Shown: piece by piece, positions 1 to 64,000 of the stretch
Layout of the letters: each line of letters starts with the position of its first letter
Numbering within the stretch: the first letter of the stretch is position 1
Assembly (NCBI GenBank): GCA_964016885.1
Contig: OZ024742.1
Coordinates: 74,648,001 to 74,712,000 of the forward strand
DNA length: 64,000 nucleotides
Direction of reading: 5' to 3'
From: Eledone cirrhosa
Lineage: Eukaryota
The notes under the pieces: generated by a model
What the model was told of the DNA's origin: nothing
The model's database searches: none
What the model saw: only the letters and a program-made list of their open reading frames with translations
Position numbers and translations under genes: made by a program

Positions 1-978
1 CGTTGAAGAATTGGTCGAGTGCCAATCTCGCCGCAAGATCGTCGGTTGCGACCTGTCCTAAACGCCTCTTCTAGCTTTCTGACTAGCTCTCCTTCTACTC
101 TATTTTCCACTATCACTAGTCCTTTGCTAAACCTAATCGACTCTACTTTAATTGCCCTTTTCAAGGCGAACAACCACTTGTTGTTGACGACCGCTCCCGT
201 CAACGCCCGCTTAACTAATACGCTAATCCGATCTCTGTAGGCTTTGCGAGCCGAGAAAGACGCGTTCAGCTTCCAGTGACCGGGTCCTTGTCTATGAAGT
301 CTGTCTATGTCAATCTCACAGATCACATATTTGTGGTCTGAGTAGTCGACTATTTTAAATTGTGGACTACTTATACTAGCCTTATCTAGTTCTCTGCAGA
401 ATACCCTATCGAGATACGATCTGGATGACCCGATGCGGTTTGTCCATGTCCACATTGGCACATTCGGGTAATCCAGTCGATACCTGTCAAACAGTTCAAA
501 ACGTCTGAGCAGGTTGGTGAGGCTCTTGCACCCTCCTCCCCTATCCACTATCTCCACACAATCCCAGCGTGCATCCAAGATACCGTTCCAGTCGCCCACT
601 AACACTAAAGAGCGAGACGTTCCAAGAAAGGTCTCTAGACGTCTGAAGAAATCTGGCCGTCCTAGCCTTCGCTGCTGGCCATGTCCAGCACCACCGACTT
701 ACCTTCTGGGTCCAGGAAGATGGCGAGATCCAAGCCTCTCCGAACCCCTCCCCCCGATCGTGGACGGCTGGGAGATGTGAATACATCGTAGCCGCCGAAG
801 ATCGGTACGAAGGCTCGTACTTCGGAGATTCTTGTCTCGCTGATGGCCACCACATCTATGTTTAGTGACCTGAGGTCGTTGAGCAGGTGGCCCTGCTTCC
901 AAGATGACCCAAGGTCACTGCATTTATACTGGCTATTCTAAGTACGGCCATGTAGGATGAGAAACGGGGCAAGTGAGA
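1..978 (-). mobile_element. Tx1-clade non-LTR retrotransposon, family C, 5'-truncated at the ORF1/ORF2 spacer; continues beyond the window start
   Basis: Minus strand encodes the APE N-terminus (MAVLRIASINA..., VAISETRISE, GDWNGILD). Sequence parallels 35170-36190. Ends directly against (AAT)33. Confidence 0.9.
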
Positions 979-1580
<602 letters not shown>

Positions 1581-1602
1581 CATATAATAATAATAATAAT
1601 AA

Positions 1603-2746
1603 AACCTGTTGAAAAGCATGAGAGAAGTAAGAAGCTTCATTCTATCTTGAAGGAGAGCAAAAAATATGCTACTGATCTCATACTTGATACCCAGGCTGGA
1701 CAGACTAAAGAAACTGTTGCAACTGATGCTGCTAGGCTCATAAAATCACTGGCAAAAGCAAAAGGGCAAGGACAATTAGCATCAAATTGAGAGCAGAAAC
1801 CTCTGCATGGCAAATATGTGGCCCGTAGCAAACAAGCTGATGTTGACCAAAAGCACATCCATCAGTGGCTACGTAGTTCAGGACTAAAGGCGGAGAATGA
1901 AGGCTTCATCTTAGCTACCCGAGATCAAAGCTTATTGACTCGTAATTACCAGGCCAATGTGATGAGAAACGGAATAAACCCAAAGTGCCCATTCTGCAAT
2001 GCTGAGGTTGAAACAGTGGATCACATAGTCTCTGGATGTAAAGTTTTAGCACTAGTAGAATACAAATATAGACATGACAGAGTTGGCCAATATCTACACT
2101 GGGTAATATGTCGGCATTACAAAATCAAAGGTGAAGACAAGTGGTACAATCATCACCCTGAGGCTGTAACTGAAGGAGAAAAAGTAACAATTCTCTGGGA
2201 CTTTCCTGTACATACTGACAGAACCATAAAAGCAAATAGACCTGACATCATTGTAAAAGATCAACATAACAAGGTCTGTTTATTGATAGATATGAGCATC
2301 CCATTCGATCACAATATCGCAGCAAGAGAATTTGACAAGCTATAAAGATCTGCTTATTGAAATTGAGAAAATGTGGCACCTCAGGGCCGTTACAATACCA
2401 GTGATTGTGGGAGGACTGGGAATGATCAAGAAAGGAACAGAACAATATTTGCGAATGATTCCTGGTTTACCCTCTCTGCATGAGGTTCAACAAATTGTTT
2501 TGACTGGTACTGCACACGTATTGAGAAGAGCACTATCTCTGTAAGATTGATATCCCTCCTTGTATTTACATATGCATATGCACATGTGTATATATGTATA
2601 CTGTTTTTTTTTGTTTATTTTTTTAAATTATAATCAATGTGCTGTATTAACTGGCTTACCAATGCACACTGTGAATTTATTTGCCCTAGGTGTCAGGAAG
2701 ACACTCGGCATATATCTCAGAAACAATAATGAAAGAAAATAAAAAC
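1603..2746 (+). mobile_element. R4/Dong-type RLE non-LTR retrotransposon, 5'-truncated, disrupted
   Basis: ORFs 1818..2345 and 2332..2544 contain CPFC-x8-H-x4-C, RHD and RPDIIV...IDMSIP (PD-(D/E)xK type). Homologous to the C-terminus of 23138..25504. AAT tracts on both sides. Confidence 0.9.
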
Positions 2747-3007
2747 AATAATAATAATAATAATGTTTTCTTTATTAACCACAAGGGTTTACATGAAGTA
2801 GACATTAAGGACAGTACAGGACAATACAGGACGGTAAAATGGGCATTTCTGCGTGTAAAAAAAACAGCGGATGAAATAAAATAACAAAGAAAAATTCCCC
2901 AGTAGGGGGGAGACTTCCGAGGGACATTTGTGGAGAAAGCCCATTAAAAGACCACAGTGGCCCTGACCACCAGGGCAAGTGCCCTCTCCCAGTTTTCCAC
3001 CTTTAAT

Positions 3008-6000
3008 TTACAGACACATACTCAGAGAAGGCCCATTCATTCGGGCCATACTTGCTTCTCTCACCCATCTTTCAACAAAATGCTGGGAAGAGAGCACTTC
3101 CCTCTCTACCCTGATTTTCCTTTTCAAATGAAATTTGAAAAAGTTAATCAGAGCATCACCGAAGAGGTAAGTGCTCGTCTTCAGCCCTTTCAAACGTGTC
3201 CACCATACTATCTCTTTCGCCATGGCCACCAGACAGATAAAAACTGCCTGCCCTTCCCGGCTAAAGGAAGGGGGCGGCGCAATCCTTACGATGGACTCAG
3301 CTGATAGCTGGATCCGTCCTACACGTGACAGCAGGTGTTCGACATAAACCCACAAGTCAGCAATGCTCGGACACTGGACGAGTGCGTGCAGGACGGTTTC
3401 GTCGCCCTGTGCGCATCTCGGACATGCCCGGCTGACGGCACCTCCATGCCTGTAAAGCATGAGATTGGCTAGTTGATTTTCGTCGACGCCTAGAGTTTCT
3501 CCAAGTACGTCGTCGCTCTTCCCCTCCACTAATCCCCTATAGAACGCCAAGGTGGAGTTTCCACCGATCACATTGCCCGATTGGTGAGACGAGCTGGTGA
3601 AAAACGTGTCTAGCAAACGGCGACCACACCTGATCACCGTCGAGGAAGAGGTGGAGATGTCGTAGCCTGAGCGCGTGTCTGCGCATCATCAGCCACGGCA
3701 TGCCCAGCCCTCCACGTAGCGGGTGTTGACAGCAGATGGACCGCCTGACCATCGGAGCGCGTCCCTTCCACAAGAAGCGAAAGAGCAAACGCTCCAGCGC
3801 AGTCAGGCGGGGCTTAGGACAAGGTACGACGGTCAGGCGGTAGTAGATGACGGACGCGATGTATGCGTTAGCCACCTCCGTTCGACCTTTCAGGGATAGC
3901 TTCCTCTCGGCCCATTTCTGTGTGAGAGAAGCCACCCTGCTCGTCACCTCGTCCCAGTTTTTGTCCGTCTGGAGGTCTGGACCGAACCAGACCCCTAGCA
4001 ATTTAACCGGTCAGTCCGTCCAGCGCCCGACGACGCTGTTGGACGGCACGGACCTGCCTCTCCAGGTGCCGAGCTGCAGGCCCACTGAATTTTCCTGGTT
4101 GATCATTGCTCCTGTCACCGCTTCGTATTCTCTTAGTGTAGTGCCGATCGCCTCGATGTGTTTGGCGTTCGACACCACTACGGTGACATCGTCGGCATAT
4201 ACTGACACGGATCTTCCGCATCCTAGTTCGCGCGGGACCCCCCTCAACGTCTCCAGTTTGTGCAGTAATGGCTCGAGAGTCAATACGTACAATAGGGACG
4301 AGAGGGGACATCCTTGGCGGACCGAGCGCATGATGTTGAACGGCTCCGAAAGGTGACCGTTCACTCTCACTACAGAGCAGATGTCGCTGTGCATGGCAGC
4401 GATCCAGCCTCTGAAGACGGGCCCAAAGCCAGCCGCCCTCAGGACTGCCGCCAGGTAACGATGGTCGACCCTATCGAAGGCTTTCGACTGATCTAAATTG
4501 ATCAAAGACCCACCCGTGCCAGGTTCCCTAGCTACCCTCTCTACGATGTATCGCATGAGGTGGAGGTTGTCGTGGATGGATCTGTCGGGAATGGCGCATG
4601 TCTGTGCCTCTCCCACCAGACCACCAACGACAAGCGCCAACCTCTTTGCTAGCACCTTGGCCAAAATCTTGAACTCTGTGTTTAGCAGAGTTATGGGCCT
4701 AAAATTATCTATGTTATCCCCCTTGTTCGGATCCTTTCTCAGCAGCGCCACCGCTCCTCGGATCACAGAGCTGGGAATTCTCCCGTTCTGTTGCCAGTTG
4801 CAGTAGACGTCCGCCAAGAGGCCTCCGAACAAGTTTGGCATTTGTACGTAAAGTTCATAGGGCAGATCATCCAAACCAGGCGATTTACCCCTTGTGCAAC
4901 TAGTCATTGCATCCCGTACTTCAGCGGTTGCTATCGGCTTTTCGCAACACTCCGCCTCAGTGGCCGAAAGCCGCGGCAGTCCGTCGAGGTAGACACTAAA
5001 GTCCATCCCTCGATCCGGCCCGCCACTGCCCCCGAACAGTTGAGCGAAGTGTCGCTGAAAAGCTTCACACATTTGCCCAGGATCGAGTAGCATGCGCCCG
5101 TCGTGGTCCACCAAAGACCGGATCGTGGCTTTGTTGCCACGACGCGCCTCCGCCACTCGGGCCCATTGAACGGCTTTCGTCCCCTCGTGTCTGAGAGCAC
5201 GCACCCTAGCTCTGACAACGCAGCCTTCGTGCTTTGCATTGAAGAATTGGTCAAGGGCCAATTTCGCCGCAAGTACGTCGGTCGCGATGCCTTTGCTAAG
5301 CGCCTCCTCTAATTTTCTAACTAATTCTCCCTCTGCTCTATTTTTCTCTATTGCTAAAGTCTTACTAAACCTAATGGACTCTATTCTAATTGCTCTTTTC
5401 AGAGCAAACCACCACTTGTTGTTGACGATGGCCCCCGTCAACGCCCGCTTAACTAGTTCGCTAATCCGGTCTCTGTAGGCTTTGCGCGCTGGTAAGGACG
5501 CGTTTAGCTTCCAGTAGCCGGGTCTTGCACCCTCCTTCCCTATCCACTAATCCCACACAATCCCAGCGTGCATCTAAGATCCCGTTCCAGTCGCCCACTA
5601 ACACTAAAGAGCGGGACGTTCCAAGAAAGGTCTCCAGACGCCGGAAGAAATCAGGCCGCCCTGCTCCTGTCGGGGCATAGACGGCCACTAACCTGAAAGC
5701 TTGGCCGTCTCCGCTGGTCACGTCCAGCAGCACCAACTTACCTTCTGGGTCCAGGAAGATGGCCCGTATGGCAAGATCCAAACCTCTCCGAAAAAGCACA
5801 GCAACTCCTCCCCCCGATCCCGGACGGCTGGGAGATTAGTACACATCGTAGCCGCCGAAGATCGGTGCGAAAGCCTGTGCTTCGGAGATTCTGGTCTCGC
5901 TGATGGCCACTACATCTATGTTTAGTGACCTGAGGTCGTTGAGCAGGTGGCCCTGCTTCCATGACGACCCCAAGCCACGCGCATTTATGCTGCCTATTCT

Positions 6001-6012
6001 GAGTGAGGTCAT
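3008..6012 (-). pseudogene. Tx1 ORF2 (APE endonuclease-RT-CCHC), disrupted
   Basis: Segments 5461..5799, 4011..5441, 3537..4001 and 3008..3637; motifs KSPGLD, FRPITLLN, LDQSKAFDRV, YADD. Confidence 0.92.
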
Positions 6013-6046
6013 GTTGAAAAGGAGTGGAAAAGATGGGAAAGACCAC

Positions 6047-8015
6047 TTACCTTACTTCTCGTAGGGGAAGGACGGTTTTTCCATCCTTTTCACTGCTTGT
6101 GGCCTCCTCAGGAAGGATGTCCTTATAAATCCTCCTGGAGAGTGCTTGTCGGAAGTCTCCGATGTCTTTGGGGAATTTTTGTTTTAGTGTCATGTACGTT
6201 TTCTGTGTGATGCGAGTGATTTGTATGTGTGGAGGTGGTGTTAATTTTGGGGTTGTTGCGTAGTCTTTTTCTGTGATGCTGGTGTTGTGTTGGATGTAGT
6301 GTAATAATTGCTTGTTGTTCAAATTTAATGCTGTGTAGTGTGTATCGTTTTGGTTGTTTTGTTTTGTTTGCGTTTGTTGTGGGTTTGTTTCTGTTTCGCA
6401 TTTTGGTGACTTTTGTGGTGTAGGTGATGGTGGTGTTGGGGTTAATGATGGTGATGGTGTTGGTGTTTGGGTTGATCGGGTTGGTGATGCTGGTATGGAT
6501 GGTGGCATATCTGTCCTAACTTTTTTGTTTCTTAATTTATTTGTTTCCCTCTGTATTTTGTTTTTGGAGGGGGAAGGAAGAGAATTTTTTCTTTTTTGGT
6601 TTCTTCTTTTTTTTCCGGATATCGTTTCCCACTCCTCGTCGTCACAATCTGTCTCCAGTTGTGATAGGCCGGGGAGTGGAAAATCCTCCACAGCCGTTAG
6701 TTTTGGTTGTGGCGTGGTGGATGGTGTAGGCGCTGGTGCTAGTTCTGAAGCGTTGGGTGGTGGTGGTGTTGGTTTTGCTGGTGGTGGTGGTGGTGTTGGT
6801 TTTGCTACTGTTGCTGGGGTTGTTGCTGTTATAGTTGCTTCTGTTGTTGCTGCTACAGTTGTTGCTGCCATCTCTGCTACTGGTGGTGTTGATGGTTGTG
6901 TCACTGGGGTGAGTAGGAAAGGTGGCCTCAACCTTTTAGCCTGAGGGCAGAAAGCCCTTAGGTGGGTTCCTTCACCACAAACGACACACCTAGGTCTTCT
7001 GCCCTCGACAATTACCGTGAGGTGGCTGCCGTCAGTGAGGTCTATTACCTCTGGGATCTCCTCAATGCTTTTTTGGTCCGCTTGGATCAGGAGCTCCATC
7101 CCAGATCCGGACCAGTTCTCCTGCTTTTCTTTTGCTATTGCTATTATTTTCGTGTTGGCTTCGATGCCGGCGAGGACAGCCGCTATTAGCCAGGGAATTT
7201 CGATGGCCGGTGGAACGTGGGTCACCCTGATCTTTACGAGTCTCTGGCCACAATAGCTTGGGACGAGTGTGAAGTCGTCACTTCTTAATGGGACCATGGA
7301 GTGTTCTCTAGCCTCCTCTGGTGTTTCAAAGAACACGTCCACGGTTCCATACTTTTGCCCACGTCTGATGTGGGTTTTTCTTGCCCACACATGTCCCAAA
7401 GCTTTTTGGATTTGGGACTCGGATGCCCGTTCCACTCGGCGCGATTTTACATTTATTGTTCTATACGACACGGTGCATAGGCGCCGATGCTCCATTTTAT
7501 TAGGTGGGGTGGAGGGGGGGGGGGAGGCTGACCCTGTACCCATCTTTCTTTACCATTTGTTTGGCATTTTCTAAATCCTCCTGAGTTACCGTAAATGCTT
7601 CGAACTGTTTTGCTACTCTGGCGAAACTGAGGGGGGTTTTTATAATGTCATTGTTGTTGTTGTTGCTATCGTTAATATTAATTTTAGTTTCAGTTGTGGT
7701 GGTGGTGACGTCAGTCGTCTTTGGTGGGGAAGAGTCCATTTTGCTTGATTTCATTTCGACATCACGAGTTAATTTATTTTTTTCTTCTTCTGTTTCTGTT
7801 GTCGCGGTGGTGGTGGTGGTGGAGGCTTTAACACCTGCAGTCATTGGTAATGGCGGGAAATGAATGTCTGCCTGAGACAAATTTAAAATATTGCTACTGC
7901 TTATACTTTTTGTAGTGTTGGCAAACGTAGTAACATTTACAATGGTGGTGTCGGTGTGAGGTGTTAATTTGTGAGAAAGGCTTTCAGCTGCTTCGTGCAG
8001 AGGTGAATTAGCCAT
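6047..8015 (-). pseudogene. Tx1 ORF1 (RRM-like region + CCHC knuckle + Pro/Thr-rich linker), split by a frameshift in a C-run near 7510
   Basis: ORFs 7500..8015 and 6047..7543; CVVCGEGTHLRAFC is C-x2-C-x4-H-x4-C. The family C homologue is continuous across this point. Confidence 0.85.
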
Positions 8016-8225
8016 TTTTTTTTCAAAGAAATTTTTTGATAATAATAAAAGTTAAAATTTTGGGCACAAGGCCCCAATCTTTTTGGATGTCCTTTTCGGA
8101 AAACAATGTATGTGCGCTTATATATGGTTAACAATAAAAATGTTCCATAAATGGCAATTTTTAACAAACGGAAATAACAAATCTTTGCGGAGCTCACGAT
8201 GATACGATTTACTACGTAGGTCGCC

Positions 8226-8268
<43 letters not shown>

Positions 8269-8275
8269 TAATAAT

Positions 8276-8800
8276 GGTTTCTGATTTAGGCACAAGGCCA
8301 ACAATGTTTTGGGGAGGGTAAAGTCGAACAAATAACAACCACAACAGCAGCAACAGAAAACATAATTGTTTCAGATTTAGGTACAGCCCCAACACTTTTT
8401 TGGATGGGGATAAATTGATTACAGTGATCCCAATTCTAGATTGGAACTATATTTTGTTGACTTTGACAGGATTTGAACTCAGAACTTAATGAGCGGAACA
8501 AATGTAACGATCTTTCGAAAGAATTGTTTCTACTTTTGGCTCAAGGCCAGAAATTTGAAGGGAAGGTAATTACGTTACGGGTACACGCGTTAGAGAGATG
8601 CTTAGTCACTTGCACGTGAATTCCATGAGCAGACCGTTCCGTTGTTCAACAACCGGAACACTTATTGTCGAAACAGACGGAGGTGTATTTTATCTCTATC
8701 TTCAAGCATGAAAGGTAAAGCTAATCTCAGCGAGATTTGAATACAGAACGTAAAAGGATGTAACTATATATATGCCACAAAGCATGTTGTCCGATGCTCT
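8276..8800 (-). mobile_element. Cluster of degenerate SINE 3' ends next to the AAT tract upstream of A1
   Basis: Several variants of GTTTCT...GGCACAAGGCCA and GATTTGAACTCAGA, matching the SINEs at 31490-32492. Confidence 0.6.
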
Positions 8801-9159
8801 ACTGTAATAATAATTTTAAACTTACATAATGTATGTTAAATTTTATTTGTTAAAATAACAGAACATTTACAGAATGTTTTACAGTATATTTTTATTTACT
8901 TTTATTAATTTAATATGAAATGAAAATAGATTTAAAGTGTTAACAAACTAACTTCACATTTTCTTTATTAAAATTGCAATTTAAGGCAAGCATATGACGC
9001 ATTATGTATTCAAATATAAACTCCCTGCAATATATTTCCTATTTTACAAGTTGAGTGTTGACAATCTCCAGACAGACAGCAACAAAAGAGTCATAAAACG
9101 ATAAATATTAATATTTTCTTCGAACACCAAAAACGATAACGAATTCCAAAGAAATTATG

Positions 9160-9206
9160 TTACACTTCTATATATATTGATAATTTATCATTAATGTTGA
9201 AGTGAT
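9160..9206 (-). CDS. Host PAN-domain gene, coding exon 5 (last): (D)HFNINDKLSIYIEV*
   Basis: Acceptor tttttctttcAG. Phase-1 start matches exon 4. TAA at 9162-9160. AATAAA-type signals lie downstream (about 8840-8970). Confidence 0.75.
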
Positions 9207-9294
9207 CTGAAAGAAAAATCGATAAAAGGTGTTCATTATAACGAAATGAATAATAATTTCTTAGGTTACCATAATGTAATACATATATATAAGG

Positions 9295-9770
9295 TAGATA
9301 CAGCAAAATGGTTAGAATTCGCTTTGCAATCATTAGATCCCGGGTTCAATTCTACTGATTGTATTTTTTACAAGTGTTATTTACCATAGCAATTGGTTGA
9401 TCATATCTCGTGAGTGAAATTTCGGAAACAGAAACTGTTTGGAAGCCTATCAGATGGACTGTACCGGTAATACAAAAGGGCAAGCTTTGTCACACACTGT
9501 ATCATGCTGAAACTCCCTAAGAACCATGCCAAGAGTACACATGTCTGTGGAATGCTCAGCCACTTACACTATACTGCAAGATGGACTGTACCTATAATTC
9601 AAAGGGGAAAGTTGTGTCACACTGAATTTCCCTGGTAATTACTTTACCGATACACGCGTCTGTGGGATGCTTAGCCACTTGCACGTGAATTCCATGAGCA
9701 GACCGTTCCGTTGATTGAACAACCGGAACACTCATCGTCGGAACCGACGGAGGTGCATTCTATCTCTATC
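9295..9770 (+). mobile_element. Degenerate tRNA-derived SINE (second family)
   Basis: Head TGGTTAG...GGGTTCAATTC (A/B-box-like). Its 3' part (9650-9770) recurs at 8580-8700. Confidence 0.55.
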
Positions 9771-9893
9771 TTCTCAATCCCAAAGGTATGAAAACAAAAC
9801 AAAACAAAACAAAGTAGATCAAAGAGCAGGGACAGCGGGGACCTTTTTTTTAGTAGCAGGAGTGAAATACAACGGCGTAACAATCTATAGATA

Positions 9894-10090
9894 CAAAAGT
9901 AGGCTGAAAAGTTCATAGGATGACTATGAATGAGTTATGCTAGCGCTGTGAAATCTTGCATGCATTAATTTCAACTCTCTTTATTAATAACTGCATTGTT
10001 TCCTTTCAGGCACTATGTTGAAAAAATAAACGTCATTTGCTCATTCCAGGAGAGTACCTGGGTTAGCTTATGAACTTCAGCCGACCCTCG
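9894..10090. mobile_element. Tc1/mariner-type MITE
   Basis: Imperfect TIRs GGCTGAAAAGTTCATA / TATGAACTTCAGCCGACCCTCG flanked by TA. The same TIR recurs at about 50506-50530. Confidence 0.7.
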
Positions 10091-10319
10091 TATGTAACTT
10101 GTAATAAAATTACAAATTTGTTCTCAAGTTAAACCGTTTTAAACATTAAAGTGTTTAGATCAGCAGAGGTTTTCACATTTGAATAAGAGATAAATGGCAC
10201 CCACGATCTAGGTGTCCAACACTCTAGCCACAAACCGACGCTTTTTCTATTTTTGCCACTCCACCGCCATATTATGAGGTAAGTAAGGATTCGTTTCAAC
10301 TAGGTACTTTGATTAGATT

Positions 10320-10560
10320 TCTGTTCTAGCAATGAACTCTCTATTATGAACACCTTCTTCCAGCACCGAGATATCCATAAGGGGAATCAGGGACAGAGAT
10401 CAATAATTGATTTTGTCATTGTCTCTGATCTCTTCGATTCTGTGCCCCACGTTCGTGTTAAGAGAGGAGCTGAGCTGTCAACTGATCACCATCTAGTTAT
10501 CTGCAACTTGAGACTATCTAAAGCCAAAGAAGCCCACAAAACTGGTGGGTCGCCTTCGTG
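10320..10560 (+). mobile_element. RTE-like LINE endonuclease fragment
   Basis: NTFFQH...SIIDFVIVS...STDHHLV, the C-terminal APE motifs. Confidence 0.7.
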
Positions 10561-11925
10561 AACTATCTGCTGTGGAACTACTTCTATATATATATATATA
10601 ATTCTTCTTTCTTCTCATGTATTTTATATATATTTACCTCGGCTGCGTTTGTCTGTTTCTCTCTTACTGCTTCCCCGCTCTCTCTGTTTCTCTCACCTTC
10701 TTTCGCCCCCTCTTTCAGTTACACTTTCTCTCGACTGACCTCTTCCTCACACTTCCACTCACTCACTCACTCTCTGTTTCTCCCCTTCTCACTTCCTCCC
10801 GTTTGGCTTGTGTGGGTCTCTTCTTGCTCACATCTCACACACATCAACACGGTCTGTACCTCTCTCGCTCATGAAATCCACCCAGCTTATGCTGACCGGA
10901 CAACCATGTTGCTTGTTTATTTTCCTATCTTCGGTTTGCTTTTATCCTTCTATGTTGTTTACTTGTCCCCCTCGCCTTACGCGAATTCTGGTCCCAATAA
11001 CTTTTTTTAGTTATTGCTCGCACCAACCTGAGGTATCTGATTTTTAATGCGATGAAATACCAATGATGGTTGGAAAATCACTGACGAAGGACTATTTTTA
11101 TCGTATGTAACCCATGTGCAAACCACGCAGTATCCTTCTTTCTTCTCATGTTTTATATATATATATATAGAGAGAGAGAGGGATGGGCGAAAGAAGAGTG
11201 AATAAAAGTACGAAAACCAATGAGAGTGGAAGAGGGGGAAAGAGAGAGAAAGAGGGAAAGAGGGTGAAAGAGAGAGAAACAGATGGGTGGAGATAAGACG
11301 GCTGCAAGAAGAATTAGAATTAAATGAGAATTAAACTCACGCATATTTGAATATAATCGGTAAGCTTCCAAATTTAGACAGTCTCACTTACTTGAGCTAA
11401 AGACGGAATTTATATGTGGCGGTCTTGGAGAGCCTGAGAAACAATGGCTACATATTCTTCTTCGTAATAAACAATGAAATCTCGACCTATATACTTTAAA
11501 GTAGGGATCACAGAAATGCAAGCTTTGGGGTTTAGTATTTATGTCAGAACTCTCCAAAATAAGGAAAGGCAGATGGATAGGGCATATGTCAAACGATAAC
11601 ATTTATAAAACCAAGTGAACACTAATTTGGCCTTCGCAATGATAGGTGTACTGGAAACCTCTTATACGCGTATGTCAATTACATATTTATCGTCACCTAC
11701 GCAGATGACACCACCTTCCTTAACTTTCCGTACCAAAATGATATCCACGTGCAAACTAAACACTTCACTGAAGACCTGCACAGAATCCATGTTTACCTTA
11801 CGGACACTCACTTAACAGGAACAGATAGGGCAAATCGGTGAAGACAATGGTTTAAACTTTAAACGGACTTATATACGAAGAGTTTTGTATAAAAATAAAA
11901 GAAAGCAAGATATAATAAACCATAC

Positions 11926-12089
11926 CAAGCGAAATTGATGAAATCTTCAGAGTTTTCGTAACTACAATAGTTGGCCATCTCATAGAAAAATAATCTTTGC
12001 CACAAAACTCCTGCTCAGTTGTAACAAGCATCCACGCTGTATGGTTCTGGCAAGGAGTATTCGTTCCAAGCATTCCGAACGCCATTCCG
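11926..12089 (-). CDS. Host PAN-domain gene, coding exon 4: (S)GMAFGMLGTNTPCQNHTAWMLV...SISL
   Basis: Acceptor ttttttttttcAG, donor G|GTATGG; 164 nt, phase 2 to 1; lies inside ORF 11852..12121. Confidence 0.82.
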
Positions 12090-12182
12090 CTGAAAAAAAA
12101 AAATTGTTCTTTCACCTTCACTTTTTAATTATATATATATTAAATATGTTTTTATACCTTAACATTATATATATATATATAT

Positions 12183-12592
12183 CACCGGGAGAGATGACCC
12201 CTTAGCCTTTGTCAAGACAGAATTCTAGGAGAAGGAAAACTCTGATATAACACCTGCAACCCTGATGGTATCCAATGATGTTGACTTGTTCTTCTTTTTG
12301 GTAAATATCATCTTGGTTAAGAGAGTGGGACTGGCTTTGTGCAGTGCCTTTTCTCACTATAAAAGCTTCACGGCACAGGCATTGCTTTATATCTGGAGAT
12401 CTCTCTGCACTTGTCGTCACATGGTACCAAGGGCCCAGCACTATGTGTCAACAAGTGTCACAAGTGTAGTGTTTGTACCAGAGTTTTTAAGTCGGTGGCT
12501 GGACTAAAAAGTCACTCGTTCAGCGCATCCGTAGGAGTTATCTTACATGGATATAAAGTAGTGGCCGTACTCGAAAACGAGTTGGCAGCCAC
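12183..12592. mobile_element. RTE-like LINE 3' remnant(s) with C2H2 finger
   Basis: CSVCTRVFKSVAGLKSH in ORF 12411..12698; flanked by (TA)n. Confidence 0.55.
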
Positions 12593-12626
12593 CATATATA
12601 TATACATATATAATGAATATAGAAAA

Positions 12627-12677
12627 GGCTTCTACAGGACTAGAACTGTTTCATTCGGGAGAAATCATCAGGAAGCC
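12627..12677 (-). ncRNA. Minimal type I hammerhead ribozyme motif (Penelope-type)
   Basis: Minus strand reads GGCTTC CTGATGA t-ttc-tccc-gaa-t GAAA CAG-ttctagtc-CTG TA GAAGCC; the core and stems I-III are present. Confidence 0.8.
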
Positions 12678-12804
12678 TTGATGATTTCTACCGAATGAAA
12701 CATTTCTAGTCCTGTAGAAGCCTTTGCTATATTAAATATTTATACTCTGCTTTGTATTGAATACCTTACTTACTGTGGTTACCCCCGATTGAACCCGGGA
12801 TAAA

Positions 12805-12883
<79 letters not shown>

Positions 12884-13018
12884 CTATTATTATATATATA
12901 TATATGTAGATATGTGTGTGTGTATGTGTGTGCGTACACTGTCACCAATCTTACATACCATTGGATTCCATAAATTGTAGGTTTCAGTAGTAAACACAAT
13001 TAAAACAACTTCTTTTAC

Positions 13019-13176
13019 CTGCCAAACATTTCCAGGTGGCGTCCTGTAAACTTTGGAAAATCTGGAAAAGGAGTTTGCAAGGTAGTCTTCACACCGAACC
13101 AATTGGTACTATTTGTATTTTTTCCATTAAATTTCAACGTATGCATATCAGTCCCTGCATTCACAATCAACCAAAC
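13019..13176 (-). CDS. Host PAN-domain gene, coding exon 3: VWLIVNAGTDMHTLKFNGKNTNSTNWFG...EMFG
   Basis: Acceptor ttgttatAG, donor AG|GTAAAA; 158 nt, phase 0 to 2, open frame. This frame is not in the ORF track. Confidence 0.82.
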
Positions 13177-13313
13177 CTATAACAAATACCACCAACAACA
13201 ACAGCAATAATGATAATAATAATAGTTTATGATTAAGGCAATTTTTGGGAAAGGGAAAGTTGATTAAATCGAAACCAGTGCATTACCTGTACTTTATTTT
13301 CTTTTAAACACAC

Positions 13314-13468
13314 AAAAGGCCCAAATATTATAGGGAACCCTTTCTTGTGGGTAAAGACTAAAGCCTTATGTCTCTTTTAAAACAAAAATATTAACAAACG
13401 TATTTAAAACCGTAAAAATAACAAACCTACTCCAGCTCACGATAATACGTCCATTCACTTCAACAACC
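13314..13468 (-). mobile_element. Isolated Tx1-type 5' UTR fragment (apparently a fourth variant)
   Basis: Resembles the 5' UTRs at 8060-8225 and 31305-31465 (GGCCCAAATATTATA; CTCACGATAATACGTCC). Starts with GG right after an ATT run. Confidence 0.6.
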
Positions 13469-13483
13469 AATGATAATAATAAT

Positions 13484-13657
13484 TGTTTCTATTTTAGGCA
13501 CAAGGCCAGCAATTACCCAGTACATTACTGGTACTTTATTTTATCGACCCCGTAAGGATGACCCAGGCGGGATTTGAACTCAGATCATAAAGGGCCGTAA
13601 CTCTATACTGCAAAGCATGGAGTCCGACCATATACCGATACTGCCAATCCACCACCC
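13484..13657 (-). mobile_element. tRNA-derived SINE (ATT-tailed family)
   Basis: Matches 62282-62468 in reverse with a small internal deletion; AAT runs on both sides. Confidence 0.88.
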
Positions 13658-13679
13658 TCACCGTCCTCATAATAATAAT

Positions 13680-14640
13680 ATCAAATGACCCTGGCTCAAT
13701 ATCAAGAACTACCCCAGAATGGATACGAAAACAACTCTGCAACATGGATACGAAAACAACTCTGCAAAAACTAAAATAAATCGTATTGAATATCCAAATA
13801 AATGACCAAAATAAAAAAAAACTGCTATAAGGGCCTTAGTAATATTTTATATCATTTATTGCACACAAAATATGTTGTTTAAAAAAATACACCACACATG
13901 AAAATAAGGAAAACATGAGAAATACGACAAACAAAACCCATAAACTAATATTGAAGCCAATAGATACAGACCCTCCCCTCGCTCAACATTTTCTCAGGCA
14001 GAAAGAAAATATACGAGATAATATTGAAAGTTAAGCAATTAAAAACGACAAAATCTCTCTGCTTAGCGAAATAGAAAAAAAAAAACAACAAAAGAAAAAA
14101 TACAAAACAGGAACAAAATAATAATTAAATAGTATTATATGAACGAAAAAAAAAAAGAAAACAGATTGGAATGAAAAGAAAGGCCTAAGTGTATTATATC
14201 AGCAACATCATACAAGGTATAAAGGCTTCGAAAAACGTGAGCGCTTCTACCAAGAAAACCAGGTATTCAAATCAAATAGCATAAGATTTTAGAGGTAGAA
14301 TAAAAAAAATGAACAGTTGAGCATACAACAACACCAACGGAAACGGAAGGATGGGAGGGAATTTGGAGCAAAAACATTCAGTAAAACAAGGAACACAATG
14401 GATCAGAATGAAATATGATAAACTATACAACAGCATCAAAAGTATGGCCTACTATAGCCACATAGGAACCCATCAATAGTTTAAGAACTGCATGCAGTTA
14501 GAAAACCTCTGGGATTGACGAAATGTAATTTTAGGCTGAAGTACCTGACCAATATTACCAAATTAGTTGCAGCAACATAGAAAGAACTATTAATCAGAAC
14601 AAAGCCAAAACCTGATTGTCTGTCAGAGGGGAAAAGCATG
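13680..14640 (+). mobile_element. Highly degenerate R4/Dong-like remnant (region upstream of RT)
   Basis: Hand translation gives FYQENQVFKSN, WEGIWS, KTSGIDE, LKYLT and PDCLSEGK, paralleling FWRGIW, KSPGPDG, IKHLT and PEWLTKG of 23138..25504. Follows an AAT run. Confidence 0.6.
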
Positions 14641-15115
14641 GTTATCGTTCAGGATCACGGTCTCCTCGAGGGCGTAATTACTTCTTCCCATCACATATCC
14701 TATATAGAATGGTAGTGCAGACGTTCCAGTGACGGCATTGCTGGAGAGGACTATGAACCGCAGACGTCAGACGCCCAATCCTGGTGTTCGTTTGACGTAG
14801 GATTACAGTTCCGCCAAAGAGATGAGCTGTAGGAGAGTGTGCTTCACAAACGGCAGACCACATATGCTCACTGACTTAGAATCTCGGTAGATGCTGCAGC
14901 TTACACATCTTAAGCCATGGTGTACGAAGCCTTCCACGGAGAGGGTGTTAGCAGCAGATAAACCTTCTGACCATGGGAGACTGATCTTTCAAAGATTCAC
15001 ATTTTAATTTTATGTTCAACATATTCTATTTTGATATTCATGGAAAGCCATTAGCTAGAAAAAGATTATGATAATTTTTAAGTTAAACTTTTAAAATGAT
15101 TAGAGAATACATTAC

Positions 15116-15291
15116 CAGTTTAACAGGCAGATATTTCCATACATCTATTAAAAAACTCCTGAAGAATTCGTTGCAGGAAGACCTAACACACTGATGCGGA
15201 AGATAATTATCCCGCAAACTATCACCACTGTATGCATATCGAAGGCTAATATTAGAACCAGCTTCGAATGCAAACACTTTGAACCCATGAT
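15116..15291 (-). CDS. Host PAN-domain gene, coding exon 2: (D)HGFKVFAFEAGSN...DVWKYLPVKL
   Basis: Acceptor tttttacAG, donor TG|GTAATG; 176 nt, phase 1 to 0; in frame with ORF 15083..15277. Confidence 0.82.
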
Positions 15292-17130
15292 CTGTAAAAA
15301 ATAAATGATATCAAATGTTATTCTTATACTCTAGTTAAGAGAAATTATTTAATGGAAAAGTATTTAATCTGGTACTGTAAAGCATCAGATTAAATACCTT
15401 AAAGTATTTAGTTCTGTCTTTATGTTCTAGGATCAAATCAGGCAGAGTTAAATTTGCAGGTGATTACCCCGAGGTCACTAAAATTACTAGAAATAACGGT
15501 TCAAGGAATTACATTTCTTGTGGATGATAAATAGAAAAATAAAACAAAACAAAGTAAAAATAAAACAAGTAAAGCCAGGTATACGTGCGTACAGGTAGTG
15601 TGGGTAACAATAAGCCCCAAACCACACTGTGTTAGTGCTATTTCTAATTAATCATAGCCAGCCATGTCAACATTATATGTAAAAAAGCATCCCCAGTCGA
15701 TGTTCTATTTTTCACTATATCCAAATGTGTATCTGTAGCCAATGTATCATACACAAAAATATATATAAACTTTAGCTTATTGTTGTGTTACTACCGAGTG
15801 AGTTAATGCCAACAATGGCGGATAAAAATCTAGAAACACGTGTTCTCCCGGGCTACTGAGATAACATTGATGTGGTCACAACTTAAAACATTCATAGCGA
15901 GACTCTTGTATACTTAAAATATGTTAAGTTCTATCCATTAAGTGTCAAACGATTGAAGAATCTGCGGTAGGCGGTACATAGATTTTAAAGAACCCTTGGC
16001 ATTAAAATATTTAAAAATACACAGATATTTCACCTTGAAGATAAATATACTCACCAACGCCCCACCCCTAATACTGTTAGACAAAGACACAGAGAAATTA
16101 GAGTTATCATTTTATTCTAATTTTCATTTTGTAGTGTCTAATACCTAGGGTCTTAGTAATATAGCTTTCAGAATATCTTTTTGTTATTTATCTTCAAATG
16201 CCATGTTATTTAATGATATTTTCATTGATTTCTTTTAGTGATTTCAATGAAATTATAGTGACTAGAGTACATTGTTTGCTACTTATTTTATCGATCTCGA
16301 TATGAATAAAAATAGAGTCGACAATTACGACATTTTTTGTTTAATACCGATTCTCACACGTTTTGCCGATTAGCTTATCATACACTTTGCATAAAACAAA
16401 CAGAAAACACATAACTATCTATCTCATATATGTCTACTTCTCTTTTTCAAATTTAGGTAGGTTTATATACTTGTGTTAACTAAATCTTGAATTTATAAAT
16501 GATTTAGAGTATAACATTCTTAAGCGAAATGAAAGTGTAGAAAATAATAATATAGTTGAATCAAATGTAAGAAATCAATAATTTTAATGTAAGAGATCGA
16601 TATAACAGGCGTATTTCATTGACCGAAGGAAATGCTAAGATTAATATAATTGCTATCAGTACTCTAATTGTTCCAGGAATGATATGATATAATGATATAA
16701 TATAAACAAAAAACTAATAAAATGAATAGATGGAATTATAAAGCTAATAATGGCAACATTTAGAGTACAACACCGTAAATCTAGGCACTTAGAAGATATA
16801 TTTGCAACAAAAAGACGATCTTATAAAATAGATTTGATAAAATGATAGACACTTTAAATTGAGAACAAAAGACTTCCAACTCAAATTATTAGAAACCACG
16901 AACAAAACAAAGAATGAAGTAACGAACAATACTAAAGCCGAATAATATTTTTTTCTTTTTGTAGGGTTTCTCTAGCAATCGGATGCAAGGGGAAGTGTAT
17001 TAATTGACCTCAGATCAGTCCCTGATATCAGAGGCTCAATATATCACGTAGGATTCTGGCAGTGGTAGTGATGGTAGAAATTTGGACACTGCCTATGAAG
17101 TCGGGAATCCCAAGGCTTTTGCTGAAAGAC

Positions 17131-17162
<32 letters not shown>

Positions 17163-17164
<2 letters not shown>

Positions 17165-20100
17165 TTTCTTTATTAACCACAAGGGTTTACATAAAGTAGA
17201 CATTAAGGACAGTGCTGGACAATGCAGGACGGTACAAATGGGCATTTCTGCGTGTAAAAAACAAAAACAGAGGATGTAACAAAAATAACAATGAAAATAA
17301 CAATGAAAAATTCCCCAATAGGGGGGAGACTTCGGAGGGACATTTGTGGAGAAAGCCCAGTAAAAGGCCACAGTGACCCTGACCACCAAGGCAAGTGCCT
17401 TCTCCCAGTTTTCCACCTTTAATTTACAGACACATACTCATAGTAGGCCCATTCACTCGGGCCATTCCTGCTTCTCTCACCCATCTTTCAACAAAATGCT
17501 GGGAAGAGAGCACTTCCCTCTCTACTCTGATTTTCCTTTTCAAATGAAATTTGAAAAAGTCAATCAGGGCATCACCGAAGAGGTAAGTGCTCGTCTTCAG
17601 CCCTTTCAAACGTGTCCACCATACTATCTCTTTTGCCATGGCCACCAGACAGATAAAAACTGCCTGCCCTTCCCGGCTAAAGGAAGAGGGCGGGGCAATC
17701 CTCACGATGGACTCAGATGATAGCCGGATCCGTCCTACATGCGACAGCAGGTGTTCGAAATAAACCCACAAGTCAGCAATTTTCGGACACTAGACGAGTG
17801 CGTGCAGGACGGTTTCGTCGCCCTGCGCACATCTCGGACATGTCCGGCTGACGGCACCTCCATGCCTGTAGAGTTTATCCCGAACTGGCAAGGCTCCTCG
17901 GTAGCACTGCCAGGCCAGGGATTTCTGGAAGTTGTCCATAGGTCCCGGCCCGAAAGTTCTTCCGAAGAGATTGGCTAGTTGATTTTCGTCGACGTCTAGA
18001 GTTTCACCAAGTACGTCGTCGCTCTTCCCCTCCACTAATCCTCTATAGAACGCCGACCTGGAGTTTCCAACGATCACATTGCCCGATTGGTCGAGGGCTG
18101 TGAGCGCCTGAAGACATTCCAGTCTACAGGCGCTCCCTCTCGGTCTTCGCTTGACACCGGACTGCAGCTCCGTCAAGGAAACGAGCTGGGGAAATACGTG
18201 TCTAGCAAACGGCGACCACACCTGATCACCGTCGAGGAAGAGGTGGAGATGTCGTAGTCTGAGCGCGTGTCTGCACATCATCAGCCAAGGCGTGTCCAGC
18301 CCTCCACGTAACGGGTGTTGACAGCAGATGCACCGCCTGACCATCGGAGCGCGTCCCTTCCACAAAAAGCGAAAGAGCAAACGCTGAAGCGCTGTCAGGC
18401 GGGGCTTAGGACAAGGTACGACGGTCAGGCGGTAGTAGATGACGGACGCGATGTACGCGTTAGCCACCTCCGCTCGACCTTTCAGGGATGGTTTCCTCTC
18501 CGCCCATTTCTGGGTGAGAGAAGCCACCCTGCTCGTCACCTCGTCCCAGTTTTTGTCCGTCTGGAGGTCGGGACCGAACCAGACCCCTAGCAATTTAACC
18601 GGTCCGTCCGTCCAGCGCCCGACGACGCTGTTGGACAGCATGGACCTGCCTCTCCAGGTGCCGAGCTGCAGGCCCACTGACTTTTCCTGGTTGATCATTG
18701 CTCCTGTCACCGCTTCGTATTCTCTTAGTGTAGTGTCGATCGCCTCGATGTGTTTGGCGTTCGACACCACTACTGTGACATCGTCCGCATATGCTGACAC
18801 GGATATTCCTCATCCTAATTCGCGCGGGACCCCCCTCAACGTCTCCAGTTTGTGCAGTAATGACTCGAGAGTCAATACGTACAAGAGGGACGAGAGGGGA
18901 CATCCTTGGCAGACCGAGCGCATGATGTTGAACGGTTCCGAAAGGTGACCGTTCACTCTCACCACAGAGCAGATGTCGCTGTGCATGGCAGCGATCCAGC
19001 CTCTGAAGACGGGCCCAAAGCCAGCCGCCCTCAGGACTGCCGCTAGGTAACGATGGTCGACCCTATCGAAAGCTTTCGACTGATCTAAATTGATCAAGGA
19101 CCCTCCCGTGCCAGGTTCCCTAGCTACCCTCTCTACGATGTATCGCATGAGGTGGAGGTTGTCGTGGATGGATCTGTCGAGAATGGCGCATGTCTGCGAC
19201 TGTCCCACCAGACCACCAACGACTAGCGCCAACCCCTTTGCTAGCACCTTGGCCAAAATCTTGAACTCTGTGTTTAGCAGATTTATGGGCCTAAAATTAT
19301 CTGTTATCCCCCTTGTTCGGATCCTTTCTCAGCAGCGCCACTGCTCCTCGGCTCACAGAGCTGGGAATTCTTCCGATCTGTTGCCAGTTGCAGTAGACGT
19401 CCGCCAAGAGGCCTCCGAACAAGTAAAGTTCATAGGGCAGACCATCCAAACCAGGCGATTTACCCCTTGTGCAGCCAGTCATTGCCTCCCGTACTTCAGC
19501 GGCTGTTATCGGCTTTTCGCAACACTCCGCCTCAGTGGCAGAGAGCCGCGGCAGTCCGTCGAGGTAGACACTAAAGTCCATCCCTCGATCCGGCCCGCCG
19601 CTGCCCCCGTACAGTTGAGCGAAGTGCCGCTGAAAAGCTTCACACATTTGCCCGGGACCGAGTAGCATGCGCCCGTCGTGGTCCACCAAAGACCGGATCG
19701 TGGCTTTGTTGCCACGACGCGCCTCCGCCACTCGACGCATTGAACGGCTTTCGTCCCCTCGTGTCTGAGAGCACGCACCCTAGCTCAGACAACGCAGCCT
19801 TCGTGCTTTGCATTGAAGAATTGGTCAAGGGCCAATTTCGCCGCAAGTACGTCGGTCGCGATGCCTTTGCTAAGCGCCTCGTCTAATTTTCTAACTAATT
19901 CTCCCTCTGCTCTATTTTTCTCTATTGCTAAAGCCCTACTAAACCTAATGGACTCTATTCTAATTGCTCTTTTCAGACCAAACCACCACTTGTTGTTGAC
20001 GATGGCCCCCGTCAACGCCCGCTTAACTAGTTCGCTAATCCGGTCTCTGTAGGCCTTGCGCGCTGGTAAGGACGCGTTTAGCTTCCAGTAGCCGGGTCCT

Positions 20101-23049
20101 CGTCTATGAAGCCTATCTAAGTCAAGCACACAGATCACTAATTTGTGGTCCGTGTAGCTGACTATCTTGAATTGTGGACAGCCTATGCAAGACCAATCTA
20201 TTTCCCTACAAAATACTCTATCTAGATATGATCTGGATGACCCTATGCGATTTGTCCAAGTCCACATTGGCACATTCGAGAAATCCAATCGGTACCTGTC
20301 AGACAGTTCAAAACGCCTGAGCAGGTTGGTGAGACTCTTGCACCCTCCTCCCCTATCCACTAATCCCACACAGTCCCAGCGCGCATCTAAGATCCCGTTC
20401 CAGTCGCCCACTAACACTAAAGAGCGGGACGTTCCAAGAAAAGTCTCCAGACGCCGGAAGAAATCAGGCCGCCCTGCACCTGTCGAGACATAGACGGCCA
20501 CTAGCCTGAAAGCTTGCCTGTCTCCGCTGGTCACGTCCAGCAGCACCAACTTACCTTCTGGGTCCAGGAAGATGGCCCGTATGGCAAGATCCAAACCTCT
20601 CTGAAAAAGCACAGCAACTCCACCCCCGATCCTGGACGGCTGGGAGATGTGTACACATCGTAGCCGCCGGAGATCGGTGCGAAGGCTCTTGCTTCGGAGA
20701 TTCTGGTCTCGTTGATGGCCACTACATCTATGTTTAGTGACCTGAGGTCGTTGAGCAGGTGGCCCTGCTTCCTTGACGACCCCAAGCCACGCGCATTTAT
20801 GCTGCCTATTCTGAGTGAGGTCATGTTGAAATGGAGTGGAAAAGATGGGAAAGACCACTTACCTTACTTCTCGTAGAAGAAGGACGGTTTCTCCATCCTT
20901 TTCAATACTTGTGGCCTCCTCAGGAAGGATGTCCTTATAAATCCTCCTGGAGAGTGCTTGTCGGAAGTCTCCGATGACTTTGGGGAATTTTTGTTTTAGT
21001 GTCATATACGTTTTCTGTGTGATGCGAGTGATTTGTATGTGTGGAGGTGGTGTGAACTTTTGGGTTGTTGTGTAGTCTTTTTCTGTGATGCTGGTGTTGT
21101 GTTGGATGTACTGTAATAATTGGTTGTTGTTCAAATTTAATGCTGTGTAGTGTGTATCGTTTTGGTTGTTTTGTTTTGTTTGTGTTTGTTTTGGGTTTGT
21201 TTCTGTTTCGCTTTTTGGTGACTTTTGTGGTGTAGGTGATGGTGGTGTTGGGGTTAATGATGGTGATGGTGTTGGTGTTTAGGGTGATGGGGTTGGTGAT
21301 GCTGGTGTGGATGGTGGCATATCTGTCCTAACTTTTTTGTTTGATAGTTTATTTGTTTCCCTCTGTATTTTGTTTTTGGAGGGGGAAGGAAGAGAATTTT
21401 TTCTCTTTTGGTTTCTTTTTTCTTTTTTCCTGATACCGTTTCCCACTCCTCGTCGTCACAATTTGTCTCCAGTTGTGATAGGCCGAGGAGTGGAAAATCC
21501 TCCACGGGCGTTAATTTTGGTTGTGGCGTGGTGGATGGTGTAGGCGCTGGTGCTAGTTCTGAAGCGTTGGGTGGTGGTGGTGTTGCTTTTGCTACTGTTG
21601 CTGGGGTTGTTGCTGTTATAGTTGCTTCTGTTGTTGCTGCTACAGTTGTTGCTGCCATCTTTGCTGGTGGTGGTGTTGATGGTTGAGTCACTGGGGTGGG
21701 TAGGAGAGGTGGCCTCAACCTTTTAGCCTGAGGGTAGAAAGCCATTAGGTGGGTTCCTTCACCCCAAACGACACACCTAGGCCTTCTACCCTCGACAATT
21801 ACGGTGAGGTGGCTGCCGTCAGTGAGGTCTATTACTTCTGGGATCTCCTCAATACTTTTTTGGTCCGCTTGGATCAGGAGCTCCATCCCAGATCCGGACC
21901 AGTTCTCCTGCTTTTCTTTCGCTATTGCTATTATCTTGGTGTTGGCTTCGATGCCGGCGAGGACGGCAGCTATTAGCCACGGAATTTCGATGGCCGGTGA
22001 AACGTGGGTCACCCTGATCTTTACGAGTCTCTGGCCACAATAGCTTGGGACGAGTGTGAAGTGGTTACATCTTAATGGGGCCATGGAGTGTTCTCTAGCC
22101 TCCTCTGGTGTTTCAAAGAACACGTCCACGGTTCCATACTTCTGCCCACGTCTGATGTGGGTTTTTCTTGCCCACACATGTCCCAAAGCTTTTTGGATTT
22201 GGGACTCAGATGCCCGTTCCACTCGGCGCGATTTTACATTAATTGTTCGAAAATACACGGTGCATAGGCGCCAATGCTGCATTTTATTAGATGGGGGTTG
22301 GGGGTTGGGAGTGGGGGGTGATGCTGACCCTGTACCCATCTTTCTTTACCAATATTTTGGCTTCTTCTAATTCCTCCTGAGTTACCTGAAATGCTTCGCC
22401 CTGTTTTGCTACTCTGGCAAAACTCAGGGTAGTTTTCTTAATGTCATTGTTGCTGTTGTTGTTATCGTTATTTTTGTTATTATTAATTTTAGTTTCAGTT
22501 GTGGTGGTGGTGGCGTCAGTGGTGTTCGGTGTGAAAGAGTTCATTTTGGTTGAATTCATTTCGACATCACGAGTTAATTTATTTTTTTCTTTTGTTTCTG
22601 TTGTCGCGGTGGTGGTGGGGGTGGTGGTTGTCGCGGTGGTGGTGGTGGCGGCGGCTTTAACACCTGCAATCATTGGTAATGGCGGGAAATGAATGTGTGC
22701 AGAGACAAATTTAAAATATTGCTACTGCTTAAATTTTTAGTGTTGGCAAACGTAGTAATATTTACAATGGTGGTGTCGGTGTGAGGTGTTAGTTTGTGAC
22801 GAAGGCTCTCAGTTGCTTGATGCAGAGGTGAATCAGCCATGAGTTTTTCAAAGAAATTTTTTGATAATCATAAAAGTTTAAATTTTGGGCACAAGGCCCC
22901 AATCTTTTTGGGTGCCCTTTTCGGAAAACAATGTATGTGTGCTTATATACAGTTAACAATAAAAATTTTCTATAAATGGCAATTTTAACAAACGGAAACA
23001 ACAAACCTTTGCGGAGCTCACGATGATACGATTTACTACGTAGGTCGCC
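17163..23049 (-). mobile_element. Tx1 family A, copy A2 (full length, frameshifted)
   Basis: Same termini as A1. ORF2 ATG at 20824, stop at 17424. Preceded by (AAT)10 at 17133-17162 and followed by (AAT)22 at 23050-23115. Confidence 0.95.
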
Positions 23050-23118
<69 letters not shown>

Positions 23119-23120
<2 letters not shown>

Positions 23121-25578
23121 CCAGACACAACCAGAAGATGCTGTTTGGACAGCTTGAGGGGAAAGAAAGAGGCAACGACTTGATCCCTGGGGCGGAGCAA
23201 ACTAAAACATTCTGGAGAGGAATATGGGAGCAGGATGTTAGACACAATGCCCAGGCAGGGTGGATTGAGACAGTACAGAGGGAGATCGGTGAGCAGGCAC
23301 AACAACAAACTGATTTGAGTATCACAGTTGAAACTCTTAAGGGGCAGGCCAAAAAACTAACCAACTGGAAATCACCAGGCCCAGATGGTGTGCAGGGGTA
23401 TTGGATTAAACATTTAACATCCCTCCACCCGAAGCTGACGGCCATGTTCAATGACTGCTTGGTGTCGGGTGAGGTGCCAGAGTGGTTGACAAAAGGTACC
23501 ACAGTTCTGATAATGAAAGACCAAATCAAGGGTAATGATGTTACCAACTATAGACCTATCACATGTCTGTCCGTAATGTGGAAACTGTTGACGAGCATTG
23601 TGTCTGAGGAAATCTACCATCACCTCCACACAAACAACTTGTTACCGGACGAACAGAAAGGATGCCGAAAGAAGTCACGTGGTACAAAGGACCAGTTACT
23701 TATTGATAAGATGGTAATGGGGAATTGCAGGAGGAGACACACTGATCTTGCCATGGGATGGATAGACTACAGAAAGGCATTTGACATGGTGCCTCATTCC
23801 TGGATCACCAAAAGCCTGGAGATCTTCAGGGTGGCAGATAACATCAAACAGTTGCTAGGCAGGAGTATGGGGTCCTGGGAGACAGAGTTGACATCAACTG
23901 GAGTATCCTTGGGAAGCGTGAAGATCAAGAGAGGTATCTTCCAGGGAGATAGCCTGTCCCCTCTGTTGTTTGTCCTTGCCCTGATGCCCTTGACCATTAT
24001 GCTGCGAAAAGTGAGAGCAGGATACAAGTTGGGAAGGGGAGAGCTTACCATCAATCACCTCCTCTTCATGGACGATCTTAAGCTCTTCGGGAAAAGTGAG
24101 AAGGAGTTGGATGTGCTTGTTGACACTGTCCGTATTTTCAGCAGTGATATATGTATGCAGTTTGGTATTGGTAAATGTGGAGTCATTGTGATGAGGAGGG
24201 GTAGGTTGAGCAGAAGTAACGGGATCCAGATACCAACAGGTGAGATGATAAAGGAAATTGACTCTGAGGAAGAATACAAGTATTTGGGCGTTCTGGAGGC
24301 TGATGGCATAAAGAACAAAAAAATGAAGGAATTGTTAAGAACTGAATACATTCGGAGAGTAAGGAGCGTATTGAAGTCACATCTGAACAGCAGAAATGCC
24401 ATAAGCGCAGTAAATTCCCGAGCTGTGTCTATTATTAGGTACAGTGCGGGAATTCTGAGATGGAATGTTGCTGAACAAAAAGAAATGGATAGGAAGACTA
24501 GGAAGCTATCGACTATCTACAACATGTTCCACAAGAGGAGTGATGTCGATAGACTCTACCTAAGGAGATCTGAGGGTGGAAGAGGTCTTATCAGCATAGA
24601 GGACTGTGTTCAGATGGAGAAAAACAACCTATACAAATACGTGACCTATAGTAAGGAACCAATGCTCAGAACTGTACTGAAGGAGGGGACAGTAGGCCAG
24701 GGGATGTCCAAGGAGGAAATAACATCAAGGAGGAAGAGCAGCCTTAAGGGAAAATCCCTTCATAGTACCTTCTTTGAGAAAACTGAATTTAGAGATCCAC
24801 AGACATGGAACTGGTTGAGAAGAGGAGACCTCAAAAAGGCTACAGAAGGAATGCTAATGGCTGCGCAGGAGCAGGCCCTCAAAACGAAGTGGTTGAAGCA
24901 CCATATCTACAAGGAGGAGGCTAGCCCACTGTGCAGGATCTGTGGAGAGAGAGAGGAGACTGTGGCTCACATTGTGTCCGAGTGTAAACACCTAGCCCAG
25001 ACCCACTATAAGGGCTGGAGACACGATGTGATGGGCAGGGTGATCCACTGGCACCTGTGCAAAGTAAACAATCTACCACATTCTGAGAAATGGTATGAGC
25101 ATAGGCCAGAGGCGGTGATGGAGAACAATCAGGTGAAGGTACTGTGGGATTTTAGGATACAGACAGACAAAAAACTGGAACACAATAGACCTGACCTGGT
25201 GGTTGTGGACAAAGAAAAAAGATCGTGTCTGATTGTGGATGTGGCCTGCCCGTTCGACACGAGAGTGCAAGAGAAGGAGAGGGAGAAAATTAACCGATAC
25301 CAGGACCTAAAGTGGGAGGTGAAAAGGATTTGGAACTGCCATGAAGTCAAAGTGATCCCGATTGTCATAGGCGCACTGGGGACTATCTCCAAAAGTTTCC
25401 AGGGATGGTTAAAGAAAATCGGCCCCTTCACGCTTTTTGGAACGCTTCAAAAGGCATGCTTGCTTGGAACAGCAAGAACCCTCCGATACGTCCTGAATAT
25501 CTGAGGCTGCAGGTAGTGGCTTGATATTCAATCCAACGGACTTTCCAGTTAACCAACATCAATGACTGAGATTCAAGG
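23119..25578 (+). mobile_element. R4/Dong-type RLE non-LTR retrotransposon, 5'-truncated, young
   Basis: Flanked by AAT tracts; single ORF plus a 3' UTR of about 75 nt. Confidence 0.93.
23138..25504 (+). CDS. Reverse transcriptase - CCHC - restriction-like endonuclease ORF (788 aa, N-terminus missing)
   Basis: KSPGPDG, YRPITCL, IDYRKAFD, GIFQGDSLSP, LFMDDLKL, CRIC-x8-H-x4-C, RHD, RPDLVV...VDVACP...EREK; no stops or frameshifts. Confidence 0.93.
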   Translation: MLFGQLEGKERGNDLIPGAEQTKTFWRGIWEQDVRHNAQAGWIETVQREIGEQAQQQTDLSITVETLKGQAKKLTNWKSPGPDGVQGYWIKHLTSLHPKLTAMFNDCLVSGEVPEWLTKGTTVLIMKDQIKGNDVTNYRPITCLSVMWKLLTSIVSEEIYHHLHTNNLLPDEQKGCRKKSRGTKDQLLIDKMVMGNCRRRHTDLAMGWIDYRKAFDMVPHSWITKSLEIFRVADNIKQLLGRSMGSWETELTSTGVSLGSVKIKRGIFQGDSLSPLLFVLALMPLTIMLRKVRAGYKLGRGELTINHLLFMDDLKLFGKSEKELDVLVDTVRIFSSDICMQFGIGKCGVIVMRRGRLSRSNGIQIPTGEMIKEIDSEEEYKYLGVLEADGIKNKKMKELLRTEYIRRVRSVLKSHLNSRNAISAVNSRAVSIIRYSAGILRWNVAEQKEMDRKTRKLSTIYNMFHKRSDVDRLYLRRSEGGRGLISIEDCVQMEKNNLYKYVTYSKEPMLRTVLKEGTVGQGMSKEEITSRRKSSLKGKSLHSTFFEKTEFRDPQTWNWLRRGDLKKATEGMLMAAQEQALKTKWLKHHIYKEEASPLCRICGEREETVAHIVSECKHLAQTHYKGWRHDVMGRVIHWHLCKVNNLPHSEKWYEHRPEAVMENNQVKVLWDFRIQTDKKLEHNRPDLVVVDKEKRSCLIVDVACPFDTRVQEKEREKINRYQDLKWEVKRIWNCHEVKVIPIVIGALGTISKSFQGWLKKIGPFTLFGTLQKACLLGTARTLRYVLNI

Positions 25579-25608
25579 AATAACAACAATAATAATAATA
25601 ATAATAAT

Positions 25609-28600
25609 GATTTCACTTATTGGCCACAAGGGCCGACATATAGGGGACAATACAAAAGACTGGGACAGTGGGGTTTTACAGAAAAACCGAGTAAACAATA
25701 TGAATCTCAATAACAAAATAACAATAACAAAGTAACAATAAAGTAACAATAAAATTACAACAAGAAAAAAATTCCCCAATAGGGGAGATGACCACCTAGG
25801 GTTCGGTCAGGTACCCCACCAGTCCTGAACGACCCGACGCTTCGAGAGCACCCTGGAAGGGCATCCCTCTCCTCCTCAAATTTACCTACCTACAGCCGCA
25901 TGACCAGAGTAGGCCCACTCACACGGGCCATTCTACCCACATTCAGCCACCTTTCAGCAAATGTACTGGGAGGGGGGGAAGCACTTCTCTCTCCACCCTC
26001 ACCTTCCTTTCCAAGTGAAACTTGAAAAAGTTGATGAGGGATTGGCCGAAGAGAAAAGTGTCTGTCTTCAGTCCTTTCAGTCTCGTCCACCATGCGTAGC
26101 TTTCGCTACTGCCACCAGACAGAGAAAAAATTGCCTGCCCTTCCTGGCCAAAAGAAGGCGGCGGATCGATCTTCACTATGGACTCGGCCGATAGCCGGAT
26201 CCGTTCTACACGCGACAACAGCTGTTCAACATAACTCCACAAGTCAGTAATGCACGGACACTGGACGAGTGCGCGCAGAACGTTTTCGTCGCTCTGCGCG
26301 CATCTCGGGCAGGTCCGTCTGACAGCACTTCCGTGTCTGTAGAGTTTATCTCGAATCGGCAGTGCCCCCCGGTAGCACTGCCAAACGAGGGATTTTTGGA
26401 AATTATCCATCGTCCACGGCTCGAAAGTCCTCCGGTACAGACTGGTTAGTTCGACTTCATTGACTCCCAGAGCCTCTCCGAGTGCGTCGTCGCACCCTCC
26501 CACCACTAATCTTCTATAGAACTCGAGAGTGGAAGTTCCACTGACCGCATTGCTCGTCTCGTAGATGGCAGTGAGTGCCTGGCAACATTCCAGATGCCAG
26601 TCACCCAGTTTCGGTCTCTTCTTGACCCAGGACTGCAGCTCAGTCAAAGAAACGAGCTGCGGAAAGGCCCGTCTGACAAACCGCGACCACACCTGTTCAC
26701 CGTTTAGGCAGAATATCTGGAGATGCCGCAGCCTCAGCGCGTGCCTGTGCATCATTAGCCACGGCATGCCCAGCCCTCCACGTAGAGGGTGCTGGCAGCA
26801 GATGGAGCGCCTCACCAGCGGAACCTGACCCATCCACAAGAATTTGAAGAGGAGCGCTCCAAGATGGCGAGGCGCGAACGGGGGCAAAGGACGACAGTCA
26901 GACGGTAGTAGATGACGGACGCGATGTACGCGTTCGCCACCTCGCCCGACCTTTCAGTGATAGCTTCATCCCAGCCCATTTCTGGGTAAGACTGGCTACC
27001 CTGCCTGTCACCTCGTCCCAATTCTTATCCACCTGGAGGTCTGGCCCGAACCAAACCCCTAGCAACTTTACCGGTCAGTCCGTCCCGCGCCTAACGACGC
27101 TGTTGGACGGCATGGACTTGTCTCTCCAGGTGCCGAGTTGCAAGCCCACTGACTTTTCCGGGTTAAGTTTTGCTCCCGTCAACCTTTCATATTCCTCCAA
27201 TAAGTTGCCGACCACGTCGATTTCTAAGGTGTCCGACACCATCACGGTGATGTCGTCCGCATAAGCCGACACAGCCTTTCCGCGTCCCGGTTCGAGCGGG
27301 ATGCCCTGCAACAGCTCCAGCTTCCGCGATAAAGGCTCGAGAGTCAATACGTACAGAAGGGAGGAGAGAGGGCACCCTTGACGGACCGATCGGGAGACCT
27401 GAAACGGTTCCGAGAGGTGGCCATTAATTTTGACCATCGAGCAGGTGCCGCTGTGCATTGCAGCAATCTAGCTTCTGAAGACGGGGCCGAAGCCAGCCGC
27501 CTTGAGGACAGCCTCCAGGTATCGATGGTCGACCCTATCGAATGCTTTCGATTGATCAAAATTGATCAGAGCCCCACCGAAGTCAGGTTTATACCCTACC
27601 CTCTCTATGATGTATCGCATTAGGTGGAGGTTGTCGTGTATGGACCTGGTTGGGATTGCGCAAGTTTGCGCCTCCCGACGACAAGCGCCAACCACTTCGC
27701 TAACGCCCTGGCCAAAATCTTAAACTCTGTGTTGGGCAGAGTTATGGGCCTGAAATTGTCTAATGTGTCCCTCTTGTTCTCGTCTTTCATTATCAGCGTC
27801 ACTACGCCCCGGCTCACAGAACTGGGAATACTCCCGTTTTGCTGCCAGTTGCAGTAGAGGGCTTCGAGGAGATTGGAGAACAAGTCTGGCATATTTACGT
27901 AAAGCTCGTAGGGCAGACCATCCAAACCGGGTGACTTGCGCCTCATGCAGCTGACAAGGGCATCCTGAATCTCGGCTGAAGTAATTGGCCTTTCGCAGCG
28001 CCCAGCGTCAGCCGTCAAGAGTTGCGGCAAGCCATCAAGGTAGGGACGAAGTACGCCACCATCTCTGACCTGCCACTCCCCTTGAACAACCGAGCAAAAT
28101 GTTGGCGAAAGGCCTCACACATCCTCTTGGAATCGCTCAGCTCGTTCCCGTCTCGGTCCGTCAAAGACAGAATCGTGGTTTTATTACCACGCTGCGCCTC
28201 TGCCACGCGGGCCCATCAAACAGCTTTGGTTCCCTCGTTTCTCAGAGCACGCGCCTTAGCTCGACAATGCAACCTTCGTGTTTCGCATTGAAGAAATGGT
28301 CTAATGCCATTCTCGCCGCTAGCACATCAGTTGCAATGCTACTACCAATAGCCTCGTCTAACTTATCTACCAACTCCCCCTCCTTTCTATTTTTCACTAA
28401 CGCTACTTCTTTGCTAAACTCTATCGACATTACTCTAATCTCTCTTTTGAGATCCCCCACCATCTATTGTTGACGACTCCCCCTGTCAACTTTTTCTTAA
28501 CTAAATTGTTGACCTGGTCCCTGTAAGCCTTACGTGCCGGAAATGACATGTTTAGCTTCCAGTAACCAGGTCCTAACCTACGCGTCTTATCTAGGTCGAC

Positions 28601-31465
28601 CATACAGATCACAAACTTGTGGACAGCTTACACTATTTCTGTCTATTTTTCTAATGAATATCCTATCTATATACGATCTAGATGACCCTATGCGGTTAGC
28701 CCAGGCCCACACTGGCGCATTAGGGAAATCTAGTCGGTACCTGTCAGACAGTTGGAACTGGTGATCAGGTTCTTGAGGTTTTTGCACCCCCCGCTCCTAT
28801 CGGATACTCCCAGCGTGCGTCTAAGATGCCGTTCCAGTCCCCCGCTAACAGTAAAGGGCGAGACGTACCCAGAAAGGCTTCCAGGCGTCTAAAGAAGTCC
28901 GGCCGTCCTTCCCCAGTAGGAGCATAGACGCCCACCAGTCTAAAGGCACCACCTTCGTTATTGTTCACGTCCAGGACCACCAACTTCCCGTCCGGGTCCC
29001 GGAAGATCGACCTTACCTCGACATCCAGGCCTTTCCTAAACAGCACTGCCACCCCGCCTCCCATTCTCGGTCGGGAAAGATCTGATAGTCGTCGAAAATG
29101 GGGGCTAGTGCGCGCGTGTCGGAAATCTTGGTCTCGCTGACTGCAATTACACCCATTTCTATAGACCTGAGGTCGTTGTGCAGGTGACCCTGTTCCAGGA
29201 CGATCCCAGGCCTCGAACATTTAAACATCCTACTCTTAATACGGCCATGTTGGCAGGTTAAACAGAGAGAGAGGAAGGTTTACTTACCTTCTGGTCTCTT
29301 GTGAAGGTCGGGTTGTTCGACCTCCATAGTTAGTGGGGTTTCTTTTGGGAACCCCTTTAAAAGTCTTGAAGTGGGTTTTACGTTAGGGGTTCCCACGTCC
29401 CGAGGAAAGTTGTCTCGTATTTCTTTGAATATGTCGAGCGACATTCGCACCAGAACCAAATCTTCCGGCACGGGAAATGTGCTCGATTTAAAAATTTCCC
29501 CCTCTTTTTGTATATTTTCACTTCGTGCTACGAGGGCCATCAGTTCCTTGTTGGCCCTCCTGACGCGCACGAAGTTTTGTATGTTTTGTTGGTGTGATTT
29601 TATTTGTTTGCGTGGCTGTGGTGGTGATGGTTTTGGTGGTGTTGTTTCGGTTGTATCTGTGTTTGTTGTGAGTGCGATGTCTGTGGTTTCAGATGTTTGT
29701 GTGTATATTTGTTCTTGCGTCTGTTTCGGTTGTTTGCGTTTGGGGGATGCTGGTGATGGTGATGGTGCTGTTGATGTTGGTGTTATTGGAGAGATGTTTG
29801 CGTGGGTGGTCTCTGCGTTTTTTATTGTGGGTGCTTTTGTGCTTTGTTGAGTTTTTTTTTCTTTTTGTGTTTCCTTTTTTGTATTTTGGGGGATTTTGGA
29901 TTTTCCTCATCTTCACCACTGGTAGATGAGGGGTCTGTGTCTGTAAGTGTGTTTGTATGTATGTTTAAGGTTTTAATGGTGTGTGTATTTTTGCGGGGAG
30001 CGGGAATTTGACAGCTTTCCTGGTTTCCCCCCTGGGTGGTCAATGTTGGTGGTGGTCTTTCGATTGGTGTTGTTGTTGGTGGTTTTGCCGGTGCTGGTGT
30101 TGGTTGTGGTCCTCGCCCCGGCGTCGGCAGCAGTGGAGCCTTTCGACCCCTTGCCTCTTTCAGCAGTTGAGGGCAGAAGGCTTGCAAATGGGTTTTTTCC
30201 CCACAAACAAAACACTGCGGCCTTTTGCCTTCGGTCAAAATGTGAATGACCGTCCCATTCTGAAGGCGGATGTGGTCCGGGATTGTCTTCACATTCTCGA
30301 GCCTGATCTGGAGAAGGATCTCCAGGTCAACTCTGGACCAGTCCTCTCTGGTCGTTCTGGTCACTTCTATAGGGACTGTATCCTTCCCCTCCACAGTCAC
30401 ACATCCCAGAAGCCACCACATGTCAAGTCCTGGTGGAATTCTGGGAATGCGGAGACGGGCCGTTCTTTTTCCCATGTGGGAGGGGGTACATTAAGACCTT
30501 GCTGGTTTTGCAAGGAGTCATAGCGTGTTTCATAGCGAGGGCTTCTGACTTGAACAACACCGAAATGGTGCCGTACTGTCTGCCCCTCTCTATGTACTGG
30601 GTGTCTTCTCTGATGCACCTCAGCACGACTTCGACATCTTCTTGTGGGATTAAAGCTGCCCTTTTGGTTTGTGCTGAGATGCATCTATAATGCACCGTTT
30701 TGCGCTCCACTACTTCAATAGCTTCTACCGAGACAGTTAAGTTGGCCCAGGTTTTTTCTTCCTTGATGTGCTTCCATGCCTGGGCTAACTTTTCATCTTT
30801 GTTTTAGGGTTCCATGTTGAAGCATGGCTTCTTTTTTGCTGCTGCAGCAGCGAAAGTGTTTTTGTTGTTTTCGTTGGGGGTGTTGTTGTCGTTGTTCTTG
30901 TTGGTGTTGTTGTTAGCACTGTCGCTGTTATCATTGTTGTCTTTGTTGCCACCGTTGTTCTCGGTGCAGTTGGTATTGTTGCTGTTGGTGTTGTCGCTAT
31001 TTGTTATCATGTTAGTGGTGTTGATATTGTTGTTGCATTTGTTATCTTTTTTTTTGTTATCTGTATTTTCGTTGTTGCTGTTACTGTCATTTTTTTCAAA
31101 ATTAGAGTTCTCATTGTTATCATTGGTGTCTTTGTTTACCTTGTTTGTGGTGGTGTTTGTATTATCAATGTGTGTTAATTTCGCTGTAGCGCTCCTCTCA
31201 ACTTCTACGTCGTTGTCGCACGACAGCCGACATATCGCTGGGGGGCGTGGCTCAGCCATGTTTTTTTTTTCTTCGTAAATTTTTTAACATATAAAAAAAG
31301 TTCAAATATTTGGGCCAAAAGGCCCAAATATTATACTTTCCCCTTCACGGGGCAAAGTCTAAGGGCTTATATCCCTTACCCAACAAGAAATATTTAACAA
31401 CAAATAATTTTAACAGGCAAATAAAGCGACTTACTGTGAGCGAGCAAAATACGTCCGCTTAGACC
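25609..31465 (-). mobile_element. Tx1 family B, full length, degenerate
   Basis: 5' end (ATT)n-GGTCTAAG. ORF1 pieces at 31259-29280 with an Asn-rich N-terminus and CFVCGEKTHLQAFC. ORF2 ATG at 29248, YADD in 27075..27458, stop at 25890. Confidence 0.92.
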
Positions 31466-31489
31466 AATAATAATAATCATAATAATAAT

Positions 31490-32492
31490 TGTTTCTACTT
31501 TAGGCACAAGGCCAGCAATTACCCAGTGCATTACTGGTACTTTATTTTATCGACCCCGTAAGGATGAAAGGCAAAGTCAACCTCGGCGGGATTTGAACTC
31601 AGATCGTAAAGGGACGTAACTATGCTGGAAAGCATGGCGCCCGACCCTCTACCGATACTGCCAATCCACCAATAATAATAATAATAATAATTGTTTCTAC
31701 TTTTGGCACAAGGCCAGCAAATACCCAGTATATTACTGGTACTTTATTTTATCGAAGCCATAAGGATGAAAGGTAAAGTAAACCTGGGCGGGATTTGAAC
31801 TCAGAATGGCAAGGGCCATAACTCTATGCGTCCGACCCTCTACCGATACTGCCAATCCACCAATCCACCGCCCAATAATAATAATAATAATGCTTTCTTT
31901 ATTAACCACAAGGGTTTACATAAAATAGACATTAAGGACAGTACAGGACAATACAGGACGGTACAAATGGGCATTTCTGCGTGTAAAAAACAAAAACAGA
32001 GGACGTAACAAAAAAATAACAATGAAAAATTCCCCAATACGGGGGAGACTTCCGAGGGACATTTGTGGAGAGAGCCCATTAAAAGCCACAGTGACTCTAA
32101 TGATAATAATTGTTTCGACTTTTGGCACAAGCCCAGCAATTACCCAGTATATTATTGGTACTTTATTTTATCGACCCCGTAAGGATGAAAGGCAAAGTTA
32201 ACTTCGGCGGGATTTGAACTCAGATCGTAAAGGGACGTAACTCTTTGCGTCAAAGCATGGCGTCCTACCCTCTACTGATACTGCCAATCCACTATTAATA
32301 ATAATAATAATAATAATTGTTTCTACTTTTGGCACAAGGCCGGCAATTACCCAGTGCATTACTGGTACTTTATTTTATCGACCCCGTAAGGATGAAAGGC
32401 AAAGTTAACCACGGCGGGATTTGAACTCAGATCATACAGGGAGGTAACTCTATGCTTCAAAGCATGGCGTCCGACCCTCTACCGATACTGCC
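31490..32492 (-). mobile_element. Four tandem ATT-tailed SINEs (31490-31670, 31692-31873, 32111-32292, 32318-32492) plus a Tx1-A 3' UTR fragment (31892-32097), each separated by AAT runs
   Basis: Each SINE is the reverse complement of 62282-62468. The fragment matches 1078-1295. Confidence 0.93.
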
Positions 32493-32510
32493 AATAATAA
32501 TAATAAGAAT

Positions 32511-35500
32511 GGTTTCTTTATTGGCCACAAGGGTTAACATGAAGAAAAACATTAGAGACGGCACAGAACACTACAGTGGGTTTTGCTCGTGCAAATGCGT
32601 TATAACAAGATAGAAATCGGGATAGAAATAAAAAAAAATTCAAACAACAAAAATTCCCCAAAAAGGGGGAAACCTCCGAGGATCACTCGTGGCGAAAACC
32701 ACACAAAAGACCACGGCCAACCTGACAACCAGGGCAAGCGCCCTCTCTCAGTTTTCCCACTCCTCAGTCTACAGGCGCATACTCAGAGCGGACACGTTCA
32801 CTCGGACCAGACTCGCCACTTTCACCCACCTTTCAACAAACTTACTAGAAGACAGCACTTGCCTCTCCACCCTGATTTTCCTCTTCAAGTGAAACTTGAA
32901 AAAGTTAATCAGGGATTGGCCGGTGAGGAAAGTGTCCGTTTTCAACCCTTTCAACCTTGTCCACCACACAATCTCTTTCGCCATGGCCACCAGGCAGATG
33001 AACACTGCCTGCCCTTCCTCCTTTTAAAGGAGGATGGCGGAGCTATCTGCACAATGGACTCAGTCGATAACCAGATCCGTCCTACAAGCGACAGCAGCTG
33101 TTCGACATAGCTCCACAAGTCAGCAATCCTCGGGCACTGAACGTGCAGGACGGTTTCGTCGCATGGCGCACATCTCGGACAGGCTCGGCTGACAGCACCT
33201 CCGTGCCTGTAGAGCTTATCCCGAACCGGCAACGCTCCCCGGTAGAACCGCCAGGCCAGGGATTTCTGGGAGTTGTCCATAGGCCCCGGTCTGAAAGTTC
33301 TCTTGAAGATAGCGAACAGCTGATCGTGTTCGACGCCAGGGTTTCCCCAAGAACGTCGCCACTCTTTCCCTCCGTTAGCCCTCTATAGAACGCCTAGGTG
33401 GATGTTCCACCAATACTAGTGCCCAGCTGGTAGAGGGCGGTGAGCGCTTGGAGACATTGCAGCTTCCAAGCGCTATCCTTCGGTCTTTTCCTGATCCAGG
33501 ATTGCAGCTCCGTCAAGGAGACTAGCTGGGGAAAAGCGCGTCTGGCAAACGGCGACCACACCTGTTCACCGTCAAGGAAGCACCAGAGATGTCGAGCCTC
33601 AGCGCATGTTTGCGCATCAGCCACGGCATACCTTGTCCTCCACGCAACGGGTGTTGACAGCAAATCGATCGTCTGACCATTGGAGCACGTCCCTTCCACA
33701 AAAAGCGGAAGAGGAGGCGCTCCATTTTGGTGAGAATTGGGCCGGAGCAACGTACGCCGGCAAGGCGGTAGCAAATGACGGACGCGATGTACGCATTCGC
33801 CACCTCCGCCCGACCTTTCAGAGACAGCCTTCTCCCGGCCCATTTCTGGGTGAGAAAAACTGGAGCGAGGTGGCGAGCAGGGTGGCCTCCACCCTGCTCG
33901 CCACCTCGCTCCAGTTTTTCTCCATCTGGGGGTCCGGACCGAACCAGACCCCGAGCAATTTAACCGCCGTCGGACGACATGGACTTGCCTCTCCAGGTGC
34001 CGAGGTGCAAGCCTACCGACTTTTCCTGATTTAACTTTGCTCCTGTCACTGCTTCGTATTCCTTGAGAGCGGTGCCGAGCATCTGGACGTGCTTGGTGCT
34101 CGACACCACCACATTGACGTCGTCGTCGTAAGCTGACACGGATCTCCTGCATCCTAGTTCTCGTGGTATCCCCTTCATCGTCTTCAATTTGTGCAGTAAC
34201 GGCTCGAGGGCCAGTACGTACAAGAGGGACGTGAGGGGGCAACCCTGGCGCACCGAGCGCATGATGCTGAAAGGCTGCGACAACTGACCATTCACCCTCA
34301 CAATAGAGCAGATGTCACTGTGCATCGCAGCGATCCAGTCCCTGAAAATGGGACCGAAGCCAGCCGCCTCGAGGACTGCAGCCAGGTACCGATGGTCGAC
34401 CCTATCAAATGCTTTAGATTGATTCAAGTTGATCAGGGCCTCGCCCGTGTCAGGTTCCTTAACCACCCTCTCTATGATGTATCGCATGAGATGGAGGTTG
34501 TCATGGATGGATCTGTCCAGAATGGCGCATGTCTTCGCCTCTCCCACCAGATCACCGACGACAAGCGCCAATCTTTTTGCTAACACCTTCGCCAAAATCT
34601 TAAACTCTGCGTTTAGTAGAGTTATGGGTCTGAAGTTGTCTATAACGTCCCCCTTGTTCGGGTCTTTTCTTAGCAGAACCACTGCTCCCCGCCTCACAAA
34701 ACTGGGAATGCTCCCGTTCTGCTGCCAGTTGCAGTAGACATCTGCCAAGAGGTCGCCGAACAAGTCGGCATATACGCATAAAGCTTGTAGGGCAGACCAT
34801 CCAAACCTGGCGATTTACCCCTCGTGCAGTCAGACATAGCTTCCCGTATTTTACCTGCTGTTATCGGCTTTTCGCAGCCCTGCACTGCGGTCGGCGAGAG
34901 CCGCAGCAGTCTGTAGAGGTATGCACCGAAGTTCATACTCCGATCCGGCCCGCCGCCGCTCCCGAACAATTGAGCAAAGTGCTGTTGAAAAGCCGCACAG
35001 ATCTGTTCCGGTTCGAGCAACATGCGCCCGTTTTGATCAGACAAAGACCGAATTGTGGACTTGTTGCCACGTCGCGCCTCCACCATCCGGACCCATTGAA
35101 AGGCTTTCGTCCCCTCGTGTCTTAGAGCACGCGCTCTAGCCCTGACAACGCATCCTTCATGCTTTGTGTTGAAGAATTGGTCGAGTGCCAATCTTGCCGC
35201 AAGCACATCGGTTGCGATGCCTGTCCTAAACGCCTCTTCTAGCTTTCTAACTAACTCTCCCTCTACTCTATTTTCCTCTATCACTACTCCTTTGCTAAAC
35301 GTTATCGATTCTACTCTAATTGCCATTTTCAGGGTGAACCACCACCTGTTGTTGACGATTGCACCCGTCAACGCACGCTTAACTAATTCGCTAATCCGGT
35401 CTCTGTAGGCTTTGCGCGCCGCGAACGACGCGTTCAGCTTCCAGTAGCCGGACCCTTGCCTATCGAGTCTATCTAAGTCTACTCCACCGTGTAGTCGACT

Positions 35501-36610
35501 ACTTTAAATTGTGGATAACCTACACTAGCCTTATCTGTTTCGCTACAGAATACCCTATCTAAATACGATCTGAATGACCCGATGCGGTTTTCCCATGTTC
35601 ACATTGGCACATTCGGATAATCCAGTGTATACCTGTCAGACAGTTCAAAACGTTTGAGTAGGTTGTTGAGGCTTTTACACCCTCCTGCCCCGTCTACTAG
35701 CCCCACATAATTCCAGCGTGTATCTAAGATACCGTTCCAGTCGCCCACTAACATTAAAGAGCGGGACGTTCCAAGAAAGGTCTCTAGACGTCTGAAGAAA
35801 TCTGACCGTCCTGCTCCTGTTGGGGCGTAGACGGCTACTAGCCTGAAAGCATTGCCTTCACTGCCGGTCACGTCCAGCACCACCGACTTACATTCTGGGA
35901 CCAGGAAGATGTCCCGTATGGCGAGATCCAAGCCTCTCCGAAAAAGCACAGCAACTCTTCCTCCCGATCCTGGACGGCTGGGAGATGCGTATACATCGTA
36001 GCCACGGAAGATAGGTGCGAAGGCTCGTGCTTCGGAGATTCTGGTCTCGCTGATGGCCACCACATCTATGTTTAGTGACCTGAGGTCATTGAACAGGTGA
36101 CTCTGCTTCCAAGATGACCCCAGGCCACGTACATTTATACTGCCTATTCTAAATACGGCCATGTTGGATGAGGAATGGAGTAAGTGAGAAAGGATCACTT
36201 ACCTTGATCGTGTGGGGAAGGGACAGCAGAACCATCCCTTCGGCTGGTCATGGGTGTCTCCAAGACGATATCTTTATAGATTCTCTTGGAGCGTGACCCC
36301 CTGAAATTGTTGCTGTTGGGTGAATGTGTGCTTTGTTGTGTTTGCGATGTTGGTGTTTTTGATAATGTTGGTGGTGGTGTGGTTGTTGTTGGTGGTGATG
36401 CTTGTGGTGGTGATGGTGGTGGTGTTGCTGCAAGTCCCCTTGCAGTATTTATCCTTCTTTCTTTGCCTTCGCTTTTGGACGGAGAAACTGTAGTGTTTTT
36501 GCGTTTGTTCTTTTTGTTGAGAACCGTTTTCCACTCCTCAGCCGCCTCATACTCCATGTCCGACAGTGAGAGGTCGGGGAGGGGTATGAGTTCTACCCTC
36601 TCATTTGTCC

Positions 36611-36669
<59 letters not shown>

Positions 36670-38158
36670 GGTGGTGGAGCCTTGTCTGCGGTTCTTGGCA
36701 CAGGTGCAGCTAGTGCAACTGTTTCTGTTGCTGCAGCTCCCCCCGCAGTATTTGGTGTGGGTTCCAAGGACGTTGTCTTACTACATTCTGTAGAAGCTCC
36801 CGACTTTTTCGCTGACTGCTCTGATTCTGATGGCAGCGGTTCCGGCGTTGGAAGGAGGGGGACATTGGCCTTTGTTATTTTCTGTGAGCAGAAATCCCTG
36901 AGGTGAGATCCACAGTTGAAGCACTTTGGACGCCTTCCTTCAACAGATATGGGAAGTTGGGAGCCATTCCCGAGGTCTATTACGTCGGGAATAGCGCCGA
37001 TACAGTCCTGGTCGGTTTGGATGAGCTTCTCCATTCCAATACCGGACCAGTCATCTCTCCCCAACTTCTGTACCTGCAGAATGGTTGTTCTATCTTCGAT
37101 GCCCGCAAGAACAGAAACGACCAGCCAAGGCACGGGTACGTAGGGCGGGACCTGGGTTACGCTGACCTTTGAAATTTTTTCCCGCAGTAAAACGTGACTA
37201 ACATTATGTCATCACTCCGTAGGGTCTTCAGTGAGTGCGATTTTGCTTCCTGGGTGGTAGCAGAAAGGACGTCCATAGTAGCATATTTCTTGTCACGGGT
37301 GATGTGGGTTTTCCTTGCCCACACAATTCCCAAGGCCTTCAGGATTTGGACCTCCGAGGCTTTCTTCACACGACGCGATTTCATGGCAATCGTGCGGTAC
37401 GACACCGTGCGTCGCTCTTGCTCCTCCAGGAAGTCGGTTGGTGGTTTCAAGGACACTGAAAATTCAGTTCTGGTTACCACGTGTCTTGCGACCGCCATAT
37501 GCTCCTCTGTGATCATGACTGTTTCTACGTTGCGAGTCACCTTTGCAAAAGAGATGGTCTCTTTTTCAGTGGCGTCATTGTTGCCGCCGCTACTGCTGCT
37601 ACTGGTCTTGTTGTTGGTGCTGTTGTTGTTGTCACTGCTACAAACGGTGTTGTTGGTGTTGCTGCTGCTGCTAACACAGGTGTTATTGTTAATACTGCCG
37701 CTGCTGGTGCTACCTCCTTTGTTGTCAAATGCATCAGCAGTAACCGCTTCACGACCGCCGCTTGATGAAGAAGAGAAAGAAATGGCGTTCGCCTGACTTT
37801 CACTATGTGATGATGAAGAAGACGAAAAGGAAAGCGAGACTCCACGCTGACAGCTGAGTGAAGAAAGAGAAGGTTGAGAAGGATACCTTGCTGAATGGGT
37901 AATTTTTGTGTAGATACATGGCAGAGAAATAGATTTTTTGAATGACGCATTTTTGGGGGGGCGGGTCGTATTTGCTAAATGCAAAGTTCAAATTGGAATT
38001 TAGCCCCGAAGGGCTAAGTACCGATTAATTTCGACCACTTCAAAAGAAGCGGGGTGTATTTAAACACAAAATATAATTTTTTATAATAAGTTCACAATAA
38101 AAACTATTCAAAAATCACAAATTTACGGGAACAAAATTTCCTGCGATTGTATACTTCC
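32511..38158 (-). mobile_element. Tx1 family C, full length, degenerate
   Basis: ORF1 pieces 37157..37984 and 36195..37133 (CFNCG...HLRDFC); ORF2 ATG at 36162, stop at 32769; AAT at both ends. Confidence 0.92.
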
Positions 38159-39297
38159 AAAATAATAATAATATTCTTAATAATAATTAAAAAATTCTTA
38201 ACCATGCACAGAATGCATCACCCTAAGGCAGATACAGATAGAATATACCTCCCTAGGAAGGAAGGGGCATGGATTAATCCAGTTAGATATTTCTTTGAAA
38301 ACTGCAACAATTGAATTATCTACATATCTAAGGGAAACGCATGATTGGATGATCAAACTCGTTTTGAAACATGAAAGCACCAAAAGATCATACTCCAAAA
38401 GATGCACATAGATACAGTAATGAACTACAAATTTCAGAAGTACCATTTACTGCTGAAATGAAAAACAAAATGATGAAGGGGAAGAACTTTCTAAATCTTT
38501 GTACCCTACTAGCATCGTACTGATGATCAAAATGAAGGTGAAGCACTGCCTTTTTATGATGGGTACAAGTGGTAGTTTACCAGCAGCCTTTCTGTATATC
38601 ATGTTGTAGCTTCTAATGCTGCTTTCCTATCTTTTTAATTTTTTATTTCTATCTTCTTGTTAGGAAGCTTCTAGGATGTTTCTGCTATAAAAATGCACTA
38701 TATATGTTTTAAGCGCTGCACCACCACCTTGAAAATGTTCAGCAATGAAGCCTTGATGAGTATACTGCCAGGATTACCTTATGGTTCTTAATGTAAATTA
38801 AGCATTATATACTTCGAAACTTCATATATATTCAATACTTAGTTGCAGATACAAATGATACATTTCTTTTTGTAAATAATTTGCTTTTAAAGCAACCCCT
38901 ATGCAGGTAGCTAAAAGCAGCTACCCTTTATAAAGCTCATAAATTTAGAAAAGTATTTTCAGTCTAAAGCCTTTTGTTAATTCTTTATAGTTAGTTTGAA
39001 GAAAAGAACAAAAAACAAACAAAAACAAACAAAAAATAAACAAATATATTAGATCCATACTGTGCAATGGAGATATAGTAATAGTAATAATAAAGTATGA
39101 AAATTTAGTCGTCCCAAAGCAGATACCTATAATATTGATCACTAGTAATAATAGCATTAGGACGACTATATTTTCAAATTTCAAATTTCCTATGATCAAC
39201 TATTATATTATACTTATCTTCATTGCGACGACTTTCAAATTTCTCATCTGCATGTTTATGATAATAAAGTAATAAAGATAGCAAATGCGATACTCAC

Positions 39298-39631
39298 CAG
39301 ATTTCTTGCAGAAGCTTTCAGCGAGTGAATCTTTCTTTACAACGACTTTATCCTTCCATACATGGAACCTGGCACATATATTATTAGTAAACGTCACGCA
39401 TTGGCAGTCATCCTCGTAAGAACACATTATAGAACATACTCCCAAACTGATATTGCTTATTAATGGATAAGTACTGTTTTCGGGTGGAGAAATTTGAAGA
39501 CTTACAGAACTGGATAATTTTTGGAAAGAATTCTTGATAGTTTCAGATGAAGAATATTTTAAGTTGATTGCAAAGATGATAAAGGCAATTAATAGGAAAC
39601 ACTCTGCCAAATATTTCTTTGATCTTGCCAT
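39298..39631 (-). CDS. Host gene coding exon 1: signal peptide + PAN/Apple-like domain
   Basis: Acceptor ttgcAG two nt before the ATG; hydrophobic FLLIAFIIFAI; C-x3-C-x5-C...F-x4-C; donor G|GTGAGT; 334 nt, phase 1. Confidence 0.85.
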
Positions 39632-41938
39632 CTCTGCAATATAAAAAGTGTAAAAACAACGTTCACTCAGTTCATCTAGTTGTAAATAGCCACGGATAAT
39701 CGTATTACTATACCTGTAGATCTTGTTTCGAACTATCAATACTCACACCTTAATAAGCTAAATTGTTTTAGAAATGATCTTTTATGCTAGAGTTTAGAAT
39801 CGAAATTTTCTTTTAATAGGCTGTTCAAAGCATTCTCCTCGACGCTTCAAGCATATCAAAGGACACCGTTGTTAATATTCGTTCACTAACACTTTATAAA
39901 ATACAAGAGTGGACGTTCCACCAAATCCCTTTACTTAGGATTATTAATAAGTCAAATAGGTGAACTATGGAAAACGCTTGTCTGACGAATGACAAATGTA
40001 TAAACTGTCTGAAAACCAGTGCATACTAACTAGAATACCAACCCCCAAACAGCCTAAAATGTTTTCAGAATAAACATCTTATATTGATTCAGATTCAGTG
40101 TGATTTCTAAGGTACCAGACAACATGGCAACATAGTCACTTGGATTTTCAGGTTGTTTCACAGTTTGATTGGGATGTCCATCAGAACAATCAGTTTCCAC
40201 AATAAGGGTTCAAGTGCAAAAAAAAAAAAAAAAAGAATCGACGTGAATGAGCATTCTTTATAGACCAGTACAACACAACAGACACCATCATATAATGCAG
40301 CAATCTATTCTCTGAAATCAACCAAACTTAGGAAAGATGCTATGTAACTATGGTCAATCCATTAAAATACCTTCTATTGATCAAACCCGTGAAATATACT
40401 GAATTCGATTTTTATGGTGCATTGCATGAGGTGAACCTTGTTATGGTAAAATCTTTTCTGGAATCGAATGTATGAATGGTTCTACAAAGAGAACATGAAT
40501 ATTTTTTCACTGATGCCTTTGGGAATATAGTGTTATTTGATTTTGCATATATATAGCATAGTTTGTATTACATTTCCAAAATTGCTTGTGTAATTTCTAA
40601 CTTACGTAATATAAACTTAGCCTCGAAGAATTTCGTCATATTACAACTGACTTACAACTATTACACTCCGGCAGAATTTGTTGAATGTTGTTTTTGATTC
40701 GTTTTCTGATGGTGTGGATTATATGCCTGCTAGCTCTATTCGAAAAACACGAGCTTGTCATCTCTGTAAAGGCTCACGCAATTATCACTTAACGTACCCT
40801 CTAGAGTATCGAGTTGGAACAGACCTTACAGTTCATAAATTCCAGCACTGTCAAAATCATCCGCTTCATCTTTCAGCATTTATCTTCCCTGAAAAAAGAT
40901 AATTCCTAACACGCAATGATACCCTATGTGATTTTGTGTTTTGGTGAATTAAATGGCTTTTCAAAGTAGTCTTTGGCTTTTATGGGTGTAATATCAATTG
41001 CAGACACGCATGAGAATACAAAGCTTATTCTGGCGCATGTTTCATAGGTTACATATTTTGTTTGTTATTTTTATAGTGAATGTACAGTGTAGTTAACACA
41101 ATACTAGATTTTATCATTAATTTTCATGTGTTTTCGAACCATGTATTTATTTCAACCAAAGCTATTTATTTATAAAAGACCGATAAGTTTTAAAAAGCCG
41201 AAATACAAAAGGCAAATGATGGCAAATAAACAAAACCAGAAACAAAAACAAAGTAATTTTTTAGCCGTAACGTTACTTTGTTTTGTTTTATTTGTCATCA
41301 TTTGCCTTTTGTATTTTTCCAGCGAATTGTACTGGCTTTTAGAAAAATTATCGTTTTTTTTATTACATATCTCACAATGTTTCGTATTAACTACACTACT
41401 ACTATCTATTTATACTTTTGTATGCAATTTCATTTTATCCAATCTTATTCATCGGTATTGCATCTTCCACCAAGAACTTATGATCATACTGTGCCAGATT
41501 AGACAGAGCTAATAGGTTCGGCTGCAGATTGACTGTCTCCATACTATCAGCATTTATATTTATAGAATAGAAAGAGCGTGGTCTGACGGAGATGCTGGGA
41601 TATGCTAGTTGATCCTAAATATTATTCAATTACTTCTGGGCTGATATTAACTTTACTGAAGAAGGACTTCTTCTCACAACAACAACAAAGACAACAACAA
41701 AAAAGGCGTCGGAAACCCGTAAAACAAAGCGATATCAATAGCAACAAGATTTGAATTCAGAATGTAGAGACGTCATTAAACATTGCTAGCCATTTTGCTG
41801 ACAATTCTATCAATACTGCCATTTACCTTGTACGTTGTTACATCAATCACAGGTTTTTGTAGAAAGTCTTAGTCGATTGAACCGGTTGTGGTATGTAGTC
41901 CATGACTAGTACTTATAATGATCCACCACCACCACCAT

Positions 41939-41939
<1 letters not shown>

Positions 41940-42018
<79 letters not shown>

Positions 42019-42031
42019 ACTACTACTACTG

Positions 42032-42077
<46 letters not shown>

Positions 42078-42092
42078 TACTACTACTACTAC
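41940..42092. repeat. (ACT)n microsatellite
   Basis: Direct reading. Confidence 0.95.
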
Positions 42093-42158
42093 TGAATATC
42101 TAAATAATGATAATAATGAAAAAAAAAGAAGAAGATATATGATATAAATATAAAATAC

Positions 42159-42240
42159 CTTTCTGGTCCAAATTTCTCCGGTATTTGCTTTCGCACAAGA
42201 TCTTTCTCCTCATATAGTCGAAAGCTGGTCTTCGTTTATT
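42159..42240 (-). other. Candidate spliced exon, possibly 5' UTR of the PAN-domain gene
   Basis: Acceptor tttttaacAG and donor AG|GTATTT around 82 nt of non-repetitive sequence; no protein motif recognised. Confidence 0.4.
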
Positions 42241-42583
42241 CTGTTAAAAAGTAACTGTGGGAATTTTCAATGTATTCTCAAATTTAAATAGTGTAACTGA
42301 TTAATTATTGGATTATTGGATCGGGAACTGTGATTCTGCCAAATAAGTATATAAATACATAAATAAAACTAATATTTTATTAACACCAGTCACGAAATAT
42401 TAGATTCAATGTGCGATCATTACAAACAATGCCAAAATGCATCAAAAGGTTTTCACGATAACAGTTCTAACTTGAATGACTTTCCAGCAAAACAAGTTGA
42501 AATGTTATTTTATTGTTAGTTCGGGTTTCATCATTATTAAAAAACAAATCTACGAATGCATCTTCTATCTATCTTTCTTCTTT

Positions 42584-42636
<53 letters not shown>

Positions 42637-42976
42637 TTTCTTTCTTTCTTTCTTAATTACTTTGAATAATAATTTGTAAGTGTGCACACGCTTGAGTAAT
42701 CCTATTTCTTAGTTCATTTTTAATATCTAGCTGGGTTGTAAGACAACAAAATATTCATAGCTGCAATGCACGGTAACCTTGCACTAGACATGTGTTTTTT
42801 TTAAATTAGAACACAATGAAATGAATAATTACAGAGCTGTGATTATTCAATAAACTGATAAGACAGCTTGGTAATTGCATATCCTATGGAAATAGATGGG
42901 TTCTCGTCATGATATAGGTAATTTACTCAATACACGTACGTACATGAATACATACGTAAACACTTGCATAAATTTG

Positions 42977-43056
<80 letters not shown>

Positions 43057-43164
43057 TCTCACTCTCTCTCCTCTTCTCTCCCCCCCTCTCTCTCTTTCTC
43101 CCTCTCTATCTCTCTTTAAGTATGTATGTATGTGTAAAGGAGTCATTGAACAAGACTGTTTTGA

Positions 43165-43580
43165 TGGTGGCTGACTGGGAGATAGAAGCTCTTGAGAGAG
43201 AAACTTGGCGGGGAATGGTGAATGATGGGATCCTTAATTTTGAGGACAGACGCAAAGATAGGTATCTCCATTGATTGGTGTGACCTGAGTGTGGAAAGAT
43301 GTGCTTAAGCAAATCTGGCCTCAGAAGCCACAGGGTGCAGCCATGTTCAGAGAGAACCAGGGAATTATGATCTCCACGGTATTGAAAAATATTATGAATG
43401 TGACAAAGAATGTCGATCGGTAGCAGGACTGAAGCAAGGTCCACAGGCAACCTGATGCAAGATCTGAGGCCAGAGAGATCCATAGTTGTCGTCGATGTGT
43501 GAAGGAGTGCAAGTCTCTAGCAGGCTTGACAATCCTGACAAGCGATTACAATACCCTTAGCATGAGTTTGCAACCATGAT
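43165..43580 (+). mobile_element. RTE-like LINE 3' end with degenerate C2H2 fingers (second copy about 46910-47320)
   Basis: WEIEALERETWR followed by CLSKSGLRSH, CDKECRSVAGLK and CVKECKSLAGL in shifting frames. Confidence 0.65.
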
Positions 43581-43581
43581 A

Positions 43582-44766
<1,185 letters not shown>

Positions 44767-45804
44767 CATGTACATTCATAAATAAGGAATGCCATCGCTT
44801 GATACTTAACCATGAGCATCACGGACGCGGCTTTTTAGGTTTGCCAGAGACTTGCCTATGGCCAACAATGCCATGCATCACTTAAAAATGTCACATGTCA
44901 AGCGATGCCTGTGCTTGAACATTTTTTTAAGTGAGGAAAGGTTTTACACTGAATCCACTCTCTGAACATCAACTGCATTATCCCAAAAAGAAGGTCTACA
45001 TCATTGGATGCAAACGAAGCCACAGGTTTTATATCAGAGCGACCTTCTCTTAAAGATATGTCTTAATGAAGACTAGGAGTCTCTCGCTTCACAAAAAAAC
45101 CTTATTGCATGGTCGTTGACTCTCTTGAGTTCCTCCACCCTTTGATGGGTTTTGTTTTTCATCCCACGGGGTGTCCAAAATCAGCCTCCTCACCAAGCAA
45201 GCCTGTTGGTATTACCAGTTTAGTCACCGACGAACAGACCATGCGCAGTTTGTACCCGACTTCAGTATCAATCTGCTCGTCAGACTGGTGATGTGACAAA
45301 AGAAACTTCCTCGTATTTTTCTATTATATACACTGTGTTGCATTGTTGTTGAAGGAGACTTCTTAGATAGACACTTTCCCATAAGTCACAAATACCGCTC
45401 CATCTTTAACAGACACAGGGTAAAACTAGGATACTCATGCACTAAGAATATGAAGTCCCACATCACCAAAAGCCCTAAGAGCAGCACCTCACCACGATGC
45501 TCTTGCAGAAAGCCTGAAGCTTGTCCCCCTCAACAACAATGCAACACACCCGCTGTAGTTTATGACGCTGTGGTCACTTCCAACCGACCAAATCTACAAC
45601 AGGAGGTTAAATCCTATGTGAGGGCCGGTTTAAGGAACGCTTCCTGAACCATCAGTCGACCTTTAGGTACCCGGACAATCGATCATCCACGAAACTTGCG
45701 AGTCACGTATGGTCCCTCAAAAACCCAGGTGTAGACTTCTCCATTCAATGGAAAGCTATCACTAAGTCCAAGCCATACGCAAGGGGTAATCCGTCTTGTG
45801 GACT

Positions 45805-46004
45805 NNNNNNNNNNNNNNNNNNNNNNNNNNNNNNNNNNNNNNNNNNNNNNNNNNNNNNNNNNNNNNNNNNNNNNNNNNNNNNNNNNNNNNNNNNNNNNNN
45901 NNNNNNNNNNNNNNNNNNNNNNNNNNNNNNNNNNNNNNNNNNNNNNNNNNNNNNNNNNNNNNNNNNNNNNNNNNNNNNNNNNNNNNNNNNNNNNNNNNNN
46001 NNNN
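45805..46004. other. Assembly gap (200 N)
   Basis: N run. Confidence 0.99.
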
Positions 46005-46359
46005 TCTTCGTTTATTCTGTTAAAAAGTAACTGTGGGAATTTTCAATGTATTCTCAAATTTAAATAGTGTAACTGATTAATTATTGGATTATTGGATCGG
46101 GAACTGTGATTCTGCCAAATAAGTATATAAATACATAAATAAAACTAATATTTTATTAACACCAGTCACGAAATATAGATTCAATGTGCGGATCATTACA
46201 AACAATGCCAAAATGCATCAAAAGGTTTTCACGATAACAGTTCTAACTTGAATGACTTTCCAGCAAAACAAGTTGAAATGTTATTTTATTGTTAGTTCGG
46301 TTTCATCATTATTAAAAAACAAAATCTACGAATGCATCTTCTATCTATCTTTCTTCTTT

Positions 46360-46435
<76 letters not shown>

Positions 46436-46758
46436 AATTACTTTGAATAATAATTTGTAAGTGTGCACACGCTTGAGTAATCCTATTTCTTAGTTCATTT
46501 TTAATATCTAGCTGGGTTGTAAGACAACAAAATATTCATAGCTGCAATGCACGGTAACCTTGCACTAGACATGTGTTTTTTTAAAATTAGAACACAATGA
46601 AATGAAATAATTACAGAGCTGTGATTATTCAATAAACTGATAAGACAGCTTGGTAATTGCATATCCTATGGAAATAGATGGGTTCTCGTCATGATATAGG
46701 TAATTTACTCAATACACGTACGTACATGAATACATACGTAAACACTTGCATAAATTTG

Positions 46759-46826
<68 letters not shown>

Positions 46827-47323
46827 CCTCTCTCTCTTTCTCCCTCTCTATCTCTCTTTAAGTATGTATGTATGTGTAAAGGAGTCATTGAACAAGACTG
46901 TTTTGATGGTGGCTGACTGGGAGATAGAAGCTCTTGAGAGAGAAACTTGGCGTGGAATGGTGAATGATGGGATCCTTAATTTTGAGGACAGACGCAAAGA
47001 TAGGTATCTCCATTGAATTGGTGTGACCTGAGTGTGGAAAGATGTGCTTAAGCAAATCTGGCCTCAGAAGCCACAGGTGCAGCCATGTTCAGAGAGAACC
47101 AGGGAATTATGATCTCCACGGTATTGAAAAATATTATGAATGTGACAAAGAATGTCGATCGGTAGCAGGACTGAAGCAAGGTTCACAGGCAACCTGATGC
47201 AAGATCTGAGGCCAGAGAGATCCATAGTTGTCGTCGATGTGTGAAGGAGTGCAAGTCTCTAGCAGGCTTGAAAATCCTGACAAGCGATTACAATACCCTT
47301 AGCATGAGTTTGCAACCATGATA

Positions 47324-47383
<60 letters not shown>

Positions 47384-47630
47384 ATAATAATAAATGTGAA
47401 GACTAAAATCCAAAGAGGGTTTCAGAAGATCCTGTTAAGGGTGAAAGCAGCGATTCTTTGCTTAAACTTTAATCTGTTATTTTAATATGTATGTATATGT
47501 AATATATATATATATATATATATAATATAAGATCAAAAGATGGTTAAAGGAGTTCCATATATTTTATTATGCGCATTTCAAAAACAAACATCATCAAACA
47601 ATAATATTTGCGTTTTCATCAGATAAAACA

Positions 47631-47684
<54 letters not shown>

Positions 47685-48722
47685 CATGTACATTCATAAA
47701 TAAGGAATGCCATCGCTTGATACTTAACCATGAGCATCATGGACGCGGCTTTTTAGGTTTGCCAGAGACTTGCCTATGGCCAACAATGCCATGCATCACT
47801 TAAAAATGTCACATGTCAAGCGATGCCTGTGCTTGAACATTTTTTTAAGTGAGGAAAGGTTTTACACTGAACCCACTCTCTGAACATCAACTGCATTATC
47901 CCAAAAAGAAGGTCTACATCATTGGATGCAAACGAAGCCACAGGTTTTATATCAGAGCGACCTTCTCTTAAAGATATGTCTTAATGAAGACTAGGAGTCT
48001 CTCGCTTGACAAAAAAACCTTATTGCATGGTCGTTGACTCTCTTGAGTTCCTCCACCCTTTGATGGGTTTTGTTTTTCATCCCACGGGGTGTCCAAAATC
48101 AGCCTCCTCACCAAGCAAGCCTGTTGGTATTACCAGTTTAGTCACCGACGAACAGACCATGCGCAGTTTGTACCCGACTTCAGTATCAATCTGCTCGTCA
48201 GACTGGTGATGTGACAAAAGAAACTTCCTCGTATTTTTCTATTATATACACTGTGTTGCATTGTTGTTGAAGGAGACTTCTTAGATAGACACTTTCCCAT
48301 AAGTCACAAATACCGCTCCATCTTTAACAGACACAGGGTAAAACTAGGATACTCATGCACTAAGAATATGAAGTCCCACATCACCAAAAGCCCTAAGAGC
48401 AGCACCTCACCACGATGCTCTTGCAGAAAGCCTGAAGCTTGTCCCCCTCAACAACAATGCAACACACCCGCTGTAGTTTATGACGCTGTGGTCACTTCCA
48501 ACCGACCAAATCTACAACAGGAGGTTAAATCCTATGTGAGGGCCGGTTTAAGGAACGCTTCCTGAACCATCAGTCGACCTTTAGGTACCCGGACAATCGA
48601 TCATCCACGAAACTTGTGAGTCACGTATGGTCCCTCAAAAACCCAGGTGTAGACTTCTCCATTCAATGGAAAGCTATCACTAAGTCCAAGCCATACGCAA
48701 GGGGTAATCCGTCTTGTGGACT
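46005..48722 (+). repeat. Near-identical copy of 42229-45804 across the gap
   Basis: Sequence after the gap matches from 42229; sequence before the gap matches up to 48722. Confidence 0.93.
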
Positions 48723-49167
48723 GCGTATTGAAGAAAGGATCAATATTCTGCGGAGATTACGCAATAGCGATTACCTAAATTCAAGAAAAATACTTTTCTC
48801 ACGTTATCCACACGTCTGGAAACACCTCTTGCATAATTACAAAGCTCCGGATTGAATAACATCAACATTCTAATATTCTAATTAACTCGAACAATTTATT
48901 CCGGACATTCGCAGTTATCTCACTTACACCTTTCGACCGTGGATTTTTATCGCCTGGCGGAAGTGACCGTTTCTGCGCATGCGTATTCATACTGTTGTTT
49001 CTCCTTTTCCTGTTCTGTACAACCATTCTCAGTCCGAGCTGAAGATCCGCAAGGTGAAACAATTGTTCTCGGTATGGTGAAATAACTGTTGTGTTACTAC
49101 TTCTACCAAACTCGTCCCATGTACTGAGTGTTCTACTATTAAGGATATTACTCTCCAGTGTTTTACC

Positions 49168-49168
<1 letters not shown>
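48340..49168 (+). mobile_element. Penelope-like element 3' part (GIY-YIG endonuclease remnant + 3' repeat); partial duplicate at 45420-45804
   Basis: CSC-x5-CP-x4-C...VVYDA...SYV, SHVWSLK...IQWK...PY...CGLRIEE; homologous to 52161-52790. Confidence 0.82.
49034..49072 (+). ncRNA. Minimal type I hammerhead ribozyme motif
   Basis: CCGAG CTGAAGA tcc-gcaa-ggt GAAAC aatt GTT CTCGG; palindromic stem III. Confidence 0.82.
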
Positions 49169-49229
<61 letters not shown>

Positions 49230-49373
49230 CACACACACACACACAGATACATACACACACACATACACACACACGCACACACATAATACATACACACAAA
49301 TATACATATCTATATATACATATACACACACATACACACACACATATACATATACACACACGCACAATAACAA

Positions 49374-50260
49374 TTAACGGTGCTGCGATCGAATGTGGCT
49401 TTTTAGCCCAGCCAATGATCTAAAATTTCCTGTATAGAGTTGACAACCAAAACATTCACTGGCAATAGCCGGCTCAGGTTGGATTTCATGTACTTTTGCA
49501 TGTCGTTTGAGCCCTCCTGTTGATCTACACTCTCTTTCACATGCTTGACAGGCATGATGAGTAGCATCTCCATCAGCAGCCTCGTAGTCAACCACTGGTC
49601 TCACTTTATGACTGCGAAGATGACTTTCGAGTCCAGCTTTGCTGAGGCAGTCTCGCACAGACGCTGCATGTCAGCGCCATAGGAGGACCTTCACTGTCTG
49701 AAAATGCAACAACAATACTCTTCCTCACATCCCTTTTTACTTTCTCGTATGTGATTCGAGATGCCTCAAAAGCAACTTTCCCCGCATGTATAGTCTTTCT
49801 CCATTTATTACGATCAGCAGCTTCGCTTTCCCATGTATCAGCAGAGATGTTAGCGTCTTTCAAAGAGGCTTTCAACGAATCCTTATACCTCTTTTTTGGT
49901 TTATGTGGAGGTCATTTTCCTTTAACTAACTCTCCATAAAAGAGTTGTTTCGGTATTCTAGAATCCTTCATCCTGGCAAGGTGAGCACTCCATCGGAGTC
50001 TTTGCTTAAGCACAAGAGCTTCTATACTTTCACACAGAGAGCTTTCCAAAATCTCGACATTACTGATGCGGTCCCTCCAGTGAACGCCATGGATCCGCCA
50101 GACACATCTGATGGAAACGCTCCAATTGTTTAAGGTGGTGTCGATATGTGACTAGGTCTCGCAGGCATAAAGAAGAGAAGAGAGTACACATGCCTTGTAC
50201 ACCATTACCTTTGTCTTCTTGCATATGTCTCGCCTTCGAATAACACTATTTTATAGACTA
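49374..50260 (-). mobile_element. RTE-like LINE C-terminal fragment with three C2H2-type fingers
   Basis: ASLK...WESEAADRNKWR, then CSVCA/RDCLSKAGLESHLRSH, CQACERECRSTGGLKRHAKVH and CQLYTGNFRSLAGLKSHIRSQH. Confidence 0.8.
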
Positions 50261-50358
50261 ACAATGCTTCAAGCAAACTACAACACTCTCATACACACAC
50301 ATACACACACACACGCGCGCACACGCACACACACGCACGCACACGCACACACACACAT

Positions 50359-50396
<38 letters not shown>

Positions 50397-50568
50397 GGAA
50401 GATACAAAGCTTGGTTTGTTTACAAACAGCGGAGATTTTGAAAAAATAGCTAGTAAATAGTGCTCATTTGATCCTTTGATCATCCTTTGAGAGTAACTTA
50501 CTCCACCTATGAACTTTTCAGCCGACCCTAGTGTGTGTGTACATATGAAATATATTTATTGCGCATCG

Positions 50569-50660
50569 ACCTATTACGCGCGTTTCGCAATGGATTGACT
50601 CTTGGTGACCCATAGGAGTTATGGACCCGGCTCTAGTATCAATCTGCTCGTCAGACTGGT
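50569..50660 (-). ncRNA. Type I hammerhead ribozyme motif with long stem II
   Basis: Minus strand reads ACCAGT CTGACGA GC-agattga...tcaatccatt-GC GAAAC GCGC GTA ATAGGT. Confidence 0.72.
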
Positions 50661-50869
50661 GATGTGTCAAATGAAACTACCTCGTATTTTTATATTATAT
50701 ACACTCTTCCTGTGCATGTGTGCTTGATTTGGTACCAACACCAGTATTTCACCGTAGTGCCCACACACACACACTATATATATATATATAAAACGAAGGA
50801 ATTGTGGTAAGGAACCAGATAGACCATAACGCAGCAGAGTACTCATTACTTAGGGTAGTAGAGTGGGCA

Positions 50870-53862
50870 ATAGGAACAAGCATGACCCCAACGGCAGAGC
50901 TCAAGCCGTTTCGACGGCTATTTCTGAACTAAATAAGAATTTTTAGCCTGGTAAATAAATAGCCGAACTTCAGAGTATGAAAACACCAACGACATCATGG
51001 TGCACTCGGACAAAACTGGAAACTTTTACTTCGTCAACCCCGACAGATACCACACACTGATCAGGAGCAACCTAAATTCCACCTATAAAAAGGCTAACCA
51101 TTCAAGTATCGAGGACATAAATCGAGATGGACAACAAATAACCTCCAGCCTCGGGGTCGTCGACTGCACCGAACCTCTAGACCCACGGACTCCCTACTTC
51201 ACACTGAAGGACCACAAATTCAACTTCGAACGTAAACCCTCCATCAGGCTTATAAACCCAACGAAGTCCGACATAGGGAGAATCAGTAAAAAATTTCTAG
51301 ACCGCGTTATACCAAAAGTTAAGCAAAACGCGAGACTTAGCCTATGGGTCAACACCCAGGAAGTAATCTCATGGTTCAGCAATATGGAGGACAAACGAGA
51401 CACAAAATTCATCCAGTTTGACATAGAGAGTTACTATGCATCAATTACCTTACCGCTCCTTACGGCCGCCTTGGACTTTGCCGAAACACTCACACCCATC
51501 ACCGACCAGGAAAGAAATATCATCCTCCACGCTAGGAAGACAGTCCTACTTTTCGACAACTCCAAATGAATAAAGAGAGCTCCTGACTCCCCCTTCGACG
51601 TCAGTATGGGCGCGACGGACTCGGCTGAGGTCACAGATCTTATAGCATTATGCCTACTATTTAAACTCACCGAAATGTTTCCTGCATTCGGCGGTGGATT
51701 GTACCGCGATGATGGGTTCCTCACCTCAAAGGGTACAACCCCAGTAGTACAGACCAGGTCCGTAAACAACTAATCAGCTTCTTCCGGGACTGGGGATTTA
51801 TAATACCCCATACAAACGTCCCTAACCTGAGTAAACTTCCTGGACGTTACCTTTAACCTCGATAATGATCTGTACTACCCATACAGGAAACCAAACGACA
51901 ACCTGCATTACATCCACCGCCGCTCAAACCTTCCTAGAAACATCACCAATAACCTGGTTAAAAACATCTCCCTCAGAATATCTCGTTTGTCCGCTAATGA
52001 GCAGATATTCGACTAACATGCGCCTTATTACAACCAGGCCCTCAAACGGAGTGGCTTCCGGGAGGAAATATCCTATTGTCCTGCTTCCATTAGCGGAACC
52101 AGCAGGCGACACCGCCGCTCACGCAACGTAACGTGGTTCAATCCTCCCCACAATGCCGAGGTGACAACACCTATCGGGAAAATCTTCTTTAGGCTCCTCG
52201 AAAAACACTTCCCACTACAACACTGCTACCACAACATAATCAACAAAAACACCATCAAACTCTCCTACAGCACCACACCTAACTTCGCACAAAACATCGT
52301 CTCCTCTAACAACAAAAAACTCAACCCCTATGGAAGAAATAACCTAGACACCAGTGGAGAGCCGACCAGGAGGTGTAACTGTCCTGATAGATCCATGTGC
52401 CCCCTCAACAACAGCTGCCGAGATCGTAATGTGATCTACCAGTGCAACGTGAGGACGGACACCTCCAACAAAGCTTATATAGGATTAACCGCTTGTGACT
52501 TCAAGACCCGGCTCGAGAAACACCGACATACTTTCTGAAATCCGACCCGGCCACATGTCACTACACTTTCGGGCCACATCTGGGACCTCAAAGATAATAA
52601 TATAACCTACAATCTCACTTGGAGCTAACTGTCCAGAGCTAACTCTTACACGGGAGGACGCCGTCCGTGTAACTTATGCTCGGAGGAAACATTACAAATG
52701 GTGTTTTCGAAGGACCAACTCCTAAACAAGAAAGACGACCTGGTAACTGCATGCAAACACAGATTGCGTAGGACTTACCTCGCCCTCAAACCACATAATG
52801 ACCCCGGGGGGGGGGGGCATAGACAAGGGCTGATACCCCCCACTTGCCGATTTTGTAAGGGGTAACCCTTACATAGGTAGACGTAAATTTTTTAAATCTT
52901 TTTCTGTTTCCTTCTTCCCCCCCATCTCTTCCTAGTCCTTCCACCCCAGATCTCCTTCCTCGTCTTTTTTTCACCTTTCGCCTACCCCGATGCAGCCCAT
53001 CAGTCCTTTGTAGCCTCAGTACCCCCCCTAATTTTAAGATAGAATTGGCTGATTACGCTTTTTATAGCAGATGTGTTAGACCCCAGTAAATTTTTTTTTC
53101 TTTCTGGTTTCTAAATTTCTTAGTGGTATTTTTGGATTAGTATTTTTGTATTAGTATTTTTTTATTAGTATTTTTGTATTAATATTTTGTATTAGTATTT
53201 TTGTAGTAGTAATTTAGTACTTTTGTTCTCAACTTGTCATTGTAAGATAGCATTGGCTGATTACTAACTATCTATAGCAGTGGTGTTAGACGCTCTGTAA
53301 AGCCGGCTTTATAAAATTCTTTCTCTACAATCTCATATTTAGTATTTTTCCCATTCTCCACCTATTAAACTTTTCTATAGCTTAGCAATACCAATGAGAA
53401 ATTTGGTGATTGTGGAAATGGAGTAGTAACCAGAAATTGTTTTTTATATATTTTTTTTAATATATTTATTTCCTTATTTTTATAATGGTTTTTTATTTTA
53501 CTCCTTTTCGATTTACTTATTCTTTCAACCCTCCTCCTCTTCTCCAGTACACTTTTTTCGACCTTTTATACACTATCCTTAGAATCTGCTGTATAGATTT
53601 CACTTTCAACGCTTGACTGAGTTTCCCCCGCTCCCTCTTTGTTCTACCGGCAAGTTCAGCCACCCCTACCTCCCACCAAATGCCATGATAGATTCATCTG
53701 TCTTTACAACAAATTTTTGACCAATTCTCTTGACAATTACTATCTTCCCATATAAGTTCCCTGAGAAGTTCGGCTATTTATTTACCAGGCTAAAAATTCT
53801 TATTTAGTCCAGAAATAGCCGTCGAAACGGCTTCAGCTCTGCCGTCGGGGTCATACTTATTC

Positions 53863-53866
<4 letters not shown>
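50870..53866 (+). mobile_element. Penelope-like element (RT + GIY-YIG; Naiad-like motifs), 5'-truncated, degenerate, with an inverted terminal copy
   Basis: FDIESYYASI, FDVSMG, GLYRDDG, FLDVT, PYRKPN, WFNPP, CNC-x5-CPL-x3-C, VIYQC...YIGLT, CNLCSEE. 50870-50970 is the reverse complement of 53766-53866. Confidence 0.9.
53752..53860 (+). ncRNA. Hammerhead ribozyme motif in the PLE terminal repeat (variant core CTGAGAAG)
   Basis: TTCC CTGAGAAG tt-CGGCTATTT...AAATAGCCG-tc GAAA CGGC...GCCG TC GGGG; ATAAG/CTTAT extends stem I. Confidence 0.68.
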
Positions 53867-53924
<58 letters not shown>

Positions 53925-53944
53925 CTGTGTGTGTCTGTGTGTGT

Positions 53945-55860
<1,916 letters not shown>

Positions 55861-56199
55861 ATATATGTGTATGTGTGTGAATGCATGTGTGTGTAAAAGG
55901 GAGGAATGGGGGTGGTGAAAAAATTACGGCAAAAGCAGCCAACAGCCCTCCAAACTTTTCCACGCTCTGCGTGAGTGTATTTGTATGTGTGCTTGAGCGT
56001 ATGTGTGTATGTGTGTATGCGTGTGTACTTGTGTGAGTTTATTGGTGTTGGGTTTATATTTATACACACAAATATATATTATAACAACGATATTAATCCA
56101 ATTGTAAATTTGTGTGTGTGTGTATGTGACAGCTCACATCTGTGCAGGTTTAGCTGGCCTCCCCCAAGGTATATCTGGTTGGAGGTGTCTTGGGTAATT

Positions 56200-56370
56200 T
56201 TAATGATAGGGACCCAGTCCTATCATCTCATTTCTACAGCTGAGTAAACTGGAGCAACGTGAAATAAAGTGTCTTGCTCAACGAAACAACACATCACCCG
56301 GTCCGAGAAATGAACTCAACCTTTCGATTGCAAGCCCAATGCTCTAACCACTAAGCCACGCGCCTTCACA
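56200..56370 (-). mobile_element. tRNA-derived SINE with CORE-like body (related copy 58753-58865, +)
   Basis: TGTGAAGGCGCGTGGCTTAGTGGTTAG head; TTGAGCAAGACACTTT body. Confidence 0.7.
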
Positions 56371-56906
56371 ATTGTAAATACAGGTGTATATAACGATTCG
56401 AATGTCAATAATATATTCAATATGTTTGTATATATAAGAATATGTAATTATACATATTTAGATATACTCCCTCTCCCAGCGAGAGTTTGTTTATTTACAT
56501 AGGTTAACATGTATACACACGCGCGTGCGCACACACACGCATACACATTTTATGTGTGTAGAAATCTATATATTATTTGCAGATATCTGTATTTATATGT
56601 CCGTTGTACAATGCCAATGAGTGAATAAGAAGGGGAGAAAGAGAAATAAAATGGCTGTTTACTTCTCCTCAACTCCCTCCTTTTTCATGACAACTTTGCC
56701 GTCTCTTTGAAACATTTCGATAGAGAGAGAAATGTAAATAGTAGGAAAGAGCGTATAAGGGAGTTTTTGAGTGAGTTAGAAAGGGAGAGAGTGAAAGAAA
56801 TATACATAGAGACAAAAAGAGAGGGAGAGTTACAGAGGGTGAGAGAGAATATGTGTGTGTGTGAGAGAAACACAGAATGAGAACGAGGGAGAAAGAAACA
56901 GAGAGG

Positions 56907-56938
<32 letters not shown>

Positions 56939-56949
56939 ACAAGTTCATT

Positions 56950-57570
56950 ATTTTTATACCGGCATTTAAACTTATTTTTGATCTGGGATTTATCGTTATT
57001 ATTTTTAATTCGGCGTTTATACTTATGTTTTTAATCCGGCATTTTCACGTTTTATTTCTAATCCGGCATTTACACTTATAATTGATCCCGTATTTACCTT
57101 TATTATTTTTATTCCGGTATTGGAGGGCGGTTGATTGGAGTATTGGGAGAGGGTCCGAAGCCATGCTTTGACGTATAGAGTTACGGCCCTTGCCATTCTG
57201 AGTTCAAATGCCGCCGAGGTTAACTTAGCCTTTCATCCTTACGGGGTCGATAAAATAAAGTACCAGTAATGCACTGGATAATTGCTGGCCTTGTGCCTAA
57301 CGTAGAAACAATTATTTTTATTCCGGTATTTACACTTAATATTTTTAATCCGGCATTTACCTTTATTATTTTAAATACTGCATTCATTCTTATTAATTTT
57401 AATCCGGCACTGGCACTTACTATTTTTAATCCAGCATTTACTCTTATTATTTTCAATCCGGTATTCACCCTTTTTATTTTTAATCCGGCATTTACACTTA
57501 TTATTTTTATTTCGGCATTTACACTTATTATATTTAAACCGGTATTTCTCCTTAATGGTTTTAATCCGTA
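56950..57570. repeat. Minisatellite of about 27 bp (TTATTTTTAATCCGGCATTTACAC-like) interrupted by a SINE
   Basis: Direct reading; explains the periodic ORFs 57269..57571 and 57220..57468. Confidence 0.9.
57122..57310 (+). mobile_element. ATT-family SINE with 20-bp TSD
   Basis: ATTATTTTTATTCCGGTATT at 57102-57121 and 57311-57330. Confidence 0.92.
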
Positions 57571-57603
57571 GCCTGGACAAAGAAGTCAACTACTTCAGAA
57601 CTA

Positions 57604-57692
57604 TTCGACATATCAATGGGATCATTCGATAATGCTGATATATGCGACATGGTTGGCTTATTTATTTTAGATACGTTACAAACCAGATTCCC
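57604..57692 (+). mobile_element. Penelope-like RT fragment
   Basis: FDISMGSFDNADICDMVGLFIL, homologous to FDVSMGATDSAEVTDL near 51595. Confidence 0.7.
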
Positions 57693-57822
57693 GGATTTCC
57701 ACCCTCACAAGATGTGTTTCCTCATTTCTCTTTTAGCACTACACCACTGGATGCAACACAGGGATCCTGAATTTATTAACTTATTCGGTCGTTATATATT
57801 TCTCACTTTCACATGTACTTAC

Positions 57823-58037
57823 AAGGTTATTTGGTGTCTTTTCTTTTCTGCATCATAGCAAACGACCACTACTTTGTCCGGAGCTGTTTCACTCAAATTA
57901 CGCAATCTTTCAGGAATCGTTTCATATGATATCTCCTGATTGTTTTCTTGTATGTGAAGGTAACTAGCCATTTTTGACAATTTACAGACTTCGGGTTTCT
58001 GATTTCTATTAATTGGTTTTGTTCTAAAACCAGACAT
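57823..58037 (-). CDS. N-terminal exon of an acyl-CoA synthetase-like (AMP-binding, ACSF2-like) protein
   Basis: SYLH...YETIPERL...APDKVVVV...R..IT resembles ANL-family N-termini. Ends at donor TT|GTAAGT (57822-57817). No downstream exons recognised. Confidence 0.6.
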
Positions 58038-58304
58038 GAAAAGAAGGAAACAGAAACTACAAGTACAGTTTAAAATACATATTAATTTATTTATATTATT
58101 ATTTTGTAAGCAAATTTTAAAAGAATAATTTTCTCAGTTTATATGACCATTTTACATCTCTCATCATGCTTTAATCTTAGTATACACTCCTAACAACAGA
58201 GGCAGCATACAATATATATAATTTTTCACAATCTTACCCAAATTACCCTTAAATAAATTAAAATTAAATTGTGTGTGTGTGTGTGAGTGAGTATGTGTGC
58301 GTTC

Positions 58305-58360
<56 letters not shown>

Positions 58361-59396
58361 CTCGCGTGCGTAAAGCGAGTTGGAAGAGATTTCATGGGTT
58401 GAAAATATCATACTGCTAATCCGTCAGTAATAAGTGTGCGTGTGTACAAATATGTTTGTATTTTTAAGAAGTATGTATATATGTTTAACTATTTTGCCGC
58501 TGTAAGCATCGGTGAAAAACCGATATTCTCCTAGCGAAGAAGTTCCGGAAAACACAATGAACCAGTTCTTATTTATATTGGTGCGGGTGTGTAACAACAG
58601 CGGTAGACTGTCAGACAAAAAGCATAGCGAATTTTTTAATTACGTCCCTTTAAACTTACTCTGAGGTTGAGCATGTCTTTCTTTGTTCCATGCTCGATAA
58701 AAATAAGTACCATAAGTACTACATTCAATCAAGTTCAATACATCGAAATATATGTGAAGGCTTGTGGCTTAGTGGTTAGAGATTTGATTTGCAATCGTGA
58801 GGTTGCGAGTTTAATACTCAAACCGTTGTCTCCTTAAGCAATACAATTTATTTTACGTTGCTCTTTCTGCCAGGAGTTGCGACCGGTAGATAGTATTAGC
58901 AATGGAAAAACCAATGGAAACATTGTTTCCTTGGTCCGATTTGACGAAGTCAACCCTATTCGGCAAGCGAATGAAATCTGGGATCTTGTCGATCGATCAG
59001 AGCGATGTGTGATCGATGTAAGCTATGAATGTATGAATGAATATAGGTAGTGTGAATAAAGAAATTCCGAAGTAAATTTAAACTAAACTTTAAACCGGCA
59101 AACAATCCCCTTAGCAGCATCTTATTGCATATGTTTTAATATATTACTGACGGAATTACTTCCCACAGAGAAATTATACCGAAACTCAAAAGAAATTAAT
59201 TTAGCACAAGATTACGAAAGATTTGTGTAATAAAATTAATTATATACTTATTAAATAATTAAGTAAGATATATTTTATTTAAAAGATAAAGCGATATTTC
59301 TTTCGGATGAAACAGGAAATTATGAGATTACATACACAAACACCTTCATTAAAGAAAAATATATCAGAAAGTATAAGGGAAAGAAAATCAACTTAC

Positions 59397-59481
59397 CAGC
59401 TTAGTTGTTGACGATAAAATAACAAACATTCTAATATTCCAGCTAATATGAATTCACTGACAAGCGACTCTATACTGTGAC
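59397..59481 (-). other. Candidate upstream exon
   Basis: Acceptor tttgcAG and donor CTG|GTAAGT. Confidence 0.4.
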
Positions 59482-59542
59482 CTGCAAATGGGTCTATTTC
59501 ATGTTGAACGTTACTGATAACATTTCAATAAAATCAATAATA

Positions 59543-59743
59543 TAGGGTGGCCACTGAAAGACTCAATTTTATAAAACAAAAATAAATTTTACAAACAAAT
59601 GGTTTTTTTATTTTTTTAATTATTTTATTTGGAAATATAAGTAATTTTTTCAGCATTATGTGTGAAATACAACAAGGGGTGGTCTATAACCTGGAAACAA
59701 ATTAAATAAAAAAGATTGAACTAGTTTTTCAGTGGCCACCCTG
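59543..59743. mobile_element. Tc1/mariner-type MITE
   Basis: TIR (C/T)AGGGTGGCCACTGAAA at both ends with flanking TA. Confidence 0.88.
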
Positions 59744-59883
59744 TACAAACATTTTGTTTTCCTTATCAACTACATAATGATGATCACCATCATCATATTA
59801 TTGTTCAGTAATGCACTGGGGTAATTGCTGGCCTTGTGCCAAAAGTAGAAACAATTATTATTATTTTTATTATTATTATTATT

Positions 59884-61364
59884 GTGGAAGAATACGCCGC
59901 AGGAAATTCTACTCCCGTAAGTTTGTGATTTTTGAAAAGTTTTTATTGCGAACTTATTGTAAAAATTTATATTGTTTCGTGTTTAAACACACCCCGCTTC
60001 TCTGAAGGTGGTCGAAATTAATCGGTATTTAACCCATCGGCGCTAAATTCCAATTTGAACTTTGCATTTGGCAAATACGTCCACAAAAATAAGGAAAATG
60101 GCGTCACTCAAAAAATCCCTTTCTCCACCTTGTGTTCACTCAAAATTCTGTTCTTCACCAAGCTGTCAGCTTTGAGTCTGGCTTTCCTTTTCGTCTTCTT
60201 CATCCTCATGCAGTGAAAGTCAGGCAAAGGCCATTTCACCTTCTTCATCAGGCGCGGTCGAGAAGCTGCTGATTCATTTGGCAACAACGGCAACAAAGGA
60301 GGTAGCAGCAGCAGCGACAGCAGTAACAATAACACCAGTGGTAGCAGTAGCAGCAGCAGCAGCAGCAGCAACTGCAACAACACCAGTTGTAGCAGTAGCA
60401 ACAGCAACAGCACCAACAACAAGACCAGTAGCAGCAGTAGTGGCAGCAACAATGGTGCCACTGAAAAAGGGACCATCTCTTTTGCAAGGGTGGCACGCAA
60501 CGTAGAGACAGTCCTGGTCACAGAGGAGGAGATGGCGGTCGCAAGACACATGGTAACCAGAACTGAATTTTCAGTGTCCTTGAAACCACCAACCGATTTC
60601 ATGGAGGAACAATTGCCATGAAATCCCGTCGTGTGGAGAGAGTCACGGAAGCTCAGATACAAAAGGCCTAGGGGTCTGTGTGGGAACGGACAACCCACAT
60701 CTCCCGAGGCAGGAAGTATGCTGCGGTGGACGTCCTTTTTGCTACTATCCAGGAAGCAAAATCTCACTCCTTTACAACCCTACTGAGTGATGAAATAACA
60801 TTAGTCCCTTTTTACTGCGGGAAAAAATTACAGGGTGACCCAGAGCCCATCGTACGTACCCGCGCCTTGGCTGGTTGTATCTGTCCTTGCGGGCATCGAG
60901 GACAAAACGACCATTCTGTAGGTACAAAAGTTGGGGAGAGAGGACTGGTCCGGTATTGGAATGGAGATGCTCATCCAAACCGACCAGGAATGCATCAGCG
61001 CTATTCCCTACATAACAGACCTCGGGAATGGCTTCCAACTTCCCATATCTGTGGAAAGAAGGCACCCAAAATGCTACAACTGTGGATCAGAAACTCACCT
61101 CATGACCTTCTTTCCTCAGAAGATAACAAAGAGCAAGGTCCTCCTCTTTCCAACGCCGGAATAGCTGCCATCAGGAACAAGGCAGGCAGCGAGGAAGTCG
61201 GGATCTTCTACAGAGAGTAGGAGGACAACGTCCGTGGCACCCACACCAAAGCCACGGACAACAAAAACAGCGGCGGCAATTGCAGCAACAGAAACAGTTG
61301 CACTAGCTGCACCTGTGCCAAGGACGGCAGACCAGGCTCCACCACCACCACCACCACCACCACC

Positions 61365-61396
<32 letters not shown>

Positions 61397-63623
61397 ATGA
61401 GAAAGTATAACTAATACCCTGCCACCGACCTCTCACACTCGGACATGAAGTATGAGGCGGCTGAGGAGTGGAAAACGGTCTGCAAGAAAACCAAATGGAA
61501 AAACACTACAGCTTCCCCCTCCAAAAGCGAGGACAAAGAAAGAGGGCTAAAGGCTGCAAGGCAACTTGCAGCAACACCACCACCATCACCATCACGACCA
61601 TAAGCATCACCACCAACAACCACACCACCACCACCACCAGCATCATCACAAGCATAAACATCGCAGACACAACAAAGCACACACACCCAACAGCAACAAG
61701 AAGAAAACAGCAACAAAACAAAGCCCCCCCCCCCCCCCCCCGAAAAAAAAATGACACACCCATAAATATTGCAAACAACGGATTAATGGAACATATAAAG
61801 CAGCACACAGACATTACAGACAAAAATTACCCCACCAACACTAACATTACCAAAAAATATAAACATTGTCGAAATTAAACTGGAACACTCTTCGGGTGCT
61901 TTTGTGCTAGCATGTGTAGTGTACATATTGATATTATACGCAAATATACATGCATGTAGATACGATACATCAAATAAAATAGTAATTAACAATATGCACA
62001 GAAATTGAACGAAGTCTGTGTTACACTGTCTTCTGTAATCAGTAAAGTAATCTATGATACATTAAAGAAAGACGATATTATATATAAACTGCATTAAGAG
62101 AGAATTAGCGACGGAAATATATGCGATGTTTTTATAAGTGTTATAAATATAACCGGAAGTGTTGACTTTGAAAATTTTAAAGCAGTGAATCTTTAGATAA
62201 ACAATAAAATATATTTAATCAAGAGTTACAAAATTTAGTACATAAATTATGTAATATTCGTTCATTATTTATTCAACGTAAAAGGGCGGTGGATTGGCAG
62301 TATCGGTAGAGGGTCGGACGCCATGCTTTCCAGCATAGTTACGTCCCTTTACGATCTGAGTTCAAATCCCGCCGAGGTTGACTTTGCCTTTCATCCTTAC
62401 GGGGTCGATAAAATAAAGTACCAGTAATGCACTGGGTAATTGCTGGCCTTGTGCCTAAAGTAGAAACAATTATTTATTCAACGTAATCCAAGTTATTTTA
62501 CAAACGGGGTAAAAAAATATATTCTGAACGCAGTCCCGCACTCCTTTCTTTATTGTAGTTAAGATTTAAAACAAAAATATCCCAACTCCATTGGGTATTT
62601 CAGGGGGTCACTCACCAAGAGAATATACACAGATATCATCTTGGAGACGGTTCGACTGTTCCTTCCCCACACGATCAAGGTAAGTGATCCTTTCTCACTC
62701 ACCCGTTCCTCACCCAGCATGGCTGTACTTAGAATAGGCAGTGTAAATGTACGTGGCCTGGGGTCATCTTGGAAGCAGGTCCACCTGTTTAACGACCTCA
62801 GGTCACTAAACATAGATGTGGTGGCCATCAGCGAGACCAGAATCTCCGAAGCACGAGCCTTCGCACCGATCTTCGGTGGCTAAGATGTATACGCATCTTC
62901 CAGCCGTCCGGAAGCGGAGGGGGGGGGGAGCGGAGTTGCTGTGCTTATTCCGAGAAGCTTGGATCTCGCCATACGGGTCATCTTCCTGGACCAAGAACGT
63001 AAGTCGGTGGTGCTGGACGTGACTGGCAGTGAAGGCAATGCTTTCAGGCTAGTAGCCGTTTACGCCCCAACAGGGGCAAGACAGCCAGATTTCTTCAGAG
63101 GTCTAGAGACTTTTCTTGGAACGTCCCGCTCTTTAGTGTGAGTGGGTGACTGGAACGGTATCTTAGATGCACGCTGGGATTATGTGGGGCTAGTAGACAG
63201 ATGAAGAGGGTGTAAAAACCTCAACAACCTGCTCAGACATTTTGAACTTTCTGACAGGTATAGACTGGATTATCCGAATGTGCCAATGGGGACATGGGCA
63301 AACCGCATCGAGTCATCCAGATCGTATATAAATTGGATATTCTGTAGTGAAACAGACAAGGTTAGTTTAGGTTGTCCTCATTTTAAAGTAGTCGACTACA
63401 CGGGCCACAAATTTGTGATCTGTGAAGTTGACTTAGATAGACTCCATAGGCAAGGGCCCGGTTACTGGAGCTGAACGCGTTCCGGCGCGCGAAGCTTACA
63501 GAGACCGGATTAGCCAATTAGTTAAGCGTGCGTTGACGGGTGCGATCGTCAACAACATGTGGCGGTTTACCCTGAAAAGGACAATTAGAGTAGAATCGAT
63601 AAGGTTTAGCAAAGTGGTAGTGA
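59884..63623 (+). mobile_element. Tx1 family C copy, 3'-truncated, interrupted by an insertion at about 61890-62558
   Basis: Reverse-complement homologue of 35280-38158. Begins after an ATT run that is the tail of a SINE fragment (59806-59853). ORF2 ATG at 62719. Confidence 0.9.
62282..62468 (+). mobile_element. Full-length ATT-family tRNA-derived SINE with 18-bp TSD
   Basis: A box TGGCAGTATCGG, B box GAGTTCAAATCC; ATTATTTATTCAACGTAA at 62264-62281 and 62469-62486. Confidence 0.93.
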
Positions 63624-64000
63624 ACATTATGCTAAGAATTTAACCTACGTTCGTGCGATATTTAATGGATTCGATGAGGGAAGAATTCTTGTGGGAAAAG
63701 CGAAACGATGTGTCACATCGCCAACAATAGAATCGAATTTGACACAGAGTGTTTGATACTATTTGCCACTAAAGAATTTAATTTAAAAAATCGAAGAGTT
63801 CACAATATTCAATTGAAGAAACATTTAAGTCTCACTGGTTTGAACTTTGCCCAAGATCCCTGCAAAATAAAAAAAGTACCTGAGCTCTAGATTACAGGAA
63901 AACAATCTTGGATGAATTTGCCGAATGGAAAACTCGTCAATATCTCCCATGGAATACAGTTTCTTGTTTAACTGTCAACCTACATGAGCTAGTGTCGAGC

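Follow-up and report, generated by a model that had tools for sequence, protein, structure and literature searches.

A nine-nucleotide sequence that reads as a perfect 5' splice site, AAGGTAAGT (AAG|GTAAGT), sits on the stop codon of ORF1 at all five ORF1/ORF2 junctions of the LINE retrotransposons in the window, by which is meant the whole stretch of 64,000 nucleotides of Eledone cirrhosa DNA analyzed here. The consensus of the U2-type 5' splice site is MAG|GTRAGT, complementary to U1, and the motif at the ORF1 end is taken here to be that U1-complementary consensus. Sequence comparison indicates that this donor is a real, selected feature, a variant of a known strategy whose function is predicted. 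Very probably, it is a U1-type site maintained by selection.

The window is eukaryotic, repeat-rich DNA. Its five non-LTR ORF1/ORF2 junctions fall into three families (A, B and C) of (ATT)n-tailed LINEs of the L1/Tx1 type. Copy A1 (about 2770..8224, reverse strand) runs from an (ATT)n 5' flank to an AATAAA-(ATT)n tail; its ORF2 carries endonuclease, reverse transcriptase (RT) and zf-RVT regions, with internal deletions, and its ORF1 (6047..8014, reverse strand) holds an RRM-like region and a CCHC knuckle, with a frameshift near 7500-7550. Copy A2 (about 17165-23050), family B (about 25575-31465) and copy C1 (about 32500-38170) lie on the same strand; copy C2 (about 59860-63623, broken at about 61700-62596) lies on the forward strand. 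Further truncated pieces are D, E and a fragment at 31874-32098. The five donor sites represent, of course, only three families, as A1 and A2 are 92-95% identical and C1 and C2 about 79-86%.

These elements are non-LTR retrotransposons of the L1/Tx1 group, with an APE/RT/zinc-motif ORF2 and a separate RRM/CCHC ORF1; the Tx1-clade label is to be read against an RT tree that holds unnamed relatives and no named Tx1 reference elements. The Pfam models PF03372 (APE endonuclease), PF00078 (RT) and PF13966 (zf-RVT) match the ORF2 frames, whose zinc-binding motif is C-terminal. The best PDB match of the ORF2 RT is human L1 ORF2p (E 6e-23), with R2 behind. ORF1 has no Pfam match, and its CX2CX4HX4C knuckle can be read in protein P0001; its Atlas features, which offer a lead only, fall in zf-CCHC and ZCCHC3-type RBD clusters at 0.90-0.93. 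A protein of Argonauta hians nests in the window RT clade (64% identity; support 100/99).

The elements prefer (ATT)n as a target sequence, a Tx1-clade feature. By eye, (ATT)n stands at the 3' end of A1, A2, B, C1, E and the fragment 31874-32098, and before the 5' end of A1, A2, B, C2, D and E (flanks at 8224, 23050, 31465 and 59860). The 3' ends carry AATAAA (AATAAG in B), followed by (ATT)n within about 7 nt. All families insert into (ATT)n, often in the tails of a SINE that ends GGCCTTGTGCC..AGAAAC (window positions 2770, 17165, 25575, 31900, 32500 and 1080). In this, they resemble the Tx1 elements Kibi and Koshi, two-ORF APE-type LINEs found at the simple repeats (TC)n and (TTC)n, respectively. 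They differ in their target, (ATT)n, often within SINE tails; the accessible text of that report mentions neither (ATT)n nor a donor motif (PMC4494074).

The initial annotation had placed the motif at five positions, and all five hold, on the strands given. In A1, the donor consensus occupies 6045..6053 (reverse strand), with its GT at 6050-6049 and the ORF1 stop TAA at 6049-6047, inside the motif itself. It is followed by a pyrimidine-rich spacer of 32 nt that ends CAAC (6013..6044, reverse strand) and by the ORF2 ATG (6010..6012, reverse strand), where the APE endonuclease begins (MTSLRIGSINARGL). In A2, the motif lies on the ORF1 stop at 20857..20865 (reverse strand), with the ORF2 ATG at 20824. 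In B, it lies at 29282..29290 (reverse strand), the stop TAA ending at 29280 and the ATG standing at 29248; in C1, at 36197..36205 (reverse strand), the stop TGA ending at 36195 and the ATG at 36162; and in C2, at 62677..62685 (forward strand), with the ATG at 62719. The motif is thereby 32, 32, 33, 34 and 33 nt from the ORF2 ATG in A1, A2, B, C1 and C2. All spacers are pyrimidine-rich, and end CAAC except in C2 (CAGC), as had been described.

The same nine nucleotides are read differently in each family, again as first reported: V-R-TAA in A, (E)-G-K-TAA in B and (Q)-G-K-TGA in C. The 40 nt upstream of the motif share 16-22 identities over 40-42 columns between families, a background level, as an unrelated family gives 17-18; the inter-ORF spacers share 16-23 of 33-34. 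The annotation's remark that the surrounding ORF1 is not conserved is therefore right for the nucleotides only; the ORF1 C-termini are homologous as proteins, with FP.D(I/V)G common to A and B and RIY(K/T)DI to A and C.

Exact copies of AAGGTAAGT also occur inside the ORF2 endonuclease, at 5736..5744 (reverse strand), 20549-20557 and 697-705, three places missing from an earlier list that was otherwise correct for the junctions. There, the motif spells D-P-E-G-K codons, with one mismatch in C and no counterpart in B; these internal copies are likely driven by coding. Sense-strand matches of 9/9 make the ORF1-end site unique in B, C1 and two M elements (L001 and L058; family M is described below), and one of two in A1, A2 and a third (M_L019). 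The ORF1-end match is itself 9/9 in A1, A2, B, C1 and the three scored M elements, and C2 has the same 9-mer. On the antisense strand, no 9/9 donor match was seen in any of the eight in-group elements. Over the whole window, the motif with one mismatch occurs 26 times against 19.2 expected, which is not significant; thus, it is the position of the motif that matters. Local shuffles that preserve dinucleotides place a full MAG|GTRAGT within the central 25 nt 3 times in 5000 for A, 4 times for B and never for C.

Three families in one window might, of course, share a motif simply by inheritance or chance. The more telling evidence comes from an independent lineage. When a profile of the complete ORF2 was run against prokaryotic genome records, host-derived LINE arrays turned up in one public metagenome-assembled genome (MAG; G001), here called family M (L001-L038); the same scan returned more distant L1-type elements from other MAGs (L039-L056). 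This nominally bacterial MAG holds many contigs of head-to-tail arrays (L001-L038 and L057-L059), with a period of 6.4-6.8 kb and mostly intact LINEs. The contigs are host contamination, and their arrays are reminiscent of telomeric or other site-specific retrotransposon clusters.

The RT of M is 50% identical to that of A, 49% to B and 47% to C, and its ORF1 is 23-39% identical to the window families in the RRM/knuckle region. Nevertheless, ORF1 ends GAG TAA G|GTAAGT in 58 of 58 unique copies (40 loci). Those 58 are the ends caught by an anchor, in a genome that holds 69 endonuclease matches, including three of a further family, N, and fragments. Here, the motif is non-coding, just past the stop, and the ORF2 ATG follows it by just 7 nt, rather than 32-34 nt. 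Relative to the ORF1 stop, the donor lies between -7 and +2 nt in all of A, B, C and M. The "fixed distance" from ORF2 in the initial annotation is, accordingly, a property of the window families and does not extend to M.

When 900 nt of the M junction are compared with the window by blastn, the top matches are 14/14 on the motif itself (6056-6043 and 20868-20855); no longer alignment outscores them, and the surrounding DNA does not align. At E 0.58 each, it is the place of these matches and not their score that carries weight. Among 29 M junction haplotypes, positions -3..+6, the span of the donor consensus, are invariant, while +7, +8 and +11 vary. The haplotypes are 83-100% identical and represent one lineage, so the deep comparison rests on two lineages.

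That the motif is inherited neutrally, or recurs by chance among a few related families, is the least probable of the readings weighed here, and is largely refuted. The window does have three families only, and within M the invariant run of nine columns is a weak argument, variation being seen in 52 of 132 columns of one flank and 30 of 147 of the other. Against this reading stand flanks no more alike than background, a motif that is non-coding in M and identical between lineages at about 50% RT identity, and shuffles that produce the site in 0-4 of 5000 cases. A motif that is kept whether or not it codes, and in whichever of three phases it falls, points to purifying selection on the RNA sequence. 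The claim of constraint at the nucleotide level on the 5' splice-site consensus is thereby strongly supported by an independent lineage: M has the same 9-mer, non-coding, in 58 of 58 copies within DNA that cannot be aligned.

The constraint is not universal. Family N (L057), from the same MAG as M, has an RT 56% identical to that of M and 51% to that of A. Its ORF1/ORF2 junction is a TAATG stop-start overlap, and its ORF1 end lacks a consensus donor. N stands nearer to M than any window family does, and so a close relative can do without the site. The branching among the window clade, M and N is not settled in the RT tree; the site was therefore either lost in N or gained twice. Further out, none of ten outgroup LINEs has a site of at least 8/9 within -12..+55 nt of the ORF1 stop (the best is 7/9). 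The extension of the motif to "all Tx1 families" thus holds for the three window families and M, and fails for N and the ten outgroup LINEs.

Other searches for close relatives returned zero, in metagenome contigs, viral contigs, genome contigs (with an endonuclease profile) and 48 further genomes of the family to which G001 belongs. Five other MAGs were searched; four gave distant L1-type matches only, the fifth none. A search for ORF1 homologs matched 0 of 689 candidates. One protein (P0027) reads through a spacer as Q-G-E...M, and is possibly a GTGAG variant.

Several other features of these elements and their surroundings were seen. A motif CCCC..GGGGRATTTTT stands in the 3' UTRs of A, B, C and M, which otherwise cannot be aligned (about 2890-2905, 25720-25740, 32660-32680 and L001:9840-9860); it is possibly a recognition element for ORF2p. 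The sequence GGCCTTGTGCC occurs in the 5' leaders of A (8060-8075, reverse strand) and M (L001:10135-10150), as well as at the tail of the local SINE, and the similar CCCTTGTGG stands before the polyA signal. A SINE-like repeat of about 200 nt, in tandem and with (ATT)n tails, lies at 31316-32530, 13313-13680, 57100-57322 and 62283-62475, with no tRNA or Rfam match at default thresholds. An open frame of 825 codons (23027-25504, forward strand), antisense between A2 and B, encodes an RT of another LINE clade (about 29% identical to the Tx1-type RT). The region 42229-48722 holds a tandem duplication around an N gap (45805-46004), with internally palindromic units of 160-200 nt, and may be partly an assembly artefact.

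What might a donor do at the end of ORF1? A motif that stands between the ORF1 stop and the ORF2 ATG could be a cytoplasmic signal for termination and reinitiation, or could bind ORF1p or some other protein, and match the donor consensus by coincidence. There is precedent, as the ORF2 proteins of SART1 and L1 are made by reinitiation (PMC5972666), and in N a TAATG stop-start overlap takes the place of the motif. The likeness to SART1, L1 and the calicivirus TURBS lies in having a signal at the ORF1/ORF2 boundary, together with the UAAUG overlap of N; the difference from TURBS is that neither a conserved UGGGA nor a common structure is found, and a donor consensus stands there instead (PMC5972666). 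The TURBS core TGGGA is absent at the A, B and C junctions; it is present in some M copies only, downstream of the stop, and other copies have TCGGA, TTGGA or TGAGA in its place. Nor does the motif keep a constant distance from the ATG (7 vs 32-34 nt). No fold is common to the families around the donor. Predicted folds do pair the donor in several families, but among 14 sites the pairing beat shuffled flanks for M_L007 and M_L019 only (4 and 0 of 300 shuffles), and the fold energy for C1, M_L019 and M_L023 only (2, 5 and 11 of 300).

A second observation bears on the same question, for a similar site stands past the stop of ORF2, where there is nothing to reinitiate. In M, GTRAGT lies about 15 nt past the usual position of the ORF2 stop in 45 of 45 copies (L001:9472-9500), as GTGAGT in 20 and GTAAGT in 25. 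This switching is the variation that a splice consensus allows. In one M subfamily, ORF2 runs on and ends at a TAA within GTAAGT, as ORF1 does in A. In N, CAG|GTAAGT stands 41 nt past the ORF2 stop, followed by CTAAT and a long pyrimidine tract ending TTAG. Measured from the ORF2 stop, the second consensus site of M and N ranges from 3 nt before it to 41 nt after it. B has a weaker donor-like TAG|GTAGGT (7/9) on its ORF2 stop (25884..25892, reverse strand), and A and C have only 6/9 sites after ORF2. Altogether, a role in translation is unlikely, and the coupling of ORF1 termination to ORF2 initiation, one of the three functions first proposed, is weakened both by the spacing and by the site after ORF2.

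Viewed on its own, the segment of N (L057:16092-16280) looks like a textbook 3'-UTR intron, a candidate of about 145 nt complete with donor, CTAAT, pyrimidine tract and TTAG. An AAG|GTGGGT near the end of ORF2 was set aside as R-W-V coding.

The pyrimidine tract of the spacer invites another reading, in which a mini-intron of 52-59 nt runs from the GT to an AG in the first codons of ORF2, and yields an ORF1-ORF2 fusion protein in the window families. Inspection by hand does find an in-frame AG in A (the first AG) and in B and C (a TAG two codons on). However, with one AG for each of phases 1 and 2 in every family, such a fit is guaranteed. Further, the M stop precedes the donor, so that no fusion is possible there, and ORF2 retains an ATG of its own in a CAAC context. 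A fusion by this route is very unlikely, a little less so than neutrality.

The cut itself would fall in phase 2 in A, in phase 1 in B and C, and past the stop in M. Because these phases differ, a downstream exon would add no required protein. A splice to any acceptor beyond the start of ORF2 removes the ORF2 ATG, and its product would, in turn, be ORF1-only. Sites that track stops, tolerate A or G at +3 and ignore phase look, from their sequence, like donors placed to keep the upstream ORF whole.

The explanation preferred here is that the donor is used in part. U1 snRNP would bind the 9-mer at the ORF1 end, and splicing would join an intact ORF1 to a downstream non-coding exon, whose acceptor would lie in the 3' UTR or in flanking DNA. 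The unspliced RNA would serve as genome and as template for ORF2. The likely gain would be ORF1p in excess over ORF2p. By analogy with retrotransposons of another class, a part-used donor of this kind, with an ORF1-only RNA beside the unspliced one, has a probability that we would put somewhat below even; it is the best fit among the three functions first proposed, and is qualified by acceptor and retrocopy searches described below. In the NMD rule, 50-55 nt is the limit between a stop and a downstream junction. The donor sites at the ORF1 and ORF2 stops, all within 50 nt of a stop, would fit this rule, whose strength in molluscs may differ.

The analogy is to LTR elements. Drosophila copia makes a spliced gag RNA. 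In Arabidopsis, the Ty1/Copia element EVD makes two RNAs, a dominant unspliced one and a spliced, GAG-only one (shGAG), and its donor-bound U1 also blocks premature termination (PMC5580714). As the U1 site of EVD also guards the full-length RNA, splicing and protective roles may coexist. The excess of ORF1p predicted here would be the counterpart of what shGAG RNA provides. In both cases the donor lies near the end of the structural ORF, here at the end of ORF1; if splicing occurs here, the spliced RNA would carry the structural protein only, the unspliced RNA would be the genome, and U1 may both splice and protect (PMC5580714). The differences are no less clear. As an LTR element, EVD has a single GAG-POL frame; these are two-ORF non-LTR LINEs, which may work as EVD does but are not members of its class. 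The intron of EVD is short and has been mapped, and a premature polyA site follows it closely (PMC5580714). No conserved acceptor was found in the LINEs, and ORF2 has no AATAAA or ATTAAA in five of six elements when canonical signals are scored.

Human L1 RNA, also of the L1 group, contains splice donors and gives rise to SpIREs; splicing from these donors either stays inside the 5' UTR or leads out of it into ORF1, and yields truncated or deleted RNAs, whereas the donor here is at the ORF1 end (PMC5860796). The 63-nt inter-ORF spacer of human L1 holds two stops, and the accessible text of that report names no donor in it (PMC5860796).

The preferred explanation calls, of course, for an acceptor. 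When the 3' UTRs of A, B, C, M and N were scored, no acceptor conserved across the families was found. A U-rich tract with CAG in the A 3' UTR (2848..2877, reverse strand; first base past the AG at 2848, or 17247 in A2) is an acceptor-like candidate without a counterpart in B or C. By rank, the 3'-UTR candidates come out on top in A and among the top three in M and N; B and C1 have none. Their scores are weakly above shuffles in A2, M_L001 and M_L019 (23, 20 and 17 of 500 shuffles score as high), and not above them in A1 (116), M_L007 (84), N (223), B (461) and C1 (443). A recursive site, in which the AAG before the GT would act as an acceptor and yield an RNA for ORF2 alone, was set aside, as inspection of M by eye shows no pyrimidine tract ahead of the AAG.

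Nor are spliced retrocopies seen. All 58 M ORF1 ends and all five window junctions continue with GTAAGT, although tandem arrays may expand at the DNA level. A 237-nt deletion in A1 was considered as a spliced copy and dismissed, having no GT..AG ends. Copy D (2..980, reverse strand), which is C-like and 5'-truncated within the spacer, adjoins (ATT)n directly; this one copy starts about 12 nt past the GT position, as predicted for an RT stopped at bound U1. For assembled contigs from four of six runs of unspecified kind, none of the 15 joints listed on A2, with 1755 more joints and 4307 loose ends beyond that list, falls at the donor (20862/20863); contigs cannot show absence, and this comparison is given no weight as evidence. 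A step in contig depth from ORF2 to ORF1 on A2 is confounded by other families. Rfam and ARAGORN give no match in the window, and Rfam none in three M loci.

The lack of a conserved acceptor, and of any spliced retrocopy among 63 junctions, makes a close rival of the view that U1 binds without splicing. There, U1 would retain some full-length RNA on chromatin or elsewhere in the nucleus, help elongation along, or weaken the formation of 3' ends; the site after ORF2 would damp the element's own polyA signal and let transcription run on into (ATT)n or the following unit of a tandem array. This would account for both absences. It would also suit the donor-like sites near the 5' end: ACA|GTAAGT in B (31429..31437, reverse strand), some 30 nt in from the 5' end, CCC|GTAAGT near the 5' end of C2 (59914-59922, forward strand), both within the general pattern of GTAAGT about 30-40 nt from the 5' end, and GTAAGT in the 5' leader of some M copies; A, M_L007 and N have none. 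In human cells, an unspliced 5' splice-site motif blocks export and disturbs 3' processing (PMC4380460), and in EVD U1 suppresses termination (PMC5580714). As in that nuclear-retention system, the donor here would be an unspliced consensus in an intronless RNA; there, however, the motif is under-represented in intronless mRNAs and at the starts of terminal exons (PMC4380460), while here it is kept in such places.

Three considerations weigh on the other side. Between the ORF1 and ORF2 stops there is no canonical polyA signal to guard in five of six elements (one occurs in B), and the initial annotation's suggestion that U1 suppresses premature polyadenylation lacks a canonical target there. 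Binding alone has no need to track a stop codon to within a few nucleotides. Finally, protection by introns from HUSH worked without a 5' splice site (PMC8770142). Binding without splicing is, on this evidence, a serious though doubtful possibility, in which U1 may act by retaining the RNA in the nucleus or by weakening the polyA site of the element itself.

Splicing and binding might be parts of one programme. A lineage of (ATT)n LINEs might work in the manner of a retrovirus, with alternative donors pinned to stops giving ORF1-only and ORF1+ORF2 mRNAs, and with nuclear retention and retrotransposition reserved for the RNA that is unspliced and marked by U1; N would then have exchanged a lost ORF1 donor for its TAATG overlap. 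So broad a scheme is tentative, and further from an even chance than the part-used donor alone.

No report was found of a conserved donor on the ORF1 stop of a LINE, in a search largely outside subscription journals, Repbase entries and supplements, where a mention in a family description is possible. The accessible text of one related report has no occurrence of "splic" (10.1101/788562).

What such a site would mean is easily stated, even with its function predicted. The persistence of a perfect donor at the ORF1 stop, between LINEs about 50% identical in RT, implies that some LINEs would recruit the spliceosome on purpose. LINE RNAs are, after all, treated as intronless. The site bears on how LINEs set a high ratio of ORF1p to ORF2p, and on how they divide their RNA between translation and use as a genome. 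Both questions become testable through a site of nine nucleotides, in which a single base can be changed and U1 altered to compensate. Moreover, wherever these abundant elements land, their strong donor behind an intact ORF1 would seed ORF1-host chimeric exons, much as in the known case of the L1 ORF1 exon spliced into MYL4 (Lyosin) (10.1101/2024.04.25.591049).

Follow-up and report, generated by a model that had tools for sequence, protein, structure and literature searches.

In the main array of the 64-kb window (the whole stretch of 64,000 nucleotides of Eledone cirrhosa DNA analysed here), Tx1-like LINEs, Dong-like LINEs and tRNA-type SINEs follow one another in a chain, probably built up by repeated targeted insertion by two independent machines at one short motif. 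Its roughly 21 kb (21,041 bases) contain nine retrotransposon copies and ten AAT joints, with no nesting (Table 1). All ten joints lie in AAT runs of 12-66 bp, and such runs make up about 243 of the 21,041 bases (1.15%). The order and coordinates of the elements given in an earlier note on this DNA, together with its claims that nothing is nested and that every junction is an AAT run, were confirmed on re-check. Alignment of the copies revealed no other family inside the bodies of Tx1-A, Tx1-B and Tx1-C, which can be aligned with one another end to end along their 3′ 3.7 kb. The flanks that the note called unique are so at the scale of the window, where neither outer flank (about 430 bases each) has a second match. 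Polarity is strict in both arrays of the window: the Tx1-like LINEs and the SINE run to an (ATT)n end on one strand, and the Dong-like LINEs run to (AAT)n on the other.

Table 1. Repeats, retrotransposon copies and other features of the two arrays and of further loci in the window.
Feature	Position	Strand	Remarks
Main array			
(AAT)10	17132..17162		Left array end; 3′ tail/target of Tx1-A
Tx1-A, full length	17163..23049	-	ORF1 (CCHC-type knuckle) and ORF2 (APE, RT, zf-RVT)
Predicted 3′ hairpin of Tx1-A	17174..17186	-	4-bp stem, CUUGU loop
(AAT)22	23050..23115		Head-to-head joint, Tx1-A 5′ end / truncated Dong 5′ end
Dong/R4-like RLE LINE, 5′-truncated	23116..25587	+	
(AAT)7	25588..25608		Tail-to-tail joint, Dong / Tx1-B
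Tx1-B, full length	25609..31465	-	Most decayed copy
AAT run	31466..31489		8 units, one of them variant
SINE S1	31490..31670	-	tRNA-type A and B boxes by eye
(AAT)7	31671-31691		Between S1 and S2
SINE S2	31692..31873	-	
(AAT)6	31874-31891		Between S2 and Tx1-A 3′ fragment
Tx1-A 3′ fragment, 207 bp	31892..32098	-	5′-truncated
AAT-GAT-AAT-AAT	32099-32110		Adjoins truncated 5′ end of Tx1-A 3′ fragment
SINE S3	32111..32292	-	
(AAT)7	32297-32317		Between S3 and S4
SINE S4	32318..32492	-	
(AAT)4	32493-32504		Between S4 and Tx1-C
Tx1-C, full length	32505..38160	-	
(AAT)4	38161..38172		Tx1-C 5′ end; then DNA without other match in the window
Second array	1..8275		Components in the next eight lines
Tx1-C-like piece	ends at 978	-	
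AAT33			Between Tx1-C-like piece and Tx1-A 3′ fragment
Tx1-A 3′ fragment	1078-1581		
AAT run	1582-1603		Head-to-head joint
Second Dong-like family	1604-2746	+	37% aa to first Dong-like family
AAT6			Between second Dong-like copy and Tx1-A2
Tx1-A2	2765-8225	-	
AAT13			Right end of second array; tail of old SINE
Other loci			
5′ fragment of fourth Tx1 subfamily (13305-13468) and SINE	13305..13680	-	AAT-rich spot; SINE with 11-bp ATT duplication
SINE in 27-bp minisatellite	57123..57310	+	20-bp duplication starting ATTATT; no AAT run
SINE 3′ fragment, (ATT)n, then split Tx1-C copy	59806..63623	+	Tx1-C copy split by 898-bp insert
SINE in non-repeat DNA	62283..62468	+	18-bp duplication starting ATTATT; no extra tail

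The Tx1-like LINEs have the ORF2 layout of the Tx1 clade, with an N-terminal APE endonuclease, a reverse transcriptase and a C-terminal zinc-binding domain: Pfam Exo_endo_phos and RVT_1 score above cut-off, zf-RVT does so in Tx1-B and falls below it in the other copies, and the motifs GDWN, YLDR and TDH are present. ORF1 of the Tx1 clade combines an RNA-binding domain with a CCHC knuckle. The same combination was found here; the knuckle is present in Tx1-A2 and Tx1-B, has variant spacing in Tx1-C and is damaged in Tx1-A, and the Atlas look-alikes of ORF1 are CCHC/RRM/ZCCHC3-type clusters at 0.90-0.94. The named match of these copies is "Transposon TX1 uncharacterized 149 kDa protein" (33%), and their nearest protein group is P0186-P0221 (40-46% identical). 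Tx1-A, Tx1-B and Tx1-C form one clade (support 100/100) in a tree that contains no reference L1, Kibi or Koshi sequences and has weak deep branches (80/60). Relative to P0185, Tx1-A has about two frameshifts and four stops in the part aligned, Tx1-B at least six frameshifts and about four stops, and Tx1-C about four frameshifts and two stops. Known targets of Tx1 elements include U2, 5S and tRNA genes. Among 20 loci of Tx1 relatives scanned, U2 flanks five, 5S two and tRNA one; these relatives come from 80 metagenome loci that are only 23-44% identical and have other targets, and none of the 80 has the hairpin and ATT tail described below at its 3′ end. No Tx1 relative was found among viral contigs, and the Tx1-C endonuclease piece had no match in the PDB.

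The Dong-like copy of the main array has an open frame of 795 aa (23117-25504), 68% identical to P0001, with a reverse transcriptase followed by a CCHC finger and a PD-(D/E)xK-like motif. This single-ORF arrangement is that of Dong, and the best solved-structure matches, the endonuclease stretch included, are R2 proteins. Elements of the R4 type are not known to have N-terminal zinc fingers, in contrast to R2 and NeSL/Utopia. A CCHH/CCHC pattern was absent from the first 380 residues of all eight full-length relatives (55-68% identical), both window copies being 5′-truncated; N-terminal fingers are found in Utopia, and Hero also has microsatellite-targeting members (PMC4640811). No named Dong/R4 reference occurred among the 120 matches listed or in the Atlas, and the viral contigs contained one Dong relative. 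Both window copies have TAA on either side and a (TAA)n tail, as does a 31%-identical relative (L081), flanked by 17 AAT units on one side and 98 on the other, with like polarity. TAA repeats are described as the target of Dong, including DongBg of a snail, in PMC3812793, and octopus has abundant Dong-R4 elements with recent activity (PMC13282606, PMC10294476).

Members of the Tx1 clade are often target-specific, according to the passages on them in PMC3812793 and PMC4494074, and the 5′ junctions indicate what the target is here. In the window, seven of nine Tx1 5′ ends have (ATT)3+ within 5 bases, compared with 48 of 47,406 background positions (0.1%), and all nine lie at ATT when one ATC unit is tolerated; the enrichment that the earlier note had asked about is therefore present at window scale. 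These ends include three that are truncated, two that stand head-to-head with Dong and one flank without other match. At the majority of joints, which are head-to-tail, the tail of the upstream neighbour is enough to supply the AAT run, and only three Tx1 5′ ends escape this confound. The (AAT)22 joint is explained by the 3′ tail of neither neighbour. Since seven of nine ends abut (ATT)3+, including two head-to-head joints that no tail explains, ATT is a target for Tx1 and more than a tail. The 5′ ends of both Dong copies lie inside AAT, and the 3′ ends of all eight young SINEs are followed by ATTATT. Target-site duplications of 18, 20 and 11 bp around SINEs each start exactly with ATTATT, in two of these SINEs with no added tail. 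The Tx1 and Dong 5′ ends and the SINE duplications thus bear out the proposed common ATT/AAT target, and the duplications its renewal on both sides of an insertion. What did not stand, for the SINE, is the claim that the target is the microsatellite as such. Two of eight SINE copies in the window lie outside AAT runs, in non-repeat DNA, with the 18- and 20-bp duplications; therefore, at least for the SINE, the target is the short ATTATT motif.

Reads of four runs were aligned to 23104-36600, with the AAT repeats at 25574-25618 and 31458-31496 left out, and the best 15 of 4,546 joints and best 24 of 17,264 loose ends were considered; the joints at the 5′ end of Tx1-B and the 3′ end of Dong are not among them. 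Among the loose ends listed, SINE 5′ ends run into mixed A/T-rich flanks in 904 (X1) and 938 (X3) contigs (agreement 0.48-0.49), again outside pure repeats. Among the joints listed, SINE-5′ to SINE-3′ joints occur in 151 (X1) and 147 (X3) contigs, far above the window's own two dimers. A pure-AAT loose end at 31891 is represented by 25,121 and 26,257 RAD reads, which bare AAT reads could also produce. The mixed flanks would fit ATT being a tail only, with a weak A/T preference, passive piling of insertions where they are tolerated and some other ATT-tailed LINE as partner of the SINE; in other clades a repeat tail often goes without strict targeting (PMC3747384), and the hairpin match discussed below is short. 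However, passive piling predicts nesting in the 6-kb bodies rather than ten of ten joints in so small a fraction of the bases, 5′-truncated ends abut ATT too, and the duplications start exactly at ATTATT, in two SINEs without extra tail. We regard ATT as a mere tail as highly improbable.

The SINE is about 190 bp long, multicopy and bounded by target-site duplications. A- and B-box-like words are visible by eye; ARAGORN and Rfam find no tRNA. Its copies are 85-99% alike, neighbouring ones 89-94%, and S1 matches the 62283-62468 copy at 99% identity. Apart from a single chance match of 22 bases, SINE patterns returned nothing from viral and prokaryote collections. The CUUGU hairpin predicted for Tx1-A recurs at the equivalent place in Tx1-B, in Tx1-C and in every SINE copy. 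In these, 83% of 60 cells are paired, three of the four pairs have changed on both sides, and none of 500 shuffles scored as high (the register being the best of seven), with the structure read from the same sequences as were scored and the covariation score inflated by related copies. Folding energy is no better than that of shuffles (z -1.2 to +0.1). Over the last 40 bases, the SINE resembles Tx1-B (p 0.001-0.005) and Tx1-C (p 0.009-0.018); the resemblance to Tx1-A is not significant by itself (p 0.07-0.10), and that to Dong gives p 0.11-0.97. Dong was ruled out as the SINE's partner, its 3′ end being unlike and its polarity opposite. The common 3′ sequence and the stem-loop with compensatory changes are those of a stringent SINE/LINE pair, over a shared part of only about 30 bases with a four-pair stem. 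Because this covarying hairpin is common to the SINE and the Tx1 3′ end, the SINE is likely to be a Tx1 passenger.

These features suggest a mechanism. The Tx1 APE endonuclease is predicted to nick the AAT strand after 5′-AATAAT; the next base is A or G in three isolated SINE insertions. The (AUU)n end of the RNA would pair with the freed 3′ end, and the Tx1 reverse transcriptase would recognise the CUUGU-loop hairpin, so that a SINE carrying the same hairpin could be mobilised in trans; stem-loop recognition by ORF2 has been described (PMC4176376). A second nick 11-20 bp away would duplicate the site and thereby leave ATTATT on both sides. The restriction-type endonuclease of the Dong-like elements would cut the opposite strand of the repeat, giving opposite orientation and (AAT)n tails. 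Element bodies are nearly target-free (0-1 per strand), and since each insertion would add target, new copies should come to lie between those already present, and never within one. The chain thus likely grows because Tx1-type elements, with their SINE passenger, and Dong-type elements each use the ATT/AAT motif, on opposite strands, and would duplicate it at every insertion. Decay ranges from the open Dong frame to the frameshifted Tx1-B, and head-to-tail SINE dimers occur at many other loci, as expected from the growth by repeated insertion that the earlier note had proposed.

Parts of the chain, chiefly S1-S2-fragment-S3-S4, might instead stem from single events, either template jumps of the reverse transcriptase or read-through transcripts, with the AAT joints as template tails. 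Seven of the nine elements (25609-38160) stand head-to-tail on one strand, SINE dimers are common elsewhere, and LINE machinery is known to switch templates (in the relevant passage of PMC4494074). Such events, however, cannot yield head-to-head joints (23050-23115; 1582-1603) or opposite orientations, and the limited similarity of neighbouring SINEs and the unequal decay of neighbours point to separate insertion times. We consider single events unlikely.

Repeated insertion could also have involved five or six families that each evolved (AAT)n specificity, the whole array deriving from one microsatellite. All joints are AAT runs, as are both outer ends beside DNA without other window match; the loose end at 31891 may represent SINEs whose 5′ ends stand in long AAT runs, an ambiguous case that we do not count as support. 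Against this, Tx1-A, Tx1-B and Tx1-C are one clade, the SINE shares its 3′ end with Tx1 and uses lone ATTATT sites as well, and the second array terminates on a SINE tail; we judge separate specificities very unlikely. The earlier description of three Tx1 families, two Dong families and a SINE sharing one target was right about the shared target and overstated the convergence: with the Tx1 families one clade, TAA the known target of Dong (as PMC3812793 describes it) and the SINE probably carried by Tx1, only two independent machines are left. The second array follows the same rule, as the note had said, except at its right end, which is the tail of an old SINE (8276-8340) and not unique DNA. 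Segmental duplication was ruled out as the origin of the two arrays, of which only the elements match while flanks and order differ. Outside the arrays the joint rule is looser: no AAT run surrounds the SINEs at 57123-57310 and 62283-62468, and at 59884 a Tx1-C copy is interrupted by the 898-bp insert.

The order could, finally, be an assembly artefact in which separate loci were joined through common AAT runs. There is a 200-N gap 7.6 kb downstream, its flanks duplicated, and no aligned contig spans the stretch (reads aligned to 23104-36600). Yet the runs are shorter than any read length, each copy bears its own lesions, the same rule is seen at four separate places in the window and SINE dimers appear in independent contigs, which makes an artefact exceedingly improbable.

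The principle of such a chain is already known. Microsatellite-targeting Tx1 elements include Kibi (TC), Koshi (TTC) and crocodilian Tx1 (TTCC, TTTC); like them, the present copies are two-ORF APE-type LINEs related to named Tx1 proteins, with repeat on both sides. Unlike them, they use ATT/AAT, which is not among the pyrimidine repeats listed in the available text (PMC3812793, PMC4494074). No window copy lies in (CT)n or (TTTC)n, all being in ATT, and, as the earlier note had observed, none of these elements occurs in the (ACT)n, (CT)n, (TA)n or (GT)n tracts; the copies form their own clade in a tree without Kibi or Koshi and are set apart by target. The Dong-like copies differ in nothing essential from Dong: what is particular is that an unrelated APE-type element co-uses the repeat on the other strand. 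In crocodilians, SINEU and Tx1-Mar likewise share a target, with SINE tandems formed by sequential insertion around the target-site duplication; SINEU combines an snRNA head with a poly(A) tail and targets a Mariner element, whereas the present SINE has a putative tRNA-type head and a Tx1-matching 3′ end, and the SINEU passages of PMC4494074 report no LINE sharing the SINEU-1 3′ end. Double-insertion tandems (an R1 array; P-element, jockey and hobo dimers) also combine site preference with target-site duplication to place the target at each joint, but involve a single family each and unequal exchange into near-identical units (bioRxiv 10.1101/158386), whereas the present chain combines families of two clades, facing both ways, and shows no trace of duplicated units. 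Stringent SINE/LINE pairs (L2, CR1, RTE and, from plants and a green alga, three of the L1 clade; PMC3747384 Table 1, PMC3472496, PMC4176376) share the conserved loop, variable paired stem and short repeat tail, but the 58 pairs of that table include no Tx1 partner, and the part shared here is only about 30 bases. The earlier note had likened these arrays, as interstitial ones, to those of HeT-A/TART. HeT-A, TART and TAHRE form telomeric head-to-tail chains of several non-LTR families, many copies 5′-truncated, added at chromosome ends in one orientation in place of telomerase. The likeness stops at the mixed, partly truncated chains: the present array is interstitial, with ordinary DNA on both sides, runs in two orientations and needs an internal target, so a telomeric array was rejected; no host function is indicated or implied. 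The note's view that the system is undescribed holds in part. A search of the literature, outside Repbase and Dfam, found no published account of a Tx1 lineage that targets ATT or of any SINE ending in a Tx1-type tail; the mechanism itself is known for other elements (bioRxiv 10.1101/158386; PMC4494074, in its passages on tandems), and these resemble the present system more closely than HeT-A/TART does.

It is possible, and we advance it tentatively, that these copies represent an undescribed ATTATT-targeting Tx1 lineage that has converged with Dong on the opposite strand and is paired in the stringent manner, through the CUUGU hairpin, with a very abundant tRNA SINE, the first with a Tx1 tail, and that mixed chains explain part of the repeat hot spots and AAT microsatellites. 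SINEs make up about 11.6% of an octopod genome, in which repeat hot spots are unexplained (PMC13282606). If true, the motor of a major SINE family would gain a name, and the question whether the L1 group started out with stringent retrotransposons that read a hairpin (PMC3472496) would gain a Tx1 case. The two strands of one repeat, read by an APE and a restriction-like endonuclease, would offer a natural test of the two enzymes. Every SINE or LINE insertion would make new targets, so that chains would grow on a rich-get-richer basis, and clustering would obey a simple rule, insertions per locus following preferential attachment.

The earlier note's element order for the main array was borne out by the sequence; the array comprises nine elements and ten AAT joints, and about 243 of its 21,041 bases are AAT runs. 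The three long minus-strand elements (Tx1-A, Tx1-B and Tx1-C) encode ORF1 and ORF2, the latter with APE endonuclease, reverse transcriptase (RT) and zinc-binding domains, and are 77-83% identical to one another across the 3′ 3.7 kb. The plus-strand Dong-like element is a 5′-truncated, single-ORF LINE; a full-length unnamed protein matches it at 68% identity, and R2 proteins are its nearest solved structures. The four short elements (S1-S4) belong to one SINE family, whose identity is 85-99% among the seven copies compared. Decay is uneven: the 795-codon frame of the Dong-like element is open, and frameshifts relative to P0185, a protein relative of the window Tx1 copies, number about 2 in Tx1-A, about 4 in Tx1-C and at least 6 in Tx1-B. 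The AAT-joint rule is also obeyed in a second array and at two smaller spots.

Features of the window and of one related contig
Feature	Coordinates	Observation
Main array	17132-38172	
Second array	1-8275	AAT-joint rule obeyed
Smaller spots	13305-13680; 59806-59884	AAT-joint rule obeyed
Element starts	17163-38160	GG or TTGG/GTGG begins full-length Tx1 copies, and most SINE copies, directly after the ATT run
Head-to-head Tx1-A/Dong joints	23050-23115; 1582-1603	
Outer joint	38161	Borders DNA with no other match in the window
Older-SINE 3′ ends	8276-8560	Three, same strand, within 300 bases, adjoining the end of the second array
Old RT fragments	14638-14989; 40191-40454	Decayed; kin of Tx1 ORF2
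SINE joints	31860-32463	In contigs and reads the SINE 5′ end is joined to an earlier stretch of the head, which suggests variants with a duplicated head segment
Minus-strand frame	39203-39742	Hydrophobic start, several cysteines, no Pfam or protein match; perhaps a host exon
Duplicated region	42229-48722	Holds a 200-N gap (45805-46004); sides alike (42229-43834 vs 46005-47529, 94%; 44465-45804 vs 47338-48722, 95%); looks like two haplotypes placed in series
Tandem units	43584-44764; 47326-47529	About six units of about 120 bp, (TAA)4 start, variable (TA)n between, period 146-186, one copy across the gap; could have arisen by tandem expansion, or be a small element that stacks within (TA)n
Broken frames	50955-52538	Two; no match in a Pfam search; motifs look Penelope-like
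27-bp minisatellite	56947-57568	Interrupted by a SINE whose flanking duplication measures 20 bp
Insert in a Tx1-C copy	61700-62597	A/T-rich, 898 bp, containing a SINE 99% identical to S1; remainder without match elsewhere in the window
Dong-like element of L081	2399-6370 of L081	Contig from a viral collection

Each of the four element kinds forms a multicopy family in this species. Two contig sets from its sequencing runs, X1 and X3, contributed 274,919 and 288,791 contigs that matched the interval 23104-36600; a further 677,809 and 668,592 reads matched it too, and 30 of its 30 bins were covered, the comparison comprising four runs and at most three samples. The array is a genuine feature, and the chance that it arose by misassembly is very slight.

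Read on its own strand, each Tx1 and SINE copy in the window has an (ATT)n 3′ end, and each Dong-like copy an (AAT)n 3′ end; a head-to-tail joint alone therefore proves little, because its AAT run comes from the neighbour's tail. Three lines of evidence go further. At least three perfect ATT units lie within 5 bases of seven of the nine Tx1 5′ ends (three of the nine being truncated), and a run with one ATC unit lies at the other two; outside the arrays, (ATT)3 or more occurs at 48 of 47,406 background positions. At the two head-to-head Tx1-A/Dong joints and at the outer joint, no element tail accounts for the runs. Three isolated SINEs with both ends are flanked by duplications of 18, 20 and 11 bp, with an ATTATT start directly behind the last base of the SINE, and in two of the three an extra tail is absent. 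Furthermore, the Dong relative on contig L081 (31% identity) has 17 and 98 AAT units on its sides, in the same polarity as in the window. Together, the Tx1 5′ ends, the SINE duplications and the L081 flanks indicate that ATT/AAT is a target renewed on both sides, as the earlier note had inferred, and it is very improbable that ATT is merely a tail and that the elements piled up passively.

An (AAT)n microsatellite, the target proposed in the earlier note, is not necessarily required, at least for the SINE. Among eight young SINE 5′ ends, (ATT)3 or more adjoins four directly and lies 14 bases from a fifth, a sixth has two units, and two lie in non-repeat DNA, one of these being within a 27-bp minisatellite whose unit starts with ATTATT. 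Strict microsatellite specificity, acquired independently by each family, accordingly has little probability. That no element is nested in another is a consequence of the short target: the four long element bodies hold zero to one ATTATT per strand.

The number of independent players was assessed in an RT tree with 55 rows, drawn from the window (4 copies), from metagenome loci (31 of 80) and from listed proteins (18 of 120), with 2 outgroups. Tx1-A, A2 (from the second array), B and C form a single clade with P0185 (support 100/100), weakly sister to other Tx1-related proteins, P0186-P0213 (80/60), and separate from relatives flanked by U2, 5S and tRNA. The idea that several Tx1 families had converged on one target was thus not upheld; the common target of Tx1-A, A2, B and C reflects descent. 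Three metagenome loci with Tx1 relatives (L007, L002 and L006) have U2-like stretches inside the 5′ region, reminiscent of the snRNA heads of Tx1-Mar, and L007 also has U2 genes at its ends; at a fourth, L047, the 3′ end of the contig is (AT)27. The two Dong-like copies of the window are 37% alike within their common C-terminal part.

The last 30 bases of the SINE align without shift to the Tx1 3′ end, each with a 4-bp stem, a CUUGU loop, GAAA and the tail. The stem sequences differ (AACC/GGUU in Tx1-A, GGCC/GGCC in Tx1-B and UGGC/GCCA in the SINE) and pairing is kept; 83.3% of 60 cells are paired, and both sides have changed in three of four pairs. Covariation, scored on the same sequences from which the hairpin was predicted, was 0.486 vs 0.19 after shuffling (0 of 500 as high), and did not exceed 0.20 when the register was slid. 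The hairpin is small and no more stable than shuffles, and plain 3′ similarity to the SINE is significant for Tx1-B and Tx1-C only. Dong 3′ ends did not match the SINE 3′ end. From these sequence comparisons, the SINE is likely to be a passenger of the Tx1 lineage. Because the Tx1 copies are one clade, TAA is the reported target of Dong and the SINE is likely a Tx1 passenger, two machines probably remain, an APE-type and a restriction-like endonuclease, one working on each strand of a shared repeat.

SINE 5′ ends run into mixed A/T-rich flanks in 904 (X1) and 938 (X3) contigs, and join through AAT to the 3′ end of another SINE in at least 151 and at least 147, sums over four joints that draw on 15 of 4,546 joints. 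Dimers of the SINE are therefore frequent, but solitary copies are numerous too. Template jumping as the source of the SINE cluster seems unlikely; the array is probably a chain built by repeated targeted insertion of Tx1, with the SINE, and of Dong at a renewed motif.

The steps that we propose for such insertion are based on target-primed reverse transcription. The Tx1/SINE primer strand would terminate in 5′-AATAAT-3′OH (at all three isolated SINEs the next base is A or G), and the (AUU)n RNA end would pair with it. ORF2 would hold the hairpin, in parallel with zebrafish L2 elements, for which such recognition is demonstrated (PMC4176376). A second nick 11-20 bp away would duplicate the site, while Dong would prime on the ATT strand. 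Each insertion would leave one extra target, and chains would grow.

The principle of a self-renewing target is already known: R1, P, jockey and hobo form tandems through repeated insertion at a renewed site (bioRxiv 10.1101/158386). The targets described for Tx1 families are (TC)n, (TTC)n, (TTCC)n and (TTTC)n, and the one described for Dong is TAA (PMC3812793, PMC4494074). SINEU is a SINE that has its target in common with the Tx1-Mar families and lies in tandem around duplications, and no LINE was found with the 3′ end of SINEU-1 (PMC4494074). A Tx1 partner is absent from the 58 SINE/LINE pairs tabulated in PMC3747384 (Table 1), and three pairs with L1-clade-tailed SINEs are counted in PMC3472496. 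Cephalopod genome papers describe abundant Dong-R4, L1-Tx1 and SINEs, with hot spots unexplained, and in their available portions do not mention insertion targets (PMC13282606, PMC8967140, PMC10294476). The literature covered, which lay outside Repbase, Dfam and subscription papers, held no ATT-targeting Tx1, Tx1-tailed SINE or mixed Tx1/Dong/SINE chain. Relative to that literature, the novelty lies in a Tx1 lineage that targets ATT, in its encounter with Dong on the opposite strand and in a SINE with a probable Tx1 tail. We tentatively suggest, as a possibility somewhat short of even, that a new Tx1 lineage targets ATTATT opposite Dong and partners a SINE through the hairpin, so that the chains may grow by themselves.
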